Source: a virus. Taken from it: a stretch of DNA of 64,000 nucleotides. Within the stretch, counting starts at the first letter, position 1, and each line of letters begins with the position of its first letter. Both the position numbers and the translations under genes were made by a program. Below the pieces are notes generated by a model. The model saw nothing but the letters and a program-made list of their open reading frames with translations. It made no database searches and was not told where the DNA came from. Location of the stretch: the IMG/VR virus record IMGVR_UViG_3300034159_000059; one strand, given 5' to 3'. Positions 1-64,000 of the stretch are shown here, piece by piece.

Positions 1-2
1 GC

Positions 3-110
3 AACGCCGGGAAGCAGGCGCATGAGGAGCGCGTGAAGGAGCTCCTCAATGATGGAGCGTACTGCGCTTCCGTCGCCAAGGAGCTCGGGAAGCGGGCGGA
101 GATCGGCTAA
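3..110 (+). CDS. 3' end of an upstream gene that is cut by the window edge (…VKELLNDGAYCASVAKELGKRAEIG*); function unknown
   Basis: Frame open from the window edge to TAA at 108-110; too short for the ORF track. Confidence 0.3.
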   Translation, partial: NAGKQAHEERVKELLNDGAYCASVAKELGKRAEIG

Positions 111-206
111 CAACCAGTTGGAGATCTGAGAGCCGATGGTAGTATCGCTGTCTTCGAGGGGCGCGCATTCGTTCACGCGCACAACCAACTCAGTGAGGTA
201 ACCTAC

Positions 207-1205
207 ATGAAGTACAGTTTTGCGATGTTCACGATGCTCGTTGCTTCTCTCTTCTTCACCGCCTGCGGTCCTCAGAGCAGTGCTGGTGGGATGCACGTCA
301 ACATCTCCTCCAACGCGCTCAGCACCGCAGACGTGACGTCGGTCGTCATCAACTACAACCAGACGAGCGGGGGCAGCTACGGCACGGTCACCGTGACGCC
401 TTCGGAAGGGGCGTTCACGGCCATCGTCTCGCCTCTGCCCGCCGGCACCTACAGCATCACGGCCAACGCCAAGAACGCGAGCAACTCCGTCGTCTACACC
501 GGAACGACCTCCGCCGTCGTCACCACAGGAGCCACCACCCTCGTCGCGATGATGCTGCAACAATCCGCCAGCTCGATCAACAACGAGACGTATGCCCCTT
601 CCATCAGCGCGGTCACGTTCAACCCCATGAACCCGGTGCCGAATCAGCCGGTCACGGCCAGCGTCAGCGCCTCGGGAGGTCTCGCAGGTCCTCTCACCTA
701 CCTCTGGAGTGCGACCTGCGCAGGCTCTACCAACATCACGTTCTCGAACGCCACATCGTACTCGACCACCATCACCTCGGATTGCACTACCTCGATGGTG
801 GTGAGTGTCTCCGTGAGCAACACAGGCTACACAGCATCGGTGTCGACTACGCTCTCGTACTCGGTGCAGGGGGCGCAGATCGCGATCACGTTCAACACCT
901 ACCCGGTGATCGTGAACTATACGACCAACGACGGACAGATCGCACCGGGGCAGTCGACGGCCTTTGCGGTGGTGGCGAACGACCCGGACGGTGATCCACT
1001 CACCTACGCCTGGACGCTTCCTACGACCGGTACGTATGCGTGCTCGGGCGCGGTCCTCACGAACGCCAACAGTGCAAACCCCTCCCTCACTGCGCCGGCG
1101 GAGCTGCCGAGTAACGGCAGGTGCGAGGTGGATCTCGTGGTCACCGACGGCCGAGGAGGTAGAGCGACCGGCCTCGTGACCTTCACGGTCGCCAACCTGA
1201 ACTAG
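207..1205 (+). CDS. Predicted lipoprotein with Thr/Ser-rich Ig/cadherin-like repeat domains
   Basis: N-terminal MKYSFAMFTMLVASLFFTAC is signal peptide plus lipobox Cys; motif VVANDPDGDPLTYAWTLP is typical of cadherin-like/Ig-like beta-sandwich domains; RBS GAGGT before the ATG. Confidence 0.7.
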   Translation: MKYSFAMFTMLVASLFFTACGPQSSAGGMHVNISSNALSTADVTSVVINYNQTSGGSYGTVTVTPSEGAFTAIVSPLPAGTYSITANAKNASNSVVYTGTTSAVVTTGATTLVAMMLQQSASSINNETYAPSISAVTFNPMNPVPNQPVTASVSASGGLAGPLTYLWSATCAGSTNITFSNATSYSTTITSDCTTSMVVSVSVSNTGYTASVSTTLSYSVQGAQIAITFNTYPVIVNYTTNDGQIAPGQSTAFAVVANDPDGDPLTYAWTLPTTGTYACSGAVLTNANSANPSLTAPAELPSNGRCEVDLVVTDGRGGRATGLVTFTVANLN

Positions 1206-1232
1206 ATACACAACTCCAGGCATTGCGGAGAG

Positions 1233-1260
1233 GAGCCCAGCAGTACGGGCTCCTCTTTTT
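1233..1260 (+). terminator. Rho-independent terminator after the lipoprotein gene
   Basis: GGAGCCC-agcagtac-GGGCTCC stem followed by TCTTTTTAGCTTTT. Confidence 0.7.
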
Positions 1261-1354
1261 AGCTTTTCACCGTCCGAGAAAGTCTCAAGGCCGCATCGAT
1301 ATAAGAGTTGAGAGCAGCAACTCACTTCCTTCTACCAGAGAATCTGGAGCTCGC

Positions 1355-1762
1355 GTGCCAAGCAAGAAAGAGATCAACGCTGTAAAGAAGAAGGTCGAAG
1401 AGGTCTTGGGTAGGTTCACTCCTCTTTCCGATCTCAGTGGTGAACCCAGTGATCCGGTGAAGGTCTTCTTCTACGACCTACGTCCATCCCACATCATTCT
1501 TCGCTTCCCCTACGCCTGGACGTCTTCCCATCCAGATCTCGAACATGGCTTCTATGGAGTCCACGCAGGCTACAACGTTTATCTGAGTGATGCCCTCAGA
1601 GATGCGGTCGTTGCGAGGCTCATCACGTCAGAAGAGAGCTCCATCTTCCAAGAGTATATCGATCAGAAGTACATGCAATCTGAGAGGTTGAGGAAGGCCG
1701 AAGAGCTCAAGACCAAGGCAGAGTCTTTGGGCTACGAACTCGTTCCCAAGAAGAGGAAATGA
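1355..1762 (+). CDS. Hypothetical protein; GTG start proposed
   Basis: ORF track 1223..1762 would start inside the terminator hairpin; GTG at 1355 has GGAG 5 nt upstream; GAGAAAG-N18-ATAAGA promoter-like motif at 1278-1306. Confidence 0.45.
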   Translation: MPSKKEINAVKKKVEEVLGRFTPLSDLSGEPSDPVKVFFYDLRPSHIILRFPYAWTSSHPDLEHGFYGVHAGYNVYLSDALRDAVVARLITSEESSIFQEYIDQKYMQSERLRKAEELKTKAESLGYELVPKKRK

Positions 1763-1763
1763 T

Positions 1764-2447
1764 ATGGCAGCATTTGTTGTGATCGTCAGCGTGCTGGTTC
1801 TTCTTTCAGGATTCTACGTGTTCCTAGCAAAAGGAGCCTTCCGGGCGGAGTTAGGGCGATGTGAGAGTAAAGACTTGCCTGGGGGTTGGAAGCTGAAGAA
1901 GACGAAGGTCGAGCAGTACCAGTTCAACGGCCCGAATGCAGGACTATGGGCCATCATCACTCTCGACCCTCGTGGCATCTTCCAGGCCGTATCCGATCTA
2001 GGCAACTACAGCTATGAGGGGTGGGGCGGGCATGGACAGGCCTCGTTCAAGCACTTCCTCGTGCGACTCGATGAGGCGGGCTACTTCCTGGAGAAGATGT
2101 GCGGAGTCGATCGATGGATCTTCTCTCATAAACAGACGTTCAAGTACGTGAGAGAGCGTATCTGCGAGAAGCGTCGAGATGGATCCATCGACAAAACGAC
2201 CGCACGAGAGTGTTGGGATGAGTTGAAGGCTATCGGGCATCCGATGGACTCACACGACTACGTTGATGGAGTCACTCAGTACTCCCCAACGCTCTATCTC
2301 CACATCTTTCAAGAAGACCCTTTCAACGTGGCAGACAGTTGCAGCAAAGAGCTTGCCCCAATGCCGCTCCGCTTCTTCAAGGAGATCTTCAGAGAGCAAC
2401 TGGTTCCAGTGCTTCGAGAGGAGCTTGGAAAGGAGATATCTTCATGA
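1764..2447 (+). CDS. Hypothetical protein with an N-terminal transmembrane anchor
   Basis: 227-aa ORF; hydrophobic N-terminus FVVIVSVLVLLSGFYVFL; RBS GAGGA upstream. Confidence 0.6.
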   Translation: MAAFVVIVSVLVLLSGFYVFLAKGAFRAELGRCESKDLPGGWKLKKTKVEQYQFNGPNAGLWAIITLDPRGIFQAVSDLGNYSYEGWGGHGQASFKHFLVRLDEAGYFLEKMCGVDRWIFSHKQTFKYVRERICEKRRDGSIDKTTARECWDELKAIGHPMDSHDYVDGVTQYSPTLYLHIFQEDPFNVADSCSKELAPMPLRFFKEIFREQLVPVLREELGKEISS

Positions 2448-2746
2448 ACGCTGTTCTTGCTTGGTTCCTCACGTCCTTCCTTCTGATCCACATCTTCCTG
2501 GCCATCACGTTCGTCAGCGCTCGAAGGCCGATGCTCCTAGGGTTTCCCGTCCTAGGCATCACGCTTGTCTTTGTGAGTGGCAGCTACCTCAAGGCGAACA
2601 TAAGCTGGGAGCATCCTGGAGAGAGCGCTCTGACTCTCTTCGTCGTGACGCTCTTGCACATCGGTGTAGCTATCCTCGCCGCCCTCACTTCTAAGCAGAT
2701 GAAAGACGGAACTGAGGGCAAGGAGCAAACTGGGAGGAAGGATTAA
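2444..2746 (+). CDS. Small integral membrane protein (about 3 TM helices)
   Basis: Internal ATG with AAGGAGAT RBS; ATGA overlap with the previous stop; sequence strongly hydrophobic. Confidence 0.55.
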   Translation: MNAVLAWFLTSFLLIHIFLAITFVSARRPMLLGFPVLGITLVFVSGSYLKANISWEHPGESALTLFVVTLLHIGVAILAALTSKQMKDGTEGKEQTGRKD

Positions 2747-3201
2747 TGGGGAGAGGGAAGCCGTACTTCGAAGATGATCCTTTCCTGAAGTGGGTTTCTC
2801 AACATCAGGCAGAGCTTGAGACCGCTCTGCCTGGGAAGCGGATCGCCGTCGGTCCCCTATTCGTGGATGGCACAACGGGTGTGGTGGCTTCAGCGGACAC
2901 CTACGCCGAGTTGTACGAGAAGGTCAAGAAGCTAGGGATGCTGGAATCGACCCTGATCGCGAAAGTCCGAGATCCTCGTTCTCTCAAGATGCGGACGGTG
3001 GCAGAGCGCCTAGCTCTCATCCCCGCAGAAGAGAAGGAGAGGCTGAGCAACTTGGCGACTCTCATCATCCATCAAGCGCACAACGAGGACGTGGAGGCTG
3101 CCAAGCGTGTCATCCTCAGAATCCTCCAAGGCACCTTCCTCGCAGGGCGTGAAGGGGAATGGTTCATCGATCCACAGAAGAATGGAGAAGATCCACTGTG
3201 A
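2746..3201 (+). CDS. Hypothetical protein
   Basis: 151-aa ORF; TAATG start/stop overlap, consistent with operon coupling. Confidence 0.55.
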   Translation: MGRGKPYFEDDPFLKWVSQHQAELETALPGKRIAVGPLFVDGTTGVVASADTYAELYEKVKKLGMLESTLIAKVRDPRSLKMRTVAERLALIPAEEKERLSNLATLIIHQAHNEDVEAAKRVILRILQGTFLAGREGEWFIDPQKNGEDPL

Positions 3202-3503
3202 AGAGAAAGCCAAAGGAGTGGGGAGCAGAAGCCCTTGGGGATCTCATCCTCAAGAAGGTTCGTAACAAAGAGATGCGGGCTAACCTAGCAATCGCAGCAG
3301 TTCGCCTGGCAGAGGAAGAGGAGCGTGAGGTCATCATAGCCTTCCACAACATGGGCTACGCGATGGCACGTGGAGATGCGCAAGCTCACTCCTCTCCCTC
3401 GTACAAGGAGCACGTCAATACGATGGTGGACAGGGCAGCGTTCTACCGCGAGCTCTCCGAGTATATCTGGGACAGGAAGGCCTCACGTAAGAAGGGAGAA
3501 TGA
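3198..3503 (+). CDS. Hypothetical protein; GTG start, GTGA overlap
   Basis: GGAGAAG RBS 7 nt before GTG 3198; alternative ATG at 3159 would overlap the previous gene by 43 nt. Confidence 0.45.
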   Translation: MKRKPKEWGAEALGDLILKKVRNKEMRANLAIAAVRLAEEEEREVIIAFHNMGYAMARGDAQAHSSPSYKEHVNTMVDRAAFYRELSEYIWDRKASRKKGE

Positions 3504-3505
3504 TC

Positions 3506-3946
3506 ATGCTACTCACCGCGCAGAATGTTCATAACACCGTCATCGACTGTCTCTTCGAGGAGGATACGCCGGAGAACCGCGCACGATCGGTCATCGTCGA
3601 GGGCATCCTCTACAACTTCGGCTTCGATCCAACGAAGCTGGAGAAGCACAAGGAGGATATCGCAGACATGCTCAGGCAGTTGCCTCCGACCTTCAAGCAA
3701 GAGGTTGGAGGAGGGTGGAGCTTCCTCAATGCCTGCATCCGCGCAGTCGACGGAGTTCAGTGGGGAGAGCATCGAGACATGGATGCCCTCTTCTCCCTCG
3801 GTATGGCTGTGGGGCTCGTGAAGAGTTGTTTGCCGAGGGAGCAGTGGTCCCAGCTCCCCAACGGCATGCCGTACTACGTGATCTTGGAGAGCCCCAAGAA
3901 GGAGGAAGCATGCGCGCATTCTACTTCGGATGCTTCGGCGAGCTAG
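3506..3946 (+). CDS. Hypothetical protein
   Basis: ORF 3500..3946; second ATG (3506) has better RBS spacing after GGGAG. Confidence 0.5.
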   Translation: MLLTAQNVHNTVIDCLFEEDTPENRARSVIVEGILYNFGFDPTKLEKHKEDIADMLRQLPPTFKQEVGGGWSFLNACIRAVDGVQWGEHRDMDALFSLGMAVGLVKSCLPREQWSQLPNGMPYYVILESPKKEEACAHSTSDASAS

Positions 3947-4287
3947 GCCACTACTGGTGGAGTACTTCTCTTCGAGAGAAGATCTTCGACACCCCGCAGG
4001 AGCTGGGTAGAGGGCTCGCCATTGATGGGATCTATGCACCCTTCGGGAGAGAGATCGAAGGCTCTGCGCAGATCGTCTACATGCGGCCCCCGAACCAGCA
4101 CAAGGCCTGGACCATCATCGCCTTCTGGGACCGGTCCGTAGACAAGAGATCTGGATCCAACAGCGCCTTCGTACTCGAAGGCGTCTATCCCTTCGAGGAC
4201 GCACTTCACATCGCGAAGGGGCAGTTCCCTGACGTCTTCAAGCGCTTCACGTTCCCCATCACTCGATGGGAGCCACCCGCTGTATGA
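3910..4287 (+). CDS. Hypothetical protein (MRAFYFGCFGELGHYWW…)
   Basis: ATG preceded by AAGGAGGAAG RBS; 37-nt overlap with the previous gene. Confidence 0.45.
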   Translation: MRAFYFGCFGELGHYWWSTSLREKIFDTPQELGRGLAIDGIYAPFGREIEGSAQIVYMRPPNQHKAWTIIAFWDRSVDKRSGSNSAFVLEGVYPFEDALHIAKGQFPDVFKRFTFPITRWEPPAV

Positions 4288-4298
4288 AAGGAACACAG

Positions 4299-4553
4299 AT
4301 GCCCAAGAAGCCGAATCAAGCTGCGCCGAAGAAGTCGAAGAGCGTCACTCTGAAGGAGCTGCGGGTCTCTCTCGGGAGGACCGTCAAGGAGGTGGAGAAG
4401 GATACCTTCGCCGTGAGTGGTTGGGTGAGTGAGGCAGAGAAGCCCAGGGATCATCGCCTCTCCACCATCAAATCCTACATCCAAGCGCTGGGAGGAGAGT
4501 TGGAGCTCTTCGTCCGCTTCGGCAAGAAGAAGCGTCTCCAGCTCGACATCTAG
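4299..4553 (+). CDS. Putative XRE-family helix-turn-helix DNA-binding protein
   Basis: LKELRVSLGRTVKEV…TIKSYIQALGGELELFV resembles Cro/C1-type HTH regulators; RBS AAGGAA. Confidence 0.55.
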   Translation: MPKKPNQAAPKKSKSVTLKELRVSLGRTVKEVEKDTFAVSGWVSEAEKPRDHRLSTIKSYIQALGGELELFVRFGKKKRLQLDI

Positions 4554-4561
4554 GAGGCACC

Positions 4562-4864
4562 ATGGAGAACATCATCTCTCACCTGCACAGCAATCCAAAG
4601 CTGTTGGTCACAGCCATGGTCACGGTTTGTGAGACAGCGGCGATGCTATTCATCTTCCTCGTCGTTCGTCCGTCCTGGACCATCGCAGGTCTCTCGTATC
4701 TCGGTATCCTGTTGTTGATGGCAGGAGCCGGGCTCATGAGCGTGCAGATGAAGATCGCTGGATGGGAGACGGCGATCGTCGGCCTTCTTGTCCTTACCTA
4801 CGTCCGTCATCACATCTTCTCAAAGCCAGTTCGCAGACCACGTATGCGAGCGGATCGTTCATGA
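4562..4864 (+). CDS. Small membrane protein (2-3 TM)
   Basis: AGGAGG RBS; hydrophobic segments LVTAMVTVCETAAMLFIFLVV and GLSYLGILLLMAGAGLM. Confidence 0.6.
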   Translation: MENIISHLHSNPKLLVTAMVTVCETAAMLFIFLVVRPSWTIAGLSYLGILLLMAGAGLMSVQMKIAGWETAIVGLLVLTYVRHHIFSKPVRRPRMRADRS

Positions 4865-5397
4865 CATCGAATGAACCGAAGCATGCCGTGACGCACATCT
4901 TGGCCGAGTGGCGCAAGGAAGTGGAGAAGGAGCTTCGGGGTTCTGAAGCCGTTTGCACCAACATTTACAACGACCCGAAGGACAGGTCTGTCTATAACGA
5001 ACGGGCCTGGCGGAGCGCGCGGATTCTTCGACGCATCGCCGAACTGGAACAGGCTGCGGCAACCACCATCCCCACACAGAGCGTGGGGATGGAAGCGACG
5101 TGCCAATGCGGTCGGGTGAAGCAGTCTACAGAACCAGAGCAAGGATGGAACGCTCAAGGCATCGGTGAGGATCTGCCTGGAGGGTACATGCTGATCCACA
5201 ACCTCAACGAGGACTGCTACGTCGAGCCGCCGACCTATGAGACTGGAGAAGGAAGAGCTGAAGCACTGGAAGCAGAACGTTCCACTCGATGCGTTGGCAC
5301 AGTCTGGACGAACGAGGCACGAGCCTACGTCGATGAGATCCTGACTGCTCTTGAGACCGCAGAGGCAGAGGTCCGGCGACTGGGCACGAAGAAGTGA
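4861..5397 (+). CDS. Hypothetical protein
   Basis: ATGA overlap with the upstream stop; the ORF track N-terminal extension (from 4762) lies inside the previous gene. Confidence 0.55.
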   Translation: MTSNEPKHAVTHILAEWRKEVEKELRGSEAVCTNIYNDPKDRSVYNERAWRSARILRRIAELEQAAATTIPTQSVGMEATCQCGRVKQSTEPEQGWNAQGIGEDLPGGYMLIHNLNEDCYVEPPTYETGEGRAEALEAERSTRCVGTVWTNEARAYVDEILTALETAEAEVRRLGTKK

Positions 5398-5404
5398 GAT
5401 CAAA

Positions 5405-5430
5405 AGGAGAGCTCCGTCTCTCCTTTTTAC
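5405..5430 (+). terminator. Rho-independent terminator
   Basis: AGGAGAG-ctccgt-CTCTCCT followed by TTTTAC. Confidence 0.65.
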
Positions 5431-5445
5431 CTCTTCACTCATTGA

Positions 5446-5474
5446 GAAAAGAATCTCCACTACAGGGAATAAGA
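5446..5474 (+). promoter_or_regulatory. Candidate promoter: GAAAAG-N17-ATAAGA
   Basis: Exact bipartite motif 45 nt upstream of the 5520 start; the same motif recurs at 8209-8237 and 56449-56477. Confidence 0.4.
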
Positions 5475-5519
5475 GAACGAGGTCAAGATGACTCTTCTTT
5501 CACCTCAACGGGAGACCGA

Positions 5520-5927
5520 ATGAATCGATTGGAGTTGACCCAGAAGAAGCGAGAGTCGTTGAAGGACCTCGTGCAGAAGGGACACAGCGACAAGAGGGAG
5601 ATCCAGGAGATCCTCACGAGACGCTTTGGGAGCCCTCTCTCCGACGGCACGTTCTACAAGACGCTGAAGGAACTGCTCGGGCAGCGTGGAGGGCTGCGGC
5701 TCGTCAAGCGGAACCCTGGCCGGTGGAGTCGAATCCCCAAGGCGGGGGGCGTTGTGGAGACAGCGGTCCCCAAGGAGCTCGCCGAGCTCATCGAGCAAGT
5801 CATCCACGCTGCCCAGCGCGTCGGCGTGGACGTGGTCAACATCGACGCCGACAAGAAGAAGTTCAACATCCATCAGAAGGAGAGAGATGTGGAGATCTCT
5901 CTCGATGACGAGAGGCCGGAGGAATGA
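5520..5927 (+). CDS. Putative winged-helix DNA-binding protein
   Basis: Internal ATG with GGGAGA RBS; the ORF track start 5394 overlaps the terminator; SDGTFYKTLKELL…LRLVKR is wHTH-like. Confidence 0.45.
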   Translation: MNRLELTQKKRESLKDLVQKGHSDKREIQEILTRRFGSPLSDGTFYKTLKELLGQRGGLRLVKRNPGRWSRIPKAGGVVETAVPKELAELIEQVIHAAQRVGVDVVNIDADKKKFNIHQKERDVEISLDDERPEE

Positions 5928-6415
5928 AAGCCAAGATCGGAAGTGGGTTGGGTATTGGTGGCATGAAAAGCCACCTCAGAAGGATCGAGATCGAGGGGAT
6001 CGCTGGCCAAGTCTCGTATCTCTCGAAGAACACCATCATCGAAGAGGTGTTCAAGCATCCGAAGAAGTACAGCGCGCTGGCTGCATTGATGAACTCCGTC
6101 ACCATGGAGAGAGCAGTCAAGACTGCGCGGATGATGAAGCTCGGAGCGGCGATCCGCCTCATCCGCCAGAAGATCAAGGGAGACCCCGTCCCCGGCCGTA
6201 GCTATCCCGTCTTCCTCTCTGTCCCTCTCGCCCATGGGAAGTGGGGGCTGAAGCCCGCACAGGAGGTGATGGGGAACGAAGACCTGCGGCTCAAGTACTT
6301 CGATCGGCTTGCGGTCGCAGAGGTTGGGGCCAAGAAGCGAAGGAAGCTGTACGTCGAGTACATCAAGATCGCAGGACACATGGCGGGGCCGACGGCGCAG
6401 TGGAAGAAGACCTGA
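5924..6415 (+). CDS. Hypothetical protein
   Basis: 163-aa ORF coupled by ATGA overlap. Confidence 0.55.
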   Translation: MKAKIGSGLGIGGMKSHLRRIEIEGIAGQVSYLSKNTIIEEVFKHPKKYSALAALMNSVTMERAVKTARMMKLGAAIRLIRQKIKGDPVPGRSYPVFLSVPLAHGKWGLKPAQEVMGNEDLRLKYFDRLAVAEVGAKKRRKLYVEYIKIAGHMAGPTAQWKKT

Positions 6416-6422
6416 TGCAGAG

Positions 6423-6458
6423 AAAGACGAGAGACGTATCCTCTCGTCTTTCTTAGCT
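6423..6458 (+). terminator. Rho-independent terminator (12-bp perfect stem)
   Basis: GAAAGACGAGAG-acgtatc-CTCTCGTCTTTC followed by TTAGCTCT. Confidence 0.7.
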
Positions 6459-6544
6459 CTCACACACTCTCACATGAAGGGGAGCCTACTACTGGCCCAT
6501 CAAGACTTTGCATCTCTCAGACACCGTGTTACCGAGAAGAGGCC

Positions 6545-7429
6545 GTGGCTCTTCTCATCTCTTCTACTGAACTTCCTGAGCATTGGTACAACCGAGTCGC
6601 TACCTCGATCGAGCGCCTTCACTGGAAGGTGACATCGGTGGTGGCTGTATCTTTGGTAGTCGTCGTCGCATCTACCGACGCGGCTATCGATCGGCTTGCC
6701 GGCTCCGACATCAACCTCGTCTTGCTGTACCTCGTGCCTGTAGCCTTTGGCGCCTGGACAGGAAGAGCACGAATGGGCTGGGTCATCTCAACACTCAGCG
6801 CTCTCAGCGCCGTAGGTCCACACCTCATATCCTCTCCAGAGCAATCTCTCGCGCTCAGCCTGAACATGGGCGTCGATATGCTCGTCTTCCTCTCCATCAG
6901 CTACGTGCTACCAGGCCTACGCAGCCTCCTAGAACACGAGAAACTGGTCTCTCGCACAGATCATCTCACAGGGGTTGCTAACTCCAGAGCGCTTCGAGAG
7001 AGGGCTTTGCGAGAGATACTGCGAGCACGCAAGCACGGGTACGAGCTGTCGGTTGCGTATCTAGACGTAGACGATTTCAAAGCCATCAACGATAAGCACG
7101 GGCATGCAGGAGGCGATCGCATCCTCAAGCTCATCAGCTCTATCACTCGACAAGCTCTACGCTCCACAGACATGGTTGCGAGAGTAGGAGGAGATGAGTT
7201 CGCTCTACTCCTACCAAACACAGGAGCTGCGGCTGCGAAGCGCGTCGTGGAGAGAGTCCGTTCTGAGGTGTATCGAGCATCCCAGGCCGCTGGGGTAGAG
7301 GTGACGCTAAGCATCGGAGTGAAGACCTTTGCTGATATCCCATTGAGCGTAGAAGAACTCGTCGAGTCCGTGGATCTTCTCATGTACTCCGTGAAGAGAG
7401 ACCGGAAGGACGACGTCGTCTACGCCTGA
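6545..7429 (+). CDS. Membrane-anchored GGDEF-domain diguanylate cyclase
   Basis: About 4 N-terminal TM helices followed by a canonical GGDEF domain: DHLTGVANSRAL…YLDVDDFKAINDKHGHAGGD…RVGGDEFALLLP (intact GGDEF active site). GTG start after GAGAAGAGG. Confidence 0.8.
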   Translation: MALLISSTELPEHWYNRVATSIERLHWKVTSVVAVSLVVVVASTDAAIDRLAGSDINLVLLYLVPVAFGAWTGRARMGWVISTLSALSAVGPHLISSPEQSLALSLNMGVDMLVFLSISYVLPGLRSLLEHEKLVSRTDHLTGVANSRALRERALREILRARKHGYELSVAYLDVDDFKAINDKHGHAGGDRILKLISSITRQALRSTDMVARVGGDEFALLLPNTGAAAAKRVVERVRSEVYRASQAAGVEVTLSIGVKTFADIPLSVEELVESVDLLMYSVKRDRKDDVVYA

Positions 7430-7510
7430 AGAGCTCCTGCAAACCGACCAGTTCCTGCGGAATAAGAAACTGAAGCGACCGGTAGTATCGCTCTTCTCTC
7501 AGGAGGTCTC

Positions 7511-7609
7511 ATGCTGGGATTCGCAGGCTTCGCCGTCTTCTTCCTCGTCATCGCTGGTCTCTGTGACAAGGCACGAAAGAAGAGGATCGAGAAAGACAAG
7601 AAGAAGTGA
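7511..7609 (+). CDS. 32-aa hydrophobic peptide (MLGFAGFAVFFLVIAGLCDKARKKRIEKDKKK)
   Basis: Perfect AGGAGG RBS 6 nt upstream; one TM segment plus a basic tail; not in the ORF track (too short). Confidence 0.35.
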   Translation: MLGFAGFAVFFLVIAGLCDKARKKRIEKDKKK

Positions 7610-7692
7610 AAGAGAGACATAAGAACGTAGAGGAGCATTGAGCTTGGGTTCCCTTCGGACCTCCCAAACCCCAAAGCTTGCGCACTCCGGCG

Positions 7693-7728
7693 GTAGGTGT
7701 CCCTCCTGACACCTACCGCTGTTTTCTT
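7693..7728 (+). terminator. Rho-independent terminator
   Basis: GGTAGGTGT-ccctcctg-ACACCTACC followed by GCTGTTTTCTT. Confidence 0.7.
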
Positions 7729-7745
7729 AGCACTTGGAGCACGAC

Positions 7746-8204
7746 ATGATGATCGAGACAGCAGTCGAAGAGGCGAAGAACGAGTGCGTCGTCTTCCTAG
7801 GCCTACAACACGTGCCTGGTACAACGCAGGAGGTAGTGGCGGCCTTGGGGCCAGTGCTCAAGGCTTTGAAGAAGGTCATCGTTACCTCTCATTTTCTCAC
7901 CGGAAGGAAGGGCGAGGATCGGAGAGGAGTAGTGGTGTATGAGGCAGAGGGGGTAGAGCCTCAGAACGATGCCTTCAAGCTGATGCGAAAGCTAGTCTTC
8001 ACGCCGGAAGGCTCGCTCGTAATGGAAGACGTGCTCACGTGTCAGAACGAGTGTCATGTGTATGCGGTGCATGCACGAGAAGTAGAGCTAGAAGTAGTGC
8101 TTCAAGAGGGAGTGACGCCTCGACAGCTCGTTGAAACCATCAAGGAATTCCTATGTGACCCAGACGAGGCTGTCATGGGACCAACTCTCGGCATGATCCA
8201 CTGA
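7746..8204 (+). CDS. Hypothetical protein
   Basis: ATG 6 nt after GGAG; the ORF track TTG start at 7734 overlaps the RBS. Confidence 0.55.
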   Translation: MMIETAVEEAKNECVVFLGLQHVPGTTQEVVAALGPVLKALKKVIVTSHFLTGRKGEDRRGVVVYEAEGVEPQNDAFKLMRKLVFTPEGSLVMEDVLTCQNECHVYAVHAREVELEVVLQEGVTPRQLVETIKEFLCDPDEAVMGPTLGMIH

Positions 8205-8208
8205 GTCA

Positions 8209-8237
8209 GAAAAGCCGTTACGTCTTGAGTGATAAGA
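8209..8237 (+). promoter_or_regulatory. Candidate promoter: GAAAAG-N17-ATAAGA
   Basis: Exact bipartite motif 53 nt upstream of GTG 8290. Confidence 0.4.
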
Positions 8238-8289
8238 AGGGTGTGGAGAGGGGAATGGTTCTTCTCTCTTTCGCTGTGAGGAGGCGAAG

Positions 8290-8775
8290 GTGACCGTTGC
8301 GCTCGTAGAGGGAGACGACGTGGAGACGGGGAATCCGCACGAGAGGTTGTTGAAAGAAGAGATGTTGCGAGCAGAGATCGCTCGGTTGAAGGCCATGACC
8401 GCGTTGTTCGAGGACATGGGCGCCCTCTTCAAAGGGATGGCAAGTCAAGCAGAAGCAGAAGCTGACGTGGCCATCTGCAAGAAGGAAGAAGTCGAGAGGG
8501 ATAGCAAAGACGTGGATCTGAAGGAGCTCTTGGCGAGCAAGCGCAAGTCGGAGATCGAGCTGGAGATCGCTCGAAATCGAGATCAGGTAAAGCGCATCCA
8601 AGAGCGGACGGAGCAGCACCGACGAGGGCAGCCTCCGAAGAGCCCTTATCGAAAAGATCCAAAGACTTCGGTGCATGCAGACAAGAAGGAGGTGTTGGTG
8701 GACACACAGAGCAGTGCGTCTCTCAAGGGTCCCATTCGAGGACTTGATAAGGTCCCGACGACGGCATCTCCGTGA
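8290..8775 (+). CDS. Coiled-coil hypothetical protein
   Basis: GTG start 4 nt after GAGGAGG; Glu/Lys/Arg-rich heptad-like sequence. Confidence 0.5.
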   Translation: MTVALVEGDDVETGNPHERLLKEEMLRAEIARLKAMTALFEDMGALFKGMASQAEAEADVAICKKEEVERDSKDVDLKELLASKRKSEIELEIARNRDQVKRIQERTEQHRRGQPPKSPYRKDPKTSVHADKKEVLVDTQSSASLKGPIRGLDKVPTTASP

Positions 8776-8783
8776 ACGAGCTC

Positions 8784-8812
8784 GGGCCGCCGAAAGGCGG
8801 CCCGTCTCTTAG
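8784..8812. terminator. Hairpin terminator at the convergent gene boundary
   Basis: GGGCCGCC-gaaa-GGCGGCCC followed by GTCTCTTAGC; lies between the last + gene and the first minus gene. Confidence 0.6.
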
Positions 8813-8830
8813 CTCAAGCTCTTAGCCCGT

Positions 8831-9145
8831 CTACGACTTCACGACGGCCAGCGATGTGAGCTGCCCGGAGGTATTCATGGTAAGGGCGAGGGACATTGTC
8901 TCCACCAAGGTGCCTGATGCGTCGTACTGTTTCTTTGTGACGGAGGTTAGGACCCCACTCACGTCACGCGAGAGGGAAGTCTCTCGGATCTTCTGCGTCT
9001 TCCCTGAAGACGTCCAGAGGATGACAGAAGAGAGACGCCCATTCACGTCTCTCGACAGCTCTAGGTAGCCAGTGAAGAGGCTCCCGTGCGCCAGAGTGTG
9101 TCTGGTGTCGTGAGATACCTCGTTGATGATGTGAGGAATGGGCAT
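8831..9145 (-). CDS. Hypothetical protein (distal end of the tail operon)
   Basis: 104-aa ORF; start abuts the stop of the upstream fiber gene. Confidence 0.45.
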   Translation of the reverse strand: MPIPHIINEVSHDTRHTLAHGSLFTGYLELSRDVNGRLSSVILWTSSGKTQKIRETSLSRDVSGVLTSVTKKQYDASGTLVETMSLALTMNTSGQLTSLAVVKS

Positions 9146-9147
9146 GG

Positions 9148-10785
9148 TCAGCTCATAGCGATGACGAGGTCTCCGACGTTATGGACGTCAGCGTCGATCT
9201 GAGAGAGATCCTTCTGTCCTGTCCCCTTCAGGCTGTTCACGGCGTTGGTGATGGCCGTATTCGATGCCGGGTCGGGGGGCAGGTAGTCTGTCTTGGTTCG
9301 GATGGACCCCACGACGTCTCGGTCGATTTGTTGGAAGCCTGATGAGGTAGAGGCTGGGTCGGGAGGGAGGTTGTCCGTCTTGGCTTTGATAGCGACGATG
9401 CGATCTCTGTCATCGGACGTGAAAGCGTTGGCGCCTACACCAACCACTGAATCGATATGAGAGTTCGAGGCGGGATCGGATGGCAGGTAGTCTGTCTTGG
9501 CGCGGACCGCGACGATGTCTGAACGGTTGCTGTCTTCCGTAGACTTGATCGAAGCGAGGGTAGTGCGATCGGTAGACGTGAACGAGTTGTTGGTGACTGT
9601 AGCCACTGCCACGGCAGTGGCGTGCAGAGAGTCTGTCGAGCCCGTATATCCAGTACCTGCTAGATAGTCTCGGGCTCCGTTCACACCTGTGGCAGATGCC
9701 GGATCCGAAGGAAGGTTGTCGGTCTTGAGCTTGACCCCACGAGCGTAGACGTAGGTCTCGCTGATGGTCCTCTTCACATTCGAGCCGTAAGAGTTGTCGA
9801 GCCCGAAGAGAGCATCTCTGGCAGTAGTCACATCGCCCTGAGTAGACACTACGGAAGCGGGCATGACTGCGTTGATGGCGTTCAGTGCAGCACGATCGTC
9901 TGCGGTGAAGCCTCCTGATCCGGAGACGATGCCTGTGAGAGAGAGCTGAAGCTGGTGCAGGGAGTCTGTGGCCGCGCTGAAGCCCGTTCCTGCAAGAGCG
10001 GTGACATCACTCTGAGCCGCAGGAGTTGCTGGAAGGTTGTCGGTCTTGAGCTTGACCGCAGCGAGCTCGATCTGAATGTTGTGTAGAGAGTCTGTGCCAG
10101 AGACCCAACCCGAACCGCCTTTGAGCTCAGTGGCTCGGCTGTCTGTGTTCGAGTTGATGGACGTGACTGCACTCGTCACGTCCCCAACGGCAGCAGGAGC
10201 CGCTGGAAGGTTGTCTGTCTTCGCCTTGATGGCGTTGACGTTCGAGCGATCGGATGAGTTGAAAGAGTTCGTACCCAGCCACGTCTCGATCCCTGAAGTA
10301 GACACCGGATCGGAGGGCAAGTTGTCGGTCTTGGCCTTGACTGCCAGAAGCGTAGTGCGATCGTCTGAGCCGAAACCGCCACCAGAACTGCTTCCAGCAG
10401 ATACGTTCTGAATGTCCGCGGAGATGGAGGTGCTGACTGGAGTGCCGAGACGGTTGTATACGTCGGTCGCGTCTGCAACGACGATCTTCACCACTCCAGG
10501 GTATCGAGCCGCGCCGACGCACGTGACCATGTACTGGAACACACCAGGCTGATCTGTGTACGTCGCTGGGATGAGGATGTTGTAGTACCCAGCCTGGGAG
10601 TAAGCCCCTTGAGTCTTCTCCTCCCACATGCTCGGTGAGACGGTCAGATTAAACATCGTCCCATCGGATTTGATGACTGTGCAGTTGATGGAGCTGTACG
10701 CGACTCCGGCCATAGGCGCGTCAGAGACAGAGTCAACCAAGGTGACTGGCGCACGAACCACAGTGCTTTGCTTGTATTCAAGCAT
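9148..10785 (-). CDS. Tail fiber-like protein with tandem (A/K)KTDNLP(x)PA repeat units
   Basis: At least 7 copies of a roughly 35-45-aa unit …AVKAKTDNLPSDPAS…; paralog of 22433..23803 with near-identical stretches (DVTSAVTSINSN). Confidence 0.65.
   Translation of the reverse strand: MLEYKQSTVVRAPVTLVDSVSDAPMAGVAYSSINCTVIKSDGTMFNLTVSPSMWEEKTQGAYSQAGYYNILIPATYTDQPGVFQYMVTCVGAARYPGVVKIVVADATDVYNRLGTPVSTSISADIQNVSAGSSSGGGFGSDDRTTLLAVKAKTDNLPSDPVSTSGIETWLGTNSFNSSDRSNVNAIKAKTDNLPAAPAAVGDVTSAVTSINSNTDSRATELKGGSGWVSGTDSLHNIQIELAAVKLKTDNLPATPAAQSDVTALAGTGFSAATDSLHQLQLSLTGIVSGSGGFTADDRAALNAINAVMPASVVSTQGDVTTARDALFGLDNSYGSNVKRTISETYVYARGVKLKTDNLPSDPASATGVNGARDYLAGTGYTGSTDSLHATAVAVATVTNNSFTSTDRTTLASIKSTEDSNRSDIVAVRAKTDYLPSDPASNSHIDSVVGVGANAFTSDDRDRIVAIKAKTDNLPPDPASTSSGFQQIDRDVVGSIRTKTDYLPPDPASNTAITNAVNSLKGTGQKDLSQIDADVHNVGDLVIAMS
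9225..10350 (-). repeat. Intragenic tandem repeat array encoding the KTDNLP units
   Basis: Recurrent (a)agaccgacaacct(t/g)cc(g/a)tc… DNA units; segment 10185-10255 is nearly identical to 23155-23225. Confidence 0.5.
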
Positions 10786-11637
10786 CTAGTTGGTCCTCGG
10801 GTTGGTGCGAGTGCGCTTGAGGTTCTTCATCGTTCCACCCGTACCAGTGGCTGTGGAGATGATGTTCTTCATGGGACGGGAAGCTGAGTGGTGGACCGGG
10901 ACCGAGCTCGCTTGAGGATTCGCAGCGGCATACAGAGGAGCCGCTGAGAGGTAGTGCTCAGTGATGCGAGCCTGGCTGAGCGCTCCGCTGTACACAGCCA
11001 TGTCATTGAGACGGATGTTATTGGCATAGTAGGACGTGGAATTCCCTAGAAGAGCGTTCGAGGAGTTTTTCACGGTCCCTGAAGAGACTGTCCCATACCC
11101 TGTCCCTAGAAGCACTTTGCCGTTCACGTACCAAGATGCGCCATTCACAAAGGATCCGGAGCCATCCCAAACCATCACCAGGTGGACCCAAGCGCCTGCC
11201 GAGTACGTCGCGTTCGGTGATGAGTTCGTATAGTTGGAGGTACCGTTATTCATGAGGAAGCTGAAATGCCCTTGGTAGGCGTACATCGACCAAGCGTTCG
11301 AGGACGATCCCTTGCTGATGATTCCCAAGTTCGTAGTGAGGAAGCCTATGTCAGCGAACCAGCACTCAACGGTGAAAGGCTGGTTGTACTCGAAGTCCCC
11401 GACCGAGGTCGGTAGTGTGACGACTCCGTTCGAATTCCCCGGGAAGGATACACACAAGCTGTCTGCCTTACCTCCGCCTAGACCGATCAAACGGGCATCT
11501 TGCCCAATCACCATAGAACTACCGTAGACCCCGTTCCGCCCGTTTGGGGAAGAATCCACAGCCGTCGTCCCTGAAGACTCGATGAGTCTCCAAAAACCAA
11601 CAGGAGAGTCTGCGAGCACTGCTGTAGCGTAGGACAT
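10786..11637 (-). CDS. Concanavalin A-like lectin/glucanase (LamG-type) domain protein; possible receptor-binding/adhesin module
   Basis: VGFWRL…SSPNGRNGVY…FTVECWF…AWVHLVMVWDGSGS…YVNGK matches the LamG jelly-roll signature; ATG at 11637 follows the stop of the upstream gene. Confidence 0.6.
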   Translation of the reverse strand: MSYATAVLADSPVGFWRLIESSGTTAVDSSPNGRNGVYGSSMVIGQDARLIGLGGGKADSLCVSFPGNSNGVVTLPTSVGDFEYNQPFTVECWFADIGFLTTNLGIISKGSSSNAWSMYAYQGHFSFLMNNGTSNYTNSSPNATYSAGAWVHLVMVWDGSGSFVNGASWYVNGKVLLGTGYGTVSSGTVKNSSNALLGNSTSYYANNIRLNDMAVYSGALSQARITEHYLSAAPLYAAANPQASSVPVHHSASRPMKNIISTATGTGGTMKNLKRTRTNPRTN

Positions 11638-11639
11638 GG

Positions 11640-12986
11640 CTATAGGTTGACGGGCATGAGGAAGAAGCGAAAAGTGCATACCGGGAAATAGGTGTAGAGG
11701 ATGACCTCTCCTATACTCGTAGAACTGTTGGTTCTAGAAGCAAAGGCGAAAGAAGACGCGCTGTACCCGTTGTACACGTCACCGGAAGGAGGCGTGTTAT
11801 TCCCTACACTGCCGGGGAAGTCACAGCGAATCATCACGTAGGTGTTGCCGTCATCAGAGGGTCCAAAACTCGCAAGATGGAGACCACTCGGATTCATGAT
11901 GGGGTACTTGAGGTACTTCACATCCCCTCGCTTCCCCTCATTCCCCACCATCCCTGTAGAGCTGGGCTTTGCACTCTGATACGCATCAACGTCGCAGTAC
12001 TGAAACCGAGCTGCGTCGTCGAGACTGGTTCTCGTGAAGTCGTCGAGGTACGAATACCCTCTCGGAGAGAGGGTCGTCATGCAGGGATGCTGGATTACGG
12101 AGTTGGACCACATGGTGCTACTGATGGACTTCCAGATCTCAGCGCATCCCACTGTGTTATTGGCGTCTGTAATACTTGTCGCATAGTATGCGTTCAACCC
12201 TGAGTAATCCATGTTCGAACACGCAAAGAGGAGGCAGGAAGTGTCCCCTACTCTGTAGGGAGTGAGATTCCCGACGTAGAGAAAGTCTGCGACTCCAGAG
12301 AAAGATGGATCTCCTGATGTCCAGAGCCCAAGAGCATCAGGCAGTGCCCATAGGATGTACTGAATCTTGCTGGTCGAAGACTGTTGAGAGCTGAAGCCTC
12401 TCATGATCTCCATCGTGCTCGGGTTGGCGCCGACATGGGTTGATGCGTTCCATGTCTCATACACCTGGACGAATAGTAGATCTCCGTAAGAAGCACCCCG
12501 AGCCAGTAGAACGTAGAAGGTCTTCTGCTGGCTCGTACACTGAAGAACAACGTACCCACCGGTCTTGGTGTACGCCCTGCCAGGAGAGATGCTGGTTCCT
12601 GTGTAGTTGCGATCCAGAGTCGCTTGGTAACCGTTGGCGTTGGCCGCGTTGATGGTGTACCAGTTGGACTGATCCGAAGAGATCTGAGTGACTCCGGGAG
12701 CGATACACCTCGCAAAGCGCATCGCGTTGTTGTTGCCTTGCGAGATGGCGCTAGACCCGTTGGTCATCGTGGTCCCGTTCGCAGATACCAAGCCGGTGAC
12801 GTAACCAGTACATGCAAACGGGACGACCAGAGGGGTTCCAGACCTCTGGTCATCGTATAGAGTCCAACCATTCACGCCACTTCCGATGTCAGCCACGATA
12901 TCGGAGAGGATGTTTGCGAAGCTCGAAACAGGAAGAGCGGTGTAGCCTTGAGGAGATCCACCAGTGTGAGGGAAGAACCCAGCCAT
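11640..12986 (-). CDS. Hypothetical tail fiber/baseplate-associated protein
   Basis: 448-aa ORF in the fiber cluster; Ser/Thr/Gly/Asn-rich, beta-rich composition. Confidence 0.5.
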   Translation of the reverse strand: MAGFFPHTGGSPQGYTALPVSSFANILSDIVADIGSGVNGWTLYDDQRSGTPLVVPFACTGYVTGLVSANGTTMTNGSSAISQGNNNAMRFARCIAPGVTQISSDQSNWYTINAANANGYQATLDRNYTGTSISPGRAYTKTGGYVVLQCTSQQKTFYVLLARGASYGDLLFVQVYETWNASTHVGANPSTMEIMRGFSSQQSSTSKIQYILWALPDALGLWTSGDPSFSGVADFLYVGNLTPYRVGDTSCLLFACSNMDYSGLNAYYATSITDANNTVGCAEIWKSISSTMWSNSVIQHPCMTTLSPRGYSYLDDFTRTSLDDAARFQYCDVDAYQSAKPSSTGMVGNEGKRGDVKYLKYPIMNPSGLHLASFGPSDDGNTYVMIRCDFPGSVGNNTPPSGDVYNGYSASSFAFASRTNSSTSIGEVILYTYFPVCTFRFFLMPVNL

Positions 12987-12992
12987 GTGTAG

Positions 12993-13637
12993 CTACCTCA
13001 TTCCGTAGTCAACGATCTGCACTTCGAGGTTGGAAGAAGATGTTGCGATGCCGAGCTGGATCATTCGATTTCCGGCCGACAAGGATTCGTACAGAGCAGG
13101 ATGCCCGTCCGTTGGACCTAGGAAGTAGGGAGTGCCTGGGGTGGCCCCTGAGAGGCCTCCAGTGAGTGCCCCGGCCACGAGAACCCCCACCCCGCCTCCT
13201 GATGCCACGGAGGCCGAAGCAACGCCTAGGACGAGGCTCTTGGCGTCGGTAGCGCAGTCTCCGTTCGCCACCCTCCCAGCCGAGGTGAGGTAGACCCCCG
13301 ACCCCTTCGTGACTCCATTCGAGACGAAGGTGGGCATGAGGAGGGTGGCAGTAGGAGCTCCTGGCCCGGCGCTTCCAGTCTGGAAGGCGGCCGAGATGGC
13401 TACACCAAGTTGACGGTAGAAAAGCTGGGCTGCTGCCGTCGTGAGGGAGAGGGATGCGGGGCTCTGATCCGGTCCTGGGGGAAGAACAGTTGCAGAAGGA
13501 AGAAGAGAAGGATCCGTCCCCCCTACTGCTCCGGACTCTATGAGTCGCAAGAAGGCTGCGACGAATGCTTCCGCGTTCGTGATGTCCGCGGTGGTGATCG
13601 GGAGAGGGCCGGTGGGAATCAGAACTGGATTCGGCAT
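12993..13637 (-). CDS. Hypothetical structural protein
   Basis: 214-aa ORF; Gly/Ala/Ser-rich. Confidence 0.5.
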   Translation of the reverse strand: MPNPVLIPTGPLPITTADITNAEAFVAAFLRLIESGAVGGTDPSLLPSATVLPPGPDQSPASLSLTTAAAQLFYRQLGVAISAAFQTGSAGPGAPTATLLMPTFVSNGVTKGSGVYLTSAGRVANGDCATDAKSLVLGVASASVASGGGVGVLVAGALTGGLSGATPGTPYFLGPTDGHPALYESLSAGNRMIQLGIATSSSNLEVQIVDYGMR

Positions 13638-13645
13638 CAGCTACC

Positions 13646-13903
13646 CTACCTCACGCTTCTGGTTGGCCGCATCGGGCTGAGCAGCTTCGGCTGTGGTTTG
13701 TAGATGCTCTCAGCCCACTGTGGGTCGATACGAACTCCGCAGAAAGGACAGTAGTTGATAGGAACGAGAAAGAAAACCCTTGGGTCGAACTCTGCACGGA
13801 CGCAGATGCTGAAGCGATCCGGATGCTGAGAGTAGGTGACGAGCGCATCGATGAAAGCCTGCATGAGATCGCAAGGAGTTCGGTCACAGACGCGATGAGC
13901 CAT
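13646..13903 (-). CDS. Small Cys-rich (zinc-ribbon-like) protein
   Basis: CDRTPCD…CPFCG cysteine pairs. Confidence 0.45.
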   Translation of the reverse strand: MAHRVCDRTPCDLMQAFIDALVTYSQHPDRFSICVRAEFDPRVFFLVPINYCPFCGVRIDPQWAESIYKPQPKLLSPMRPTRSVR

Positions 13904-13905
13904 GC

Positions 13906-14226
13906 TCAGCCTCCCTTCTGTCTTGCTGCCCTACGCTTGAGATACGAGAGGATCGTCTCTTCATCTTCGTCTTGCTTCACCATGAGCTGGATGGCCTCAT
14001 CTTCCCCAAAGACATCAAGGTCTTCATCTTTCAGCTTCGGGCGCTTCTTCGCCTCAACCGAGTCACTGGGAAGAACATGAACTCTCCCCAGGACATCGAG
14101 CATGAAGACAGCGGTACCGCAGCTTTTGAGAGCTGCGGTGGCCGCGATCCCGACTGCATAGAGGCTCGGGCGGTGCCCGCTCACGAGCTTGCTGAGAACC
14201 AAGTCCTCTTCGACCTTCTCCTCCAT
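13906..14226 (-). CDS. Hypothetical protein; first gene of this minus-strand block
   Basis: 106-aa ORF. Confidence 0.45.
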   Translation of the reverse strand: MEEKVEEDLVLSKLVSGHRPSLYAVGIAATAALKSCGTAVFMLDVLGRVHVLPSDSVEAKKRPKLKDEDLDVFGEDEAIQLMVKQDEDEETILSYLKRRAARQKGG

Positions 14227-14282
14227 GGGTCCTCCACTCCGGTTTGACAGTGCTACGCTGTCATTCTGCCACGTCCAGGCAG

Positions 14283-14359
14283 GTGAAAACCCCTTTCACT
14301 TCATGATACCAAAGCCGGTTTCGGTGCGGTAAACGTCGTGAAGTGAAAGCCCCTTTCAC
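14283..14359. promoter_or_regulatory. Two 17-bp perfect palindromes GTGAAA(A/G)CCCCTTTCAC, 60 bp apart; candidate operator pair
   Basis: 14283-14299 GTGAAAACCCCTTTCAC; 14343-14359 GTGAAAGCCCCTTTCAC; each preceded by (t)cgtgaa / caggcag(g); they sit in the divergent intergenic region upstream of the RHH-like gene. Confidence 0.5.
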
Positions 14360-14416
14360 CCTCGTACCCGGAACGGTGGCATCTTACATCAACTCGTCTT
14401 GAACAGGAGGTTGAGC

Positions 14417-14590
14417 ATGCCGGTAGGGTTCCCTCGCATGGAATTCCATCCCAGTCCGGATACCAGAAGGTACATCGAGAAGCTTCGAGAAGAGCTTTCG
14501 AAGAGCGCCAAGAAGCGAATTACCCTAAGTGAGGTTATCGAAGAGATTCTCCGCATGTACATCGAAAAGGCTGAGCGCGAGAGAGGGTAG
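14417..14590 (+). CDS. Small putative DNA-binding protein (ribbon-helix-helix-like)
   Basis: ATG 6 nt after AGGAGG; KKRITLSEVIEEILRMYIEKAE resembles the RHH/CopG beta-strand plus helix; directly downstream of the palindrome pair. Confidence 0.5.
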   Translation: MPVGFPRMEFHPSPDTRRYIEKLREELSKSAKKRITLSEVIEEILRMYIEKAERERG

Positions 14591-14674
14591 TTCTCAAGAA
14601 GCATCTTGCTTTTTCAGGTCTTGATGCTAAGAGATGCATGAGAAGAAGTTCTTCTCTCAAGAAAGGAAGAAGTC

Positions 14675-15280
14675 ATGCCTCGTGGCATTTACGATCGCAG
14701 TCAGATGAAGCCGAAGGGGACGGCCAAGACCGCCAAGGCGGCCGAGCCCACCACCGGCGGTGGGTCCGCTCTCACCAACTCCCCTCTGAAGAGGAAGTAC
14801 GTGAGGAAGGCCACCACACAAGCTCTCAAGGCTGTCCTCGACTCTCCCAAAGGGTTCGAGGCGTCTGGAACGGCGCCAGAGTCTGACCTCGGTGGCGTGG
14901 TCTTCTCTTCCGTCGGAATGCTCTACACCCATCTCGGTCAGCTCCACTCCGCAAGGGTGCAGCTCTCTCAGCAGAGCATCGACCACAACCCCAAGGTCAT
15001 CGCCGTCATCGACGAAGAGATCATCGCCACGCTCGGCTCTCTGAAGATCTGGAGACAGAACACCTTCAAGACCGAGAGCAAGGAGCCGGAAGCGCAGACC
15101 CAGAGCATCCCGGTGATCCCGCCGGCCCTTGTCGCAGCGGCCCCAGCGCCTGCCCCGGCACCCGCTCCAGCGCCTGCCCCTGCGTTCCAGGGAGCCTCTA
15201 CGATGACTCCGCCCCCCGCACCGCTCCCCTTCTCGCCCCAGACGGTCGAGGAAGTGCGCCGCGCATCCGGCCAGGCGTAA
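14675..15280 (+). CDS. Hypothetical protein with a C-terminal (Ala-Pro)n repeat
   Basis: RBS AAGGAAGAAG; AAAPAPAPAPAPAPAPAPA tract; simple DNA repeat at 15139-15186. Confidence 0.55.
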   Translation: MPRGIYDRSQMKPKGTAKTAKAAEPTTGGGSALTNSPLKRKYVRKATTQALKAVLDSPKGFEASGTAPESDLGGVVFSSVGMLYTHLGQLHSARVQLSQQSIDHNPKVIAVIDEEIIATLGSLKIWRQNTFKTESKEPEAQTQSIPVIPPALVAAAPAPAPAPAPAPAPAFQGASTMTPPPAPLPFSPQTVEEVRRASGQA

Positions 15281-15307
15281 CAAAACCGGCCGAGCAGAGA
15301 CTCGAAG

Positions 15308-15334
15308 GGCCCCGTTTCGGGGCCCTTTTTCTTC
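15308..15334 (+). terminator. Rho-independent terminator
   Basis: GGGCCCCG-ttt-CGGGGCCC followed by TTTTTCTT. Confidence 0.8.
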
Positions 15335-15386
15335 CCACGAGAGGCGTCTTCCTAGAGAATCCCCTTGAAACTGCAAGGGGATCCAC

Positions 15387-15599
15387 ATGGCGCTACGAGG
15401 TACAGTGAAGTGGTTCAACGATGCAAAGGGCTACGGGTTCATCAAGCCTGACGATGGGGGGAAGGACATCTTTGTCCACCACTCCGTCATCAAGATGGAT
15501 GGGTTCCGCACTCTCTCTGAAGGGGAGCGCGTCGAGTACACCATCGAGGCCGGGGCGAAGGGCCCGCAGGCCGTAAACGTCTCTCGCATCTCAGAGTAG
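15387..15599 (+). CDS. cspA: Cold-shock protein (CspA family, S1-like cold-shock domain)
   Basis: [35 protein letters not shown]…[20 protein letters not shown]: canonical CSD with RNP1 (KGYGFI) and RNP2 (VFVHH) motifs. Confidence 0.9.
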
Positions 15600-15614
15600 T
15601 GCTCAAGACAAGGG

Positions 15615-15658
15615 AAGGCCGCGCTCCCGGGGGGAAGAAGCGCGGCCTTCTTGTCGCC
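15615..15658. terminator. Hairpin terminator at the convergent boundary
   Basis: GAAGGCCGCGC-15 nt loop-GCGCGGCCTTC followed by TTGTCGCCC. Confidence 0.6.
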
Positions 15659-15680
15659 CTCCTGCCTCGTGGGGGGAGGG

Positions 15681-16397
15681 CTACGCTCCGATGGCTGCTT
15701 GAGCGGATGAGCCCGTGACCAGCGCGAGCTGAGCGACAGCGATGGGGACCACTCGCTCAGGCTGGAGTGCCACCTGCTCTTGCACCACACACCCCTGCGC
15801 GTCTGTCGCGATGGAGTGGGAGGGGATGTACGTCTCCTCCAAGTAGAAGGCGCAGAGCGTGGTCTCGTTCGAGTCCTTCATGTAGACGAGAAGACCACAC
15901 GGTTGCGAGAAGAGGTCCGACGCCAGGTTCAGGTAGATGTTCTCGAAGCCCGGCGGAATCTTCACGTCGTGTTGGTTGGCGACGCTCGCCATGATGTTCG
16001 GATCCACCCCGAACGTCGGAACGAGGGTGGGGGCCGGATCCTGGTAGAAGGCGTACATCACCCGGAGGATCGAGGGGCCGTTGTAGAGCACCCGTCCGAA
16101 GCCGGCCTGAGCGACGGTGCGCCCGGCGATGAAGTAGCTCCGCTCGCTCCCGAGCTCCCAGAAACGAGCGAAGGCCTTGTTGTGTGCGAGGTTGAAGTTC
16201 TGGACGATGCCGATGGGCAACGCCCAGTTCTGCTTGCCGACGGACGCCGCGGCTGCTGCTGATCCTCCCACGGCGGCGAGCCGGGGCGGACCAGCGGCGA
16301 GCATGGTGAAGACGCCCGAGGCGAAACGGCCCTCTCCCAGGGCCGACGAGTTGTCGACTTTCTGGGAGTAGGGCTGCCAGTTCGTGATGGAGGACAT
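15681..16397 (-). CDS. Tail structural protein (tube-like / tube-associated)
   Basis: 238-aa ORF immediately downstream of the sheath and putative tube genes. Confidence 0.45.
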   Translation of the reverse strand: MSSITNWQPYSQKVDNSSALGEGRFASGVFTMLAAGPPRLAAVGGSAAAAASVGKQNWALPIGIVQNFNLAHNKAFARFWELGSERSYFIAGRTVAQAGFGRVLYNGPSILRVMYAFYQDPAPTLVPTFGVDPNIMASVANQHDVKIPPGFENIYLNLASDLFSQPCGLLVYMKDSNETTLCAFYLEETYIPSHSIATDAQGCVVQEQVALQPERVVPIAVAQLALVTGSSAQAAIGA

Positions 16398-16437
16398 GAG
16401 CCGCTCCTTGAGTGAGGGTTGACGTCAACGCCTGTTG

Positions 16438-17079
16438 TTAGGCGTTGGCGAAGACCTCGAAGTCCTTCGAGCCATCGGCGAGGTTGCTCGCGGACGGAGT
16501 GAAGGCACTGTAGGTGAGGTCGATGGTGGAGACGTCCTGCACGCCTGCCACGAAGACCTGAACGTTGTCGCTCTGGAGCTTGACGGTCCCGCAGGCCAGC
16601 TTGTCGCCTGTGCCGAGAGAGACGACGTTGGTGGCGTGAGTGTCGGTGCCGCTACCAGTGTAGCTCATGCGCGTGACGGTCTTGAAGATCTTCGTCCCGT
16701 ACACGGCATTGCCCACACTGGCGACGATGGTATCGCTGGCCGCCTTACCGAACTGATCGGTGCCTTCGACCAGGACATCGCCGCCATCCCAGTCCGCGCC
16801 GAAGGTGCAGGAGACATTCCGAGCGAACGTGGGGTTGGTGGAAACCGTCACGCGCACCTTGGTGTCCGGGGCGACCGGAGCAGCGTCACCGAAGACGTTG
16901 GCATGAAGCACCGTGGCATTCTTCGCAGGCACGTCAGTGAGGGTGATCCTCACAGGAGAGCCCTTCACGTCTTCGGAGCCAGCTCCGTAAACGACGCCCT
17001 GGGCAGTGTAATCGCCCCTCCTCGCCAGGTTGGTGAGGAAGGTCCGAGCTCGATTCGAGAGGGAAGTGGGGACTGCCAT
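16438..17079 (-). CDS. Putative tail tube protein
   Basis: 213-aa beta-rich ORF directly downstream of the sheath gene (canonical myovirus order). Confidence 0.45.
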   Translation of the reverse strand: MAVPTSLSNRARTFLTNLARRGDYTAQGVVYGAGSEDVKGSPVRITLTDVPAKNATVLHANVFGDAAPVAPDTKVRVTVSTNPTFARNVSCTFGADWDGGDVLVEGTDQFGKAASDTIVASVGNAVYGTKIFKTVTRMSYTGSGTDTHATNVVSLGTGDKLACGTVKLQSDNVQVFVAGVQDVSTIDLTYSAFTPSASNLADGSKDFEVFANA

Positions 17080-17108
17080 GACTGTTTCTCCTTACAAGTA
17101 GATCGGGT

Positions 17109-20100
17109 TCAGACCACGAGCGTGAGGCGGATGTAGTTGCAGGGGTACGGGACGTCGAGGGTCACGTCGATCATCACGGTGTCCGGGTTCTCCGGGTCCT
17201 GGATGATGTTGTTGAGCTGCGCTCCGTTGAGGATGCCATTGTCCTTCAGGAACTCCAGCATGCCGGTGATGGTCGTCCCGATGGTGTCGAGGAAGACTGA
17301 GGTGATGTTCTGCCGGCCGATGAAGCGACGGATACCTGCCCGAAGGAACTTGGCGACGAAGTCGACGTCCTTCGTGATCGAGAGCTCTCGCGTCTCGATG
17401 GTCGATGTGTCGGTGGAGAGCTGGTGCCGGCAGAATACCGGTCCGCCCTGCACCTCCTGCATGAGGATGAAGGCACCTCCACCCGCCATCTGATCGAGCT
17501 GCTTCTTGGTGAACTTCTCCGTCCCCACCACCCCGGTGAGGCCGGTCATGGGGTAGTTGGTGAGTCCCTGCTGCGGAGGCAGGCCAGCGATCATGCCTGC
17601 CACGACCGCACAGGCGTAGTAGCCGGGGACTTCCTTCTCCAGACCCGCGACGGTGGTCTTCACCGTATCGGGGAAGAAGGAGTAGGCCCGCCGGTTCGCG
17701 ATGCCAGAGTTCAGCGTCGCGACGGTAGAGGCGACGAGGGAGTAGTCCGGTTTGGCGGGGGAAGAGCCTGCGATCATCAGGCTCGCGCCGCGCACATTCA
17801 TGCTCCAAGCCGCATCGAGGATGTCGGTTGGAAGGGCTACGACCTCGTAGAAGTAGTCGTCGTTCTCTCCGGCCGCGAAGGTGGTACGGAGATTCACGAG
17901 GCCGCCGGTCACCGAGGAGATTGAGTAACGGTAGAAGACGCCGTTCCAGTTGAACTCGATGTAGACGCCATTCGCCACGGTGAAGGGCAGTGACGGATTG
18001 ATTCCGGCATCGACGAGACCAGCTTGAGGCGTGACGTCGACGAGGAGCTGGTCGGCAGTGGCAGTCGAGTTCGCAGAGACGCCACTCACGACCGCCCTTG
18101 GGGCGCGGGTAGTGGGCTGCGTCTTGTTGAAGAGGACGATTCGCTCGCCCATCTCCTCGGGCTGGCTCATCAGCGTGACGTGGGTGTTGAAGAGCTGATG
18201 CACCACATCATTCTGGGTGAGCAGTGCGATGGTGTAGACCTCTTCCGACTCCAAGAAGTCGGCTGCTCTGGCGTAGGCGAGCTCGGTTCCTTCCGGAGCG
18301 GAGCCAGAGATCTCGTCGACCCCGAGGGCACCGACCACGAATCCTGGGCAGTTGAGAAGAGCCAGGTAGGTACCGAAGGCGAGAGGGTTGGCGTCCGTCA
18401 CCGGGTCCATCACCGAGGTGAGGGTGCTGGTGTCTTGGAGATGGACGACTCCCGCGACTGCCGCGGACGCCGAGACATCGCGACGAAGTCCCTTGAACTG
18501 GATGTAGAGAGATGCCGGGCTGGTGGCGAAGTCGAGGGGGTAGCCAGTGACTGGATCGCGGACGAGATCCGGACCGATCACCAGGTTGCTGCTCACATCG
18601 ACGTAGGCGTCAGGATTCGGACGCCCTGTTCCGGCTGTCGCGGTCTGCGCTGCCGTGAAGCCGAGAGCCGTGAGAGCGGTTCCGTCGACGATGTAGACCA
18701 GAGATCCCGCGCCAGCAAGGGTGCTGGTGAGGACGAGGTTCGTCCCCGCTCCGTTCTTCGAAGCGACTGTGCCACCGACGAGCTGGTTGACGGTGTCGAC
18801 GGCGATGTCGAGCGAGGTATCGGTGAAGCCCACATCGTAGACGTGAGCGCCTCGGTCTAGAGAGAATCGGAGGTTCTCTCCAGTGAGCCCAGAGAACGAA
18901 GCGTCGGTTCCGGTACCGCTGGTGTCCGCGCTGGTGGAGTAGCCGAGGACCGTGGCCGCGGAGCTCGTCGCCTTGAAGGTGATGCTCTGAAGCCTTCCCG
19001 TCTTGGCGGTGGCAAGCTTCAGCTTGCCGGAATCGACAGAGGCAACGACGCCCGTGATGCTGACGGCCGCAGCCATTCCGGCGACGGTGGTGACGGGGGT
19101 GGAGCTTGTGAAGGTGAACGTTCCGACTGTCGCGACTCCATCCACCGTGAGGATGTAATCGATCCGGAGACCGGCGAGAGCCACGCCTCCGGACGGATCC
19201 GGGACGGCCCCGCCTTCGACCGAGGCGGCCACTGCTGCGGAAGCCGCAGCCGATCCCGTGACGGTGGACTTGGTTGCCGAAACGGTGGGCGAGAGCCCCG
19301 TTGCCTTGAACCACACGTACTGCGGCGCGAAGGGGGCAGCGTCGATGGGAAGACCGAGAAGAGCGTCGTCGTAGGTCTTCGAGAGGTAGCGGCCTTCCGT
19401 GTCAGCGGTAGAGAGGGCAGCGTCGATGGTGCCCATCCGGAAGCGAGTCGGATCGACGCGAGAGATCTCACCGCTCTTGAGCCGCGTGCCGTCGGCCCAG
19501 ATCTGATCCCCTGCCAGGATCGGGATGCCGTTGGTGCCGAAGGTGATGGCGGCAGAGCGTGCATGCGTCAGCGCGCCTGTGGCGACGTTGATCATGCCGG
19601 CATGAGAGGCCCAGGCCGAGTCTGCCGAAGAGACCCCACCCACGCTGTAGTCGCCACGGAAGAACTCGATCCAGGCGCTCTGTGTGGTGTTGTTCTGGAG
19701 GTTGTATGCACGGTAGCCGGCGCCGCACACCCTCTCTTCGGTTCCGACAGAGCCGACGGAGTTCCAGCCGATGCCGAGAAGAGCATTCGCCGTCCCACCC
19801 GCGCGCACCGTGATTGAGGAGAGCGCCCCGTAGCTCGGAGAGGAGAGACGGACGCCTGTGACGGAATCCCCCGACACAGTGACCGAAGCGATCGCCATCC
19901 CAAAGGCGTTGTTGATGACGGTGACGATGTCGGCCGGCGCGTAAGGAGACGAGCCCGGAAACGGGATGGTCACGTCTTGCGTGGTGTTGGCCGTAGTCGG
20001 CTGGTCGATGGCGAGAACGAGGTTCTGCCCACCGATGGAGAAGCTGGTTCCGACGATGTCGAGGACCGCCTTGGACGCCACATGGCTTGCGACCAGGAAG

Positions 20101-20426
20101 CCTTCTCCAGGATTCATCAGGAGCTCAGCGAGCCGACCTCCTGTGTAGAGGAAGGGACGGATCGAAGCCGTCTGGATGTCGACCTCGTCGATGTTGCCTC
20201 GCGGGTTCGGGAAAGACGAATGGGTGATCGTCTTTCCGAGCTGCGCGTAAGCACCGTACTTCGCCTTCGAGTTGATGGTTCCATCGGAGGTGAGGACGTT
20301 GATGACCTCGAAGGCCGCACCGACGATGACCGGCGCGAGCGTCGGCGTGAGGAACGTCGGCGACGTCTTGCGCGCGGTCTGAATGACATCGACGCCTGGC
20401 CGGGCGATCTCAGCAGTGGCGGCCAT
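17109..20426 (-). CDS. Tail sheath protein (1105 aa, with large insertion domains)
   Basis: N-terminus MAATAEIARPGVDVIQT… and C-terminus …QGGPVFCRHQLSTDTS…YIRLTLVV match the conserved sheath terminal domains; the long Thr/Ser/Gly/Ala middle is consistent with extra insertion domains. Confidence 0.8.
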   Translation of the reverse strand: MAATAEIARPGVDVIQTARKTSPTFLTPTLAPVIVGAAFEVINVLTSDGTINSKAKYGAYAQLGKTITHSSFPNPRGNIDEVDIQTASIRPFLYTGGRLAELLMNPGEGFLVASHVASKAVLDIVGTSFSIGGQNLVLAIDQPTTANTTQDVTIPFPGSSPYAPADIVTVINNAFGMAIASVTVSGDSVTGVRLSSPSYGALSSITVRAGGTANALLGIGWNSVGSVGTEERVCGAGYRAYNLQNNTTQSAWIEFFRGDYSVGGVSSADSAWASHAGMINVATGALTHARSAAITFGTNGIPILAGDQIWADGTRLKSGEISRVDPTRFRMGTIDAALSTADTEGRYLSKTYDDALLGLPIDAAPFAPQYVWFKATGLSPTVSATKSTVTGSAAASAAVAASVEGGAVPDPSGGVALAGLRIDYILTVDGVATVGTFTFTSSTPVTTVAGMAAAVSITGVVASVDSGKLKLATAKTGRLQSITFKATSSAATVLGYSTSADTSGTGTDASFSGLTGENLRFSLDRGAHVYDVGFTDTSLDIAVDTVNQLVGGTVASKNGAGTNLVLTSTLAGAGSLVYIVDGTALTALGFTAAQTATAGTGRPNPDAYVDVSSNLVIGPDLVRDPVTGYPLDFATSPASLYIQFKGLRRDVSASAAVAGVVHLQDTSTLTSVMDPVTDANPLAFGTYLALLNCPGFVVGALGVDEISGSAPEGTELAYARAADFLESEEVYTIALLTQNDVVHQLFNTHVTLMSQPEEMGERIVLFNKTQPTTRAPRAVVSGVSANSTATADQLLVDVTPQAGLVDAGINPSLPFTVANGVYIEFNWNGVFYRYSISSVTGGLVNLRTTFAAGENDDYFYEVVALPTDILDAAWSMNVRGASLMIAGSSPAKPDYSLVASTVATLNSGIANRRAYSFFPDTVKTTVAGLEKEVPGYYACAVVAGMIAGLPPQQGLTNYPMTGLTGVVGTEKFTKKQLDQMAGGGAFILMQEVQGGPVFCRHQLSTDTSTIETRELSITKDVDFVAKFLRAGIRRFIGRQNITSVFLDTIGTTITGMLEFLKDNGILNGAQLNNIIQDPENPDTVMIDVTLDVPYPCNYIRLTLVV

Positions 20427-20438
20427 CTTCTGCTCCTT

Positions 20439-21200
20439 TCACTTCCGAAGCTTGCGGGGTCTCGGCACGAGAGTCGCGACCCGTTGAGTGAGCGAAATCA
20501 CTTTTGTGTCCTTCAGAACTCGTCCACCGATCGCCGGTTCTCGTAGAGCGGGTTGCTCTGCCGGCGTCGTGCCGTTGACCTCAGAAGTTAGTATCAGGTC
20601 GAGCTCTTTGAGAAGAAGTTTGTCTACGGGCGAGATGCGATATGAATCCTGAAAGAAGAATGGGACTGTGACCGAGACAAGAGAAAAGTCCTTCCCAGAG
20701 TCAGGAAGAAGCGATCCTGCGTCTGTTTCCGCGCTGTAAGAGATGTCTTCTCCGACTCGGTGCATGCCTGCTCGAAGAAGATTCCTCTTGAGCGTTCGGG
20801 TCGCATACCCAGCGATCCAGGCAATGCGTTGTGCCTCCAACCCCTCACGAGCGAGACAGTTGTAGACCATGGTCGCAGCGACCAGGTCGGTGTGGGACTT
20901 GGCCCCCGTCTCGAAGTCGTAGTCCTTGAACTGATCCATCGAGATGTTGGACCAAGCAGCAGGCCCTCTCATGCAGACAATGGCGGGACGCTTCTCCAAG
21001 ACATCAGCTCTCAACACCCCTTGATCACTGACGAGGATGTCAGAGTTCTCTTGGTCCGGCTCCCACTTGTACGAGCCCTTGTCGAACGTGGAGAAGACGA
21101 GCTGAAGAAAGCGAACGAAGACCTTGGTGAAGTGGAGAAGGGGGTCTTCTCCAACTCCTTGTGGCTGCGGGGGCCCGTTGCTGTTCTTCAGCTCACTCAT
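20439..21200 (-). CDS. Hypothetical tail protein
   Basis: Start moved to the internal ATG (MSELKNSNGP…); the ORF track extension from 21260 overlaps the upstream gene. Confidence 0.45.
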   Translation of the reverse strand: MSELKNSNGPPQPQGVGEDPLLHFTKVFVRFLQLVFSTFDKGSYKWEPDQENSDILVSDQGVLRADVLEKRPAIVCMRGPAAWSNISMDQFKDYDFETGAKSHTDLVAATMVYNCLAREGLEAQRIAWIAGYATRTLKRNLLRAGMHRVGEDISYSAETDAGSLLPDSGKDFSLVSVTVPFFFQDSYRISPVDKLLLKELDLILTSEVNGTTPAEQPALREPAIGGRVLKDTKVISLTQRVATLVPRPRKLRK

Positions 21201-21573
21201 CAGACTCGACCATCTTCTGCTGACGGGTATTCGCGTAGTTCTGAGCGGCCATGAGCCCAACCATGGAGACGCCGAGAAGGGGGTAAAGCACTCGCTGTTT
21301 GAAAGCGGGGCTCATCTGCGGGTACTTGCTCTTGAGAGCGGTAGAGAGGCCCTTGTCAATGAGGGCCGCCGCTCCATGACCTGCTGCATACCCAAGGGCG
21401 TAGGTGGCACCCGACTTGAGGGCCTTCTTCCAGCGGGGGTTCTTCTTGATCGCATCTTCCGCGATCTTCTCGACCTCATCGAGACAAGAAGCGTTTCGCA
21501 GCTCGTTGCGCTGGTCAGCGAAGCGTGCCTTGTGGGTGGCCGAAAAACGACAGGATGTCCTTGTAGTCGGCAT
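21193..21573 (-). CDS. Hypothetical protein carrying an LDEVEKIAED motif; either an overlapped ATG start or expressed by -1 frameshift from the upstream gene
   Basis: The protein-like part of ORF 21193..21741 begins exactly where the upstream gene (21515..22432) ends; slippery G_TTT_TTC at 21542-21548. Confidence 0.3.
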   Translation of the reverse strand: MPTTRTSCRFSATHKARFADQRNELRNASCLDEVEKIAEDAIKKNPRWKKALKSGATYALGYAAGHGAAALIDKGLSTALKSKYPQMSPAFKQRVLYPLLGVSMVGLMAAQNYANTRQQKMVESDE

Positions 21574-22432
21574 CGGGAGAGTCGATGTTCTGGGCGTTGC
21601 GGAAGTTCCTCTCGGAAGCAGGGACCAGTCCCTGAGCATCGATGTTGAGGGGAATGGAGTACTCGATGTCGCTTCTCGGGACCTCATGGAGCTGAAGCTC
21701 TTGATGAACGACAGCTCTAAGTCTCTGGGTTGGCACAACATTCACTACTCGCCAACGCCTATTCTCTGACTCGATGAGTATGTCCCGGGGGGAGACGGGT
21801 GGGAAGGATGAACACCGTGCGGCGGTGTTTGATGGCTGGGTCTCCCCCATGGCTTGAAGAGCCACCTGCTTCGGGTTGGGGTCGAATTGGATGAAGATCT
21901 CGACGGGAGAGAGGTAACCCCCAAGCCATCCTGTCCCAAAGCATGGGAGATGGTTGGACCGAGCGATGCGGTTCAGCGTGGCGTCGTAGCAAGAGCAACG
22001 AGGACCGAACGTGCGCGCTGGGAACAACCAACTACGACGCCCGACGAACTCCCGGAAGAGTTGGTCTTCTTCCCGAATGATGGCGGAAGCGAGGATGTCT
22101 GGTGCCGCTTCTGAGGAGGCGGTGGGGCCCACCTCGGCTGTCTCATTCGTGCGCCGATCTACGATCCGAAGCTTGTAGAAGAACTGGCGCCACTTGTGGA
22201 GCGCGGGAACGCGATTGTCTCGGAAGCGATACAGGTCGCGGAAAGGCCCACCCATGACAGCATACGGCCCCATCGCTGCCTCAGAGCGCAGGACGAAGAA
22301 GTCGTAGTTGTAGATCTCGTGGCTCTTCAGATCCGAGTCTGTAGACGGACCCCTCACCGTCGAGATTTCCCAGAAGACGTCCAGGAAGTCGATGGAGAAG
22401 GAGCGTACCCAGAGCTTCGTGACTGTGAGCAC
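21515..22432 (-). CDS. Hypothetical tail/baseplate protein
   Basis: 305-aa ORF between the fiber and sheath genes. Confidence 0.5.
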   Translation of the reverse strand: MLTVTKLWVRSFSIDFLDVFWEISTVRGPSTDSDLKSHEIYNYDFFVLRSEAAMGPYAVMGGPFRDLYRFRDNRVPALHKWRQFFYKLRIVDRRTNETAEVGPTASSEAAPDILASAIIREEDQLFREFVGRRSWLFPARTFGPRCSCYDATLNRIARSNHLPCFGTGWLGGYLSPVEIFIQFDPNPKQVALQAMGETQPSNTAARCSSFPPVSPRDILIESENRRWRVVNVVPTQRLRAVVHQELQLHEVPRSDIEYSIPLNIDAQGLVPASERNFRNAQNIDSPDADYKDILSFFGHPQGTLR

Positions 22433-23803
22433 TTACGGATCCTTGAGCTTCGAGAACTGCTGGAGGTTGCTGGTGTTGGGGATGTAGGAGCCGGTGATGG
22501 AGTAGACCGCGATCGGGTTCGTCTTGTTGATGGCGTCGTTGCGCGTCGGGTAGATGCGGATCTTGCCGCTGATGAGGTTGTTTCGAGCGTCGAAGTCCGT
22601 GTCCTCGATCTGGACGTTCTCCCCACAGAGCCCAAGAACCTTCGTCAGGTTATCCTTCACGGAGCTGAGCCAGACGTTGAAGTCCGAAGGGATGAGATCC
22701 GTCTTGGCCTTGATGTCTGTCAGGGTTCCGGACGCCGTACCAAGGCTACCAAGACCTGAAGCAACGGAGTCGAGAGCAGCTTTAGTAGAATGGAGGTCGT
22801 CTCCAGTCCCGAACCCCACCCCTTCGATGGAGTCGAGCTTTCCTGAGATAGCAGCGAGGTCGGTGGCAGGTGTTCCCTTGACCCCAGCAATGGCAGTCGT
22901 GATCACTTCCTGAGAGGTGGTGATCGCCCCTTCGATACCCGACTCCGCAGTTCCGAGGGCGTCTGTGACTACCGTCTGCGAAGAACCGATCTGGGAGAAG
23001 ACCTCTGAGAGATCCTTGCTGGAAGCGCCTTTGAGGCTTGCGACTGCTCCTGAGACGTCTCCAGAGCTCGCAGGTGCGGCGGGGATGAGGTCCGTCTGAG
23101 CCTTGATGTCCGCGGCCAGTGTAGAGGTGTTTGAGTTGATGCTCGTCACGGCACTCGTGACATCCCCTGTCGTAGCCGGAGCCGCAGGAAGGTTGTCTGT
23201 CTTCGCCTTTACCGCGAGCACATCCGTGTCTACTTGGGTGAGGTCTTTGGAAGACGCTCCCATGATAGCGGCCTGTGCCGAAGTCACGTCTGCTTGAGCC
23301 GCAGGCGTTGCGGGAAGATTGTCTGTCTGGGACTTGACTGCGAGAACGTCGGTATCGACCTGAGAGAGGTCCTTGCTTGACGCACCCTTGATGCTGGTGA
23401 CGGCGCTTGTCACATCACTCTGGGAAGCAGGGGTAGCAGGCAAGTTGTCGGTCTTGGTTTTGACTGCCAAGACGTCGGTGTCGACTTGAGACAGGTCCTT
23501 GTTCGAGGCGCCTTTGACTCCTGTCACTGCGGCATCGATGTAACCAGTGTTGAAGAGCTGGTCCTGGTCCTTGAGAGTGGCGCCGAGAGACACTCCTCCG
23601 GCAGAGACGCGGAAGATGACGTTGTGAACACCTGTCGGAGCAGCCGACCAGTCGTAGTCGAAGTAGTACCACCCGTCCCCGCTCGTGACCTCCGTAATGG
23701 TCGGAGGCGTAGAGAGGTCAGCCAAGGTATCGAGCCGCTTCCAGATGCTGAAGGCCGGAGTGAGGCCGGTCTTCCCTGCACCGAAATCAAGACCGTATCG
23801 CAT
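22433..23803 (-). CDS. Tail fiber-like protein with KTDNLP repeat units (paralog of 9148..10785)
   Basis: 4-5 tandem units …KDLSQVDTDVLAVK(T/A)KTDNLPATPA(S/A)QSDVTSAVTSI…; shares identical peptides and near-identical DNA with the other fiber. Confidence 0.65.
   Translation of the reverse strand: MRYGLDFGAGKTGLTPAFSIWKRLDTLADLSTPPTITEVTSGDGWYYFDYDWSAAPTGVHNVIFRVSAGGVSLGATLKDQDQLFNTGYIDAAVTGVKGASNKDLSQVDTDVLAVKTKTDNLPATPASQSDVTSAVTSIKGASSKDLSQVDTDVLAVKSQTDNLPATPAAQADVTSAQAAIMGASSKDLTQVDTDVLAVKAKTDNLPAAPATTGDVTSAVTSINSNTSTLAADIKAQTDLIPAAPASSGDVSGAVASLKGASSKDLSEVFSQIGSSQTVVTDALGTAESGIEGAITTSQEVITTAIAGVKGTPATDLAAISGKLDSIEGVGFGTGDDLHSTKAALDSVASGLGSLGTASGTLTDIKAKTDLIPSDFNVWLSSVKDNLTKVLGLCGENVQIEDTDFDARNNLISGKIRIYPTRNDAINKTNPIAVYSITGSYIPNTSNLQQFSKLKDP
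22990..23515 (-). repeat. Intragenic tandem repeat (about 126-nt units) encoding the KTDNLP repeats
   Basis: Repeated …ggaaggttgtctgtcttcgcc… unit visible in the DNA. Confidence 0.5.
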
Positions 23804-23823
23804 GTGTTACCTCTCCGACGTTT

Positions 23824-24720
23824 TTACGCGCTCACCTGCTGAAGAGCCTTGGACTGCAACGCCTTCTGCGCGAACGGACCTGCGGCGGCACCGCCGATGC
23901 TCCCCTTGACAGCCCCACCTGCCATAGAGCCTAGGAGAGAATGACCCTGTCGCTCCTGCGGGGAGCGCATCATCTGCCTCGCCCCACCTGCTGCTGCACC
24001 GAGGCCTGCGCCGACGAGAGCGCGCTGCTTGAGAGACGTACCCGCTGTCGCCTGCAAGGCACTACGTGCGATGGGAGCTGCCTTGGTCACTGCCGCCTTG
24101 GCGGCTGGGAGAACTTTCCCTGCGATCCCGGCTAGCATGCCCGGGATCGCTCCTTCCTTCTCCATTAGCGCCCGCATCAGCTCCACCGAAGACTGCTTGA
24201 GCTTCTCGTCCGAGGCCGGGCCTCGAATGACCCGATGCGCGAGACGGCCGGCGCCGTATCCAGTCATAGCCCCTACGACGGGGTTCTTGTTCTTAGAAGC
24301 TTGCCGGAGCGCTCCGAAGAGAGCTCCAGTGTTGCTCCATCCCTCGGCGCGTTCCCTCTTGGTCTTCGGGGCCCGATCCTTCTTCTCGGAGAGCTTCTCC
24401 ATGTCCGCTCGGGCCAGATCACGAGCCCATCCCGCAACCGTCGCGATCTTGAGAGCCGAGACCTTCGTGAAGCCGGTCTTCTTGGCGGTGTCGGACATCC
24501 TCTGGATGGCCTCCTTCATACCGCCAACGGACTCATGCATCTTGGTGAGAGCCTTCTTAGGGGCCGGAGGGTGGAGAAGTGCCGGCTTGACTGGAGGCAC
24601 CATCCCCTCCTTCACGATGGCGGAAAGCTGCTCCACTGAGAGGGTCTTGAGGTAGTCGACGGGCTGCGAATCTTCTTCGAGGTACGTCGCGAGCAAGGTT
24701 TCGTAGTTCATTTTGTCCAC
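23824..24720 (-). CDS. Gly/Ala-rich basic hypothetical virion protein
   Basis: 298 aa; low-complexity G/A/K-rich; composition like 44654..45553 and 60375..61106. Confidence 0.5.
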   Translation of the reverse strand: MDKMNYETLLATYLEEDSQPVDYLKTLSVEQLSAIVKEGMVPPVKPALLHPPAPKKALTKMHESVGGMKEAIQRMSDTAKKTGFTKVSALKIATVAGWARDLARADMEKLSEKKDRAPKTKRERAEGWSNTGALFGALRQASKNKNPVVGAMTGYGAGRLAHRVIRGPASDEKLKQSSVELMRALMEKEGAIPGMLAGIAGKVLPAAKAAVTKAAPIARSALQATAGTSLKQRALVGAGLGAAAGGARQMMRSPQERQGHSLLGSMAGGAVKGSIGGAAAGPFAQKALQSKALQQVSA

Positions 24721-25184
24721 TCCCGAATCTGACGAGCGAGATCGATCCCGAGACGAGCGCCTGTGGCGCCGTAGGTCAGGCTTCCTGCCACCGGGTGTTC
24801 AGCCATGGCCTTTGAGACTCCGGCATACGCACCGGCCACTGCATCCTGAACCTTGTGAGAGAAACCTGGCTTCTTCCCCTTCTTTTGAAGCTTCTCTCCT
24901 TCGGCCTTCTGAGCAGCTTGCATCTGCGCTGCATCAAGCTCTTGAAGAGAAGGCTTTCCCTTCCACCTCTTCACGGTCGCAGCGCCGAGACCTGTGGCAA
25001 GAGCTCCACCGACCAACGCTCCGAGAATTTCTGGACGATTCGCCTGGGCCATCTGCTTTCCTGCGTTGAAGGCCTTATGGACGAAGTCAGAAGCCACTCC
25101 AGCGGTCTTCGCTTTGGCGAGTAGCTCGGGAAGGGGGTCGTTCATGTAGGCGAGCCTAGAAGAGAAGAAGTTCGGTGGGAACAA
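24708..25184 (-). CDS. Hypothetical basic protein
   Basis: 158 aa; contains DPLPELLAKAKTAG, resembling the FDELEKIA motif family. Confidence 0.45.
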   Translation of the reverse strand: MFPPNFFSSRLAYMNDPLPELLAKAKTAGVASDFVHKAFNAGKQMAQANRPEILGALVGGALATGLGAATVKRWKGKPSLQELDAAQMQAAQKAEGEKLQKKGKKPGFSHKVQDAVAGAYAGVSKAMAEHPVAGSLTYGATGARLGIDLARQIREWTK

Positions 25185-25201
25185 GCACGTAGACAGGAAG
25201 G

Positions 25202-26683
25202 CTACTTTGCTACAGTCCCTCCGACCGTATCATTAAGAGGCGTCCCGCCATACACCGCAGCGTGGGTTGCTACGGTAGACCCGGCCTTCAGATCCCCTGC
25301 TGTCCCGGTAACGGTGTTGTTCGCTCCCTCAAGTACGTGACCCCAGTGGTTCACCAGAACGCCAGCTCCACCACTCCCCGATCCCGAAACGTTCGAGTAC
25401 TTCATGAAGGCTCCGTTCTCGACCGTGACTCCGTTGGTGACACAGTTAGTGATGGAGAAGGGACCAGTGATGCCCAGGTAAGAAGCGCCAGCCACATCGA
25501 TACACTCACTCCCGGAAGTGGACCCTACGATCTGACCACCCATTCCTTTCGTGGCGATGATGGCCATGTATCCGTAGGGGCTGACGAAAAGAGTCGTTCC
25601 TTTGACGTCCGGATTCCATAGGTACGTCGTGTTTCCTAGTCCGGAGAACGTGGCCAGGTAGAATGAGCGAATGACCACGTAGGCATTCAAGATGTAGCCG
25701 GGACCTCCGATCCCAACCGAAGGAGAGCCGCTCGAAGAGGCGAACACCGCCCCGGCTCCGTTCAACGCTATGTTAGCGATGATGTCTTCTGCTGAGTTTG
25801 GGATCCACGCTGGAGCAACGCCAACATAACCAACCTGATGGCGAGCCGCTCCTCCGAAGGAGAAGCTGACACTCCCAGTGCCATCGAAGTAGGTGACGTA
25901 GAGGAAGGTGTTGACTCCTTCCTCGGTGGTCACTGCGATCCCGGTAAACTTCAACTTATAGAGAATGAGACTTGCGAAGCCTTTCGGACGAGTCCCGCTC
26001 AGGAAGAGGTAGTTACCGTTTCCCTGTCCAGAGATGATGGAGCCCGGAGACTCGATGACGAACTTGTCCCCCACCACAGGACGGGCGGAGGCTCCGTTGT
26101 CTCCTGCATTCATGGAGAAGTTGCCGTCAACCGTGTTGCCGGTAACGATACGAACGTACCCTGCTGCTGCTCCAGTCGTGAATCGCAAGAAGTAGGTGTC
26201 GTACTGGTTCAGCGTCAAGCTCAGGGTACTGTCCTGCACCTTGATGACAGCACTGCTGGTGCCTACCGTCACTCCAGTAATGGTCCTCTGACCGAGGCCC
26301 GAGTCGATCATCGTCCCCTGGATCGCGCACGGCTCTCCTTTAGGGCCCAGAGGGGTTCCGAAACGAACCGTATACGATCCGGTGATGGAGAACGTACCTG
26401 CTGTCAGGTTGACACGACACTTCCCTGTCCAGAAGTTCGGTACAGCCTCGATCGCTGCCTGGAAGGTCCTCTTCGGTAGGGTTTGGGTTCCAGGCCAAGA
26501 GTCATTCCCGTTGACGGGATCGGCGTAGACGCCAACGTCTCCTTGGTAGACCTTGAAGTCGGGAGCTAGGAGCGGGACGAGAGAGTTACCGGACTGATCC
26601 ACCGCGCTGCTTTTGATGACCTGTGCTAGCACCAGGCTAGGAAGCAGCGACCCTAGAAACAGGAGTCTCTTGGATGAGATCAT
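25202..26683 (-). CDS. Secreted right-handed beta-helix (DUF1565/pectate-lyase-fold) protein; putative depolymerase/tailspike
   Basis: Signal-peptide-like MISSKRLLFLGSLLPSLVLAQV then VYADPVNGNDSWPGTQTLP…FQAAIEAVP (DUF1565 N-terminal signature); tandem paralog of 26680..28125. Confidence 0.6.
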   Translation of the reverse strand: MISSKRLLFLGSLLPSLVLAQVIKSSAVDQSGNSLVPLLAPDFKVYQGDVGVYADPVNGNDSWPGTQTLPKRTFQAAIEAVPNFWTGKCRVNLTAGTFSITGSYTVRFGTPLGPKGEPCAIQGTMIDSGLGQRTITGVTVGTSSAVIKVQDSTLSLTLNQYDTYFLRFTTGAAAGYVRIVTGNTVDGNFSMNAGDNGASARPVVGDKFVIESPGSIISGQGNGNYLFLSGTRPKGFASLILYKLKFTGIAVTTEEGVNTFLYVTYFDGTGSVSFSFGGAARHQVGYVGVAPAWIPNSAEDIIANIALNGAGAVFASSSGSPSVGIGGPGYILNAYVVIRSFYLATFSGLGNTTYLWNPDVKGTTLFVSPYGYMAIIATKGMGGQIVGSTSGSECIDVAGASYLGITGPFSITNCVTNGVTVENGAFMKYSNVSGSGSGGAGVLVNHWGHVLEGANNTVTGTAGDLKAGSTVATHAAVYGGTPLNDTVGGTVAK

Positions 26684-28125
26684 TTGGTAGCAAAGCCTCC
26701 AACGGCGTCTGTGATCGGGGTGCCGTTCCACACGTTTGCGTGAGTGCCGACGGTTGTGCCTACCAGGATCTCTCCGGTAGCCCCTGTGACGGTGGTCGTG
26801 TTGGCAACAGATTTCGAGATACCAGAACCACGAAGGACTGCGATCCCAGCCCCACCATTTCCTGTACCAACGATACCGCCTTGATCAGACAAAACGGACC
26901 TGTCTTCGAGATCGATCCCGTGGCCTGCGTTGTTACTGAGATCCAAATCCATCATTTTCTCGCAAACGGATCCAAGCTGGATTCTTAGCCCAAAGGTCGA
27001 AGAGGAGTAGATACGACCCTTGAGGCCGCTTACCCCTACATGTCTAAAGTCAGAAGTCGGACCGATGTCGATATAGCAACCTTTGGCATCGACAGCGTAC
27101 ATAGAAACGAAAGCTCCTGGACCTAGAAGACGAAGACCGAGACCTCCTGGTCCGCGGAAGAGGAAATACCCAGAAATCATGACGCCGGGACCGGCCGTTT
27201 CCACTCCCCAGGGCCTGTTTGCCGAGGAGTGGATGTATACACCAGATCCACTTACAGCGGCATTTACAAACAGATCATCATCAACCAGTAGCGCCTGCAC
27301 ACCAGCGTTGAATTGGGAGTACGAACTAAACATCAGTGTTCCGTTGGTCGTGAGATCCCATTCCGACAGCAAGGAGTACATCACGGTGCTGGTGGCTACA
27401 TTCATGTAGCCACCAGACATGACGAACTTCACGCCATACGAGGCCCAAGAAAGCCCTGTCAGAATGAGACTCGACGAGATCGTAATCGTAGCGGAGGGCT
27501 TCTCTAGTACGAAGTGATCCCCTACAGCCGGTCTTTTGGAGGCCCCTCCATCAGGAGTCAGCCACTCAAACTGACCTCCGACCGTGTTGCCACGCACCAG
27601 TCTTGTGTACCCGGCTGCTGTGCCGGTCGTCATACGCAGATAGTAGCCAACGTACTGATCAACCGTAGGTGTGAGGGTAGAGTCCGTGATCTGGTATACG
27701 TAGTTGGTCGTGGTGGCGCCGACGGAGGACACTGTCCTCGTCCCCAAACCAGAGTCAGTCAGGGCAGGTCCAACAAGGACGCAGGCTCCTGCCTTTGTTC
27801 CGACTGAAGTCCCGGCGCGCATCGTAAGCGCGGTCACGGCGTAGGAACCAGCGGCCAGCATGATACGACACTTACCTGTGTAGGTTACAGGAAGTAGAGC
27901 TGCCGCAGCACTCAAAGTTTGTACAGGAGAACCTTGAGTCCCTGGGTTGCTGTCCAGGCCGTTCGTCGGATCAACATAGACGTACACATTACGTTGAGTC
28001 GGTCGAAAGTCAGGGGCGGAGATGACTACCGAAGACTCTCCGGAAGGGCTGATCGCCGAGGGAGAGTACACCTGAGCCTGCGTAAAGAGAGGGATCAGGG
28101 CAGTCAGGAGCAGAGTCTTACGCAT
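26680..28125 (-). CDS. Secreted right-handed beta-helix (DUF1565-like) protein, paralog 2
   Basis: MRKTLLLTALIPLFTQAQV signal peptide then VYVDPTNGLDSNPGTQGSPVQTL; AGGAGA RBS before the ATG at 28125. Confidence 0.6.
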   Translation of the reverse strand: MRKTLLLTALIPLFTQAQVYSPSAISPSGESSVVISAPDFRPTQRNVYVYVDPTNGLDSNPGTQGSPVQTLSAAAALLPVTYTGKCRIMLAAGSYAVTALTMRAGTSVGTKAGACVLVGPALTDSGLGTRTVSSVGATTTNYVYQITDSTLTPTVDQYVGYYLRMTTGTAAGYTRLVRGNTVGGQFEWLTPDGGASKRPAVGDHFVLEKPSATITISSSLILTGLSWASYGVKFVMSGGYMNVATSTVMYSLLSEWDLTTNGTLMFSSYSQFNAGVQALLVDDDLFVNAAVSGSGVYIHSSANRPWGVETAGPGVMISGYFLFRGPGGLGLRLLGPGAFVSMYAVDAKGCYIDIGPTSDFRHVGVSGLKGRIYSSSTFGLRIQLGSVCEKMMDLDLSNNAGHGIDLEDRSVLSDQGGIVGTGNGGAGIAVLRGSGISKSVANTTTVTGATGEILVGTTVGTHANVWNGTPITDAVGGFATK

Positions 28126-28135
28126 GCGCCTTCTC

Positions 28136-28585
28136 CTACTGGGAAGTAGACTGCCTGGAGTATGTACCAAGGAGCCGAACCGTCACTCCCCCGCTGCTGA
28201 CGGTGATCCCGTTAGACACTCCCATCACGCGACCTCTTGGAGGAACGCTGTAGCTGTCAGAGACGCAGATGGTTTTTCCGGCACAGCGGGATGGGATGGA
28301 GAAGGATTGAGAGCCTTGGAACCACTTCAAGCTGGAGTCGTAGAAGTAGATATCGATCTGTCCTGCACCAGATAGAGTCTGACCGGTGTCAGAAGTCACG
28401 ATAATGAAGAACGAGAGGAGGTTTGCCGCATCCAGCCCGGCAGTAGCACTGGTAACGCTCGTGGGAGCAGTGCCTGTGAGCGCGGTGTCTATGCTGGTCC
28501 AGTCTCTCTTCCCAAAGTCATCGGGAGAGCCTCCGACGAAGGCAAGGAGGAAGATCGCAGCGATCGAGATGAAGAGCTTCTTCAT
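28136..28585 (-). CDS. Small secreted protein (signal peptide)
   Basis: MKKLFISIAAIFLLAFVGGSP leader; 149 aa, Thr/Ser-rich. Confidence 0.5.
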   Translation of the reverse strand: MKKLFISIAAIFLLAFVGGSPDDFGKRDWTSIDTALTGTAPTSVTSATAGLDAANLLSFFIIVTSDTGQTLSGAGQIDIYFYDSSLKWFQGSQSFSIPSRCAGKTICVSDSYSVPPRGRVMGVSNGITVSSGGVTVRLLGTYSRQSTSQ

Positions 28586-28589
28586 GGCT

Positions 28590-28718
28590 CTACTCCTTGT
28601 AGAGAAGAGTGAACTTGCTGCTGCTGGTGTCGAAGACGAGAGAGACGAAGACGACGGAGTGCGCGTTGAGAAACGTGACAGCTTCCGTCATGGTCCGGAA
28701 GTACTGGGTCTTATACAT
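28590..28718 (-). CDS. 42-aa hypothetical protein (MYKTQYFRTMTEAVTFLNAHSVVFVSLVFDTSSSKFTLLYKE)
   Basis: AGGAGGA RBS 4-5 nt upstream of the ATG; its stop overlaps the RBS of the next gene. Confidence 0.4.
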   Translation of the reverse strand: MYKTQYFRTMTEAVTFLNAHSVVFVSLVFDTSSSKFTLLYKE

Positions 28719-29193
28719 GCTTCCTCCTTCGGAAGACGTTCTTGACGGCCCTGGCTGGTCCGGTGAAGACACCCTTCCCAAACTCTTCCCCTGCCGCGCG
28801 GGCAGCAGGCCTGGTCGCCTTCTCCATCTCTCGTGAGATGGTCTTCTTGAGCATTCTCGTGCTGCTGGGGACGACGGATCCCACTGTGGCGGCCTGGAGT
28901 AGGGAGGGTAGGTATTCCTTCTCGATCCGCTTGTTCCGGAGCTTCTTCGACTCTTCAGGCGTGAGCCGGGCACGCTCGTCAGAAAGGCGCTCGTGCTTCT
29001 CTTTCTTCACAGAGCTGCTGAGGCTTGCGCCAGCACCTGCGGCTCCAAAGAGGGCCGACTTGGGAGCCTTCTCCAGAGCCTTCTTGCCTGCCTTCATGGC
29101 GCGGACCTTGAGACGAGAGACTGGGGTGAAGGTCTTAGCGATCTTCTCCAGTTCATCGAACAGACCGTCGACCAGTTGAGTCTGCATCACCAT
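28711..29193 (-). CDS. Basic hypothetical virion protein with N-terminal LFDELEKIA motif
   Basis: MVMQTQLVDGLFDELEKIAKTF…; Lys/Arg-rich. Confidence 0.5.
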   Translation of the reverse strand: MVMQTQLVDGLFDELEKIAKTFTPVSRLKVRAMKAGKKALEKAPKSALFGAAGAGASLSSSVKKEKHERLSDERARLTPEESKKLRNKRIEKEYLPSLLQAATVGSVVPSSTRMLKKTISREMEKATRPAARAAGEEFGKGVFTGPARAVKNVFRRRKHV

Positions 29194-29750
29194 TCACCGT
29201 AGAAGTTGTTCACGAAGCGGTACTCAGAATGGATGCCGCCTCCCCAAGCACTCTCGATGTTGTAGGCCACCTTGAGGCGCTGCTTCTTCTCCTCGTAGGT
29301 GTTTCGAAAGAGCTGGATCCAGCTCTGGATGAAGGGAGTCTTGTCGTTGATGCCGACCTGAATCCCTCCATCCGAGAACTGAAGATGGTTGCGTGTCTGA
29401 AGCAGACCTACTGATTCGAGCAGGCAGATGACTGTGGCCCGCACTAGAAGATGGCGCGATGGGAAGTTCCCGATGGTGTGTCTCGTGAAAGGAGGAGTGG
29501 TGTTCCAGTCATCGAGAGCATCGAGGATGGCCCAGACGATCTGTCGGTTCGAGCTCTCTTCACCCGCGATGAGCCGGTTCAGCTCTGCGTAGTCGCGGGT
29601 GAAGAGACGAACCTGGTTCACGAAGTTGTTGAGCTCCAACTCCGCATCTGGAACCTGTGCTTTCTCGATGGGCGTGAGAGAAGGAGTGGGAAGCCTGTCA
29701 CCGGCACCCATGTACCCCGCACCGCTTGGGAGCTTCTCATAGTCGTCCAT
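29187..29750 (-). CDS. Hypothetical structural (neck/head-completion region) protein
   Basis: 187-aa ORF. Confidence 0.5.
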   Translation of the reverse strand: MDDYEKLPSGAGYMGAGDRLPTPSLTPIEKAQVPDAELELNNFVNQVRLFTRDYAELNRLIAGEESSNRQIVWAILDALDDWNTTPPFTRHTIGNFPSRHLLVRATVICLLESVGLLQTRNHLQFSDGGIQVGINDKTPFIQSWIQLFRNTYEEKKQRLKVAYNIESAWGGGIHSEYRFVNNFYGEW

Positions 29751-29759
29751 CAGCGACTC

Positions 29760-30053
29760 CTACTTGCGCTTGGGCTGCTGATTCTTCTTCTCGACAGGAC
29801 CCTCGTCGCTTGTGGAGAACGTGACGAAGTCCACCGGCTGAGCTTGGTAGGTACGTGGAGGCGCAAGAACTCGGTGTTCGAGGTTCCACCAATCTGGGAG
29901 CCTCCCAAAAGCCAGGACCTTCTTGTCTGCGAGCCGCTGGTCTGCTTTTGGGATGAACTTGTCGAGCTCCGGGACTTCGATCACTCCCCCGTTCGAAGGG
30001 ATGAGCTTCTTGTGGAAGTCGAGGACGCTGTCCGTGAGGTTGAAGACCTTCAT
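29760..30053 (-). CDS. Hypothetical protein
   Basis: 97-aa ORF. Confidence 0.45.
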   Translation of the reverse strand: MKVFNLTDSVLDFHKKLIPSNGGVIEVPELDKFIPKADQRLADKKVLAFGRLPDWWNLEHRVLAPPRTYQAQPVDFVTFSTSDEGPVEKKNQQPKRK

Positions 30054-30472
30054 GAATCCTCCCGCGATTCGAAGTCTGACGGCGGTTCTTCCGCCGCCGA
30101 GGAGGGAGGCAGAGCCTCCGACTCCTCTTGCGAGCCAGGAGAGCTTGCAGGGCTCTTCGGCGGCTCGTCCCCGGGCTTCAAAACGGATGCCTCCTTGCTG
30201 GTGACGAAGCGTCGCGCCATCATGTGGCTGAGCTTCGTTATCTCTCCCTCTTCGCCGATGACGTAGAGCTCGATGGACTCCGAGCGGAGGAGTTTGAGAA
30301 GCGTCGACCGATGACGAGCGAACTCGTCCTCGGTGAGTTTGCGTGCTCCCAGCCCTCGACGAAGGACCTTCCCTAGGACCAGGGGCTCTTCCGCGAACTG
30401 CCCTGACTGCCTTTGAGCAGCAGTCAGGGGACGCTTGTCGTGGAACCCTCTCCGGATCTCGAAGTGCATCAT
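30050..30472 (-). CDS. Hypothetical protein with an acidic Pro/Ser-rich tail
   Basis: 140-aa ORF. Confidence 0.45.
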   Translation of the reverse strand: MMHFEIRRGFHDKRPLTAAQRQSGQFAEEPLVLGKVLRRGLGARKLTEDEFARHRSTLLKLLRSESIELYVIGEEGEITKLSHMMARRFVTSKEASVLKPGDEPPKSPASSPGSQEESEALPPSSAAEEPPSDFESREDS

Positions 30473-30479
30473 CGTCCTC

Positions 30480-30713
30480 TCACACCTTCTGCTGGACTTC
30501 CGTCGCGGTCTTCTGGACGCCCTTGAGGACCTTGTCGATCTCCCAGGCGGCGACGAAGAAGTAGACCGCCACTCCCACGGCCAACGCGAGGGCGGCCTTC
30601 ACGATGGTGGAGGAGAGGATGAGCGTGAGCAACATCGGGACGAAGGTGAGGACGAGGTAGACCACAACCGCAGACACGGCTGCGGCGATGAGCTTCTTGA
30701 GATTCGGGGACAT
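30480..30713 (-). CDS. Small two-TM membrane protein (holin-like topology)
   Basis: 77 aa with two hydrophobic helices and a charged C-terminus. Confidence 0.45.
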   Translation of the reverse strand: MSPNLKKLIAAAVSAVVVYLVLTFVPMLLTLILSSTIVKAALALAVGVAVYFFVAAWEIDKVLKGVQKTATEVQQKV

Positions 30714-30855
30714 GAAGCAACCTCCAGATGGTTAGGGTACAGACTGCGCGATTGTGAGAGTAGCGCGTTCCGGCCTTGGTGGGAAAAGACAACCTGAAAG
30801 AAGAACGGCCTGGTCAAAGAAGACCAGGCCGTCCGCAGGTCCCCGCTGGGCCAGC

Positions 30856-32037
30856 TTAGAACTGGCTGACGTTCGGGTACTTCAGGCCCTGGTCGACCTT
30901 GTTGTTCACCGGGGCGAAGAGCGGGTCGCTCTCGTCCACCGGGATCTCGGCGCCGTAGCCAGTGTCGGTCAGGCCCGGGGTCACCGAAGCGGAGTAGAGC
31001 TCCAGCTTCACGATGGCGGCCACGTTGCCGATTCCGATGCCGATGTCCTCCCAGCTCTGCCAGGTGATCAGGTTCGCGATCTTGTCGATGTAGAACTTGA
31101 CCTGGTTGAGGACGTAGCTGCGGCCCAGGAACCCCGGCGCGGTGAAGCAGTAGATGTTGCCCTCGCGCAGGATCTCCGTCTTGATCGTCCGGATGTACTT
31201 CAGGCCGGTGATGTTGTCGCTCTTCCAGCCCTCGGTCGAGGTCTCTCCGGCGATCGTCATGCCGACGTCCTGGATGGTCCAGGAGCTCACCTCGTCGAAG
31301 TCGGGCTCGGTCATGAGCATCCGCTCCGCACGGAGGTGCCGGCGGTGGAGCAGCTTCTTCAGCTTGATGAAGTCGGTCTTGAGGACCGGGTAGATCGAGA
31401 AGTCGTCCGCGCCGTTGTTCAGCGAGGCCTGGAGAGCGCCTTCACCCTTCACGATCGAAGAGCTGATCACCGCGCTGGCGTTGACGTTGGTGGCGCTGAA
31501 CTTGATCGCGGCACCAAGGGTCTGCGCCTGCGCCTGGAAGGCCTGGACAGCGGCCTCGGTGAAGAGCAGGAAGGTCCTATCCTCGACGGCCTGGATGTCC
31601 TTCACCGTGTTCTCTTCGATGATCTTGGTGATGGGCATCTCGTAGGCCAGAAGCTCCTGCTCGTACTTCTCGAACTTCTCGCTGGAGATCGTGAAGAAGG
31701 GGATCTCGTAGCGGGGCGCCCGAATGAGCCGAGCCGTGGGCTGACCACGGAAGGTCATCGCCATGGCGCGCGAGTTGGGCTCGATGTCCACGATCTTCAC
31801 GAGCGTGTCGTGGTTGACCGAGCGCTGGCACTCAGACCGCTGCACCGGCTGAGGTGGGATCACCTTCTTGTGGAACGACACTTCACGCAGACGGTCTCGG
31901 ATGTAGTTCCCGCCGAACTCGGCGATCTTGTCCTTGGCCTCTTGCGTGGCGACCTTCTCGAAGAAGAGGTCGTTGAGGGCTTTCTGGGGAATCATTCTGG
32001 TCTCCTGTTTTGTCGAAAGAGTTGAAGGTCTCTTCAC
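30856..32037 (-). CDS. Putative major capsid protein
   Basis: 393-aa ORF downstream of scaffold-like acidic/coiled-coil genes; size and position fit an HK97-fold MCP; no motif-level proof. Confidence 0.5.
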   Translation of the reverse strand: MKRPSTLSTKQETRMIPQKALNDLFFEKVATQEAKDKIAEFGGNYIRDRLREVSFHKKVIPPQPVQRSECQRSVNHDTLVKIVDIEPNSRAMAMTFRGQPTARLIRAPRYEIPFFTISSEKFEKYEQELLAYEMPITKIIEENTVKDIQAVEDRTFLLFTEAAVQAFQAQAQTLGAAIKFSATNVNASAVISSSIVKGEGALQASLNNGADDFSIYPVLKTDFIKLKKLLHRRHLRAERMLMTEPDFDEVSSWTIQDVGMTIAGETSTEGWKSDNITGLKYIRTIKTEILREGNIYCFTAPGFLGRSYVLNQVKFYIDKIANLITWQSWEDIGIGIGNVAAIVKLELYSASVTPGLTDTGYGAEIPVDESDPLFAPVNNKVDQGLKYPNVSQF

Positions 32038-32040
32038 CCG

Positions 32041-32529
32041 TTACGGCAGGATGAAGTTCGACAGGTGGAGGAACCGGAGCATCCCGACTCCCGTCGCTGT
32101 CGTACCCGGAAGCTTCGTGACGAAGCCCACCACCGCCTTGCCCGAGACGGCCTTGATGAGGCCGCGCCGAGTGATGCCGCCAGCGTCGGTGATGTTGGTG
32201 ACCTCCAGGGAGTCGCCGATGCCGAGACCGGTGAGATCACCGTGGACGAGAGTCTCCGCCTCGTAGGGGCCGGCGAAGAGGACGGTGGCCTTCTGGATGG
32301 CCTGGGTGTCGTACCGGCCGCGCTCGGTGTGGATCGGGAACATGGCCAGCGTGGTTGCCGGGCTGGTCGAGCCACGAACCAGAGCGTAGTCGGAGTTGAG
32401 CTCCAGCCATTCTCCTTCGACGAGAGGCTGCGAGTCGAGAGGGTTGAGGATGCCCGGAACCGCGAGGGGGAAGTCCCTGCGGAGGGTGACCTGGAGCTCA
32501 GTGATCAGGGTGAAGTTCGGTGCTGGCAT
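32041..32529 (-). CDS. Hypothetical head protein (decoration or auxiliary)
   Basis: 162-aa ORF immediately upstream of the putative MCP. Confidence 0.5.
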   Translation of the reverse strand: MPAPNFTLITELQVTLRRDFPLAVPGILNPLDSQPLVEGEWLELNSDYALVRGSTSPATTLAMFPIHTERGRYDTQAIQKATVLFAGPYEAETLVHGDLTGLGIGDSLEVTNITDAGGITRRGLIKAVSGKAVVGFVTKLPGTTATGVGMLRFLHLSNFILP

Positions 32530-32573
32530 TGCGTCTCTCTCCTTGAAGGGTTGTGTGAAGTGCTACTTGCTGC

Positions 32574-32972
32574 TCATCCCAGTGAGGCGAGGTTGGCGGC
32601 GAACTGCTGTGTGGCGCGATCTGCTGCTGCATCGCCGCTGCTCTCGACCTCGACATCGTTCTCGTGCAGCGAAGCAAGCTTCGTCTGCGGGGCGGTGAGG
32701 CTCAGGGCCTCCTCGACCACATCCAGGTTCGGGCGCTCCAGGATGTCGGAGACCTTCTGGATGTAGGACATCTCGGAGTTGATTCCCTTCTCCTCCATGA
32801 CCTGTGCGAGCTTTTCCGCTCGCGTCTTCTTCTCGAAAGACGCGACCTTCTCCTTGAGGGAGTCGACCTCGCTCCGGAGAGACACGTTCTCTTTCGAGAG
32901 ATCGCGGAGTGCCGCACTCGCCACCTTGGTGAGGTTGGCGACTTCGATGTTGCTGATCTGCTCGGCGGGCAT
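32574..32972 (-). CDS. Coiled-coil protein (scaffold-like)
   Basis: ATG at 32972 with AGGAGAG RBS; heptad-rich EVDSLKEKVASFEKKTRAEKLAQVMEE. Confidence 0.45.
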   Translation of the reverse strand: MPAEQISNIEVANLTKVASAALRDLSKENVSLRSEVDSLKEKVASFEKKTRAEKLAQVMEEKGINSEMSYIQKVSDILERPNLDVVEEALSLTAPQTKLASLHENDVEVESSGDAAADRATQQFAANLASLG

Positions 32973-32983
32973 CGTCTCTCTCC

Positions 32984-34087
32984 TTACACCGTGGTCTTGT
33001 CTGCGACGGTGGACTGCTTCTTCTTCATTGCTGCTGTCATCTTGCAGTGCCGGCACGTACCGGCATCGCTGCACGTGCAGCCCTCCTCGGCAATCTTCGC
33101 GAGGAACGCCTTTGCCACTGCTGCTGCGATCTTCACGCCTCCCTTCGAGGCGCTACGCAGGTTCTCCTGCACCTTCGAATCGTGAGCCGCGGACATGGCC
33201 GGCTCGGTGAGGACTTCGGCCAGCTCCTTCTTCCGAGGCGCCTTGGCTTCCCGCTTGGTGGCGGCCTTGGGCGCGGCGTTGGAGCTGATGAGCTGTCGTC
33301 CCGGGTTCGACGGCACTGGAGCGGTGCTGGAAAGAGTCTCTCCACCCTGCTTGTGCTCGCCACCCAGATGCGCAGCCTCAGAGATCTTCGCGAGGATGTA
33401 CTCGGCAGCTTCGGACGAGGACTTCTTCTCCTTGTTGTCCTTCTCTTCCTTCTTCTCGTCCTTCTTGCCCTTCTCATCCTTCCCGAAGCCGCCGGCCATC
33501 TTCTCGACCTCCTCCTTCAGGAGGTCGACGCCTGCCTTCTTCCGGAGGATGTCCGCCGGCTGCTTCTGATGCAGGTAGGCCGGGCTCTTCTCGTCGGTGG
33601 CGACAGCGTTGGCGGGCGCACCCTTTGCGTCCGAGGGTTTCTCGGAGCCGGTCTGCATGGGGATGTTGTGGGACTTGGACTTGTCCTTCTTGTAGGGCTG
33701 AGTGCCTCCGACCGGCCGTCCTGTCTGGAGCACTTCCCCGCCCTGATGAACCTCTTTGCCCAGCTCGACCGAGTCCGCGAGCTTCTCGGAGGCGTAGTCG
33801 AGTGCGGCAGCGAGCTTCTCGACCTCTTCCGGATCGGCAGGATCGATGACCGAAGAGCACTTCTCCTTCTCTTCCTCTTCTTCCTTGGCCGAGGGGATGT
33901 GGCCGCCGTGCTCCTTCTTCTCGTAGGCCACGAGCTTCTTCACCTTCTCCTTGTCATCGCCCTTCTTCTCTTCCTTCTCCGCAGCCGCGAGCTTCATCTT
34001 CTCACGAGCCGCCTCGATGGTCTGAGCGACCACGTCCTGGAGAGGCAGGGCCACACCGGCGAGCTTGTTCTTCATCTCCGTCTCCAT
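32984..34087 (-). CDS. Lys/Glu-rich low-complexity protein with internal ILAKI(S/A)E repeats (scaffold/internal protein candidate)
   Basis: 367 aa; …AAEYILAKISEAAHLGG… and …VAKAFLAKIAEEGC… resemble the FDELEKIA motif. Confidence 0.5.
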   Translation of the reverse strand: METEMKNKLAGVALPLQDVVAQTIEAAREKMKLAAAEKEEKKGDDKEKVKKLVAYEKKEHGGHIPSAKEEEEEKEKCSSVIDPADPEEVEKLAAALDYASEKLADSVELGKEVHQGGEVLQTGRPVGGTQPYKKDKSKSHNIPMQTGSEKPSDAKGAPANAVATDEKSPAYLHQKQPADILRKKAGVDLLKEEVEKMAGGFGKDEKGKKDEKKEEKDNKEKKSSSEAAEYILAKISEAAHLGGEHKQGGETLSSTAPVPSNPGRQLISSNAAPKAATKREAKAPRKKELAEVLTEPAMSAAHDSKVQENLRSASKGGVKIAAAVAKAFLAKIAEEGCTCSDAGTCRHCKMTAAMKKKQSTVADKTTV

Positions 34088-34546
34088 CTAGATGGCCCCC
34101 GCGGCTGTCGCGAGGGGAGGGGGTAGCGAGTTCTGTGGCGACATCTTCACCGCCGGCATGTCCATACGGGGCTTCGAGTACGACGCTTGCTTCATCGAGG
34201 GGCTCAGCCTTGGGAGCGCCTTTGTAACGGTGGAGATCGTAGCGGGTTGCATGGGACCGGCTCCGGCTGCGATCTTCAAGAGCTCGTCTTCGAACCCTTT
34301 CCACATGACCAAGTCGATTGCGCTCGACTTGGTCATGTGGCCGGGGTCCGCCTTCTGCTCATAGGTGGACTTCGGCTCGTCGTACTTCTTCTTCGCAGCT
34401 TTCCGTCCTTCCACAGTGCCGTAGCCGGACGGAGTGTGTCCTGTAGCGTGAGACTGTTGAGTCGCAATGGCGAACGCAGTGCTCTTATTCATGGCCGGGT
34501 TCTTGGCCATGATGTGCTCAGCGCGGTTGTGAATCCACTGCGGCAT
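34088..34546 (-). CDS. Hypothetical protein with an internal GFEDELLKIAAGAG motif
   Basis: 152-aa ORF. Confidence 0.45.
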   Translation of the reverse strand: MPQWIHNRAEHIMAKNPAMNKSTAFAIATQQSHATGHTPSGYGTVEGRKAAKKKYDEPKSTYEQKADPGHMTKSSAIDLVMWKGFEDELLKIAAGAGPMQPATISTVTKALPRLSPSMKQASYSKPRMDMPAVKMSPQNSLPPPLATAAGAI

Positions 34547-34625
34547 CGTGTTCCTTGAAGTGAGCGCTCAGAGAGGGGGGCAGAAAGGAATGGGAGGTCC
34601 TCCCTGAGCGCCCGGGGAAGGAGAG

Positions 34626-35420
34626 CTACTTGCTCTCCTCAGTCTGCTCGTCCTTGAACTGGTAGCCGGCCGTCTCCAGCATCTCGGTGGCTCGCTGCTC
34701 GACCGCAGCCTCCAGCTTCGCGCGCTGCTCGTCGCTGGCGCTGACCTTCTCCTGCTCCGGCTCCTTCTGGTCGGCGGTCGGATCGATCCCGTTCGCCTTC
34801 AGGATCTCCAGAGCCCGACGCTCGGCGAGGACATCGAGTGCGCTGGCTGACGGCTCTTCCGCGGACGACTGCTTCTTCTTGCTCATGCGGCCAGCAGCGA
34901 AGCCAGCGGCGCCGGCAGCACCGGCCGAGTACTTCTTGCCATGCGCCTTGAGGTGCGCGCCGACCTTGCCGCCCACTTCCTTCGCCCCGCCCTTGATGGC
35001 CTCGAACCGGCCAGCGGTCTTCTCTTGCTCCGCAGCACCGATGTTCCGGAGCTCCTGAGCGTAGGCATGGGCCATCACGCGGCCCAGGTAGTCGGCCTCG
35101 GCGAGCTTCTCCTTCGCCTCGGAGACCTTCTCCTGCCCCTCTTCCTCTTCTTCGCCCTGAGCGGCCTTGGCAGGCTCCTCTTCCTCGGGCTCTTCGACGG
35201 CGGCCTGGTCATCGCCGTCCTCGTCAGCCAGAACCTGCTTCGCGAGCTCTTCGGCCTCTTCGTCGGACATCGCGGCCGGATCGATCTCGCCGTCAGCAGC
35301 CAGCTTCTCTGCGAGCTCGGCCTGGGCCAGCTTCTCGACGTCACCCTCGTCCTGGTTGGTGTGGTAGATCTCGGCGAGTCTCTCGTCCATCGGCATGTCT
35401 TCTTCTCCTTCAGCTTTCAA
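34626..35420 (-). CDS. Highly acidic protein (scaffold-like)
   Basis: 264 aa; runs of E/D (EEPEEEEPAKAAQGEEEEEGQEK). Confidence 0.5.
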   Translation of the reverse strand: MKAEGEEDMPMDERLAEIYHTNQDEGDVEKLAQAELAEKLAADGEIDPAAMSDEEAEELAKQVLADEDGDDQAAVEEPEEEEPAKAAQGEEEEEGQEKVSEAKEKLAEADYLGRVMAHAYAQELRNIGAAEQEKTAGRFEAIKGGAKEVGGKVGAHLKAHGKKYSAGAAGAAGFAAGRMSKKKQSSAEEPSASALDVLAERRALEILKANGIDPTADQKEPEQEKVSASDEQRAKLEAAVEQRATEMLETAGYQFKDEQTEESK

Positions 35421-35449
35421 GGTGAGGGCCGTCTTCGAGGCTTTGGCCT

Positions 35450-37177
35450 CTAGGCCGCGTGTGTGGTCTCCCGAAAGAGATCCGCATGTTCGAAAACGGC
35501 CGCACCAGCGACCGCGTCACTGCACAACAGGCTTCGATCTTGAAGATGAGCGCCCAATAGATACCGCATCGAGTCGGGAGTGAGGATCTCGGCGTTGGCT
35601 TTCTTCAGGAACATGGTGCTGAGGCCTTCTCCAAGAACCGCTTCTCTCAACTTCGGGTCACTCTCTACTGCATCCACTACCTGCGAAATCTTCTTCAAGA
35701 AGGAGCGCCGATATCCGTTGTACGCGGCGCTAACCTTGTCCAGCAAAGGATGCTCGATAGGCGCTCTGGTGGGAAGGACGTTTTTCGCCCCTCTTCCAGC
35801 AATCATGACCCGGAGCTGAAAAGGAGTCCCAAGGGCGGTACGTTCCTTGATGTACTTCTTGAGAGCGACGAAGATAGCATCCAGCGGCTCATCAGAGTCC
35901 CGACTCCCCATACCTCCGAAGTCGAAGTCGGGGACCTGTCGGAAAACCTTCCGCTCCCGAGTGAGCTGGTTGAGGAGATCGTCTTCGCCCATTCTGCGGA
36001 GCACCACATGCTGATACTCGTGGGGCTTCAGGACCATACCAGTACGAGAGATTGTCCCCAAGACGTCTTGCAGTCGCTTCTGCGCCAGGAAGTCGAGATC
36101 CTTGGGAGAGATGTCCGGTTCCTGCTTCTCCATGGCTGGCAAGGTCTTCATGCCAAAGGAGCTGGAGGGAACCTGCTTCACAATCTCGGAGAGCTTCTGT
36201 CTTGCTTCTTTCACTCCAAAGGCCGAAGCGAGCTTCTCGGTATGACAAGTGACCTGCTCTGCGCATGAAGAGCAGAGACGCCCACAAGGTCCTCGTAGAC
36301 CAGAAGCCCCTGAGCACGAAGCGGCTTTGGACAGCCCGTCAGAAGACAGGGGCACACCGCGAGAGTCGAAGAGAGAGGACTCCACCACGGTGGGTACCGC
36401 GCAAACATTGCCGAGGCAGAGTTGCGCGCCCTTCTGCGCCAGCTTCGCCATCACCTTGGCCGTCTTGTCGGCACCGATGAAGACGAAGCTGATGTCAAAG
36501 AAGCGAGGGAAGATGTTCTTGACGAAGATCTTCTGGCCGTCTGGGAGAATCCGATTTGGCCCGTAGATCCCTCGGAGTTCTTCCGGAGGACGCATGTGCT
36601 TGCAGTAGTCGTCTCGCGTCTTGGAACGATGCAAACACTCTCGGACGGAGCACTCGTCCCAAGGAACCCGACACCCCATGCTCACGTCAGGGAAGTCCCC
36701 GGACTCGATACGCGCCAGAATGCTTCCCGCACCTTGGCGTTCTGCGGCTTCTCGATCGAGCTTGATGACGAGCTCGACTCTACGCATCCTGTGATTCAGG
36801 ACGGAGAGAACTGGATTCCCGAAAGCACGAGCCGGGTCCTTGTTGGCGTGGTGCTGGAAAGCGTGAGCGTTGAGGAACGTCTGGTAGCCGTAATCCGTTC
36901 CTTTGTGAGCCAAAGACTCCCAAGGAAAGTAGTCGGCGTTGATGTTTGAACCGAAATACTCCCCAGCACCAAGGGCGTTCACTAGGACGTAGAGGTGCCT
37001 CTTCCGATCGTCCGACGTGATGGTCTGGATGTACTTGCGCAGCTCTTCCCCAGTCTCCCAATCGGAGAACGGATCTGCGCCGGCAGTCTTCTCGAAACAA
37101 CCGGCACTGCCGAAGAGTGCCTGGGCGTAGATGCCGGCGTCCGTGCGACCGAAGAAGAGTACCTGCTTCTCTTTCAC
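35450..37177 (-). CDS. Hypothetical head-morphogenesis protein (575 aa)
   Basis: Large ORF upstream of the scaffold-like genes; Cys/His cluster DVSMGCRVPWDECSVRECLH. Confidence 0.55.
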   Translation of the reverse strand: MKEKQVLFFGRTDAGIYAQALFGSAGCFEKTAGADPFSDWETGEELRKYIQTITSDDRKRHLYVLVNALGAGEYFGSNINADYFPWESLAHKGTDYGYQTFLNAHAFQHHANKDPARAFGNPVLSVLNHRMRRVELVIKLDREAAERQGAGSILARIESGDFPDVSMGCRVPWDECSVRECLHRSKTRDDYCKHMRPPEELRGIYGPNRILPDGQKIFVKNIFPRFFDISFVFIGADKTAKVMAKLAQKGAQLCLGNVCAVPTVVESSLFDSRGVPLSSDGLSKAASCSGASGLRGPCGRLCSSCAEQVTCHTEKLASAFGVKEARQKLSEIVKQVPSSSFGMKTLPAMEKQEPDISPKDLDFLAQKRLQDVLGTISRTGMVLKPHEYQHVVLRRMGEDDLLNQLTRERKVFRQVPDFDFGGMGSRDSDEPLDAIFVALKKYIKERTALGTPFQLRVMIAGRGAKNVLPTRAPIEHPLLDKVSAAYNGYRRSFLKKISQVVDAVESDPKLREAVLGEGLSTMFLKKANAEILTPDSMRYLLGAHLQDRSLLCSDAVAGAAVFEHADLFRETTHAA

Positions 37178-37189
37178 GTCACGCCCTTC

Positions 37190-37792
37190 TTACTTCTTGG
37201 GGCCGCCGCCGGAGAGTCGGTACTGCGCATCGACCATCTTCTTCTGGCTCTCTGCCATCTCGGTAAGGATCCGGTGGTAGGACATCGGAGCCGTATCCAG
37301 AAGCTGAGAGACGGCTGCCCCAGCCGCCATCGGGTTGGCCGCAAGAGCGGGGGCCACGTCACGAAGGGACTTGTAGTGCTGACGAACGACGTCCAGATCC
37401 TTCTCGCGCAGCTCTGGGTTGGCCGCCAGCATGTTCTTCCAGTGAGTCCCTGAGCGGAGGTTCTTCCGAACCACGTTGTAGAGGTCGGCAGCGACTGCCA
37501 TCCCGAGGCCTCCTAGAACTCCGCTGGCCACACTGCTGGCAGAGTCTGCCCCGAGACGCTTCCCCCAGGAACCGAGTCGAGCGACGCGACTGGACGTGTC
37601 GAGAACCCCAGGGTTGACGGCAGCCGTCTTGGATCTTTCCGTCACCGTCTCTGTGATCTTGCGAAAGCCTTCCTGGACGTCCGGAACGAACTCCGGAGCC
37701 ACCCGTTCCAGGAGCTTCAGCTCGAAAGCCGTCTTCTCGACGACTTCCGGAGCAGCTTGTGCAGCGATCTTCATCATCTCCTGGACGTTCAT
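37190..37792 (-). CDS. Hypothetical protein
   Basis: 200-aa ORF. Confidence 0.45.
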   Translation of the reverse strand: MNVQEMMKIAAQAAPEVVEKTAFELKLLERVAPEFVPDVQEGFRKITETVTERSKTAAVNPGVLDTSSRVARLGSWGKRLGADSASSVASGVLGGLGMAVAADLYNVVRKNLRSGTHWKNMLAANPELREKDLDVVRQHYKSLRDVAPALAANPMAAGAAVSQLLDTAPMSYHRILTEMAESQKKMVDAQYRLSGGGPKK

Positions 37793-38052
37793 TGTTCGAT
37801 CCCCAGTTGGGCACGATGAACGGCCGGGTTGAATCCCGACATCGTTCTCTTGGCCTGGCCGATGGCTGCGGCCGTCCCCAAAACCCCGACGGCTGTTGGG
37901 AGAGGGTGTGCGAGTGCCGTGGCGCCCACTCTCTTGGCGACCCCCACAGCAGCTCTTCCCGCGGCGCCGACAACCCCTGATCGCTTCTCCACCAGCCGAG
38001 TCAAGGCGCGCGTCGTAGAAGAGTGCTTCCGAAGTTCATCGAGCAGCGGCAA
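37789..38052 (-). CDS. Hypothetical small protein
   Basis: 87 aa; N-terminus MPLLDELRKH resembles the DEL(E/Q)K motif. Confidence 0.4.
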   Translation of the reverse strand: MPLLDELRKHSSTTRALTRLVEKRSGVVGAAGRAAVGVAKRVGATALAHPLPTAVGVLGTAAAIGQAKRTMSGFNPAVHRAQLGIEQ

Positions 38053-38980
38053 GGAGATCCTCCTTGATCACCTGCTTCACCGCCTGAAGCTGGTCTTCGA
38101 CCGTGAGGATGGCTGTGGCAACCTTCTCGCACTCGTGTTGGAAGGAGACCACTGCGCCGAACGTCTTCACGAAGGGGTGGTCCTGGTCGACGATCCGATG
38201 AGCCACCTTCTCCAGGTCAGAGAGTTGGCAGTAGACCTCGTCAGGCGCCGCCACCTTCTCCTGGAACAGGCGTGACATGACCGGCACCAGAGCTTCTTTC
38301 AGATCCTCTCCTTCAAGGACCTCACTGGCGCCACGTGCCACGTCCGCGAAGGAGCCTCCGTCGAGCATGTGGCTCTTCACGGCGTCGTAGTACTCCGCCT
38401 CCGCCTGCTTCAAGAGCAGGTCGAGCTTCTGAGCAGAGTCGGTGAGGTTGTCCTTGAGGGAAACCAGATCTTCCTTCTTGGAGATGATCTCGTGGACACC
38501 GGTCTCGTAGGAGAAGTCGAGGCTGGCCGTCTTCTCCCGTGTAGAGGGATCCCCGAGGAACATCCGCTCCAGCTCGTCTTCGAGCTTGGCGTTGGAAATC
38601 TTTTGCCTCGGAACCTCTCGGCAGTAAGACGGATCCTCGATGGACCGCGAGAGTCGCAGGGACGTTGCCGAACCGAGGGCGTCCAGCACTTGGTCGGCGT
38701 CTGCGAGGTCGAATTGGGGGTAGCTGTGTCCGGCCCCCGCGCTCTTCGCCTTGTCATGGAAGCCGAGGTAGGCGCTCGTGTTGGCGAACTCCACCACACG
38801 GCGAATCTGTTCGGAGTTGAGGTCAGGGCTCTCGGACGCGATCTTCATCACGCTGTCCTGAAGAGGGATGCCTGAAGTCAGAAGGCGATCAGCCGCCTCC
38901 TTCCCAAGCAACTCCAACTTCTCGGCGGAGGCCGCCTGTCCTTTTCCGGAGCTCAAGAACTGTGCGAGATCTGCTGGCAT
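38036..38980 (-). CDS. Hypothetical protein
   Basis: ORF track 38036..39148 trimmed to the internal ATG (MPADLAQFLSSGKG…) so it does not overlap the divergent + gene. Confidence 0.45.
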   Translation of the reverse strand: MPADLAQFLSSGKGQAASAEKLELLGKEAADRLLTSGIPLQDSVMKIASESPDLNSEQIRRVVEFANTSAYLGFHDKAKSAGAGHSYPQFDLADADQVLDALGSATSLRLSRSIEDPSYCREVPRQKISNAKLEDELERMFLGDPSTREKTASLDFSYETGVHEIISKKEDLVSLKDNLTDSAQKLDLLLKQAEAEYYDAVKSHMLDGGSFADVARGASEVLEGEDLKEALVPVMSRLFQEKVAAPDEVYCQLSDLEKVAHRIVDQDHPFVKTFGAVVSFQHECEKVATAILTVEDQLQAVKQVIKEDLLAAAR

Positions 38981-39040
38981 GGGTGGTAGACTCCCGTCCC
39001 TGGGAGAAGCTGGGTTCAGAGTAGAAGGGAGGTGGCTGAA

Positions 39041-39730
39041 ATGGGAAGCGAATTCCTCACCATCGACCAGGCAGCGGCGAAGCTCCGGGTGACGAAGAGA
39101 TCTGTTCTCAACTACCTGCGGAGGGGGCTCCTGCGTCGAGAGAGGCAAGGAAAGAACAAAGTTTGCATCCCGCTCGAAGACGTTGAGCAGCTTCAGACAG
39201 ACCTAGGGGTCGGGTTTCCTCCGATGAGTCGGAAGACCTTCTTCCAGCTCTGGGCCCGGGTGCAGCGCCTAGAAGCCGACATGGTAGTCGTGAAGAGGGG
39301 CCTTGGGGTAGGAGGTTCTCCTCTTCGTCCAACCAAGCAAGAGGCCATCCTCCTATCTGAGCACGCAAGACGAGCTCTAGACGCCGGGCAGTGGGGGGAG
39401 GAAGAGCTTGTGTCCTGGGCTGATCTCTTCGACCGTGCCGACGAAGTCTTCTTTGAGACTCTGGACGCAGCTCTCGAAGCCTCGGACGGGTGGCTCCCGT
39501 TCTACCAGCTCTGTGTTGCTCAGATGAAGCAAGTGAGCTTCGATCCCCGGTTCAAGACCTCCCTCTCTCTGCAAGCCCTGCACTCTCATCTGACGCAAGG
39601 GTTGCAGCATATCCGACAAGCTGCTCTCGTCTACATAGAGGCAGGAGGCGGCAAGACGACAGAGACGGCTGTCGCAAAGATGGACGGTGTCAAAGCCACG
39701 CTGGAGAAGAGGCTGACTGCAAAAGGTTGA
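39041..39730 (+). CDS. MerR/excisionase-type (HTH_17) DNA-binding protein with a C-terminal domain of unknown function
   Basis: LTIDQAAAKLRVTKRSVLNYLRRGLL…IPLEDVEQL is a classic HTH_17 helix-turn-helix; on the opposite strand to the flanking structural genes. Confidence 0.6.
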   Translation: MGSEFLTIDQAAAKLRVTKRSVLNYLRRGLLRRERQGKNKVCIPLEDVEQLQTDLGVGFPPMSRKTFFQLWARVQRLEADMVVVKRGLGVGGSPLRPTKQEAILLSEHARRALDAGQWGEEELVSWADLFDRADEVFFETLDAALEASDGWLPFYQLCVAQMKQVSFDPRFKTSLSLQALHSHLTQGLQHIRQAALVYIEAGGGKTTETAVAKMDGVKATLEKRLTAKG

Positions 39731-39797
39731 GCTCTGAAGGGATAAGAAGAAGAGGCGGAATTATTCGCCTCCTATTCCTTGGAGGTCTATCTCAACC

Positions 39798-40172
39798 ATG
39801 AATACCGTTTCAGGAGTTGCCGTCGATCAAGCAGACCCTTCCAGCCCTCCAGTCGGGAGTGACGGGAAATCCCGACCCCATCGAAAGATCAGTCTGACGG
39901 ACGAAGAAGTCCGTCTGATCGCCTTCGAGGCGGCAAGAAGAGGCGACAGCGCGCAGGCGGCGCGCATCGCTGAACTCATCGGGGAGCAGCCTCCCAAGGT
40001 CGGCTTCTTTCAGAAGATGCCCACTCGGGGAGAGATCCTCACCGTGGTTGGAGTAGCTGTGGTGGCCGGCGTCGGGGCGTATGTCGGCGTCAAGATCTCG
40101 CGACGTCGATCCTCCATGAAGTCCGGAGGCAAGGTGCTGAAGCTGGCACCACCTCTCGCCGCCAGCCGCTGA
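39798..40172 (+). CDS. Hypothetical protein with a C-terminal TM helix
   Basis: 124 aa; ILTVVGVAVVAGVGAYVGV hydrophobic segment. Confidence 0.45.
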   Translation: MNTVSGVAVDQADPSSPPVGSDGKSRPHRKISLTDEEVRLIAFEAARRGDSAQAARIAELIGEQPPKVGFFQKMPTRGEILTVVGVAVVAGVGAYVGVKISRRRSSMKSGGKVLKLAPPLAASR

Positions 40173-40265
40173 GGTTAGGGACTCTCTCGAATATGCAGTC
40201 TTCGGCTCGCGCCGAACGCCTACCAAAAATAGGCTCCTTCGATTTGAGAGAGGCGGGAAGGAAGC

Positions 40266-40306
40266 AGAAGGTCGGGCTTCCACACCCGACCTTCTTCCCT
40301 TTTAGG
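40266..40306 (+). terminator. Rho-independent terminator closing the + island
   Basis: AGAAGGTCGGG-cttccacac-CCCGACCTTCT followed by TCCCTTTTAGG; overlaps the terminase stop. Confidence 0.7.
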
Positions 40307-42188
40307 TATCTTCCGGCGCTGCGTAGTTGGTCTTCTGCGTCGGGTTCAGCACGTCATGGCGTGGATTCCGAATCATCGAGGCGAGGAAGCAGAAGAGGAT
40401 GGCGTGGAACGAGTCGTCCGTCATGTCCGGCGCGTGCTTGTACTGCACCTGACGCTGCGTCTCGTTGTACTCGCTGAAGATGTTCAGCATGTCCTTCGCG
40501 AACGGATCTTCGAACTGAGCAAAGTCCGGGAAGCGGAAGACGTCTAGACGCTTGATGGCGCTGAAGATGTCGCTCATCACCTCTGTGCGATGGACGAGGT
40601 AGCGACGCAAACCATCTTCCCAACGCACCTTCTGGCTGGGCTGGGAGTACTGGTACTTCACGATTCTGCGAGAGCCGAAGGTGCGGGCGAGCTGATCGTT
40701 CGGGTAGTGGCCACCACCGTAGTCAACTCCGACGAGCTGCACGTTCCAGTACTTGATGAGCTTGCTGATGAGGTCGATCTGGGCCGAAGGTTCTACCTCT
40801 GGGCCCTCAAAGCGGTGGATGTAGAAGATGTTGAAGAAACCATGAATGTAGGCGCCTAGCGCGATGACGGAGTACGAACCTTCGCCAGTACCCCAGTCGA
40901 TTCCCGCGTAGACCGGAGAGATGTCTCCGAGAGCTGCTTTGATGGCATGAAGACCATCCTGGTCCATGTACTGACCAGGGACGCAGTTGTCGATGATGTT
41001 CTTGCGCGTGAGGGGACGCGAACCAGAGTCGTAAGAAAGCCCCAATACCTCGTTGTAGAAAGTGGCGCGCGGGAACTTGACGTACTTGTCTAGGATCTCA
41101 GACCAAGGGATCCAGGGCACCATGAGCTGCGGGATCCGATACCCCTCGTAGAACTCCTTCAACTTCTGCTTCACGCCCTCATTCATCGAAGCCCACTGCG
41201 CCATCGGGTGCATGGGATCGATACGCTGTTTGCACTTGGAACAAATCGGACCATCCTGCCCAGGGTCGATGTTGTCCTCAGTGAGGATGTTCCAGAACCA
41301 GCTCGACGGGTTGTTGGGAGTGCCGTGCCGATCGCAGGGCACCACCCACTCATTCTGCGTTGAGAAGTTCTGCCAGTAGTGCTCGATGGTGTTGTCAGTG
41401 CTCTTCGGCGTGCCGGAGTAGAGGAAGAGCTTGTAGTGCGAGTGGGACGCGCACTCTTCGATGACGGGGATGTTGTCGGTGATGACATCCTGGATCTCGT
41501 CTACCAGGATGAGATCAGCCGGGATGCCTCTGGTACGGTCGGCGTTGTGGTAGGCGTATCGAAGCGTGATCTTCGAACGGTTGATGAACTGCTTCTCAAA
41601 GACGTTGTCGGAGAGCTTTGAGGTAGTCCAGGCCTTCAAGATCTCCGACGTCTCGATGGGCTCCTTGAGACGGTCCGCCGAGAACTTCTTCGTCTGCTGG
41701 TTCGTCGGAGAGACGTAGAGAACGTTGAAGGCGTTGACGATGCAGCAGTAGGCGAGACACTTGTTCCCGAGCAGCGTCGACTTCTCGACCTGGCGCCCGC
41801 ATTTGTAGAGAGTGCGACGTGCTGGCGTGTCGTAAGGAAGACGGAGGTACCGTCTTCCGTCGAAGCTGAAAGGGACGTGTTTCTGAAGCTCCTTGTTCGG
41901 AACCCGGATGGCGAACTCGACAAACTGAGAAGGAGGCACTCCGATGAGTTGAGCTTGTCTCTGCTGAAGCTCGCTCTCGTCCAGGAACCCTTCTTCGACC
42001 TCGGAGCGGTAGTCCCACTCTTCGCGGAGCTCAGGATACCCGCTCTCGGAGATGACGACGTCCGAGTCTAGGCGTAGGTACTCATCATATGGAAGGGTCA
42101 GCATCCGACAGGAGTCCTCATCATGGCGCCCCCAGGTCTTGCCTGGCTCAACTCGTTCTCGATCTCGACTGGAGCTGCACTCGACCAA
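40302..42188 (-). CDS. terL: Terminase large subunit
   Basis: 628 aa; ATPase Walker B-like …LILVDEIQDV… and a C-terminal nuclease region GIDWGTGEGSYSVIALGAY typical of large terminases. Confidence 0.9.
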   Translation of the reverse strand: MVECSSSRDRERVEPGKTWGRHDEDSCRMLTLPYDEYLRLDSDVVISESGYPELREEWDYRSEVEEGFLDESELQQRQAQLIGVPPSQFVEFAIRVPNKELQKHVPFSFDGRRYLRLPYDTPARRTLYKCGRQVEKSTLLGNKCLAYCCIVNAFNVLYVSPTNQQTKKFSADRLKEPIETSEILKAWTTSKLSDNVFEKQFINRSKITLRYAYHNADRTRGIPADLILVDEIQDVITDNIPVIEECASHSHYKLFLYSGTPKSTDNTIEHYWQNFSTQNEWVVPCDRHGTPNNPSSWFWNILTEDNIDPGQDGPICSKCKQRIDPMHPMAQWASMNEGVKQKLKEFYEGYRIPQLMVPWIPWSEILDKYVKFPRATFYNEVLGLSYDSGSRPLTRKNIIDNCVPGQYMDQDGLHAIKAALGDISPVYAGIDWGTGEGSYSVIALGAYIHGFFNIFYIHRFEGPEVEPSAQIDLISKLIKYWNVQLVGVDYGGGHYPNDQLARTFGSRRIVKYQYSQPSQKVRWEDGLRRYLVHRTEVMSDIFSAIKRLDVFRFPDFAQFEDPFAKDMLNIFSEYNETQRQVQYKHAPDMTDDSFHAILFCFLASMIRNPRHDVLNPTQKTNYAAPEDT

Positions 42189-42266
42189 GGCATCGTGGCA
42201 GAAGTCTACTCCACTGTAAATCCGTTAGTGTACACGGTTCGCGTCCGGTGGCCAGAGTCCATCTCC

Positions 42267-42458
42267 ATGAAGAATGCAGTCATGGTATGGAATCTGCTAC
42301 AGAAATGGGCGGCTGCAAACAAGACAACTCCAGATGGGCGAGTGGACTTCGTTCAAGAAATCATCACCACTACAAGAGAAGTCCGCATCCGAGGCTTCTC
42401 CGTAGACATCCACATTCGTGAGCGACTCGGGCATCCAAAGAACGAGTACCCGAAGTGA
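42267..42458 (+). CDS. Small hypothetical protein
   Basis: Internal ATG of ORF 42123..42458, chosen to avoid overlap with the terminase start. Confidence 0.3.
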   Translation: MKNAVMVWNLLQKWAAANKTTPDGRVDFVQEIITTTREVRIRGFSVDIHIRERLGHPKNEYPK

Positions 42459-42481
42459 TAAGAAGTGAAGGAGGATTTTTC

Positions 42482-42796
42482 ATGTTCTGGTTCTTCAAGA
42501 AAAAGTCTGCTCGTCACGCTGCTATCGCCGAAGAGCTGAAAAAGATTACCGCTGCGAATCGGCACAAGGTGGAGGCGGAAAAGCTCGCTCGCATCAAAGC
42601 GATCAACGCAGAAAGTGGACGCATCCTCGCTAGAGCAAGAGAAGAGGCTAGAGAAGGACATTCCAGGGCCGACTTCGACATCTCTCCAGCTCTTTGCTTG
42701 CACAAGGATGCCATCGTGGCCGATCTCAGAGCGAAAGGCCTCCAGGTCTCCTGCGGATTTCTAAAGGATGACCTTTCCCTGACGGTCTCGTGGTGA
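42482..42796 (+). CDS. Hypothetical protein
   Basis: GAAGGAGGA RBS 6 nt before the ATG; (C)CAAAG-N17-ATAAGA promoter-like variant at 42435-42463. Confidence 0.45.
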   Translation: MFWFFKKKSARHAAIAEELKKITAANRHKVEAEKLARIKAINAESGRILARAREEAREGHSRADFDISPALCLHKDAIVADLRAKGLQVSCGFLKDDLSLTVSW

Positions 42797-42802
42797 GGAG
42801 CT

Positions 42803-43450
42803 ATGGCAGAACTTCTCACAGGCGGGCTCGATGAGGTTGGTTGGGGAAGTCTCGCTGGTCCCATCGTTTCCGTTGTGGCGGTGATGACGAAGAAGGACCT
42901 CCTGCTTCTGCCGAAGGGGGTCACGGATTCGAAGAAGCTCAGTCCTTTACGACGAGAGAGCTTCTTTCTTCAACTCTGTGCGGCCGTCACAGACGTAGGA
43001 CTGGGTGCGGTGGAGCCCTGGGAGATCGACAAGATGGGCCCGAAGTTCGCGCTTCAGGAGAGCTACAACCGAGCGCTCGCAGAGCTGCACCACGCACCAG
43101 ACCTTCTCATCGTGGATGGCTCTGAGTGGACGAACCGGGTGAAGGGCTGGGCAGGGAAACAGGAAGTGGTCCCCAAGGCAGACTTCAAGTTCAAGGAGGT
43201 ATCCATCGCCTCCATCATCGCCAAGGTGGTGCGAGATCGGGTGATGGTCGAACGCGCAGCGCGGCTGAAGAAGCTCGGCTTCCCTGACTACAACTGGGCA
43301 GAGAACAAGGGCTACGGAACCCCCGACCACTTCGCCGCCATCCAGAACCACGGCCTTCTCTTCGGGCCCGAGCATGACGGCTATCAACACCGGAAGAGCT
43401 ACTGCAAGAACCTCATGGGGAAAGTGAAGATCTACAAGAAGGAGACCTAG
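42803..43450 (+). CDS. rnhB: Ribonuclease HII
   Basis: GLDEVGWGSLAGPIVSVVAV (DEXG catalytic motif), DSKKLS, IVDG, ASIIAKV.RD and YGT motifs of RNase HII; GAGGAG RBS. Confidence 0.85.
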   Translation: MAELLTGGLDEVGWGSLAGPIVSVVAVMTKKDLLLLPKGVTDSKKLSPLRRESFFLQLCAAVTDVGLGAVEPWEIDKMGPKFALQESYNRALAELHHAPDLLIVDGSEWTNRVKGWAGKQEVVPKADFKFKEVSIASIIAKVVRDRVMVERAARLKKLGFPDYNWAENKGYGTPDHFAAIQNHGLLFGPEHDGYQHRKSYCKNLMGKVKIYKKET

Positions 43451-43710
43451 TGAAATTCATCGGCACATTCGGTTTCGCCCATGAGGACCCCAAGACAGGG
43501 AAACCGTTGCGAGGCAAATACGTCGTGGTAGAGGCTGAGACCTTTGACGAGGCGCATCGGAAGATGTCCAGCAGGTTCGATAGGAAGTGGGGATGCTTGT
43601 ACGAGTCCAAGGAAGAGGCTGGGGTGGATCGTTTCGGGCTCACGAACCTCGACGAAAGACCTGACGAAGGGGTGGTGGTACCCAACCTGAAGCGCGTCGT
43701 GGAGCTCTGA
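43450..43710 (+). CDS. Hypothetical protein
   Basis: GTG start overlapping the rnhB stop (TAGTG); 86 aa. Confidence 0.5.
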   Translation: MKFIGTFGFAHEDPKTGKPLRGKYVVVEAETFDEAHRKMSSRFDRKWGCLYESKEEAGVDRFGLTNLDERPDEGVVVPNLKRVVEL

Positions 43711-43712
43711 TC

Positions 43713-43952
43713 ATGCTCGTGCTGGTGAAGTGCCACTGCTGTGATGTCCCCTTCCACTTCCCACAAGAGGTCCTCGCCCGGATGAAGGTTCCGTCGACCT
43801 TCTGCGAGCGCTGTTTCAACAGCTTCGACGCACTCACCCTTCGAAAGTGGTTCGTGGTCGACATTCTCCATCGACAGGTTCAGGAACTCTCCCGAACCAT
43901 CGAACAGGTGTTGGGTGGTCTTGTGAACCAAACGCCGACAGCGCTTGGGTAG
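43713..43952 (+). CDS. Cys-rich small protein (zinc-ribbon-like)
   Basis: KCHCCD…FCERCF cysteine pairs. Confidence 0.45.
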   Translation: MLVLVKCHCCDVPFHFPQEVLARMKVPSTFCERCFNSFDALTLRKWFVVDILHRQVQELSRTIEQVLGGLVNQTPTALG

Positions 43953-43957
43953 AGAGA

Positions 43958-43990
43958 AGGCCGGACAGAGAGTCCGGCCTTCTCTTTTTA
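43958..43990 (+). terminator. Rho-independent terminator
   Basis: AGGCCGGAC-agaga-GTCCGGCCT followed by TCTCTTTTTA. Confidence 0.75.
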
Positions 43991-44186
43991 GCTCAGAATC
44001 CAGTTCGGGTGACGAAGGCGGTGTTCTCTGTGCCCCCGCTGGGCCACATTCCTTCAGGGGAGAACGCCCTGTCCCTAGGAGAGAGATCGTCCTTGGAAGG
44101 AGGAATCCCTCTCTTCTTCCCCTGCGTAGCCTGGGGACGGAGAGCTCCCATCTTGACGATGGCCAGCAACTCTTCAGCGAAGGAAG

Positions 44187-44657
44187 TCATTCTCCGCCGA
44201 GACTCTTGTGGAGAGCAGTGGCGGCTCTGATAGCCAAGTCAGACCAGAACTGCTTCCCACCGAAGCCTGCGACTTTGACGAAGTAGGCTCCCATGTCCCG
44301 ATCATCCTCGACATCGAGCCCTTCGCCTCCAAAGACGTCCGTCATGGCCTTCTGGAGCTCATCCTTGAAGCCTTTGGGGAAGGCGGGGCGCGGTACGCCT
44401 GCGCTGTCTGCTGCATGAAGACCCCAGGGCCAGAAGTGGAAGATGATGTCCCCACTCCGCTTCGCGAACTCCGCCTCGAAGTGTCCGGGGCTACGGATCT
44501 CCCGGAACTGAATGGGCTCTACTTGCTTGTTTCCGAAGGATGTCTCCTTGGTGATGACGGGAAACCCTTCGCCCTTCGCCTGGTCGAGAACGGAGATGCG
44601 CTCCGGAGAGAGTGCAAGCTGCTTCCTCGATTGAAGTTCCTGCTCAACCCAGCTCAT
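44187..44657 (-). CDS. Hypothetical protein with a GFKDELQKAMTD motif
   Basis: 156-aa ORF. Confidence 0.5.
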   Translation of the reverse strand: MSWVEQELQSRKQLALSPERISVLDQAKGEGFPVITKETSFGNKQVEPIQFREIRSPGHFEAEFAKRSGDIIFHFWPWGLHAADSAGVPRPAFPKGFKDELQKAMTDVFGGEGLDVEDDRDMGAYFVKVAGFGGKQFWSDLAIRAATALHKSLGGE

Positions 44658-45553
44658 GAGAAACCCCCGTCATCCTTTGGGTGGTACCCCTTCTTGTCGA
44701 CCTCGATGTACTTCTTTCCACGAACCTTCGCCTCGGCGTGGGTTGCTGCGTACCTCGGAGCGTCTTGGCTGGAAGGATGGCCTACCCACACGTCTTTCAC
44801 TGGCCCCTTCCCTTTGAAACCGCCCTGGCTCTTGTAGAACTTCTCCACTTCTTTCACGCGCTGCCGGGCCTGCATGTGAGGATGCTGAGACAGCTTCTTC
44901 CCTACCCCAGCCGCTGTAGCGAGCGCCAGTCCTCCGGCGACAATCTTCTTCCTGTGCTTGTGCCAGAGGGAGTCACTGGGACGCTCCCAGTCGTCGTTCT
45001 TTGCCGAGGTCTTCTCAACCGACTTGGTTTCGTAGATAGGTCTCTGGCGTTTCAGCTCGTCGGCTTTCTGCCAGACCTTCTGCTTCGTCGCCTTGGGCTG
45101 CTTCAAGACTTCGGCGGCGTCGTTGAACTTGTGATGACGCGCCGCTTCTTGAAGAGTCGAGGAGTCTCTCCCAACTCGGCGCATCATGTGGCCGCCCGAA
45201 GCTCCTACGAGCGCGCCGAACAACGCTCCCCGCTTGGCGCCCTTCTTCCGCTCATCAGGCTTGGCGGCCATGGCGCCTCCCACCGCTCCTGGGATGGCGC
45301 CTACGACCGCATGCGCCGACGTCGGCCCCACCCAGGCTGGGATCTTCGGCATCTTCACAGCGGACAGTTTCTTGAAGAACGTCCGTGTCTCCGCCCTGGC
45401 TTGCTTCTCGAACTGGATCTTCCCGAGCTCATCGAAGAAGCCATTCCACATGGCTTGCTTCTCCATCGTAGAGAGGTCTCTGGAATGGAAGGTTCCTCGG
45501 GCGATCGAGGCTTCCTTTGACTTCACCATCGCAAGGTAGGTTCGGGAGTTCAT
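44654..45553 (-). CDS. Gly/Ala/Lys-rich hypothetical virion protein with an NGFFDELGKIQ motif
   Basis: 299-aa ORF. Confidence 0.5.
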   Translation of the reverse strand: MNSRTYLAMVKSKEASIARGTFHSRDLSTMEKQAMWNGFFDELGKIQFEKQARAETRTFFKKLSAVKMPKIPAWVGPTSAHAVVGAIPGAVGGAMAAKPDERKKGAKRGALFGALVGASGGHMMRRVGRDSSTLQEAARHHKFNDAAEVLKQPKATKQKVWQKADELKRQRPIYETKSVEKTSAKNDDWERPSDSLWHKHRKKIVAGGLALATAAGVGKKLSQHPHMQARQRVKEVEKFYKSQGGFKGKGPVKDVWVGHPSSQDAPRYAATHAEAKVRGKKYIEVDKKGYHPKDDGGFS

Positions 45554-45556
45554 AGA

Positions 45557-46420
45557 TCAGTTCTTGAGCCCGTCCTTCTCCTGCTCATCCTGCATGCCTC
45601 CGGAGAAGTTGCCGAGCGGAGCGAGAGTGTTGATGTCCGGTGGTGGCTTCTGCGGGTGTTCCATCCGGAAACGCTCGAAGTTCTTGAGCACGTCCTTGAG
45701 GGCCATGTCGCTGGTGGAGAGAGCCTCGTGACACTCGACGACGGCCTTCGCAAGCACGGCGATGGCCTTCACCTTGTCAGCGCCGGTACCAGGCTTGAGG
45801 TTCACTTCTTCTAGGGTGTAGTGAGCGATCTCCTGTGCGCGTTGGATCATCACCTTAGACTCAACAGCTTGCGCGATGCGAAGGTGGTAGAGAGCAAGGC
45901 GGGCATCGCCTTGCAGAAGAGACATGTAACGCTCATAGAGCGCGGCTCGCCCGAAGAGGAAGCGTCCCCAGTCGTCGAAGGTGAGTAGCTGGGGATTCCA
46001 AAAGTAGTGGCGGAAGGTCTTCACGCCCTCTTCGGAAAGGAACCAGGTGTACTGCTTGTTGATGCGCTGGCAGGTCACCTTGATGTCGAGGCGGGAGAGG
46101 ATCATCTGCTCTACCACCAGCCGTTGGTCAGGCATGGAGAGGATGTTCCACGCCTCCTGCATCTCAGGAGAGTTGCGGAAGATCTCGTAGATACCGAGGT
46201 TCCGCAAGTAACGCATCGACGGTCGATGCGTGGTGTCGAGGGGATCGAAGTCCTCTGGCGCCGGCGGAAGGCTCGCCTTCAAGAAGACGAAGTAGTTCTT
46301 CTCGTAGCTTGGAGGAAGAAGGCAGCCCCAGTCCTGGAGATGCTTCTCGATGGCCGCCTGATCCCAGTCAGGGTGCCGGATGATGAGGAACTTGATGAAG
46401 TACTCAGCAGGATGTCTCAC
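45557..46420 (-). CDS. Hypothetical protein
   Basis: 287-aa ORF. Confidence 0.5.
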   Translation of the reverse strand: MRHPAEYFIKFLIIRHPDWDQAAIEKHLQDWGCLLPPSYEKNYFVFLKASLPPAPEDFDPLDTTHRPSMRYLRNLGIYEIFRNSPEMQEAWNILSMPDQRLVVEQMILSRLDIKVTCQRINKQYTWFLSEEGVKTFRHYFWNPQLLTFDDWGRFLFGRAALYERYMSLLQGDARLALYHLRIAQAVESKVMIQRAQEIAHYTLEEVNLKPGTGADKVKAIAVLAKAVVECHEALSTSDMALKDVLKNFERFRMEHPQKPPPDINTLAPLGNFSGGMQDEQEKDGLKN

Positions 46421-46422
46421 GA

Positions 46423-48930
46423 TCAGGCCTCAGCGTGCTGAACGGCGCGGAGGGATTGGATGACCTCTTCCATGTTCTTCATCGTCCTCTCCACTGCCTC
46501 TTCAGGCACCGCCCTCTCTCCGACGTATCCCGAGAGAAGCATCTCGGCGAGTTGCTCGCTTGTCTGCTCCAGGCTGGGAATGAAGTCGATGAAGGTCGAG
46601 AGGTTCTCGGGGTTGACGAAGTTCAGAGCGAGCACCTTGTCGACCGTTGATTCATCCTGAAGCGTCGCGGCCTCCTTGATGAGATCGCGACGAAGGTTCG
46701 GGATCAGCGAAGCGAAGGCGGATGCGGTCTTCTTCTTTTCTTCGTAGAGCTCCGCCAGTGTGGTGATGTCCTTCAGGTTGGAAAGCTTCACCACACCATT
46801 CCGACGAGCGACAGAGAGCTTCTCCTTGATGGAAGAGCCATCGACGCCGAGCAGACCGAGCATGAACTCCGCAGAGACGGGGTCGAGGTCGTAGCGGTAC
46901 TTGGCCGCGATCTTCGCCAGCCCACAGCCTCCTTCGAGGTTGAACGAGCCGTTCCAGAAGAGGTCGACGGAGTGGGCCGCTGCCCGAGCCGCACTCGTCT
47001 TGTTCATCTCCTCCGCACTTCCGAGGAGCTGAGTCTGGCCATTCAAGGCCATGAACTTCCAGGAGGCCGGTACGGCGAATTCGCCATCAGCGATCTGTTG
47101 AGGCTGCACGAGCTCTGGGGAGAGATGCACCGTGACCTGATTCCCCATGAAGTCGACGCAGGTGTACATTTCCCCGCCATCGGGACCTGTCATGCCTCCT
47201 CGCACTGTCACAGGAGCAGTCGCACGGGCACCATCTCTCGTGACTTCGTAGAAGACTCCCTCACCGCGAGGGGCGGAGACTGGGAGCGTCATGCTCTTGC
47301 CGACGAGTTCTCCGACAACGGCGTCCTGGACAGAGAAGGCTGAGCCGTTTGTGAAGAGAGCCACTGGCGTTTCAGAGAAGCTCCCATCCCAGGCCAGTGT
47401 GGTAGGGAAGACCCATCCCAGTATCTGGTTCCCCATCTTGTCCTGAACCAGATACTCCCCGAACTCTTGAATGGCGTCAGCATTCGGCTCCTCGGGAGAG
47501 AGAACCTCTTCCGGGATCGGATCGGCCACTGCGGAGAGCGTCTGACCAGGCTGCATCGCCTGCGCCTGATCGGGACCGATGGCCTCTGCCGCCTCTTCTT
47601 GAGGAACCACCTGCCCTTGTGCCTCCTGGCCTGGAGCGAAAGCGTTTACGTTGGCGCTCTTCACGAGGAAGTTGCCACCGGGAAGCTTCTGGAAGGTGAT
47701 GACCGTCGGATCGATGCTCTCCGCGATGGCGAGCAACCGCTCCTCTACTGAGGCCCTCTTCGTCTTGTCGAAAACTTCGACGAGGAGGTCGGTCACCCCT
47801 GCTCTCTGAAGCCCGGCGCGCAGCGTCGCATCAGAGGCCACCTTCTGCACGAAGGCTTCCGCATCCTTCTCGCGGATGGTCGGAGCGATGGCGCGAAGAA
47901 GGGAGACAGAGGCCTTCTTCTGCTGACCTCCGCCCAGCATCTTCGTCCCCTCCGACATCATCTTCTGGCCCTTATCGAACTGCTTCTGCTGCGTCTTCTG
48001 CTGCTTCTCGACGAGCTTTCTCTTGTACTCCTCGATCTTGCCAGGAGGCGGCGGCTCCGGCTTTGGGTGGTAGCCGTAGATCTTGGTGGCCATCTCGTAG
48101 ACCCGGTTCTGAACTGCCGGGTGATCGCGGCCACCGTACTCCTGCACCATCTTCTGGATGTCGAGAGAGTCGTAGATCGCGTTCCACTGCTCCTTGGAGA
48201 TGTGCTTGAAGGAGACCTTCTCCTTGGTCGTCTTCTGGAGCGTCGCGAAAAGCTGCTCTTCTGGAGACGCGCTCGACAAGACCATCTTCGCAGCCGCGAG
48301 CCCTTGGGGGCCCTTATTGACCATCTTGAAGCCGATCGCCTTGGCCCGCGCCACTCGCGAGGGGTCTTTCGATCCCAGGTTCTTGATCGCGGTCTTGGCA
48401 GCGTAGGCGAAAGGCATCGACTCCTTCTGCACCGATGCGGTCTTGTAGTCGCCACCCATGCCGATGCCGGAACGGTGCGGCGGCATGAGAGGCTCGACCA
48501 AGGACGGATCCTGGGGCGGCGAGACAGAGAGGTCGAAGGTGCTGGGGTTGAAGAGCTGCTCCCTCACCCGCTCTTCGTTGAGCGGAAGGACTCGCTCGCC
48601 GTCGAGGAAGGTGCTGAAGGGACGGACCGACCGCTCCTGCACCACAAGGGGGACCCGAATGTGAGGCAGCCCGGCCTCGTCATGCTCAGCGTCGGGGCGC
48701 TCCGTCTTGTTGTGGATGTCGGCGTACCCGAAGGCGTAGCCGCGTTCCGGGTCGACTCGATCCAAGTTGACGTTGACGTCGTAGTCGGAGAGGTAGGGAA
48801 GCTGCTTGTAGAGATCGCTCGTCAGCTCCTGTGGCCAGTTCTCCGGCTTCTCCGAGAGACGGCCGGCGTATGCAGACGTCTTCTGAAGCTGGTCCTGCTT
48901 TGGGAGGTTGTCCTTGTAGAGGGAGCGCAT
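46423..48930 (-). CDS. Large hypothetical virion protein (835 aa)
   Basis: Long ORF between the spike-like gene and smaller virion genes. Confidence 0.55.
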   Translation of the reverse strand: MRSLYKDNLPKQDQLQKTSAYAGRLSEKPENWPQELTSDLYKQLPYLSDYDVNVNLDRVDPERGYAFGYADIHNKTERPDAEHDEAGLPHIRVPLVVQERSVRPFSTFLDGERVLPLNEERVREQLFNPSTFDLSVSPPQDPSLVEPLMPPHRSGIGMGGDYKTASVQKESMPFAYAAKTAIKNLGSKDPSRVARAKAIGFKMVNKGPQGLAAAKMVLSSASPEEQLFATLQKTTKEKVSFKHISKEQWNAIYDSLDIQKMVQEYGGRDHPAVQNRVYEMATKIYGYHPKPEPPPPGKIEEYKRKLVEKQQKTQQKQFDKGQKMMSEGTKMLGGGQQKKASVSLLRAIAPTIREKDAEAFVQKVASDATLRAGLQRAGVTDLLVEVFDKTKRASVEERLLAIAESIDPTVITFQKLPGGNFLVKSANVNAFAPGQEAQGQVVPQEEAAEAIGPDQAQAMQPGQTLSAVADPIPEEVLSPEEPNADAIQEFGEYLVQDKMGNQILGWVFPTTLAWDGSFSETPVALFTNGSAFSVQDAVVGELVGKSMTLPVSAPRGEGVFYEVTRDGARATAPVTVRGGMTGPDGGEMYTCVDFMGNQVTVHLSPELVQPQQIADGEFAVPASWKFMALNGQTQLLGSAEEMNKTSAARAAAHSVDLFWNGSFNLEGGCGLAKIAAKYRYDLDPVSAEFMLGLLGVDGSSIKEKLSVARRNGVVKLSNLKDITTLAELYEEKKKTASAFASLIPNLRRDLIKEAATLQDESTVDKVLALNFVNPENLSTFIDFIPSLEQTSEQLAEMLLSGYVGERAVPEEAVERTMKNMEEVIQSLRAVQHAEA

Positions 48931-48939
48931 CTTCTTCTC

Positions 48940-50013
48940 CTACGATCCGAAGAGAGTCGTCGACACCGGAAGGTTGTTGGAAGGCGGAGCCGGGGGTCCG
49001 GTCGGTGATCCAGGCCCGATGACTGGGTGTACGTGCGTGAGCAACCAAGTAAGGAAGGCAGGATCCGCCAGAAGAACAGGGAACGTCCCCTCCCCTACCA
49101 CAAGCATAGGGCCAGCAGTCACCTGGCCTCCTGCGAGGAGGGAAAGGGTCGTTCCTGCTTTGACGCTCGCCGCTGCATCTGCCTGGACGTCAACTGTCCT
49201 TCCTTGAATGCTGGCTGCGAGAGAAGAGGAGACTGAAACATTCCCTTGAGCCGCGAGAGAGAAGTTCCCTCTCACGCTCCAGTCTACATTCCCTTCGCAA
49301 GACCAGGATACCGAGCCATCCTTCTGAAACTCCAAGCTGATCTTCGTCGCCGCCCCTGTCTTCCCCGAGGCGTTGATGACGAGAGACAGGATATTCTGGG
49401 AGCTGTCTGAGTGGGAACCGATTTCAAGAACTGCGACGTAGTCAGGGTCGTCTGCAAACTGCTTCGCGCGCAGTTTCAGCGTTGCTGGGCGAGCTCCGTC
49501 CGTCGTGTTCTCAGAGCGCTGAATGCTCCAATCCAAATCCCCACCCAACGTATTCAGAGTGTAGTTCTCGCAGAAGTCTCTGATGGCATTGTTGATTGGG
49601 ATGAACATCCTCTGAGAAAGAGGACCTCCTCCGATCTGCACGACCCCACCCCGGCGCAAGATGAGGAAGTTCTCATCTCTCGTCCCTAGGTAGATGTCTC
49701 CTGGATTGAGACCCATCTTCTTGGAGCGCAGAGAGTCGTTCTCGTCTCGGGCAGGAGCCCAAGCCAAGACGAACGGCTTGGAGCCGTCAGAGGGGAAGCA
49801 GATCCAACACAGACTCCCTACCTCCGGCATGAAGTAGATGCCTTCGCCGTTTGCGTGGTGCTGGTAGGGTGTCGCGAACCCAAGGCCGGACAGTGGTTTC
49901 TTGGTGAACTGCGTGACAGCGGAGACCGAGTAGGCCTCGACATCGACGTCGATGATCTGACCAGACTCGACGTAGGCCGGAACGGTTCGGATCTGAGAGG
50001 CGGCTATGGCCAT
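48940..50013 (-). CDS. Putative baseplate/central spike-like protein
   Basis: EVGSLCWICFPSDGSKPFVLAW (gpV-like OB-fold region) and a C-terminal HVHPVIGPGSPTGPP tip-like motif; its ATG immediately follows the RNAP stop (TAAATG). Confidence 0.4.
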   Translation of the reverse strand: MAIAASQIRTVPAYVESGQIIDVDVEAYSVSAVTQFTKKPLSGLGFATPYQHHANGEGIYFMPEVGSLCWICFPSDGSKPFVLAWAPARDENDSLRSKKMGLNPGDIYLGTRDENFLILRRGGVVQIGGGPLSQRMFIPINNAIRDFCENYTLNTLGGDLDWSIQRSENTTDGARPATLKLRAKQFADDPDYVAVLEIGSHSDSSQNILSLVINASGKTGAATKISLEFQKDGSVSWSCEGNVDWSVRGNFSLAAQGNVSVSSSLAASIQGRTVDVQADAAASVKAGTTLSLLAGGQVTAGPMLVVGEGTFPVLLADPAFLTWLLTHVHPVIGPGSPTGPPAPPSNNLPVSTTLFGS

Positions 50014-53000
50014 TTAGTAGGCGAACGGCTTCTTGCGAGTGACTTCCTTCGGAGGAGCCCCGAACTCCTTGCCGTAGGCGATTCCAGGAATGGGGTGAGC
50101 GCCGTGGATGTCGCTCTTCCACGCCTGACTGGCCCCTCGCTGAAGGGTCTGCTTGAGGCGCTGGTAGTTGAGGCGAGCCATCCAGTCGGTAGACTGGTTG
50201 GGGATGTTTCCAGAGCCAGGAAGCATGGGCTCGTGTGTGATTGGCTGCTCGTGCGTCTTGCCTTTGTTGTTGCGGTTGAACTCCTCCACCAAGGAGTGCG
50301 GAACTACGTCTCCTGGATCCCACTGAGAGCTGCCAGGGTCCTTGATCCGAGTGTAGTTGGTGAGGCTTCGAACCACGAGCTCGATGTTACGTGGCCGGAC
50401 GTTTTCGTCCTTGTAGAGCTTCCTGTAGAGCTCGTCGACCAGGTGGCGCTGCACCCCATGCATGTCCTTGGTGATGTGGAGGAGCTCCTTCGGGTGAATC
50501 GGAGCCATCTCATGAGACAAGCTCTCGCCTCGACGCACCTCCGCTCCAACCACAAGAGCAGGGTTGATTTCTCCTTCTCGAATGTGGTGGTCGATCCCGT
50601 TGATGGTAACGACGTGGCCACCAAGACCGGGGTCTGGCTTGATGCCTGTGACGGTTCCTGTGGTCTTGGCAAGAATGGCTGACCCCTTCAAGATCTTCGG
50701 CATCTTGAGTAGGTCCTTCAGTCGTTGAATCCTGGAGACGGAACCACCTCCACGGCCCGACGCGATACCTCCGGTGTGGAAGGCATCCATGGCGAGCTGA
50801 GTCGCGGGCTCGCCCAAAGCTTGTCCAGCGAGGACGCCGATGTTGGTCCCCACCGGATGGAGCTTCCCATTCTCATTGAGGCCGAAACACTTAGAGCAGA
50901 CACCTTCTCCGTGCTGGCACTTGAGAGGGGAGCGGACTTGGATCTTGGCGTCCTTCCCAAGAACCTGACGCAGGCGATCTACGAGAGCAGGAGTGACCTG
51001 TTCCCCCGCCTTGAAAGGCCCGTGGTCCTTGGCCAAGAACCGATCGTAGACGTCGAGATGGTAGGGATCCTTGGGGTCGAGAGGCATCAGGATGCCGTGC
51101 TGCGTTCCACAGTCCTCGCTCGTGATGAGCGTCGAGATTGTGGAGTTGATGATGTCCTTCGTCATCGCGCCAGGCTCTCTCGTACCGCTGGCGCGCTGGA
51201 GAGTTCCCTTGCGGGCGCCGTGCTGGGCGAGCCAGTAGTCTCCGACGTCGAGCCCCTCTCCGTAGGACCTGGTGATGGGGAAGGGAACCACGCGGCCCGT
51301 AGAATCCTGCACAAGCATCGGGGCTGCGATCATCTGTCGAAGCTGCTCTGGTTTTCCACGCGCACCGGAGTAGACCATGGCGCCGAGGTGGCTACCTTCT
51401 TTTGGCAGCCGCACTCTCGCTGCGGCGTCGAGCTTCTCCGTTGCCTTGGAGAAGATCTCCACCAGCTTCGCCTCCCTCTCCCATGAATGAAGAGACGGGT
51501 CGATCTTTGCTGCTTGATGCTGCGCCTCCGCTACGATCTGGTCGCGCTCAGGCAGAGGAGCAAAGTCCTTCAGACTGAGAGAGAACCCGTGCTTGAAGGA
51601 CTGCTCAGTACCCAGATCCTTCAGGTTGTTCACCACCTTGTCGAACTCTCCAGGATGCTTCTTGGCGAGCTCGGTGACAATGGAGCCCATTGGCTTCTTG
51701 GAGATCTCGAACTCGGGGTCGTAAAGCACTTGCCCCCGCATCGCGAAATCCCGAGGAAGGCGGGATTCGATCCGTAGACGGCCAAGCGTAGTAGGCCGGT
51801 TCCCGACTTGTTCGACTCGGACTACATCTGTGTGAGTCAGGAGTCCTTTGTCGACCAGGTCTGAGAGCTCATCGACGGTCTTCACGGTCTTGCCGGAATC
51901 CTTACCCCATTTGGAGATGAGGTGAAGGCCGAGCAGGAACTCCTGGGAAGGGATGTGCATCGCGCCGTAGGTCGTGGGAGAGAAGAGGTTCCGTGAAGGG
52001 AACATCTTCTTCGCCTCTTCCACCGCTTCTTGGGAAATAGGGACGGTGCCCGCCATCGTATCGCCGTCGAAGTCGGCGTTGAAGCCGCCACAGACCAGCG
52101 GGTGGATCTTGATGGCCTTGCCTTCCACCGTCTTGGGGCGGAACGCTTGAACCGAGAACTTGTGCAGAGCCGGATCTCTTTTGAGAAGAAGGGGTCGATC
52201 CTTCATCACCTCGTCGAGAGCCTTCTTGGCATGATCCGACTGTGCCTTCATCTCGGACATAGCTTGAGAAGGCGTGTATCCGTAGCGCGAGTGCATATGC
52301 GCCACGACGAAGGGCTTGTAGAGCTCCATCGCGGCCACACGGGGAAGCCCGATCTCGTCGATGTGAAGGGAAGGTTCAGGGACGATGGTGGACCGAATTG
52401 ACAGGTCCTGCTTCCGCTTGACGAGCTTCTCTTGGAAGTACCCCTCCTTCGGCTGATCTCCACCGATGAGGTCCACAATACCCTTCAGCTCTCGGTTGTC
52501 GAAGCTCTCCTTGTCGTAGATGGGTGTGTAGTCTCCGACAGCCTGTAGAGCCTTCATGCTGTTCCAGAGCTCGCCGCGGAGCTCGTGGACCATCTCATGC
52601 CCATACTTCTCCGCAGGCATGACCTTCATCTTCTCATTCACAAGACCCACGGTCTTGTAGAGGTCGTTGAGAGAGCTCTTCGCCACATCACCGCGTGCCG
52701 TGGGAGTCACTGGACGGAAAGCAGCCGGCAGGACCGGGATGTTTTGAAGCACGTAGGCCTCGTGCGGCTTCATGTCGAGGTCCTTCAGTGCCAGAAGGTA
52801 CTTGAGCGTGCGGTTGCTCTGGTCGCGCTTCGAGCCTCTCTTCGTAGGAAGCTCCTCCCGCAGCTTCTTGATCTCCTCTTCGACGTTGACGCTCTTCAGA
52901 GCGTCTGCGATGGCTCGACCCCCCACCTTCCCGTCGAGGGTGCTCTGCCCTGACATGATCTTGTCCACTTCCTGGACGGAGATGTCGCCATGCTTGAGGG

Positions 53001-56000
53001 AGAGAAGAGACGGGATGGGGCCCTTGTTCTGCTTGTCTCCGACAAAGAGCGGATTCGGCACCGGCTCATGGAGCTTGATGTAGCTCCACTTCTCGCCGCG
53101 GGACCCGACGATAGCAGGATCGAACAGACCGCCCTTCTCAGGCTTGAAACCCTTGGAGGTGAAGAGCAGAGGTTTGCGGATCTCGTTCTTACCGTTGTCA
53201 GCGATCTTCAGGACCTCGCGATCCGTCATAGGCACCAGCCGCATCGAGGTGCCTTCCTTGCGAACATCAACGCCGAGGCCGCGAAGCAGTCCTTCGAATT
53301 TGGTGTATGCGAAGGGGATCTTCGGAGGAGGCGGCTCTCGTCCTTCTTGAATCATCCGCCAGAAGTCGACGCCCTGCATGTCTGCTTTGTAGGTCGTCAT
53401 CTCCCGAAGGTTGTGACGCGCGTTGTGTCCGAGGAGAGAGTAGAGCTCAAGGGAGCCGAAACCCTGGCCACCAGAAGCCCCGCCCTTCACTGGCTGCATG
53501 TCCTGATCGTATTTGTACGGGCGATCGGAGAGGTCCGAACCTCCTCCGCGCACTACCAGCTTCTTCTCGACCTGGTGCTTCAGCTTGAGAAGGTGTTGAG
53601 GGCCGACGAGGATCTTGCCCAGAGGGCGTCGACGATCAGATGGGTCGAAGACTTCCTCTTCGTCAGACAAGCCATGCTTCGCAAGCTCGTCCACCACCTG
53701 CTTGCGATAGTCGTGTCCTGATCCAGCGAAGTTGTTCACGAAGAAGGGGGAGCCGGTCTTCTCTGCCACTTTACCGGCAGCAGTCTCCAAGACCTGCCCG
53801 ATGTTCATACGAGTAGGCACGCCTGATGGGTTCAGGAGCACATCAAGAGGACGGTCTGTCCCATCCGGCTTCTTCACGAAGGGCATCTCGTGGTCCGGAA
53901 GGATCTTGGTGATGATGCCCTTGTTGCCGTGGCGTCCGGAGAGCTTGTCGCCGATCTCAGCAGCTTCCTCGGTCTTCACGAAGACCTTCACGCTCTTGCC
54001 GTTCGGACTCTTCACAACTCGCGTGACGATGCCCGGGTAGTCACTGTCCCAGGTGAGAGACTTGTCCTTCCATGGCTTGATAGCCTTGTTGCCGAATCTC
54101 TCGACCATGATCTGACTCTTCACCTTGTTGGGAGTCAGACACGTAGCGAGAACCTGCCCGTTCGTTACCCTAGAGCCCTCCTTGATGACGCCATCGTCAT
54201 CCAACATGGAGAGCTTATCTTTCGAGTGGCTCGTCGCCTTGTGTGAGGCGTAGGACATCCACTTCTTCTTTGAAGTAACGTCCTCTTCCGGCGCCACATC
54301 CATCTTCAGCTTGTGCAAATGCTCGCTGGTGAGCTTCTGAGAAGCCGACTCAGAGATGACGATACCGTCTTCGAAGTTGTACCCTTTGTAGGGAATGTAG
54401 CCGACGTGGAGGTTCGTCCCTAGGGCCAGAGTGCCGTTTCGAGTGAAGTTCGAGTCGGCCACCACCTGCCCAGCCTTCACCTGGTCCCCGACCTTCACCA
54501 CCGGCTGGGAGTGCAGCATGGTAGTCGGATCATTCAGCGGGAAATGGTTGTAGAGCTGAACCTTGTGCTCAGTCTTGCCGTCGTGGACGTGGACCCCGTC
54601 CGCAGTGATCTTCGTCACCTTGCCATCCACAGGAGCTCTGTGGGCCGCGAAACTCGTGCCGATGAGCTTCTCGAAGGAGTGGGTTGGGTTGTCCGACCGC
54701 ACCAGGCTCTGCACGAGAGGGGCTTCACGGTTCTTCAGCGAGATGGCCTGTTCCATCTGCTTGTCGGCCATCGAAGCGCGGTTGCCTTGGTCGCAAGGAA
54801 GGAAGGGGATGAGGTTCGATGTGTAGCTGAACATCGCCTTCGCCGTTGGCATGAGGAAGTCTGCCTCATGGTAGGGGCGCCGACTGATGTCCCCACCAGG
54901 CAACTTCACCTTCACTTCTCTGGCGATGGGAACGTACTTGCCGTCGACCTTCTTCACCTGATCAGGCAGCACCACCATGGCCGTGTGGAACTCGGGAACA
55001 GTGACATCCTTGAGCTTCCCGGTCTTGAGATCCACGACGGTGGTGCTGAGGCTCCGACCCTCCTTGCGAACACCAGAACCGAGGTGGAGCGTGATGCCTG
55101 TACGCTCAGACTCTGGGGTATGCATCGGATCGAGGAAGGCGAAGTGAGAAGGGTTCACCCCCTGCATCTCCTCACCGACCTTCTCGGGGTCCTTGATACC
55201 ACCGTAGTCCTTGGCGATGACGGTAGTCTTGAAGTTCCCTGAGAGCATCTGTACTGGGTTCGTCTGCTCACTGCGTTCGGAGACGTTGCCGCCTTGGGTG
55301 AAGAATTCCTTGATGGGACGGTTGAAGAGATCTCCGCCCTGCATGATCTCGGAGATGACGTTCTTTCGTCCGATGGAGAGCAGGACCTTGTTCTTCACTC
55401 TCTTCTTGAAGTTGTTCTTGTCGAGCTTCTCTGGAATGAAGTCCTCGACGTGAACGACTTCCTTGAAGATCAGGCTGTCACGATCATCAGGCTCTACCTC
55501 GCGCCGCTCCAACTTGAGCAGCTTGTTCGATGCAGCGAGAAGAGCTCCTCCGGTCACCTTCTCGAACGGGTGCCCGAGTGTGGCTTTGGTGGTATCTGGG
55601 AAGAGCTGCGTATCGTCGAAGTAGCGGAAGATGTGCTCCCGCATCTCTTCCATGGACGGAGCTCGCCCGATGTCTGGCGGGGCGGTCTTCTCCCAGAACT
55701 TCCGAAGAGCTCGTTCCTCTGCCTCTGGCTGAGCGACCTTGTTGGCTTCGAAGACGGCTTTGCCCCAGGACTTCTCCATCTCGGCATCGTCTACTCCCAT
55801 CACCTTGAGAAGGGGGTATGCTGGGATCTTCGCATCCCCCGACTTGGTCTTGAAGTTGATGAGACTCTTCTTGCGATCGAGGAGTAGGTCGAAGTTCTTC
55901 GACCCGCCCTTGCGCAAGTTGAATTCAGAAACCAGGTCTCCGTTGCGCTTCACGCGCGTGTAGATGCCGGACTTGAGGCGAAGAAGGTGGTCGACTTGAT

Positions 56001-56325
56001 ACTCACCCCCGTCCACGATGAACGAGTAGCGAGAGGTGAGCTTGGGGACCCGAGCGAGTTGGATGGTCGACTTGGAGATGGGCTTGCCCGTGATGTTGTC
56101 GATCAGCTCCATCTCCGCCCGGATCGGCACACCCCAAGTCTGTTCGTTGTGCTTGGCTTGGAGCTGCGAAGCGACATCGTTCGGATCGAGAGTATCTTCC
56201 GCCCAGATTCTCTTGAGCGACAGAGTTCTCTGACTCGTCTGGATGGGGAAGATGCTGGAAATCTGCTGGATGACGCCATTGGTGAGGGTCGTCATCTTGT
56301 CGGCGGTCTTAGGCTCACCGGCCAC
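50014..56325 (-). CDS. rpoBC: Single-polypeptide bacterial-type multisubunit RNA polymerase: beta (RpoB-like) fused to beta' (RpoC-like), 2103 aa
   Basis: Beta signatures [12 protein letters not shown] and [22 protein letters not shown]…[17 protein letters not shown]; beta' catalytic motif [24 protein letters not shown]; the beta' N-terminal Zn-finger region appears absent; GTG start with GGAG RBS (alternative ATG at 56295). Confidence 0.9.
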   Translation of the reverse strand: [2103 protein letters not shown]

Positions 56326-56448
56326 GGGTGCTCCAGTTGCACCTCGCGCTGGGTGCTATATCTGTCAGCCCTCTCTCTGCGCGTCTAGAGGTCTTCGGGC
56401 CGTATCGACTCGATGCGAGGATACAAGCACGGCCCACAGCATGGCAAC

Positions 56449-56477
56449 GAAAAGGCTCGAAGATCCAAGGCATAAGA
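56449..56477 (+). promoter_or_regulatory. Candidate promoter: GAAAAG-N17-ATAAGA
   Basis: Third exact copy of the bipartite motif, at the head of the + island 56533-58213. Confidence 0.4.
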
Positions 56478-56766
56478 AGTTGCAGGAGAACTGGTAGGCA
56501 TCTCTTGCTTTTACTCCGACCAGAGAGTGGTGATGAGCACCAAGCCTAACTCTACCGAGTTCGAAGAAGAAGTCCTGAGCTCGCTGTATGGAGACGAAGA
56601 GGGCAGCGATGACGTAGACGAAGGGACCGACGAGAGGGAGGAAGAGGTATGGCAGGAATCTTCATAGGAGCGTTCGTGGTTGGAATGCTCAGCTACTTCG
56701 TGATGCGGTTCACGCAGGCTTTGCAGGAAGTCCAAGTGCAGCAGGGATGGGGCTACTGAGGGCACC

Positions 56767-57180
56767 ATGGATCGTCCGCCATTTTGCAAGATCCTCTTCG
56801 GGAAGAATGGAGGGAAGTTCACGGCGACAGGCTTGCCGGACTTCAACCGAGAGGACGAGGACGATTGGGTCCGTGGGTGCTGTACCCGAGCCTTCGACTG
56901 CGGAAGTTGTCTCTTCCTCCAGGAGTGGCTCGCAGCTCTTCAGGCGCAAGGATGGGAGTTCGGTTGGGAGTGTGATCAGTGTCTAAGAGAGACCCTCCCC
57001 CTCGATCGGCAGAACGGAGTGACCCGGTCTGTGCAGGGCTTTTATCAAGCCGGGCGACGTGCAGGTCTCACTCCCGACGATCCTGATTACGATCCAGACA
57101 TGCCAGGGCTCGAAGGTTGTACACGCAACTGTGGATGGGAGAGCAGTCTTCTACAACTCGTACTGAGGAAACGGCCATGA
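56767..57180 (+). CDS. Cys-rich hypothetical protein
   Basis: 137 aa with at least 10 Cys (CCTRAFDCGSC…WECDQC…CTRNC). Confidence 0.45.
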   Translation: MDRPPFCKILFGKNGGKFTATGLPDFNREDEDDWVRGCCTRAFDCGSCLFLQEWLAALQAQGWEFGWECDQCLRETLPLDRQNGVTRSVQGFYQAGRRAGLTPDDPDYDPDMPGLEGCTRNCGWESSLLQLVLRKRP

Positions 57181-57416
57181 GTGAAGCGGTTCTCGCAAGG
57201 AGCACGCAGTCGACTACGAAGAAGGTTGCTTGGTCCGAAGCCATGAAGATGGTGCAGGCCAAGATCAAGGACACGACGCAGCAGAAGGTGCTTCAAGCGA
57301 TGCTCTCGGGGACGTACCCCTCTGGCGACATCGCTCGGAAGCTGGGCATCCCTTGCCGCGAGGTGGAGCGCATCAAGGACGCCATCTGGAAGATGATCGA
57401 CGAGCTGGTGGGCTAG
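57177..57416 (+). CDS. Small protein with a sigma-70 region-4-like HTH
   Basis: …QKVLQAMLSGTYPSGDIARKLGIPCREVERIKDAIWKMIDELVG resembles sigma region 4.2/LuxR-type HTH; ATGA overlap with the upstream gene. Confidence 0.5.
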   Translation: MSEAVLARSTQSTTKKVAWSEAMKMVQAKIKDTTQQKVLQAMLSGTYPSGDIARKLGIPCREVERIKDAIWKMIDELVG

Positions 57417-57632
57417 GTGTCTTGCGCCCTTTGCGGAGGGCCGATCCTCAAGGGGCAGTGGTGGGCGCGCACTCAGGCCTTCGTCAACATCATCGACGCG
57501 CATGGGCAGGCAGTATCCGTCCCTGTTGTCTTGGAGGACGGAGCTTCTAACAAAGAGGCTCACTACGGCTGTCTTCTCAAACGCTGCCCAGAACTGATCG
57601 GTGTGAAATGGGGTGAGCCGAGAGAACCATGA
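57417..57632 (+). CDS. Cys-rich small protein
   Basis: GTG start; CALCGG…YGCLLKRC. Confidence 0.4.
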   Translation: MSCALCGGPILKGQWWARTQAFVNIIDAHGQAVSVPVVLEDGASNKEAHYGCLLKRCPELIGVKWGEPREP

Positions 57633-58213
57633 CCAACTTCTACAATCCAACACCTCAACAAGGAACCCCATCTCTCGGGCCCTACACCGAGCAACAAGCT
57701 CCGTTCCTTGAATGCTCGAACTGCGGTACTCCGATCACGGTGGGGCAGCGCTACACCATGGTATGCGAGTACCTGCTAGGAGTGGACCTAGCCACAGGGC
57801 AGCTTGTTCCAGTGGCTTGTGTCGACTTCGAGGAAAGTGTAGCGGTCCACTCCGCGTGCTCCGCAGAGTACGCCCACGATCAGATCACCAAAGAGCCCTG
57901 CGGAAAGGACGAGGAAGATGCGCAGAGTGATTGTCCCTTCTGCGGAGCGGAGGGATGCACCCATTGTAGGGAACGTCTTCGAGAAGTTGATGCGTCCTTG
58001 CTCAAGGAACCAGTGACTCGTTCAGACATCCTCGACCAAGAGGATATGATCGAGAACGCCGTAGGGGTTCAGAAGTTCCTCTTCGACCGGGTTCGGAACG
58101 GGCAGCCGGACACGGCTGTAACGAACGAGCTCTGGTACATCCATGAGCTTCTCAATCAAGCAGCCGAGAGGCTGTCGAACCTTCGAGCCGCAGGAGTGTT
58201 TCCAGACACGTAG
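57629..58213 (+). CDS. Cys-rich hypothetical protein (zinc-binding-like)
   Basis: ECSNCGT…DCPFCGAEGCTHC motifs; ATGA overlap. Confidence 0.5.
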   Translation: MTNFYNPTPQQGTPSLGPYTEQQAPFLECSNCGTPITVGQRYTMVCEYLLGVDLATGQLVPVACVDFEESVAVHSACSAEYAHDQITKEPCGKDEEDAQSDCPFCGAEGCTHCRERLREVDASLLKEPVTRSDILDQEDMIENAVGVQKFLFDRVRNGQPDTAVTNELWYIHELLNQAAERLSNLRAAGVFPDT

Positions 58214-58225
58214 ATGTGGCGAGGA

Positions 58226-58258
58226 GAAGCCGACGAAGTTCGTCGGCTTCTTTTTAGC
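58226..58258 (+). terminator. Rho-independent terminator
   Basis: GAAGCCGACG-aagtt-CGTCGGCTTC followed by TTTTTAGCC. Confidence 0.75.
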
Positions 58259-58262
58259 CTGT

Positions 58263-60368
58263 CTAGACGCCCGTCGAGGATGCCCGGCGAGTTGGGCGCT
58301 GCGTCGGTTGCGGAGTCTTGGCGTCGAGAGGGCTGGGTCCTCTGTTCTGGTTGATGATTTGGAGTACCAAATTCCCGAGCTGCGGATTCGACATCCGCAC
58401 CTTGTTGATCTCCATCATCATCGCGCTCTCGCCTTGCTCGTCTCCGACCTTCTTGATCTGGTTCGCTGCTCTCTTTGCCAGATAGAGAAGGTTGTAGCCG
58501 CCACCCTTCTGACCAAGCTGGAGCGGGCTGGACGCGGAGACAGGAACCCCATCCGTCGGCGCTTGCTGCGCGTTGTCTGGAGAGACCGTCGACCCTTCTG
58601 GCATTCCTGGAGCGGCTTGGGGACCTGGGACCATCTCCCCTTCCTGCCCAGACTGCTGACCTCCCATGCCCGGCATCCCAGGCATGCCTCCAGCCTGGGA
58701 TGGGTCTTGTCCCTCTCCCTGCGCGCCTGCCGGGCCGCCGGCACCTGCCTGAGCGTCGGCACCCGCTCCAGCGCCTGCCCCTTGCTGGCCACCCGCTCCC
58801 CCCGTCGCCTCCATGAGCTCCTGCTGCGCCTTTGCCTGATACCGGGTCTGGACCATCATCATCTCGCCCTGGATACCGGCTTGGGCGAGCTGCTGCTTCC
58901 GCATGACGTCGAGTTTGTGGTCCAGCTCCAGAGCCTTCCGCTCTTCCTCCACGGCGATGTCCTGGTCGACCTCGGATAGAAGCGTCTGGTCTGAGAGCTT
59001 GTCCGCCTGGTTGAGGGTGAACATGAAGTTGGAGCGCTGGAGATCGTCAGCCATCTTGAAGCGCTTCATGTGAGCCCGGACAATGGGCCACTGCATGAAG
59101 TTGGCGATTCGACGGATGACGAAGTTGTTGAGCATGTTCTCGTGGTCCTGACGGTACCCGATGAACATGTTCTCCAGCATTCGCATCGAAACGTTCGACC
59201 CCGAGTAGGTGAGGCCGCCGTAGACGAACTCTTGAGGAACGCCCATGCCGGCCACGATCTGTTTCGACCAGACGTCCATCTCTTGGTAGAGACCGAGGGC
59301 CTTCCCGTCCCCTCCAATGGACTCGTTCCCGATCGGCACAGGAAGGATGGGGAGGTAGTTGTTGTCGTACTTCCACTTGGCGATCTCTGCCTCGATACGC
59401 TGGCGCCAAGAGTTCAGGTCGAGAGTGGTGTACGGATCGCTGGTGTTTGAGCCTGCCTGGGGGAAGAGGATGCGCAGCGGGACGATGTGCTCCTGAGCGA
59501 TCGACTCCTGAGCCTTGCGAAGGATCTGGAGGTAGAAGGTGTCCTTCAGGACCGGCAGGATGAGAGGCATGCCCCAGCCGTTGTCCTTCTGGGAGATGAT
59601 GGGGCGCTTGAAGACGAAGATGTTGTCGTCGGTGAAGCGGATGTACTTGTTGCGCCGCAGAGCCTCGACGAAGATGTCAGGGACGGTGTCGAGAACGTTC
59701 TTCTTCCCCAGGATAAGATCGTTCTTGAGCTGAAGGGGGAGTTCGAAGGTGTAGATGGGGTCTGCGCCACCGAAGCCCGGGTCGATGTTGATGTACTCCG
59801 GATTCCACCGCATCAGGCGGATGCGCCGCAAATCTCGGTCGTACCAGTCCAAGACAGCAGCAGGACCCTCCCTCCCGCACTTGTCACAAGAGATGATGTA
59901 CTCCAAGTTACGCCACTTGTAGTGGATCTTGGAGGCCTTCTCCTTATGCTTGCAGCTCTTGCAGATGAGGTACTTGGTGAAGGGGAAGTGGATGGTGACG
60001 GCGCAAATGCCGTAGGTGTAGTAGTCGAGCCCAACCTCGATCTGGAATGCTCGGTACCGAAGATGCTGACCAAGCAGGATCTCCCACTTCTCACGGATCC
60101 GCTGATCCTTCTCGTCGATGACGATCTCGGTGACGGGGTACTCACTCATCTTGTGGATGACCACGTTGATGAGTGGGTTGACGAGATAGTAGTAGCGGCA
60201 CCACCTGAGCAGCGCCTTCATCGAAGGCGGCAGATATGTGTGCGCGATGTCGAAGAAGGGAGACGGGTAGCGAACACCACTGCGGTTCGTTCCGTCAGCG
60301 GTACGTCCGCGCTGTCCCGAGAACCGGGAAGCGCCTCCGTAACCGAGGGACAGGTTGTCGTAGCTCAT
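58263..60368 (-). CDS. Putative portal protein (701 aa) with a Gly/Ala/Gln/Pro-rich C-terminal tail
   Basis: Size and position are right for a portal; low-complexity C-terminus GAGAGADAQAGAGGPAGAQGEGQ…; no motif-level proof. Confidence 0.55.
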   Translation of the reverse strand: MSYDNLSLGYGGASRFSGQRGRTADGTNRSGVRYPSPFFDIAHTYLPPSMKALLRWCRYYYLVNPLINVVIHKMSEYPVTEIVIDEKDQRIREKWEILLGQHLRYRAFQIEVGLDYYTYGICAVTIHFPFTKYLICKSCKHKEKASKIHYKWRNLEYIISCDKCGREGPAAVLDWYDRDLRRIRLMRWNPEYINIDPGFGGADPIYTFELPLQLKNDLILGKKNVLDTVPDIFVEALRRNKYIRFTDDNIFVFKRPIISQKDNGWGMPLILPVLKDTFYLQILRKAQESIAQEHIVPLRILFPQAGSNTSDPYTTLDLNSWRQRIEAEIAKWKYDNNYLPILPVPIGNESIGGDGKALGLYQEMDVWSKQIVAGMGVPQEFVYGGLTYSGSNVSMRMLENMFIGYRQDHENMLNNFVIRRIANFMQWPIVRAHMKRFKMADDLQRSNFMFTLNQADKLSDQTLLSEVDQDIAVEEERKALELDHKLDVMRKQQLAQAGIQGEMMMVQTRYQAKAQQELMEATGGAGGQQGAGAGAGADAQAGAGGPAGAQGEGQDPSQAGGMPGMPGMGGQQSGQEGEMVPGPQAAPGMPEGSTVSPDNAQQAPTDGVPVSASSPLQLGQKGGGYNLLYLAKRAANQIKKVGDEQGESAMMMEINKVRMSNPQLGNLVLQIINQNRGPSPLDAKTPQPTQRPTRRASSTGV

Positions 60369-60374
60369 TGTGTG

Positions 60375-61106
60375 TTACCTCTGGCCCTGGAGCGGAACAG
60401 CAGGAATCGTTTTACGTCCCCTCATGCGATCTGCTGCTGCTCCGGCAAGGTCCCCGAGCTTCCCTCCGATCAGAGAAGCTGAGACACCTCCGGCGAAGCC
60501 GAACGGGGCTCCGATGATGCCACCAGCCTGATCCCCTACAAGCTTGGCCGCTCTGCGAAGTCGGCTATGCCCTTGCCCCGAAGGATCTTGGCTCTTCATC
60601 ACATCACGAGCCCCGGTCGCTAGACCGTAGCCCATAAGTGCTTTCCACCCAAAACCCAGAGGCTTCCCTCCTGGACGGAAAGTGGCCTGCATCCCTTGCT
60701 GGAAGCTCTTTTGAGGGGTAAGGAAAGCGGCGGCGGCTTGTCCCATCTGACCAGCAGCGGTGGCTCCATAACTGGCAGCCCCTTGAGCTCCTCGCTGGGC
60801 CACGTTGCCGATGTAGCCGCCTACATCGCGCAAAAAAGAGATCTTCTTCAGGCCTTCCCGCGCCTTCTTCTTGTTGGCCTTCCCCCAAGACCGAAGCTCC
60901 AATCTCTTCGAAAGCTTTGGAGTGACGCTCTTCGCAGCCTTGCGCCCTACAGCATGTGCGTTGACACGGTTGTGCAGGTACGTCTGCGCGTCCCGGGACA
61001 GGTTCGTCCCTCGTATCTGAAGCATCTTCTTGGAGATGCCGGAAATCTTCTCTAGCTCATCAAGGAACGCAGGGAGGGAGTCTCTGATCACGTGGCCCCC
61101 AGCCAA
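60375..61106 (-). CDS. Gly/Ala-rich hypothetical virion protein with N-terminal PAFLDELEKIS motif
   Basis: 243-aa ORF. Confidence 0.5.
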   Translation of the reverse strand: MAGGHVIRDSLPAFLDELEKISGISKKMLQIRGTNLSRDAQTYLHNRVNAHAVGRKAAKSVTPKLSKRLELRSWGKANKKKAREGLKKISFLRDVGGYIGNVAQRGAQGAASYGATAAGQMGQAAAAFLTPQKSFQQGMQATFRPGGKPLGFGWKALMGYGLATGARDVMKSQDPSGQGHSRLRRAAKLVGDQAGGIIGAPFGFAGGVSASLIGGKLGDLAGAAADRMRGRKTIPAVPLQGQR

Positions 61107-62026
61107 CTCTTCAGAGTCGTGAGCTGTTCGGCAAGCTGCTTGCGGCGAATGTTCATGTAGTCGCGCGCCAGAAGTAGCTTGGAGACCTGCATGTCTTCCA
61201 TACTCTCTTCGTCGGGATGGAACTCGACGAAGGGGAGCTTCTCTACTTCCTTCCAGCGCTTGACGATGGGAGTCGGGTCGAACTTGACGATGAGATCGAG
61301 GTTCTTCCCCTTACCAGCATTCACCAGCTCTTGTCTTGGCTGAAGAGAGAGGCCTTGCAACGGATGTAGGCGATCCGTGCAGTTCGAGCAGAATCCGTCA
61401 TGGAAGAGAGCAGACTCTTCGTTGCCACAATCCTGGCAGCGGTAGTGGGGCTGGGAGAGTTCGAGCTGCATGAAGTCCAGAGGAGGCGGCACGTAAAAGA
61501 CGTTCTCTTCCAGCACAGTTGCTGCCATGTAGAGACGAACCTCGTCGCTGAACTTCTCACGACGAAGGAAGTCTAGGGCATCGACTGCCCCGTACAGCTC
61601 TTCCAGAGAGAGCATCTGCATGATGCGGAAGTTCGGAAGATGGTTGCCGTTCAAGGCATGCGCCACCTTCTCGAAGATCTGCCAGCGGGTCCATGGACCG
61701 GTGGAGGAGTGCAGAGCTTGGAGTGCGCGGATCTTCTGCCAACAGATCTCCGAGACGCCGGTAGAGAACTCTTGAGAGATCTCTTCGCGAACCGTCTCAG
61801 GCTCCCACCGATACCAGTCAGACCCGAAGGCTCGTAGGAGAGAGAAGTCGAGGACGACGGGGTGGGTGTTGGGACGGATGAACAGGTTCCGAAGCGTGAC
61901 CGGTTGAGAATAGTCTTGAGTCGGAGCCACGACGCGCTCCTCCGGACTACCCTCGGTCGGAGCGGTCGGCTTGACCTCGTCCAAGGAACGAAGCTTCTCG
62001 AAAAGGGTGTCTTCAGGAGTCGGCAT
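61088..62026 (-). CDS. Hypothetical protein (312 aa; CxxC…CxxC pair)
   Basis: YRCQDCGNEESALFHDGFCSNC. Confidence 0.5.
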   Translation of the reverse strand: MPTPEDTLFEKLRSLDEVKPTAPTEGSPEERVVAPTQDYSQPVTLRNLFIRPNTHPVVLDFSLLRAFGSDWYRWEPETVREEISQEFSTGVSEICWQKIRALQALHSSTGPWTRWQIFEKVAHALNGNHLPNFRIMQMLSLEELYGAVDALDFLRREKFSDEVRLYMAATVLEENVFYVPPPLDFMQLELSQPHYRCQDCGNEESALFHDGFCSNCTDRLHPLQGLSLQPRQELVNAGKGKNLDLIVKFDPTPIVKRWKEVEKLPFVEFHPDEESMEDMQVSKLLLARDYMNIRRKQLAEQLTTLKSWLGAT

Positions 62027-62553
62027 CAGCGCTCGATGATGAAGGGCTCCGTTGCCTTCGGCAGCTCGATCGACCTCTTGGGCACTGTGTTCGACTTCGG
62101 AGTGAAGGAAGAGAGCATCGCGGCCCGTTGCGGATCTTGGTGAAGACGGACAGGCGGGTGCGGTAGAACCTTCTTCTGAGCAGCTTGGAAGGCGTGCCCC
62201 AGAGCGTCAGCCTTCATGCTCCCGACCGCCGCCCTCCCTGCCCGCGCTACTCCGCTAGGCCCGAAAGGCAGCCCCGCCTTCTTCATCTTCTTGAAGGCAG
62301 AGTGCGCAAGGTGGGCAGCCGAGGGAACGCCGAGAACACCAAGGCCTGCCAGTTCGTACTTCGCGTGCCTCTTCTCTTCGTCCGAGGCCGGGTTGTTCTT
62401 GCGGAGCTTGGCGGCGCTTGGAACGGCGAGAACGCCGAGGCCCCCAAGCTCCGCGCCGTGAGCTAGATGACCTCCGTGCTGAGCAAGGAAGCCGGAGAGG
62501 CCGGCGATCTTCTGGAACTCGTCGGCGAAGGCGTGAACGGTGGTCAAGTGCAT
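62026..62553 (-). CDS. Hypothetical basic protein with N-terminal AFADEFQKIAG motif and an internal duplication
   Basis: ELGGLGVLAVPSAAKL / ELAGLGVLGVPSAAHL repeat. Confidence 0.45.
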   Translation of the reverse strand: MHLTTVHAFADEFQKIAGLSGFLAQHGGHLAHGAELGGLGVLAVPSAAKLRKNNPASDEEKRHAKYELAGLGVLGVPSAAHLAHSAFKKMKKAGLPFGPSGVARAGRAAVGSMKADALGHAFQAAQKKVLPHPPVRLHQDPQRAAMLSSFTPKSNTVPKRSIELPKATEPFIIER

Positions 62554-62561
62554 GACGTCTC

Positions 62562-62906
62562 CTACTCTACGCTGGTAATGGCTCTCCCGTACCCTCTTCC
62601 TGCTGCTGCCACGCGATCCGCGTCGGCCGCGGCCTTGGCGCCCGACGGCTTGCGCATATTCGCCTGTAGTTTCGCGAGCATGGACGACTCTGGCGACAGC
62701 TTCTTGACTGGAGGGGACGGACGCGAGGCGCGCGATGCAGAGAGAAGGGAAGAAGACTTCCGGGGAGGGATGACGATCCCCTTGGCCGCGCGGAGGTTCT
62801 GGTGCTCCGTTACGAGCTGCTTCGCGATGGGACTTTTGAGGAGAGCGCCCGTGAAGGCGATCTTCTGGAGTTCATCGAAGAAGCCGCTGAGGGTCTGGGA
62901 GTTCAT
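62562..62906 (-). CDS. Hypothetical basic protein with N-terminal GFFDELQKIA motif
   Basis: 114-aa ORF. Confidence 0.45.
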   Translation of the reverse strand: MNSQTLSGFFDELQKIAFTGALLKSPIAKQLVTEHQNLRAAKGIVIPPRKSSSLLSASRASRPSPPVKKLSPESSMLAKLQANMRKPSGAKAAADADRVAAAGRGYGRAITSVE

Positions 62907-64000
62907 GAATTCTTCGCCATCCTCGCGATCACCTGTTTCGTGTCGGCTGGCATGGAATTGAAAATGGTGACGGGGTCGATGGAGAAGGCTTCCGCGAAGT
63001 CCGGCTGGAAGTTCCTCTCGATCTCTTCCCGAGGAATGGTATGGAGCTGCCGATAGGTGACGGAAGTGCCGTCTGGAAGCTCAAAGCACGGAGTGTCGCT
63101 TGACGCCGCCGTCTTCTCCGACTCTTCGTTCTTGCCGAAAGTGGCGAAGTAGGGGTCGCACACAACACCACCCCACTCGTAATTGAGCCCACAGAGCTCA
63201 TCCGCCTCGCGCAGAAGCTGGGCGAACGTCTCTGGCTCCATCATGGCTCTCTTCTCTTGGAGGTCGTCCCAGACGGCCTTGAAATCAGGAGCCATGGTTC
63301 GACGATTGGCGAGATGGGCCTCGACATCAGGTGCGTACTCGGTAGAGCCGTACCGAGCCATCGTGTCTGGGACGGTGACGCCGAGAGCGTCTGCTCTCAC
63401 GCTGGCCGTCTTGGCGAACTCGTGGCGATCTTGAGGAGGCAGAGTAGGCCAGTTCTCTTCGAAGAACTGAATCGCCCTCTGCACGTCGGAGTAGCTGTCG
63501 AGGGCGTATTGGCCGTTCAGAGCGGTATACGAGGCCTTCTTGACCTTCACCACTGGTCGAGCATACTCGGTGGCGACGTCGACCTGGTTGGCGACCTTTT
63601 TGAAGGGTTTCACTTTTTCAGGAGGAATGGCTCGGCTGTCGTCCGTGAGGATGACGCCTCCGTCTGGAGGCTTGGCTCCAGCGGTCTTCATCTGGTTGGC
63701 CGTTGGGATGACGCGGCCAGAGTCCGCTCCTCCTCGGACCGAGATCAGGTTTGTTCGCTGCGCCCAGTCTGCTTCGTCGCCGACGAACGGCTGGTTGCGG
63801 GAGTCCCTTGTCCTGGACAAGGCGCCTGCACCTTTCGAGGAGGCAGCGGAGACCTTCGAGTGCTGCATGATGTCAGAGAGTCGGTTCAGGACCCTCCCAC
63901 CCTTGGACTGTTCGCGACGAACGTAGCCTTTGGAAGCGGTCTGGGGCTCAGGGGCGAACGCCTGCTTCAGCTTCTCTGGGACAGGAAGCCCGAACTCTTC
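62903..64000 (-). CDS. Hypothetical protein whose 5' end may be truncated by the window edge
   Basis: ORF track starts at Met 63868, but the frame stays open upstream to position 64000 (…EEFGLPVPEKLKQAFAPEPQTASKGYVRREQSKGGRVLNRLSDIM…). Confidence 0.5.
   Translation of the reverse strand, partial: EEFGLPVPEKLKQAFAPEPQTASKGYVRREQSKGGRVLNRLSDIMQHSKVSAASSKGAGALSRTRDSRNQPFVGDEADWAQRTNLISVRGGADSGRVIPTANQMKTAGAKPPDGGVILTDDSRAIPPEKVKPFKKVANQVDVATEYARPVVKVKKASYTALNGQYALDSYSDVQRAIQFFEENWPTLPPQDRHEFAKTASVRADALGVTVPDTMARYGSTEYAPDVEAHLANRRTMAPDFKAVWDDLQEKRAMMEPETFAQLLREADELCGLNYEWGGVVCDPYFATFGKNEESEKTAASSDTPCFELPDGTSVTYRQLHTIPREEIERNFQPDFAEAFSIDPVTIFNSMPADTKQVIARMAKNS

Follow-up and report, generated by a model that had tools for sequence, protein, structure and literature searches.

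A probable ribbon-helix-helix gene beside conserved paired inverted repeats in the tail module of an uncultured large phage

Introduction

The immI region of phage P22 contains the ribbon-helix-helix (RHH) repressors Arc and Mnt, with operators situated between the divergent promoters Pant and Pmnt, beside the tailspike gene. Morons of lambdoid phages are units of promoter, gene and terminator that have been inserted between late genes. In addition, auxiliary viral 'cspA' genes are known from viromes (PMC13656477), and a csp homolog was found in 96 GenBank phage records.

The locus described here lies in a window of 64,000 nucleotides (the whole stretch of DNA analysed; IMG/VR record IMGVR_UViG_3300034159_000059), the source of which is an uncultured tailed, myophage-like phage of approximately 200 kb. 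Its features are listed in Table 1.

Table 1. Features of the locus between p106 and the tail-tube-like gene, with positions in the window
Feature	Position	Strand	Remarks
p106, conserved gene, 106 aa	13906-14226	minus	ORF; divergent from RHH57
Leftward -10-like hexamer CAGAAT (GAGAAT in L024)	14263-14268	minus	Candidate p106 promoter element
79-bp dyad, both sites with mirrored inner flanks	14282-14360		[GTGAA>..<TTCAC <TTCAT] ... [GTGAA> GTGAA>..<TTCAC]
Site 1, GTGAAAACCCCTTTCAC	14283-14299		GTGAAA-ACCCC-TTTCAC; 56 nt from p106 start codon, which lies to its left
Site 2, GTGAAAGCCCCTTTCAC	14343-14359		GTGAAAG-CCC-CTTTCAC; 57 nt from RHH57 start codon
Conserved 31-nt block, GAACGGTGGCATCTTACATCAACTCGTCTTG	14371-14401	plus	Between site 2 and ribosome-binding site
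RHH57, 57 aa	14417-14590	plus	ORF; AGGAGG 6 nt upstream of ATG
Weak hairpin, AAGCA-TCT-TGCTT then TTTC	14599-14615	plus	After RHH57; conserved in L024
AP201, 201 aa, Ala/Pro-rich	14675-15280	plus	ORF; always directly after RHH gene in relatives
Intrinsic terminator, GGGCCCCG-TTT-CGGGGCCC then TTTTTCTT	15304-15333	plus	After AP201; strong
csp promoter-like boxes, TTCCCA (15332-15337), 17-nt spacer, GAGAAT (15355-15360)	15332-15360	plus	
Hairpin, ATCCCCTTG / AAACTG / CAAGGGGAT	15359-15382	plus	5' arm overlaps -10-like box; 3' arm holds SD-like AAGGGGA
csp, CspA-family cold-shock protein, 70 aa	15387-15599	plus	RNP1 KGYGFI, RNP2 IFVHH
Hairpin common to convergent csp and tail-tube-like genes	15614-15650		15 pairs; terminator-like on minus strand

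Genomic setting and gene order

The plus-strand genes RHH57, AP201 and csp were found to split a minus-strand string of tail genes between a tube-like gene and p106. Their description in a first-pass annotation as a plus-strand island inside the tail module was borne out, the surrounding structural block being on the minus strand with a sheath-like neighbour (17109-20426; tail sheath match to PHROG 279, E 1.6e-16). The p106 gene is the first of the distal tail-side string (p85, p214, p448 onward). Eight relatives have a p106 homolog in the corresponding position following the tube-like gene, and family searches with it (Pfam, PHROG, NCBIfam) gave no match.

No GenBank phage relative of the window was found, and matches were confined to the segment with csp and to the distal sheath. 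A JGI contig of 209 kb encodes a protein identical to most of RHH57, and the RHH family is restricted to one clade of phage contigs of roughly 140-210 kb. Every relative with sequence at that place possesses the RHH gene and an AP201 homolog. The csp gene occupies the same slot in 11 of the 12 close IMG/VR relatives (L002-L012) and in L024, L001 alone being without it, while the distant relatives L013-L019 have no csp near the tube gene. Between the AP201 homolog and csp, L007 carries GroES and L010 an Endonuclease VII-like ORF. A search of IMG/VR with a conserved 22-mer for further regulatory regions like that of the window gave 0 matches, and a scan using the L002 RHH as query returned only the L002 RHH itself.

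The gene trio had been interpreted as a moron. Taken in the sense of a recent and sporadic insertion, this interpretation was not upheld, as RHH and AP201 are clade-wide and csp is not sporadic among syntenic relatives. Of the other attributes of a moron, terminators were found on both sides of csp, and a promoter is suggested by conserved boxes with -35/-10 geometry.

The RHH57 protein

The 57-aa protein encoded just downstream of the sites was confirmed as an ORF, and its earlier description as RHH-like agrees with AF2 modelling and with fold and profile searches. The AF2 model (23-sequence alignment, pLDDT 86.8) shows residues 1-13 extended and helices at 14-31 and 37-56, matching the RHH topology of an N-terminal beta-strand and two alpha-helices within about 45-60 aa. 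Dimerisation is expected to be needed for the beta-strand to form. The best Foldseek matches were NikR, ParD/PrpA and ParD2 (TM 0.5-0.68, E > 1), and CopG-family proteins were top in a profile search of the PDB (E 0.016). Using hhalign, RHH57 aligned in register with CopG (E 6e-4), while Arc gave an E value of 0.012 and a probability of 3.6%. Pfam RHH_1 (PF01402) was matched below threshold (E 0.017) by two of eleven family members, with the window protein giving no Pfam match, and PHROG 582 'Arc-like repressor' gave E 0.06 against RHH57. Each of these sequence and fold matches is sub-threshold alone.

Family alignments (A1, A2) revealed a pattern of strand RxEVRL, helix, G/K-x-V-S/T-x-S turn and helix. 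The family consensus YRxEVRL ... GKxVSxSxLV is represented in the window by PRMEFHP and KKRITLSEV (K replacing G), and RHH57 has both the conserved turn where helix B begins and a strand in which polar residues alternate with hydrophobic ones. RHH57 is thus a probable ribbon-helix-helix DNA-binding protein. Its gene is promoter-proximal with a good SD. The hairpin following it, not reported by the terminator scan, is a possible attenuator. No downstream toxin partner of the kind present in type II toxin-antitoxin systems was identified, AP201 having no toxin match in Pfam, NCBIfam or PHROG.

Paired inverted repeats in the p106-RHH57 intergenic region

The two 17-nt motifs (60 bp start-to-start) reported by the first-pass annotation are present within the 190-bp divergent intergenic region between p106 (minus strand) and RHH57 (plus strand). 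They are not the perfect 17-bp palindromes described, with copy 1 being a 6-bp inverted repeat around the 5-nt spacer ACCCC and copy 2 a 7-bp inverted repeat around CCC. Their flanks are indeed similar, yet mirrored rather than in direct orientation (TTCATGA after copy 1, TCGTGAA before copy 2), resulting in arms of 25 nt (14282-14306 and 14336-14360) with 80% complementarity. Each site carries one extra flanking half-site (TTCAT or GTGAA). The sites have the form GTGAA(A)-N5-7-(T)TTCAC, with the centres of GTGAAA and TTTCAC 11 bp apart, approximately one helical turn. The 60 bp from site to site corresponds to approximately 5.7 helical turns, which is out of phase for looping between them.

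Searching the 64-kb window with the motif pattern (up to 3 mismatches) gave 4 matches against 0.37 expected; besides the two sites, these were copy 2 read on the opposite strand and a match at 43741 with 3 mismatches. The proposed check for further motif copies, run on this window, gave none considered real beyond the two. The motif had 4 single matches in IMG/VR, on unrelated contigs and consistent with chance, and single random matches among the matches listed in a metagenome scan. Half-sites of CRP, FNR or LexA type were ruled out by spacing relative to the consensus sequences of these regulators. A direct repeat, D2 (14379-14402 and 14601-14624), was rejected as an element, being treated as chance because it is not conserved in L024.

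No consensus sigma-70 promoter was found in 13000-17000, the divergent region included, so that an overlap of operator and promoter is conjecture. The leftward hexamer lies within GCTGTCATTCT, a block of the window that is conserved in L024, and a 17-nt spacer would place its -35 position inside site 1, suggesting the hexamer as a candidate p106 promoter element. As the sites are as close to p106 as to RHH57, the operators may regulate the p106 promoter too. On the other side, the 31-nt block ahead of RHH57 is identical in L024 at 28 of 31 positions amid diverged neighbouring intergenic DNA, and its CATCTTA is also present in L001 and L002. This block is probably the core promoter or leader of the RHH57 gene. 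Inspection by eye for a sigma-54 or ECF-type promoter within it gave the wrong spacing (GGAAC-20 nt-CGTCT).

Variation of the sites and the RHH protein among relatives

The RHH of L024 is 86% identical to that of the window, with an identical beta-strand (FPRMEFHP). Site 1 (GTGAAAATCCCTTTCAC) and site 2 (GTGAAAGGCTCCTTTCAC) of L024 were found at the same distances of 56 nt and 57 nt from the p106 and RHH start codons, respectively. Both sites keep GTGAAA/TTTCAC, along with flanking half-sites of TTCAC/GTGAA type and the 60-bp spacing, while the spacers differ (ATCCC for ACCCC, GGCTCC for GCCCC) and the stretch separating the two sites has diverged. In L002, with an RHH of 46% identity and the beta-strand DPRVEFRP, a pair of partly palindromic 15-mers of the form GGAAA..CTTCC (GGAAAACAGGCTTCC and GGAAGCCAGCTTTCC) was identified 61 bp apart at the homologous place, a pair equalled in 1 of 200 shuffles. 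L001 was found to keep the RHH-proximal site as GAGAAGCCAGGTTTCTC, with no convincing second site. Symmetric changes in inverted repeats suit an RNA or DNA hairpin equally well.

Across the window, L024, L002 and L001, the half-sites appear to track the identity of the RHH beta-strand, and the comparison supports the paired site behaving as a conserved protein-binding element in relatives. Part of the paired repressor-operator cassette originally proposed is retained by these results, namely an RHH-type protein beside paired inverted repeats and the conservation of that element; the part concerning control of csp is not. The RHH gene of L003-L006 is not promoter-proximal, being preceded by a gene that it touches or overlaps, and in L004 and L006 an AAA ATPase is the divergent partner of p106, with the RHH gene kilobases away. 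Control of the RHH gene by its own product at a neighbouring promoter thus does not hold across the whole family.

AP201 and the csp unit

The Ala-Pro-repeat protein noted next to the RHH gene was confirmed as an ORF of 201 aa. In alignment A3, an N-terminal MPRGxYDRS motif and a C-terminal PLPF(S/T)PQxV motif frame a helical hairpin in the centre, which has a basic/Ala-rich linker on its N-terminal side and an (AP)n linker on its C-terminal side. Homologs of AP201 form 26 unannotated clusters among 1.84 billion representatives (HMMER), whereas a word-index homolog search, swamped by the Ala/Pro repeat, gave 1 match. No family was found for AP201 in Pfam or NCBIfam, and it is largely low-complexity or disordered (AF2 pLDDT 53.8). 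AP201 and csp had each been assigned a strong terminator. This is correct for AP201, where the 56-nt segment containing the terminator (15285-15340) gives -24.4 kcal/mol. The hairpin after csp is very stable, but it scored as terminator-like on the minus strand alone, serving the convergent tail-tube-like gene (-36.7 kcal/mol, z -3.3), the plus strand (-32.9 kcal/mol) having a poor U-tract.

The identification of csp as a canonical CspA-family gene was confirmed (PF00313, E 1.2e-30, 105.6 bits against a cutoff of 27; RNP1 and RNP2 present), with a further match to PHROG 729 (E 1.4e-23). Scores were below the NCBIfam equivalog cutoffs for CspE (NF049933; 113.1 against 120 bits) and CspA (NF007679; 100.8 against 130), and on these profile scores the product is a generic family member rather than a named ortholog. 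Its matches include Gemmatimonadota and Actinomycetota (60-72% identity), which is not decisive for the host.

Upstream of csp, a box pair of the type T[AT]CCCA/TTGCA, about 17 nt, GA[GCA]AAT was identified in the window, L002-L010, L012 and L024, corresponding to 11 of the 13 relatives carrying csp (10 of 11 distinct sequences); it was not found in L011. The boxes are still kept where GroES (L007) or the Endonuclease VII-like ORF (L010) precedes csp. They are promoter-like and may represent the csp promoter. As TTCCCA-17-GAGAAT is unique in the 64-kb window, a general phage promoter was ruled out; a second, looser match (23914-23942) lies inside a minus-strand ORF. An origin as a host csp promoter found no support, with the loose pattern present in 2 of 80 bacterial csp upstream regions.

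A hairpin adjoining csp had been placed at 15359-15380 and likened to structured csp leaders. The hairpin exists, with a better parse extending to 15382 (-14.7 kcal/mol, z -3.3), and all 24 of its nucleotides are identical in L024 while the adjacent spacer has diverged. As it overlaps the -10-like box, transcripts from the putative csp promoter would probably be without it. The likeness to structured leaders was not sustained, there being at most 53 nt from the terminator U-tract to the ATG rather than the long structured 5'UTR (about 160 nt) of the cspA thermoregulator. Rfam RF01766 does match over 15316-15653 (84.1 bits; gathering score 78), but 90+17 UTR model positions (107 deleted in total) are replaced by 5+9 nt, with the CDS and 3' hairpin/terminator carrying the score.

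The suggestion that RHH57 and its operators control csp is not supported, given two intervening hairpins, one a strong intrinsic terminator, and the conserved promoter-like boxes directly upstream of csp. A GC hairpin with a T-run was found ahead of the boxes in most relatives; in L003-L005, no terminator separates the AP201 homolog from csp. These results support csp being a self-contained, terminator-flanked unit.

Proposed mechanism and alternatives

The best reading of the whole locus, to which a probability of roughly 0.55 is given, is that RHH57 binds an Arc/CopG-style operator pair at back-to-back promoters, with csp insulated from the circuit. We infer the protein bound at the sites, the promoter positions and the direction of regulation from sequence. 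The N-terminal beta-ribbon of RHH57 dimers would enter the GTGAA half-sites, and a dimer of dimers would occupy each operator cooperatively, in the manner of Arc and CopG. Binding would repress the rightward promoter of RHH57 itself, affecting RHH57 and probably AP201 through the weak hairpin, and at site 1 it may also modulate a leftward promoter restarting the distal tail-side genes. The csp gene would stand outside the RHH circuit, in the order terminator, promoter-like boxes, SD, csp and shared terminator, and may supply an RNA chaperone or antiterminator of CspA/CspE type during infection.

A different dimeric regulator, of phage or host, could instead use the sites as operators or activator sites to time the promoter from p106 onward, with RHH57 having its target elsewhere. 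This appears unlikely, although the near-equal distances of the sites from p106 and RHH57 agree with it, as does the need for a p106 restart promoter, which arises because the cassette and the hairpin at 15614-15650 interrupt the tail gene string. Palindromes are also situated upstream of p106 in L004 and L006 despite the distant RHH gene; in L006 there is a perfect AGAAGTGCCACTTCT, whose GAAGTG/CACTTC also occurs in the sequences flanking the window sites. Set against this are the half-sites being identical where the beta-strand is identical (L024) and different where it differs (L001, L002), and no other DNA-binding protein adjoining the sites was identified with Pfam, PHROG or NCBIfam. It is distinctly less probable that the element acts as RNA, the copies pairing mutually or self-folding in a 5' leader as an RNase III-type processing site or stabiliser. 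The 79-bp dyad does form one long hairpin on either strand (about -47 kcal/mol), with arms conserved in L024; the z-scores are modest (-2.1 and -1.7), and a transcript containing the full hairpin must start within approximately 56 nt of the start codon of the opposite gene, where no promoter-like site was found. The arms of the L002 sites, at only 4-5 bp, are too weak for individual hairpins, and the extra half-sites and half-site spacing of about one turn favour protein binding.

There is little to recommend the full model of the first-pass annotation, in which RHH57, AP201 and csp form a single recent moron transcribed from one autoregulated RHH-operator promoter, with a cspA-like regulatory leader at 15359-15382. 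The three genes are co-oriented and closely spaced, co-transcription is possible in L003-L005, and the RF01766 score exceeds the gathering score, but the strong terminator and boxes immediately 5' of csp, the clade-wide presence of the cassette and an Rfam alignment resting on CDS and 3' hairpin all argue against it, as does the leader hairpin, which shares sequence with the -10-like box and would gain rather than lose stability at low temperature. Chance or neutral remnants, for instance of a small duplication without function, are scarcely credible: there are two copies only, but the values observed were reached in none of 100 shuffles for the 4 pattern matches and none of 200 dinucleotide shuffles of the intergenic region for the 14/15 repeat. 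Furthermore, L024 conserves half-sites, spacing and position amid diverged intergenic DNA, and L002 has an analogous pair.

A bolder extension of the preferred RHH57-operator reading, which must be considered doubtful, is that RHH57-AP201-csp forms a conserved timing module of an undescribed clade of approximately 200-kb phages. A bipartite operator would couple the RHH and tail-restart promoters, the clade-specific AP201, with its conserved terminal motifs MPRGVYDRS and PLPFTPQAV, might be a new host-targeting effector, Csp might serve as antiterminator or RNA chaperone for hairpin-rich late operons, and the slot might be a hotspot for chaperone cargo (GroES, L007).

Comparison with known systems

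Autoregulators of the RHH type are familiar, as are csp genes carried by phages, and current concepts are unchanged by this locus. If the RHH-operator link holds, it would provide the first regulatory handle on this uncultured large-phage clade and a defined repressor-operator pair at a promoter restarting tail-gene transcription. The natural specificity variants (GTGAAA versus GGAAA/GAGAA, with different beta-strands) could then provide a small model system for how RHH proteins and their operators co-evolve.

The csp gene resembles phage-borne CspA genes (PHROG 729) in its single cold-shock domain of approximately 70 aa with RNP1 and RNP2, differing from them in its clade-wide fixed slot, convergent with the tail-tube-like gene, and in its own conserved upstream boxes. 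Like the E. coli cspA thermosensor (RF01766), the window scores above the gathering threshold, but it is missing the structured 5'UTR of roughly 160 nt. A 'cspA thermoregulator' match above the gathering score can thus come from coding sequence alone, an easy mis-annotation that is corrected here. As with lambdoid morons, csp is terminator-flanked, has promoter-like boxes and lies between tail genes of the opposite strand; unlike them, its position is conserved across the clade, only L001 being without it.

The best sequence and fold matches of RHH57, though weak and below Pfam thresholds, are to the CopG/ParD/omega regulators of plasmids and toxin-antitoxin systems. It shares with these its small size, a promoter-proximal gene and short half-sites arrayed in direct and inverted orientation, while being without their partner toxin, partition ATPase or replication gene. 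Relative to P22 Arc, there is no sequence relationship detectable by hhalign, the one 21-bp operator has as its counterpart two that are separated by 60 bp and both carry an additional half-site, and the gene downstream is the Ala/Pro-rich AP201 rather than an antirepressor homolog. The geometry of the Arc-type arrangement is nonetheless present, its candidate promoters not being located by consensus: a probable RHH protein of approximately 55 aa is the product of the gene that opens a short operon, next to divergent start codons and surrounded by late or tail genes, with inverted half-sites whose spacing of about one helical turn suits a dimer of dimers. By analogy with Arc, autoregulation together with control of the opposing promoter would be expected.

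Genomic setting of the cassette

Between ~9.1 and 28.2 kb every long ORF lies on the minus strand, except in 14417-15599, which holds the plus-strand trio of RHH57 (a 57-aa probable ribbon-helix-helix (RHH) protein), AP201 (an Ala/Pro-rich protein) and the cold-shock gene csp. Two inverted-repeat motifs are located in the divergent intergenic region between RHH57 and the tail-side gene p106. No GenBank phage was found to be related to the window at the DNA level, and no annotation was found for the ORFs neighbouring the tail-sheath homolog. Sheath profiles cover only the last ~200 residues of this homolog (PHROG 279 at 930-1105, Phage_sheath_1 at 906-997), its large N-terminal region being unannotated. 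The gene after p106 (13646-13903, minus strand) encodes an 85-aa protein that carries the motif CPFCG and matches DUF6980 weakly (E 0.003); it may be a small zinc-ribbon protein. A 2103-aa ORF is also present on the minus strand at 50014-56325.

Features of the cassette and its surroundings (positions in the window)
Feature	Coordinates	Strand	Details
p106, 106 aa	13906-14226	minus	start 56 nt left of copy 1
Candidate -10 of p106, conserved	14268-14263	leftward	CAGAAT (GAGAAT in L024); -35 position would lie within site 1
79-bp dyad	14282-14360		half-site pattern [GTGAA> <TTCAC <TTCAT] ... [GTGAA> GTGAA> <TTCAC]
Copy 1 (site 1)	14283-14299		GTGAAAACCCCTTTCAC
Copy 2 (site 2)	14343-14359		GTGAAAGCCCCTTTCAC
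Conserved block, 31 nt (window vs L024)	14371-14401		right of site 2
RHH57, 57 aa	14417-14590	plus	start 57 nt right of copy 2; AGGAGG 6 nt 5' of ATG
AP201, 201 aa	14675-15280	plus	
Strong intrinsic terminator	15304-15333	plus	after AP201
csp promoter-like boxes	15332-15337, 15355-15360		TTCCCA, 17-nt spacer, GAGAAT; directly behind terminator
csp-proximal hairpin	15359-15382		stem ATCCCCTTG / CAAGGGGAT; -14.7 kcal/mol, z -3.3
csp	15387-15599	plus	
Tail-sheath homolog, 1105 aa	17109-20426	minus	PHROG 279 E 1.6e-16; Pfam Phage_sheath_1 below threshold

Conservation of the cassette among relatives

Relatives were retrieved with the tube-like protein (15681-16397), giving 19 IMG/VR loci (L001-L019) from contigs reaching 210 kb in length. 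Twelve loci share at least 75% tube identity, and in these the slot that separates the tube gene from p106 is filled by opposite-strand genes. Homologs of RHH57 were identified by HMM in L001-L007 and L009-L011, which are all of these loci with sequence at that place, and were always directly followed by an AP201-family protein (MPRGxYDRS); csp occurs in L002-L012 but is missing from L001. The whole cassette was also found on L024, a 1774-bp JGI contig (RHH 86% identical), while it was not found at this place in the distant loci L013-L019. As the trio is shared across close relatives and L024, it is a clade feature and not a recent insertion.

The tube-p106 slot is plastic, and seems to collect chaperone-type cargo. 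In L007 a GroES/Cpn10 gene (~9182-9473, minus in locus orientation; PF00166, E 9e-32) lies between the AP201 homolog and csp. Extra minus-strand ORFs flank csp in L010 and L012, one (8812-9204) matching Endonuclease VII (E 1.2e-6) and the other (9521-9955) looking alike. The opposite-strand cassette of L003-L006 has grown by 4-7 kb of extra genes (e.g. L004 8874-15912), with the RHH gene overlapping or abutting the gene upstream of it; in L004 and L006 the divergent partner of p106 is an AAA-family ATPase (PF07728/PF00004).

RHH57 and AP201

No Pfam match was obtained for RHH57, and its best PHROG match, PHROG 582 'Arc-like repressor', was sub-threshold (E 0.06). It belongs to a family of 24 proteins, most of them encoded on large contigs (up to 209 kb), whose alignment shows an RHH signature (strand YRxEVRL, helix A, turn GKxVSxS, helix B). 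The AF2 model (pLDDT 86.8) has an extended N-terminus followed by two helices, and its top Foldseek matches in the PDB were the RHH domains of NikR, ParD/PrpA and ParD2 (TM 0.5-0.68), although at E > 1, a value to be expected with a monomer of only 57 residues. CopG-family regulators came first in a PDB profile search (E 0.016), in which three of the four top matches were RHH proteins, and hhalign placed the strand and both helices in register with CopG (E 6e-4) and Arc (E 0.012). Overall, an RHH fold is considered probable, in agreement with the first-pass annotation.

The AP201 family is small and clade-restricted (26 clusters among 1.84 billion representatives), with invariant ends MPRGxYDRS and PLPF(S/T)PQ. 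Its proteins also have a helical hairpin at their centre and a Pro/Ala linker, and GRP (AT-hook-like) motifs occur in the basic linker of some members. A family search returned no match and no confident structure model was obtained. AP201 is not a recognisable toxin, and the RHH-AP201 pair is thus not a recognisable toxin-antitoxin module.

The paired sites as a candidate operator

Both motifs were located where first reported, 60 bp apart from start to start. They had been described as perfect palindromes; copy 1 proved to have 6-bp arms around ACCCC and copy 2 7-bp arms around CCC. Their flanks are indeed alike, in mirrored and not parallel orientation (TTCATGA after copy 1, TCGTGAA before copy 2), and the whole of 14282-14360 therefore forms one dyad. 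With up to three mismatches the motif pattern gave four matches in the 64-kb window against 0.37 expected, and none of 100 shuffles reached four; no other real copy was found by this search. The 14/15 repeat in the 190-bp intergenic region occurred in 0 of 200 dinucleotide shuffles. The stretch from site 1 to the p106 start contains two further short inverted repeats, namely TGACAG-N7-CTGTCA (14245-14263), overlapping a perfect TTGACA (14244-14249) that lacks a matching -10, and CTGCC-N7-GGCAG (14266-14282).

The intergenic DNA of L024 has diverged from that of the window at many places, but both sites have kept their arms unchanged (site 1 GTGAAAATCCCTTTCAC, site 2 GTGAAAGGCTCCTTTCAC). Retained too are the flanking CTTCA(C/T)GA and TGAAGT elements and the geometry (60-bp spacing, 56 and 57 nt to the two start codons), and the RHH beta-strand FPRMEFHP is the same. 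In L002, whose RHH is 46% identical (strand DPRVEFRP), GGAAAACAGGCTTCC and GGAAGCCAGCTTTCC occupy homologous positions 61 bp apart, a pair matched in 1 of 200 shuffles. L001 (strand DPRTEVRF) keeps the RHH-proximal site as GAGAAGCCAGGTTTCTC, the distal site being degenerate. Half-sites kept around free spacers in a fixed geometry, and changing with the recognition strand, fit an operator for a dimeric protein whose specificity follows the adjacent RHH, with RHH57 itself as the candidate binder. Half-site centres within a site lie 11 bp apart, the arrangement of dimer-of-dimers RHH repressors such as Arc.

It is possible that the sites work instead as RNA, copy 1 pairing with copy 2, as either strand folds into a long hairpin of about -47 kcal/mol (z -2.1 and -1.7). 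However, an RNA spanning this hairpin would need to begin no more than ~56 nt from the start codon of the opposite gene, where no promoter-like site was found; no promoters were located in the divergent intergenic region as a whole. Binding by another regulator is also possible, given that L004 and L006 have palindromes upstream of p106 although their RHH gene is far off. The L006 palindrome, a perfect 15-bp AGAAGTGCCACTTCT ~40 nt upstream of p106 (~12560-12600) and ~2.8 kb from the RHH gene, shares GAAGTG/CACTTC with the sequences that flank both window sites on their inner side.

csp as a probable separate unit

The palindromes had been proposed to control csp as part of one cassette. The terminator preceding csp and the conserved promoter-like boxes behind it argue against this. 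Both boxes occur in the same geometry upstream of csp in L002-L010, L012 and L024, whereas no such pair was found in L011. The first box reads T[AT]CCCA (TTGCA/TTGGCA in L009, L010 and L012) and the second GA[GCA]AAT. The window contains a single instance of this pattern, which bacterial csp upstream regions do not typically show. Since the boxes remain in L007 and L010 despite genes inserted between AP201 and csp, and a terminator precedes them, csp is read as an insulated single-gene unit with a predicted promoter of its own. The first box of L010 and L012 (TTGGCA) also lies within a sigma-54-like TGGCAC-N4-TGC string. In L003-L005 the csp frame opens at a GTG 6 nt after the GAGAAT/GACAAT box (e.g. 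L003 ~9128-9140), which implies either a leaderless mRNA with GUG as its start codon or use of the box (GGAGA) as ribosome-binding site in these loci.

The assignment of the product to the canonical CspA family was borne out by PF00313 (E 1.2e-30) and the presence of both RNP1 and RNP2; its scores do not reach the NCBIfam cutoffs for CspE and CspA. The nearest bacterial Csp proteins (in L025-L104) belong to Gemmatimonadota and Actinomycetota MAGs (60-72% identity); Csp proteins of the phage clade compared among themselves show similar or lower identity (50-72%).

The csp-proximal hairpin, identical in L024 at 24 of 24 nt, contains an SD-like AAGGGGA in its 3' arm. Because the 5' arm and the -10-like box overlap, transcripts starting 5-9 nt after the box would lack this arm, and the hairpin would be active only in read-through RNA, masking the SD, or as DNA. 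In five of seven lineages (the window, L007, L008, L009 and L010) stable stem-loops (z -2 to -4) begin 0-4 nt past the GAnAAT box, conserved in position and unrelated in sequence. This is difficult to square with a -10 function of the box, and the true start site may lie further upstream than a -10 would imply. The likeness to structured csp leaders initially noted did not hold, as the long E. coli-type leader is absent: Rfam RF01766 (cspA thermoregulator) matches 15316-15653 with 84.1 bits (gathering score 78), with 107 UTR positions deleted and the score carried by the CDS and 3' hairpin.

Comparison with known phage systems

The locus is probably that of an RHH autoregulator with a well-defined candidate paired operator, beside an independent csp unit, in a novel clade of uncultured phages. 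Its closest functional analogue would be the immI arrangement of P22, in which Arc is the first gene of the operon, the operator lies between divergent promoters and the region is set beside tail genes. It differs in that RHH57 is without homology to Arc. Phage-borne csp genes are common: a homolog occurs in 96 GenBank phage records, the PHROG collection includes them as PHROG 729, and viral cspA auxiliary genes have been reported (PMC13656477). As both the P22-like arrangement and phage csp genes are known, the finding belongs to known kinds, to which it adds evidence from conservation for the candidate operators, a corrected view of csp as lying outside the control of the palindromes, and a caveat on the Rfam cspA match.

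Follow-up and report, generated by a model that had tools for sequence, protein, structure and literature searches.

To our knowledge, and in the literature consulted, beta-helix depolymerases of phages have been described either as virion-attached spikes or as free enzyme that is released at lysis. The tailspike and fibre depolymerases of this fold considered here are LKA1 gp49, AP22 gp54, the Klebsiella K1 lyase, the cyanophage Pam1 tailspike and phi29 gp12. Signal peptides are found in phage exclusion lipoproteins, such as Llp of T5 and Cor. Further precedents for genuine signal peptides are the secreted endolysin Lys44 of fOg44 and the T4 antiholin RI (PMC6116005; PMC8385771). Among cellular proteins, WceF of Pantoea stewartii is an exported tailspike-like beta-helix glycanase that acts on the cell's own exopolysaccharide (PMC7949094). 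Viral NosD-like beta-helix proteins have been reported from viromes of alkane-oxidising enrichments, one of them with a signal peptide predicted by SignalP, and adhesion, assistance of lysis and cell-cell adhesion were put forward as hypotheses for them (PMC13452462).

Here we describe a three-gene cassette of a large, uncultured, myovirus-like phage, contained in a window of 64,000 nucleotides (the whole stretch of DNA that was analysed). Because all three products, referred to as A, B and C, start with secretion-type leaders, export into the host envelope is their probable fate, rather than incorporation into the virus particle. The overall interpretation in a preliminary description of this DNA is partly supported.

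The A-B-C locus and its gene starts

The genes, their ribosome-binding sites (RBSs, as read from the sequence) and the surrounding island are as follows.

28136..28585, minus strand: gene A, the 149-aa small partner protein, beginning MKKLFISIAAIFLLAFVGGSPDD, with an N-terminal hydrophobic leader
26680..28125, minus strand: gene B, a 481-aa beta-helix protein, beginning MRKTLLLTALIPLFTQAQVYSPS
25202..26683, minus strand: gene C, a 493-aa paralog of B, beginning MISSKRLLFLGSLLPSLVLAQVIKSS
28593..28598, minus strand: RBS of A, AAGGAG, 7 nt 5' of the A start
28129..28136, minus strand: RBS of B, GGAGAAGG, overlapping the A stop codon
22433..29186, minus strand: late-operon variable island with A-B-C, bounded by g187 and g305
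29187-29750: g187, conserved in relatives, island border
21515-22432: g305, conserved in relatives, island border

The preliminary description placed three leader-bearing ORFs at 25202-28585. These coordinates are confirmed, with all three ORFs on the minus strand and leaders that satisfy sequence rules. It had the small protein following the two paralogs, whereas in transcription order the small gene A comes first, then B, then C. Nor do the genes lie in a tail module, as had been stated: the trio is in a variable island, with the capsid genes on one side and the sheath genes on the other, and is outside any baseplate or tail-fibre cluster. A neighbouring gene encodes a 456-aa fibrous protein that is repeat-rich at the protein level; Tandem Repeats Finder detected no DNA-level repeat in this gene.

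The preliminary description named a start downstream of the hydrophobic segment as the result that would undo its reading. When such a start was sought, no RBS was found at in-frame starts 3' of the leaders of A, B or C. The annotated start of B is preceded by GGAG at a distance of 7 nt, and the ATG of C shares the sequence ATGA with the stop of B, with GGAGG 12 nt 5' of it. If the leaders were an annotation artefact, the true starts would lie further 3' and the leaders would be untranslated, or out-of-frame chance hydrophobic stretches. There are in-frame GTG codons within or just past the leaders that could serve as such starts (V19 in B, V18 and V28 in C), but these lack an RBS, whereas the upstream ATGs have GGAG-type sites and sit where neighbouring genes abut closely or overlap. 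The public contig, on which genes were called independently, has the same products of 149, 481 and 493 aa, and homologs from at least seven unrelated contigs also carry leaders. An artefact is therefore highly improbable.

No sigma-70-like promoter of their own was found for A-C, which sit inside the structural late operon, and no terminator flanks them, the only strong hairpin being the one after the major capsid protein (MCP) gene. The trio was thus rejected as a moron in the sense of a self-contained transcription unit. The GC content at third codon positions (GC3) is 0.57-0.67 in A-C versus 0.80-0.92 in the MCP and sheath genes, and together with a patchy distribution (see below) this compositional signal marks the trio as accessory cargo within the late operon.

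Leader peptides and cysteine pairs

Leaders were assessed by sequence rules and by their conservation in homologs.

28529..28585, minus strand: leader of A, aa 1-19, MKKLFISIAAIFLLAFVGG, best 10-residue Kyte-Doolittle window 3.18
28075..28125, minus strand: leader of B, aa 1-17, MRKTLLLTALIPLFTQA, cleavage predicted by sequence rules between TQA and QV
26624..26683, minus strand: leader of C, aa 1-20, MISSKRLLFLGSLLPSLVLA, cleavage predicted by sequence rules between VLA and QV

The anatomy expected of a Sec/SPase I signal is a positive n-region, a hydrophobic h-region of 7-15 residues, a helix breaker and small uncharged residues at -3/-1. In all three leaders K/R occurs within the first six positions and the hydrophobic stretch is 11-16 residues long; those of B and C also have Pro at -6/-7 and, at -3/-1, small residues. 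By these rules B divides into MRK, TLLLTALIPLF and TQA before QV, and C into MISSKR, LLFLGSLLPSLVL and (V)LA before QV. In A the n- and h-regions are present and the c-region is ambiguous, and for this reason A may be an uncleaved anchor. A crude scan for hydrophobic N-termini among the ORFs of the minus-strand block of about 55 kb flagged only A and B as leader-like, with C, at 2.18, just below the cut-off of 2.2.

Other signal types were considered. A Tat signal was rejected, as there is no RR next to the h-region at the supported starts; Arg runs are confined to longer TTG/GTG extensions of the ORFs, which overlap the preceding genes. In most homolog leaders only one basic residue is present, in an M-(K/R)-x start. 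A lipoprotein (SPase II) signal was also rejected, since A, B and C have no lipobox, and their leaders neither contain a Cys nor are directly followed by one. An anchor of the SAR type is unlikely for B and C, given strongly hydrophobic leaders with AxA-like cleavage sites.

Leaders aligned with that of B are present in seven close homologs (P0004, P0005, P0008, P0011, P0013, P0015 and P0016). In these and in the homologs from L002-L006 the leader, with the same anatomy, is kept as a feature and its sequence is not conserved. The leader core of C, LLPSLVLAQ, is near-identical in P0004 and in the homologs from L003 and L005. The leader is absent from about 140 more distant homologs.

Cysteines provide a second line of evidence. 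In the A family the Cys count is even in 39 of 42 Cys-containing leader-bearing members versus 11 of 26 leaderless ones (Fisher p 7e-6, with phylogeny ignored), and A itself has a conserved C-x5-C pair (C101 and C107). For the beta-helix family, total Cys counts do not separate leader-bearing from leaderless members, so we cite only pairs that are specific to the former: a cap pair (DSNxC...PC) and a C-x6-C loop, found only in leader-bearing members, among them the L044 protein. This parity and pairing fits disulfide bonding outside the cytoplasm. As the closest homologs share the leaders, and as the leader-bearing A family has an even-Cys bias, the leaders of A, B and C look genuine.

Protein families and their distribution

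B and C are paralogs over their full length (34% identity, E 8e-70), and the paralogy claimed in the preliminary description is supported. The VYVDP-type signature that it quoted is present in both, as VYVYVDPTNGLDSNPGTQ in B and VGVYADPVNGNDSWPGTQ in C, and corresponds to the following region.

27937..27990, minus strand: cap motif of B, NVYVYVDPTNGLDSNPGT, beta-helix N-terminal cap, by sub-threshold matches
26483..26536, minus strand: cap motif of C, VGVYADPVNGNDSWPGTQ, by paralogy with B

The DUF1565 label given to the two proteins did not hold up. Pfam DUF1565 (PF07602) matches B alone, at 12.1 bits (E 0.12) against a gathering threshold of 20.3 bits, and over profile positions 2-40 of 257, where a match over most of the profile is expected; C has no match. 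Homologs P0005 and P0015 likewise match below threshold, over the same N-terminal 27-41 positions. Searches of A, B and C against Pfam, PHROGs and NCBIfam gave only sub-threshold matches, on the cap motif or the leader, and the B cap has further sub-threshold matches to the PL9 rhamnogalacturonan lyase 5olq (E 0.14) and to the LIC10774 family. Pfam Beta_helix (PF13229, threshold 25.9 bits) does not match B or C; the homolog P0013 passes at 33.5 bits, and P0004, P0008, P0005, P0015 and P0014 are sub-threshold. By structure modelling, B and C are predicted to have the right-handed parallel beta-helix (pectin-lyase-like) fold. The AF2 model was built from a 10-sequence alignment (a 3-sequence alignment gave pLDDT 43), with residues 1-21 of B at pLDDT below 50. 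The order of domains in B is leader, N-terminal cap motif, a conserved inserted beta domain (approximately residues 93-210) and the right-handed beta-helix.

The fold is common to lyases, hydrolases, epimerases and non-catalytic adhesins, and its presence in adhesins without enzymatic activity counts against the explanation preferred below. Depolymerase activity of B and C, with EPS or capsule as the substrate, as put forward in the preliminary description, is pure inference. Exported B and C could instead be non-catalytic surface or periplasmic binding proteins or adhesins, which would mask receptors or alter the adhesion or aggregation of infected cells, in the manner of conversion, with no degradation of polysaccharide. 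No catalytic motif was recognised in B or C, Pfam enzyme families gave no match, and the same option was raised for the viral NosD-like beta-helix proteins in a 2026 metagenome paper (PMC13452462). However, the structural neighbours of B and C are mostly glycan-active enzymes or tailspikes, and an A homolog is clustered with an exported GDSL/SGNH esterase. Long-term conversion is also less likely here because the phage looks lytic and large. We consider a non-catalytic role rather unlikely.

A word-indexed search with B, or with its profile, returned a single match, P0001, and an exhaustive profile search recovered the family, which has about 1,650 members, with the leader-bearing ones forming a clade. 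P0001 is a leaderless protein of 790 aa with an N-terminal extension of 260 residues, encoded after Baseplate_J and Tail_P2_I genes. The A family has 69 members, of which 43-44 have a leader, and profiles from Pfam, PHROG and PDB gave no match to it. A genome scan with the back-translated pattern QALTRAAPTL yielded three chance matches only (Pirellulaceae, Arthrobacter and Beutenbergiaceae). A-type proteins, like the beta-helix proteins, exist in exported (leader-bearing) and cytoplasmic (leaderless) versions. Leaderless A-like proteins are encoded among the head genes of a podovirus (L047), so the families may have begun as structural proteins, a point against the export reading.

Window proteins were compared by tblastn with 27 related IMG/VR loci, whose MCPs are 46-80% identical. 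Conserved across these relatives are g162, MCP, g97, g187, g305, g253 and the sheath, while A and C have no match in any of the 27. For B the one match, weak and partial, is in L021 and falls on another protein with a leader. The island itself holds leaderless LamG-like fibre proteins in some relatives. This arrangement would suit a fibre slot and counts against the export reading, as does the position of the trio inside the structural late operon with neither a promoter nor a terminator of its own.

Homologs were found at four kinds of genomic position. In P2-like, podo-like and sipho-like contigs (L002-L006) the cassette lies between a tail-fibre gene and holin/endolysin/spanin genes, and in L003 an A homolog (42% identical) is directly 5' of a B/C homolog. 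In L045 it is flanked by the SNF2 helicase and PolA genes of a replication module, and in L021, L025 and L044 it occupies another site within the source phage's own lineage. L014 has five consecutive leader-bearing proteins, including the GDSL/SGNH esterase, near its A homolog; GDSL/SGNH esterases are the other enzyme type associated with tailspikes. The A-B-C-type cassette appears from these comparisons to be horizontally mobile: uncultured phages with no relation to one another carry it, and its position varies among them. That the hosts are diderm is suggested by the O-spanin-like lipoproteins and GH108 endolysins encoded in L002, L004 and L006; in such cells a Sec leader would mean periplasmic export. 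Scans of genome and metagenome contigs with B/C profiles gave no match, representative-genome scans found no prophage copy of the cassette, and blastn of the region against INPHARED phages also gave no match. With TerL, tblastn matches are all below 30% identity, and consequently there is no cultured relative and no clue to the host.

The absence of the cassette from the relatives, together with its variable positions, which include the replication module, favours the earlier suggestion that these are exported proteins and not normal tailspikes. They could alternatively be ordinary virion fibres or neck appendages that are assembled in the cytoplasm (as for phi29 gp12), with the hydrophobic N-terminus as a buried attachment or assembly segment. 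This would suit genes between head and sheath genes, beside the fibrous protein, and the leaderless homolog P0001 is encoded in a baseplate/tail-fibre cluster. Yet the leaders have the full tripartite signal-peptide anatomy, including the -3/-1 and Pro -6/-7 positions, with the feature conserved and not the sequence. Between the predicted cleavage site and the beta-helix cap, B and C have a stretch of about 25 residues only, which leaves no virion-anchor domain. Neither the N-terminal anchor nor the conserved position in the structural module that characterise tailspikes and fibres is found for these proteins. Cys pairs and Cys parity indicate an oxidising location, and the lack of A-B-C in relatives and the replication-module context in L045 also count against ordinary fibres. 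We regard this alternative as quite unlikely.

An unlikely alternative of another kind is that A, B and C are exported and then become virion-bound, folding in the oxidising periplasm and attaching to released particles at or after lysis, with A as adaptor, the short mature N-terminus of B/C as docking peptide, and B and C as true receptor-binding spikes. It would reconcile canonical leaders and Cys pairing with a position in the structural operon, in an island that in relatives holds fibre-like genes. A short segment just after the leader is conserved (PSGxS...APxF), and in P0008 this segment has GGTFTG, as does a leader-bearing fibre protein in L011; GGTFTG resembles a tail-fibre motif. The leaders of A and of a fibre-like neighbour also co-occur, both being present in L010 and both missing in L047; the pattern is mixed in L012, where the A-like protein lacks a leader and the fibre-like protein after it has one. 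Against this, the cassette is also in the L045 replication module, up to five exported proteins are found in a row (L014), and the 27 close relatives that lack the cassette retain all core genes. We know of no precedent for tailed phages completing their virions outside the cytoplasm.

Proposed role and comparison with known systems

Our preferred explanation is that A-B-C is a mobile accessory cassette with Sec-exported products, which a large myovirus-like phage carries in its late operon. Taken as a whole we hold it to be slightly better than an even proposition. It is supported by the leader anatomy, the predicted fold, the paralogy, the patchy and position-independent distribution, and the homology to leaderless, post-baseplate P0001. 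A, B and C would be exported through the Sec pathway into the host envelope, A, small and beta-rich, being a partner protein that is either exported or anchored in the membrane. B and C would descend from the same ancestor as the distal domain of the tail fibres and tailspikes of phages, with a cleavable signal peptide where those have a virion-anchoring N-terminal domain. Once exported, they may bind or cleave a polysaccharide (O-antigen, capsule or EPS) at the surface or in the periplasm of the infected cell, so that receptors would be destroyed or masked, resulting in superinfection exclusion and in progeny being kept from sticking to debris. Loosening of the matrix could also aid release, and two diverged paralogs may provide two specificities.

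More generally, tailed phages of uncultured diderm hosts may export a dedicated, extracytoplasmic, virion-derived set of proteins, in which a small protein resembling an adaptor is joined by beta-helix proteins of tailspike type, fibre proteins or esterases. It could act as (a) a widespread, hitherto unrecognised receptor-destroying or exclusion system operating from within the infected cell, or as (b) spikes that fold oxidatively in the periplasm and dock at lysis, amounting to extracellular completion of a tailed virion. That such a set is a real and distinct system in one or other of these roles seems to us somewhat short of an even proposition, and role (b) by itself is improbable.

If the preferred explanation is true, the Sec-leader cassette means that some phages act on the host envelope from inside during infection. 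This would bear on the trapping of progeny on debris, on the blocking of superinfection, on the dismantling of capsule and EPS barriers, and on where to seek depolymerases that fold in an oxidising compartment. Two uncharacterised protein families are defined, the 149-aa A family and the leader-bearing clade of the beta-helix family. With exported and cytoplasmic versions in both, they would allow a clean comparative test of whether localisation drives the evolution of phage structural proteins.

Compared with the NosD-like viral proteins, B and C are alike in being virus-encoded right-handed beta-helices with a signal peptide. The NosD-like case differs in that it concerns one contig, from an archaeal (ANME) setting in which dockerins occur, and no conserved partner or cross-phage cassette is described for it. 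Periplasmic and secreted beta-helix enzymes (the C5-epimerases AlgG and AlgE4, PL6/PL9 lyases and Vibrio RbmB) are cellular, unlike the phage-encoded B and C, and there is no family-level sequence match between them, Beta_helix being passed by the homolog P0013 only. Lys44, RI, Llp and Cor provide precedent for Sec export of late or accessory proteins of tailed phages, and several homologs adjoin lysis cassettes. These precedents are small lysis regulators, lysins or lipoproteins, whereas B and C are fibre-derived beta-helices of about 480 aa, with neither a lipobox nor a peptidoglycan-hydrolase domain. In contrast to the tailspike and fibre depolymerases, B and C carry a Sec-type leader in place of an N-terminal virion-anchor domain, are not conserved among relatives, and are encoded outside the baseplate/fibre cluster. 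WceF is chromosomal, is encoded in an EPS biosynthesis cluster and has a Tat signal, whereas B and C are phage-encoded and have short Sec-type leaders with no adjacent twin-arginine; likened by function, WceF is the nearest analogy for an exported tailspike fold.

Gene anatomy and leader peptides

The three adjacent genes A, B and C are tightly packed within 25202-28585, as read from the sequence:

28136-28585, minus strand: A, 149 aa, first in transcription order
26680-28125, minus strand: B, 481 aa, second in transcription order
25202-26683, minus strand: C, 493 aa, third in transcription order

An AAGGAG site lies 7 nt 5′ of the A start, 10 nt separate the A stop from the B start, which has a GGAG core 7 nt upstream, and the C ATG overlaps the B TGA (ATGA), with GGAGG 12 nt 5′ of the C start. 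A ribosome-binding site was sought in the A-B-C sequence for the in-frame GTG codons inside or just past the leaders, and none was found; genes called independently on Logan SRR10968273 (a public contig of 109 kb that includes the window) come out at exactly 149, 481 and 493 aa. A leader-less downstream start is therefore not favoured, and with coordinates, ribosome-binding sites and independent calls in agreement, the three consecutive leader-bearing genes of the preliminary description are confirmed.

The B N-terminus reads MRK-TLLLTALIPLF-TQA/QV and that of C MISSKR-LLFLGSLLPSLVL-A/QV, both with the full signal-peptide layout, in which a basic n-region leads into a core of 11-13 hydrophobic residues, Pro occupies -6/-7 and the residues at -3/-1 are small. 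A begins MKK-LFISIAAIFLLAFV-GGSPDD, and as its c-region is ambiguous, this leader could either be cut off as a signal peptide or stay in place as an anchor. These calls rest on sequence rules; on inspection, none of the three leaders has a lipobox cysteine or a twin-arginine adjoining the hydrophobic core. When the window ORFs were crudely scanned for hydrophobic N-termini, A and B were the sole genes of the long minus-strand block flagged as leader-like, with C just below the flagging level (2.18 versus a cut-off of 2.2).

Fold and family of B and C

Over their full lengths B and C are 34% identical (E 8e-70), which bears out their proposed paralogy. The label "DUF1565-type", also proposed for both, holds for no more than the N-terminal cap motif, since the Pfam DUF1565 match to B is sub-threshold (12.1 bits, cut-off 20.3) and covers profile positions 2-40 of 257, and C has no Pfam match. 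The cap motif also weakly matches PL9 rhamnogalacturonan lyase, and a PHROGs search gave no match for either protein. Foldseek searches with the B/C fold returned LKA1 gp49, AP22 gp54 and K1 lyase from the PDB, and phage tail spikes from BFVD; the right-handed beta-helix is confirmed as a prediction.

A word-indexed search found a single relative, a 790-aa protein (P0001) whose C-terminal 430 residues align with the entire B, and whose gene sits in a tail-fibre position, after Baseplate_J and Tail_P2_I genes. Exhaustive profile searching with B/C found 1,646 relatives, 54 of them at E < 1e-30. The closest full-length relatives carry leaders (P0004, P0005, P0008, P0011, P0013, P0015 and P0016; example MRFLLLVALLPSLVLAQA), and of the 150 listed out of the 1,646, some 140 at greater distance do not; the predicted leader is thus the mark of one clade within the B/C beta-helix family. 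Two short-range Cys pairs, DSNxC...PC in the cap and T-C-x6-C-V-G, co-occur in the leader clade, and neither was found in any leaderless member. Some members of the clade have added Cys-rich C-terminal domains.

Leader-bearing B/C homologs occur at five IMG/VR loci that have no other protein in common with the window. At L002, L003, L005 and L006 the homolog lies 3′ of the phage's own tail-fibre gene and 5′ of holin, endolysin and spanin genes; L002 and L003 have a P2-like baseplate, L005 is podovirus-like, and L006 is siphovirus-like, with a 1199-aa protein resembling a tail tip or host-specificity protein. At L004 the homolog is likewise 5′ of an o-spanin-like lipoprotein gene, and the genes 5′ of it encode a portal-like protein and a leader-bearing protein of 271 aa. 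Diderm hosts are implied by GH108 endolysins and o-spanin-like lipoproteins among these loci. P0005, the relative closest to B/C in length, is encoded between the SNF2 helicase and DNA polymerase A genes of a replication module, and its gene is preceded by that of a separate 144-aa leader-bearing protein.

Genomic setting and the variable island

Judged by its genes, the window phage is large and myovirus-like:

17109-20426: tail sheath gene
30856-31995: major capsid protein (MCP) gene
40302-42188: large terminase gene
58263-60368: portal-like gene

A baseplate-V-like gene is also present. Searches against cultured phages found no close cultured relative; a 209-kb contig encodes an identical A protein. 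The trio had been placed in the tail module, and is in fact found between the capsid and sheath genes, outside the fibre cluster near 9-13.6 kb that includes a LamG protein. GC3 is lower in A-C (0.57-0.67) than in the capsid and sheath genes (0.80-0.92), and a search for a promoter or terminator belonging to A-C found none.

A-B-C is flanked by three proteins rich in Ala, Gly and Lys whose hydrophobic segments resemble glycine zippers (23824-25184 and 28711-29193, minus strand); weak homologs of the 145-aa one turn up within the variable island in several relatives. Just 3′ of C, a 456-aa protein (22433-23803, minus strand) of fibrous appearance has about five protein-level repeats of GASSKDLSQVDTDVLAVKxKTDNLPATPA; no DNA-level tandem repeat was detected. 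A strong terminator-like hairpin (30803-30834, minus strand; 13-bp stem, 9 GC pairs, T-rich tail) stands directly 3′ of the MCP gene, followed by a 77-aa protein (30480-30713, minus strand), in appearance a two-pass membrane protein. One 2103-aa ORF (50014-56325, minus strand) fuses RNA polymerase beta and beta-prime (Rpb2_6 at residues 575-929, Rpb1 domains 1-5 at residues 1177-1880); as it is flanked by the baseplate-V-like and portal-like genes, a one-chain multisubunit-type polymerase lies within the structural region. At the left end, small membrane proteins and lipoproteins are encoded together on the plus strand, among them a membrane-anchored GGDEF diguanylate cyclase (6545-7429, plus strand; E 3e-35 to Pfam GGDEF, with a weak DUF4118 match at the N-terminus). 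A lipoprotein-type leader (MKYSFAMFTMLVASLFFTAC) begins a 332-aa protein (207-1205, plus strand), which precedes several small multi-pass membrane proteins, and the block from there onward may comprise phage lysis or envelope-acting genes.

Across 27 related IMG/VR contigs (MCP 46-80% identical to that of the window), the genes g162, g97, g187, g305 and g253 are kept, as are MCP and sheath, and the g187-g305 stretch that holds the trio is a variable island. A and C are in none of the 27, and B has one weak partial match, in L021. In three relatives, a separate site between g97 and g187 is occupied by a distinct protein of about 560 aa, which also bears a leader (MKRVGIASSILLVIGFAALAGNPTPSPPPD...):

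5383-7035 in L021
12301-13995 in L044
6177-7847 in L025

This protein is a distant member of the B/C family (hhalign 81%, E 1e-5) and shares the cap Cys pair. In L023 and L032, leaderless LamG-like proteins lie inside the island. Because the trio sits inside a structural operon, and the same island can hold leaderless fibre-like genes, virion association of A-B-C, either in conventional assembly or through docking once exported, is a possible alternative and the main uncertainty.

Partner family A and proposed export

A has 69 homologs, and searches of Pfam, PHROGs and the PDB matched nothing to the family. Leaders are present in about two-thirds; the other members begin a few residues before a conserved ESQALTRAAPT motif. 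Cys counts are even in 39 of the 42 leader-bearing members with Cys in the mature part, versus 11 of 26 leaderless members (Fisher p 7e-6, ignoring phylogeny), the pattern that would be expected of disulfide-bonded exported proteins. An A homolog lies directly 5′ of a B/C homolog in L003. In L010 and L011 it is 5′ of fibre-like proteins of other kinds, again with leaders, and in L014 (8001-10885) it is at the head of five consecutive leader-bearing proteins, one a GDSL/SGNH lipase-family esterase. The L014 run resembles a phage "secretome island".

L047 (5068-8969) has a leaderless A-like protein in a podovirus head module, between scaffold and capsid genes (order: terminase, P22-type portal, scaffold, A-like, 176-aa fibre-like, MCP, decoration-like, SU10-type adaptor), which suggests that the A family may be structural in origin, i.e. 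derived from a virion protein. The fibre-like protein next to it is also leaderless; leaders are on both partners in L010 and on neither in L047, and L012 is mixed, with a leaderless A-like protein and, after it, a leader-bearing fibre-like one. The L012 A-like gene (7653-8402, GTG start) follows in frame right after the TAA of a 115-aa membrane protein, and readthrough would yield a membrane-anchored A-like fusion.

A-B-C is most economically read as accessory cargo whose products would be exported into the infected-cell envelope, given the anatomy of the leaders, which are conserved as a feature, the Cys signals specific to leader-bearing members, the missing anchor domain of B/C, the absence from close relatives and the position independence across phages. 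Virion fibre and adaptor proteins would have been the ancestors, Sec leaders would have been gained, and in the envelope, the destination of all three, B and C would bind a surface glycan or cut it. By analogy, we infer that they could destroy or mask receptors or loosen the matrix. The earlier interpretation is partly supported: leaders and paralogy stand, DUF1565 membership and tail-module placement do not, and EPS or capsule degradation is speculative.

Phage beta-helix fibre domains would thus be repurposed as exported proteins; the papers retrieved describe neither a conserved cassette nor a partner family. Periplasmic AlgG-type enzymes are analogues for the proposed B/C function. Another is WceF, which is exported and tailspike-like (PMC7949094). 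Phage protein export has an analogue in exported lysis proteins (PMC6116005; PMC8385771), and a 2026 virome paper notes a signal peptide on one viral NosD-like beta-helix protein, for which similar hypotheses were offered (PMC13452462).

Follow-up and report, generated by a model that had tools for sequence, protein, structure and literature searches.

To our knowledge, experiments have revealed capsid-targeting signals only in T4 (a 10-residue leader on three IPs) and in P1 DarB (without a consensus). The IPs of T4 are basic proteins with CTS-like leaders, and the CTS has affinity for the scaffolding core and suffices to carry foreign proteins into the head; gp21, which has sites of its own near its termini, removes the CTS of IPI, IPII and IPIII, and the known proteases of the gp21 family cleave after Glu (PMC9026906). 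In P1, a large SNF2-type helicase/methylase effector enters the head by virtue of an N-terminal signal of at most 30 residues, which is also able to carry a reporter (PMC9024508). In phiKZ, 201phi2-1 and SPN3US, the propeptides of head and inner-body proteins are cut by a gp175-type protease (PMC9026906). Finally, InPase, SNF2, NUDIX and GNAT domains belong to polyvalent proteins, for which packaging in the head and injection have been predicted (PMC5512222).

We investigated a window of 64,000 nt, the whole stretch of viral DNA analysed here (IMG/VR record IMGVR_UViG_3300034159_000059), from an uncultivated ~200-kb contractile-tailed phage that carries the same leader on many unrelated small basic proteins. 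A sequence-only reading of this DNA had described at least eight proteins that share a short peptide. Scanning six frames of the window with a regular expression for the strict motif, [FL].DE[LFV].K[IA], we identified seven matches, compared with 0.013 expected from residue shuffles and 0.012 expected analytically. All seven are on the minus strand, as are all the window genes described below, and lie inside head-module genes, in the ORFs that had been named. An HMM built from 103 unique motif instances of relatives scores these copies at 11-28 bits, and its top score in non-coding frames is 5 bits or less. In 104 related loci there were 105 matches on the coding strand versus 6 on the opposite strand, and at an HMM cut-off of at least 8 bits 125 coding versus 0 non-coding. 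The sequence-only reading had proposed a search of related phages, and the motif indeed recurs across ~190 related loci, with nearly all copies on the coding strand.

The motif makes up the core of a leader that is short (~17 residues), acidic and amphipathic and has the consensus M-x6-[AGS]-F-x-D-E-L-x-K-I-A, or more fully M-x-L-[AVI]-[MT]-[LMVW]-x-[AGS]-F-x-D-E-L-[EQ]-K-I-[ASG], in which ~12 positions of the motif are constrained. Its hydrophobic residues are spaced i, i+4, i+7/8, and the leader is predicted to be helical in an AF2 model of the 60375 gene product, at low confidence. Immediately before the invariant Lys, 34% of tags have Glu, 25% Gln and 41% another residue. Across the ~190 related loci the motif typically begins exactly 8 codons past the start codon: Met occupies position -8 in 41% of instances, and any of M, L or V, all start-capable, in 67%, and a start codon is found exactly at -8 in 52 of the 111 unbiased unique ORFs. 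An SD-like sequence lies upstream of 42% of ORFs with a -8 start, versus 11% at control Met codons. Four genes of the window start exactly 8 codons before the Phe (ATG 62906, ATG 62553, GTG 61091 and ATG 29187). Approximately half of all copies are internal or lie behind another small domain (Zn-ribbon, DUF5661), indicating that the signal is not strictly N-terminal; the truly internal copies of the window are those in 34088-34546 and 44187-44657. We estimate at roughly 60% the probability that the leader is a prohead-core targeting and processing propeptide, which would make it functionally analogous to the capsid-targeting sequence (CTS) of T4.

The portal gene (58263..60368; PHROG portal families, 3e-8; 24 related loci) anchors an upstream cluster of tagged genes. 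One of the seven copies (28.4 bits, and a match to the regular expression) is in a protein of 114 aa (62562..62906) with a basic, low-complexity body, whose leader MNSQTLSGFFDELQKIA begins at the ATG 8 codons before the Phe and carries the motif at aa 8-17 (nt 62856-62885). A protein of 175 aa (62026..62553; leader MHLTTVHAFADEFQKIA, motif nt 62503-62532, 21.1 bits), with AGGAG upstream of its ATG, has a body of repeated hydrophobic AGLGVLxVPSAA segments, and forms family 3 of our clustering, with 11 members among relatives. Directly upstream of the portal lies a gene for 238 aa (60375..61091; leader (M)IRDSLPAFLDELEKIS, motif nt 61041-61070, 17.5 bits), of which AF2 gives low confidence to the first half, including a helix at residues 6-17, and models the C-terminal body as helical; the gene at the same position in a distant clade retains AF(R/E)DEL(R/L)K(E/S)A. 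Two gene starts given previously had to be moved: this gene begins at GTG 61091 and not at 61106, with AGGAGG upstream and in agreement with the independent JGI gene call P0128, and the gene at 28711 begins at ATG 29187 and not at 29193. The latter, downstream of the capsid gene cluster, encodes a very basic protein of 158 aa (28711..29187; leader MQTQLVDGLFDELEKIA, motif nt 29137-29166, 20.1 bits).

Further copies are found in a gene of up to 299 aa (44654..45553; MEKQAMWNGFFDELGKIQ, motif nt 45413-45442, 20.3 bits), in which alternative ATGs at -9 and -4 would put the motif at the N-terminus, and in the gene 44187..44657, whose internal copy, GFKDELQKAM (aa 96-105, nt 44343-44372, 11.3 bits), is weaker. 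The product of 21193..21573, which has two hydrophobic segments, contains SCLDEVEKIA (nt 21460-21489) at 6.9 bits, just above noise. The sequence-only reading had listed this as a looser variant, and we accept it because the orthologues in L045 and L048 bear canonical N-terminal copies (M-x7-LFDELTKIAE), of which it is a decayed form. Two other looser variants proposed there, YILAKISEA and AFLAKIAEE in 32984-34087, are rejected, as the HMM scan matched neither.

The carrier proteins have nothing in common once the motif is removed. The 244 motif ORFs resolve into 73 loose families, 134 copies fall into 58 clusters after the motif is taken out, and the eight window proteins form eight BLAST clusters, bearing out the description of the carriers as otherwise unrelated. 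They are also basic and low-complexity, as had been noted, with a median pI of 10.3 (pI above 9 in 94% of tagged proteins versus 40% of background ORFs). In relatives the leader is joined directly, by linkers of ~5 residues, to SNF2 helicase, NUDIX, InPase (pyrophosphatase domain, 3.6e-41) and GNAT/glyoxalase domains, the same domain set as the effectors of Iyer et al. 2017 (PMC5512222), and the tag is restricted to head-module and cargo-type genes. A near-invariant motif amid diverging bodies is what purifying selection on the peptide itself leaves behind. The shared peptide might instead be a relic of common descent without common function, in proteins whose bodies have diverged beyond recognition. 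The bodies do evolve very fast, the 60375 gene having only 7 database homologues versus 1345 for the protease, so that, judged by sequence alone, the small basic proteins may still be ancient paralogues. However, SNF2, NUDIX, InPase and GNAT folds cannot be paralogues, and the motif stays near-invariant while the remainder diverges into the 58 clusters, and we consider a relic highly improbable. The unrelated bodies argue against simple duplication of one gene, as the sequence-only reading had maintained.

We identified relatives of the motif within the head-core genes. A small head-core protein of 152 aa (34088..34546), whose gene lies between those of the acidic core protein and of the scaffold, contains the motif internally as MWKGFEDELLKIA (aa 84-93, nt 34268-34297, 26.2 bits); its orthologues keep H.K(T)S..SL.(L/M)W.GF.DEL.KIA ~60 aa from the C-terminus, and the motif is N-terminal in L089 and doubled in P0127 and P0130. 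The acidic head-core protein (264 aa, 34626..35420) contains an internal relative, RVMAHAYAQELRNIG (nt 35037-35066), the consensus of its family (alignment A3) being EKVAEADYLGRVMAHAYVQELxxIEKxA. Its orthologues have SYVDELQKIG in L062, L065, L067 and L068 and AYVHELRKIAS in the distant-clade L094, and its homologues Arash gp223 and D181_0278 contain four copies of (D/E)LEK(S/A/V)AAV type. Just upstream of the protease, a gene for 200 aa (37190..37792; 3.3 bits, below threshold) starts with a short-form leader, MNVQEMMKIA (nt 37763-37783), followed by a second half-motif, VVEKTA (nt 37727-37744). This leader resembles the D181 leaders MTLMEKIADAK and MDNVDTLLEKIAAK, and the orthologues start M..(E)L(M/I).(K)(V/T)A...(E)L(M/V)(Q/E)KTA. 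The motif-like copies AYAQELRNIG in 34626-35420 and MNVQEMMKIA had been overlooked previously, as had half-motifs in the protease-like protein, the major capsid protein and a 312-aa protein. The core proteins themselves thus bear internal or half copies of the motif element. A scaffold-like protein (367 aa, 32984..34087), so assigned by composition and by its position directly upstream of the capsid genes, is charged, rich in Lys and Glu, and has two half-motif-like EEVEK(L/M)A elements (nt 33809-33829 and 33494-33514); the full motif is absent from it in the HMM scan. The major capsid protein, probably starting from Met15 (30856..32037; PHROG major head protein, 1e-6, and a match to the Arash MCP), has an N-terminal half-motif, LFFEKVA (nt 31948-31968), of which LFFEK(V/I) is kept in close orthologues only.

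Alongside these core proteins lies a candidate prohead maturation protease of 575 aa (35450..37177), whose N-domain (~aa 40-235) has a fold like those of T4 gp21 and herpes assemblin. Searches of Pfam, PHROG and PDB sequences gave no match for it. H109, H110 and S166 are invariant in 30 sequences, and hhalign places S166 opposite gp21 S140, which we take to be the gp21 nucleophile, at a probability of only 1%. Half-motifs occur near both of its termini (CFEKTAGA, aa 27-34, nt 37076-37099; MFLKKAN, aa 522-528, nt 35594-35614), and the residue before the Lys is variable at the C-terminal site. Half-motifs number 12 in the window versus 1.3 expected, 16 versus 1.0 in D181 and 12 versus 0.9 in the Arash head region, and only 1 versus 0.8 in Arash 1-50 kb, indicating an enrichment in head modules only. 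Besides the protease termini they are repeated in the acidic core protein and found at the N-termini of small basic proteins, a placement that mirrors the distribution of gp21 sites in T4; Glu precedes the Lys in nearly all copies of Arash and D181, and this residue is variable elsewhere.

This enrichment would also be expected if the motif were a cleavage site only, the conserved residues marking where the gp21-like protease trims carriers and chops core proteins, and the carriers entering the prohead by other means. The half-motifs at both protease ends and, in Arash and D181, their repeats in acidic core proteins and scaffold-like ones are consistent with this, as are the gp21-like fold and the tandem tags (2-4 per protein) of several proteins, which resemble polyprotein junctions. 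Nonetheless, the sites of T4, phiKZ and SPN3US are three-residue logos with an obligatory P1 Glu, compared with the ~12 constrained positions here, and T4 combines targeting and processing in one peptide (PMC9026906). In addition, the spacing from the Met is fixed, the putative P1 is not conserved, and enzymes of unrelated superfamilies have gained exactly this N-terminal leader, which fits an address label and not a trimming site. We therefore regard cleavage alone as unlikely, and favour a propeptide that would both target and be processed.

A link to packaging comes from purified particles of the cultured phage Arash. A tagged SNF2 helicase of one relative (L111) is the orthologue of Arash gp217 (38% identity, 486 aa, E 2e-71), which is among the most abundant proteins of the particles (1148 spectra, 38 unique peptides), and is packaged there without the tag; the Arash "virion" list holds 116 of 252 proteins, and is thus not very specific. 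The virion module of the window encodes a fused beta/beta'-like multisubunit RNA polymerase of 2103 aa (50014..56325; PHROG and RNAP beta matches). It is probably a packaged enzyme; its Arash homologues, gp206 and gp216, belong to the most abundant particle proteins. The tag is absent from this RNA polymerase and from other certain virion proteins.

A signal for sorting or interaction at a non-capsid destination, such as an inner-membrane or lysis site, a phage-built compartment, a chaperone or a phage RNA polymerase hub, appears quite unlikely. Many carriers do have Gly/Ala-rich hydrophobic segments that could be membrane-active, and helicase, NUDIX and pyrophosphatase could equally work with RNA polymerase in the infected cell. 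However, the leader is acidic and amphipathic, unlike a signal peptide; copies of the element are built into head-core proteins; the helicase orthologue is abundant in Arash particles; and tagged genes cluster beside portal, protease, scaffold, MCP or sheath genes (within short flanks at 57 of 91 pattern-selected loci). The sequence-only reading had suggested capsid targeting, docking to the portal or scaffold, or processing, as the mark of a set of internal proteins like the T4 IPs: the portable leader, the effector enzymes, the orthology to Arash gp217 and the gp21-like protease candidate favour targeting and processing, and nothing specific pointed to the portal.

The T4 IP leader, as we take it to be, differs from the F-x-D-E-L-x-K-I-A consensus. 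As in T4, a short N-terminal leader is common to unrelated, basic, fast-evolving proteins (head-internal in T4), and the gene order is comparable, with a candidate protease of gp21 fold; the leader here is short, common (73 families with unrelated bodies) and at or near the N-terminus, with its M(-8) offset. In contrast to the 10-residue T4 CTS, it has 17 residues, another consensus and much stricter conservation, approximately half of its copies are internal or repeated, the putative P1 is often not Glu, and its carriers, enzymes among them, make up at least 70 families, in a clade without detectable sequence relation to T4. The tagged enzymes of relatives are at most a natural analogue of the foreign proteins that the T4 CTS can bring into the head. 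The relation is best described as analogy, and not homology. Encapsulins similarly dock diverse enzymes inside an HK97-fold shell by a short linear peptide, but their peptides are usually C-terminal, have another consensus and bind the shell protein directly, with no protease or DNA involved. An SNF2 ATPase is tagged in relatives here, as in P1, although the Dar N-termini have no common consensus (PMC9024508), compared with the one explicit consensus of this leader. A further parallel is with phiKZ, 201phi2-1 and SPN3US, large myoviruses that package many proteins along with a virion RNA polymerase, and that have N-terminal propeptides and a diverged gp21-like protease. Their propeptides have only a short (S/A/G)-x-E logo (small P3, Glu P1) and no common docking peptide, and the leader does not follow this logo, as [AGS] at -1 is followed by Phe and a variable residue, without Glu two residues on, and the invariant Glu is at +3. 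The enzyme repertoire (SWI2/SNF2 ATPase, the InPase variant PF18823, NUDIX, GNAT) recalls that of polyvalent proteins (PMC5512222). Those, however, string 2-15 effector domains in one giant polypeptide, whereas the tagged enzymes are mostly single-domain, each a separate protein with its own leader; exceptions are some multi-tag proteins and fusions of InPase to protease.

For the targeting and processing propeptide, we infer packaging, a receptor and cleavage as follows. During head assembly, the leader helix would dock its carrier onto an internal core. The gp21-like protease (35450-37177) and the scaffold (32984-34087) would build this core together with the acidic (34626-35420) and small (34088-34546) core proteins, and cargo docked there would therefore be enclosed at shell closure. 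The cargo would be small proteins, very basic and Gly/Ala-rich, joined in relatives by SNF2 helicase, NUDIX, InPase and GNAT enzymes. The maturation protease probably recognises the C-terminal half of the motif, Φ-[EQ]-K-[ITVS]-A, and cleavage there would release the cargo from the core, to exit with the DNA at infection; since known gp21-family proteases cut after Glu, which 34% of tags offer, many tags may escape cutting at this point.

More tentatively, and at somewhat less than an even chance, the leader may be a general portable capsid-packing label across a large clade of environmental myoviruses with genomes of ~200 kb and a global distribution. The receptor would then be the gp21-like protease or the core, reading the tag as a (pseudo)substrate. 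Two cultured phages, Arash and Vibrio phage D181, have related half-motifs, which makes this idea directly testable. Such a sharp consensus, present on dozens of unrelated cargo families that include recognisable enzymes of anti-defence or early function, would be the first packaging label of phage-injected proteins to be readable from sequence, and would offer an engineering handle to load proteins into large capsids. If this is true, the full set of proteins injected with the DNA, comprising DNA-coating basic proteins, membrane-active proteins and SNF2/NUDIX/InPase/GNAT/kinase-like effectors, could be read from sequence alone, allowing the injected proteins of uncultivated phages to be listed from metagenomes. 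It would also show that injected effector sets can be put together in modular fashion, as an alternative to giant polyvalent proteins, with a scheme of one tag per effector in place of the fused polypeptide.

The minus-strand genes from ~17 kb to 64 kb of the window make up the virion module of an uncultivated phage, in which otherwise unrelated small proteins share a tag of ~17 residues, M-x6-[AGS]-F-x-D-E-L-x-K-I-A. The module includes the tail sheath (17109-20426), the major capsid protein (MCP; 30856-32037, by PHROG), the large terminase (40302-42188, Pfam GpA_ATPase), a fused beta/beta'-type RNA polymerase (50014-56325) and the portal (58263-60368, by PHROG), all on the minus strand. Megablast of 22 kb of the window against INPHARED (50,697 phage records) gave no nucleotide match. 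Portal and capsid queries brought up over 100 related loci in IMG/VR, a good many of them on 130-210-kb contigs. Among cultured phages the closest relatives, at 28-32% protein identity, are Arash (Salmonella) and D181, D148 and D69 (Vibrio). A 209,442-bp JGI contig, which carries P0001 and P0128, encodes a protein identical to one of the window. The RNA polymerase, with beta- and beta'-like modules in a single untagged ORF of 2103 aa between portal and baseplate-like genes, is probably a virion RNA polymerase; its Arash counterparts are split into gp206 and gp216, which rank among the most abundant proteins when particles are purified. We additionally noted a phage GGDEF diguanylate cyclase with a membrane-like N-terminal region (6545-7429, plus strand, Pfam 3.2e-35), and a Laminin_G_3 / concanavalin-like lectin domain (10786-11679, minus strand, 4e-15) among Gly/Ala-rich low-charge genes at 9-13.6 kb, which are probably tail-fibre or receptor-binding proteins.

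A six-frame scan with [FL].DE[LFV].K[IA] found seven matches in the window, against 0.013 expected from residue shuffles, and all seven fall in the minus-strand ORFs in which the sequence-only reading had seen strict copies. A somewhat wider expression matched 105 times on the coding strand of 104 related loci and six times on the other, and a profile HMM trained on 103 unique motif instances gave, at a threshold of at least 8 bits, 125 coding-strand and no non-coding matches. The seven window copies score 11-28 bits. Of the looser variants proposed earlier, LDEVEKIAED (gene at 21193, 6.9 bits) proved to be orthologous to canonical N-terminal copies in two related loci (L045 and L048) and to have decayed, and the scaffold variants YILAKISEA and AFLAKIAEE lack HMM support. 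A full-text literature search for DELEKIA, DELQKIA, FDELEKI and FDELQKI returned no papers, and neither Pfam nor PHROG gave a credible match for the motif proteins, the sole hit being phrog_1277 to the gene at 60375 (E 0.004, no passing stretch). Searching 1.84 billion representatives with the motif profile gave 22 matches, two of them (P0121 and P0142) repeat artefacts; host-protease mimicry, as for S. aureus phage 80alpha and Prp, is unsupported, as this search gave no cellular host-like family.

The proteins that carry the tag are indeed otherwise unrelated and basic, as first proposed. Without the motif, BLAST sorts the 134 copies into 58 clusters and puts each of the eight window proteins in a different one; the 244 motif ORFs of the wider locus set form 73 loose families. 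Beyond the tag, the median pI of the carriers is 10.3, 94% of them exceed pI 9 (40% of background ORFs), and their acidic residues are halved. They also evolve fast, the 60375 gene having seven database homologues where the neighbouring protease-like gene has 1345, which indicates that selection acts on the peptide itself. One tagged protein (62026-62553, minus strand) and P0129 each contain, twice after the tag, the family-specific hydrophobic element (E/V)(L/A)AGLG(V/M)LA(V/A)PS(A/I)A(H/K)L, which is possibly membrane-active.

Scanning IMG/VR with the back-translated leader and an ATG at -8 identified 92 stretches, nearly all from this clade's large high-GC contigs; 57 of 91 new loci have structural homologues of the window inside their short flanks, and the handful of outliers with low GC proved to be internal FMDEFEKIA sequences of AAA/Lon-like type. 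In the true matches the tag is fused, via ~5-residue linkers, to recognisable enzymes: SNF2 helicases (loci L111, L167 and L183, the last with an intein), a NUDIX hydrolase (L149), an InPase-type pyrophosphatase (L145, 3.6e-41), a GNAT and glyoxalase protein (L131), and weaker P-loop kinase and protein-kinase-like proteins. As the SNF2, NUDIX, InPase and GNAT folds cannot be paralogues, the leader is a transferable module, and that the motif is a relic of paralogy is very improbable. Precisely these domains (SWI2/SNF2, an InPase variant, NUDIX and GNAT) are described as effectors of phage "polyvalent proteins", which are predicted to be head-packaged and injected (Iyer et al. 2017, PMC5512222). 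The tagged helicase aligns with Arash gp217 (38% identity over 486 residues, E 2e-71) from directly after the tag, and gp217 was detected in purified particles with 1148 spectra and 38 unique peptides, beside the RNA polymerase subunits (PMC10585845). As the Arash particle list is a generous one (116 of 252 proteins), these data support packaging of the tagged helicase but fall short of proof; that the motif is instead a sorting or hub signal unconnected with the capsid seems improbable.

Inteins (Hint + LAGLIDADG) interrupt the tagged SNF2 helicase of L183 (2898-6770, minus strand), and split the protease-like protein in P0026, P0090 and P0093, homologues of 35450-37177. In some relatives an InPase domain (PF18823) is inserted behind the protease-like domain of the 575-aa family, or forms part of a very large protein encoded between terminase and protease (orthologues of 35450-37177 in L048, L053 and L104; also L073, L117/L078, L154/L056 and L061). 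In effect, such proteins join an effector to a head-core protein.

The motif has the logo M(-8)-x-L-[AVI]-[MT]-[LMVW]-x-[AGS]-F(0)-x-D-E-L-[EQ]-K-I-[ASG]. Of 111 unbiased unique ORFs, 52 have a start codon exactly eight codons 5' of the Phe, preceded in 42% of these by an SD-like sequence (11% at control Met codons). The window has such starts at 62906, 62553 and 29187 (ATG) and 61091 (GTG), the last agreeing with the JGI gene call. Hydrophobic residues at -3/-4, 0, +4 and +7/8 follow amphipathic-helix spacing, and a low-confidence AF2 model of the 60375 protein has a helix over residues 6-17; a BFVD fold search with the tagged 238-aa protein gave no significant match. Roughly every second copy is internal. 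The family of 34088-34546 keeps a context upstream of the motif, H.K(T)S..SL.(L/M)W.GF.DEL.KIA, and within a single family the motif may be N-terminal or lie behind a Zn-ribbon or DUF5661. The motif follows a ~45-aa CxxC...CxxC zinc-ribbon or DUF5661 in homologues of 60375-61091 (P0144, P0148, P0143) and in P0145, P0096 and P0141; some proteins of the protease family likewise have DUF5661 within them. In some metagenomic proteins (P0125, P0126, P0129, P0132, P0138 and P0141, some from AT-rich lineages) the leader is repeated in tandem, two to four times, with a basic segment behind each copy. The Met at -8 is kept in some internal copies. These proteins resemble polyproteins or neighbouring tagged genes that have fused.

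Ahead of the MCP gene, in an order syntenic across relatives, come 37190-37792 (200 aa, beginning MNVQEMMKIA...), 35450-37177 (575 aa), the acidic 34626-35420 (264 aa), 34088-34546 (152 aa, internal motif), the scaffold-like 32984-34087 and two small genes; a 162-aa protein upstream of the MCP has no PDB match. The C-terminal half of the motif, [LIMFV][EQ]K[SAIVT]A, occurs 12 times in the window (all coding strand; 1.3 expected), 16 times in the D181 head region (1.0 expected), 12 times in that of Arash (0.9 expected) and once in Arash 1-50 kb (0.8 expected). The full motif is absent from Arash 118-166 kb (L105) and D181 128-177 kb (L197), where the half-motif alone was found, as (L/I/M/F/V)-E-K-(S/A/V/I/T)-A, 12-16-fold enriched in head genes. 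It forms leaders of 5-10 residues on the small basic D181_0251 and D181_0286; small, very basic D181 proteins begin MDNVDTLLEKIAAKSKK... and MTLMEKIADAK..., and a short leader of D181 or Arash's own reads MDNVDTLLEKIAAK....

The candidate protease (35450-37177) carries [FM]EK[TVQ]AGA near its N-terminus and MFxKT[AS] near its C-terminus, both kept in 30 homologues. In D181 and Arash the acidic core protein has the half-motif four times; scaffold-like proteins also carry it, and MNVQEMMKIA... places it at the N-terminus of the 37190-37792 product. In a distant sub-clade, where N-terminal tags are rare, the acidic core protein keeps an internal relative of the full motif (AYVHELRKIAS in L094). 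This distribution mirrors that of T4 gp21 prohead protease sites, which occur at both protease termini, in core proteins and in leaders of internal proteins (PMC9026906). A cleavage site and nothing else, as these positions might suggest, is an unlikely reading of the motif.

FEK(V/T)A half-motifs also lie at 61661-61678 (a conserved 312-aa protein encoded between tagged genes), 31948-31968 (MCP N-terminus) and near 57581 (doubtful 194-aa ORF, 57087-57671), and are conserved in the 312-aa orthologues and, among MCPs, in close ones only. Mimicry of the MCP N-arm was set aside, LFFEK(V/I) being kept only in close MCPs. At 34088-34090 a lone TAG, directly followed by ATG, separates the 152-aa and scaffold-like ORFs in one frame; readthrough or stop-codon recoding, considered for this TAG and for ragged ORFs, was dropped, as stop usage was mixed (TGA 13, TAG 9, TAA 9) and no ORF fusion was convincing.

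The most economical reading, to which we give a probability of about 0.6, is that the leader is a propeptide like the T4 capsid-targeting sequence (CTS). Its acidic amphipathic helix would give the carrier affinity for the prohead core, the carrier would be enclosed as the shell closes, and the C-terminal half of the tag would be, or derive from, the maturation-protease recognition site. Within the 10-residue peptide of T4 the targeting and processing parts can be separated, and a variant that cannot be cleaved is still packaged (PMC9026906); this would accommodate tags with Gln, Thr or Ser rather than Glu before the Lys. By analogy of function the leader would work as do the CTS of T4 and the N-terminal signal of P1 DarB (PMC9024508). 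In sequence it belongs to neither, nor does it match the phiKZ (S/A/G)-x-E logo. In contrast to these three systems, the consensus is explicit, long and strictly conserved, stands on dozens of families, enzymes included, and occurs also internally and in tandem, in an unstudied clade that is widespread in the environment. As a related half-motif is present in two cultured phages, the idea is testable.
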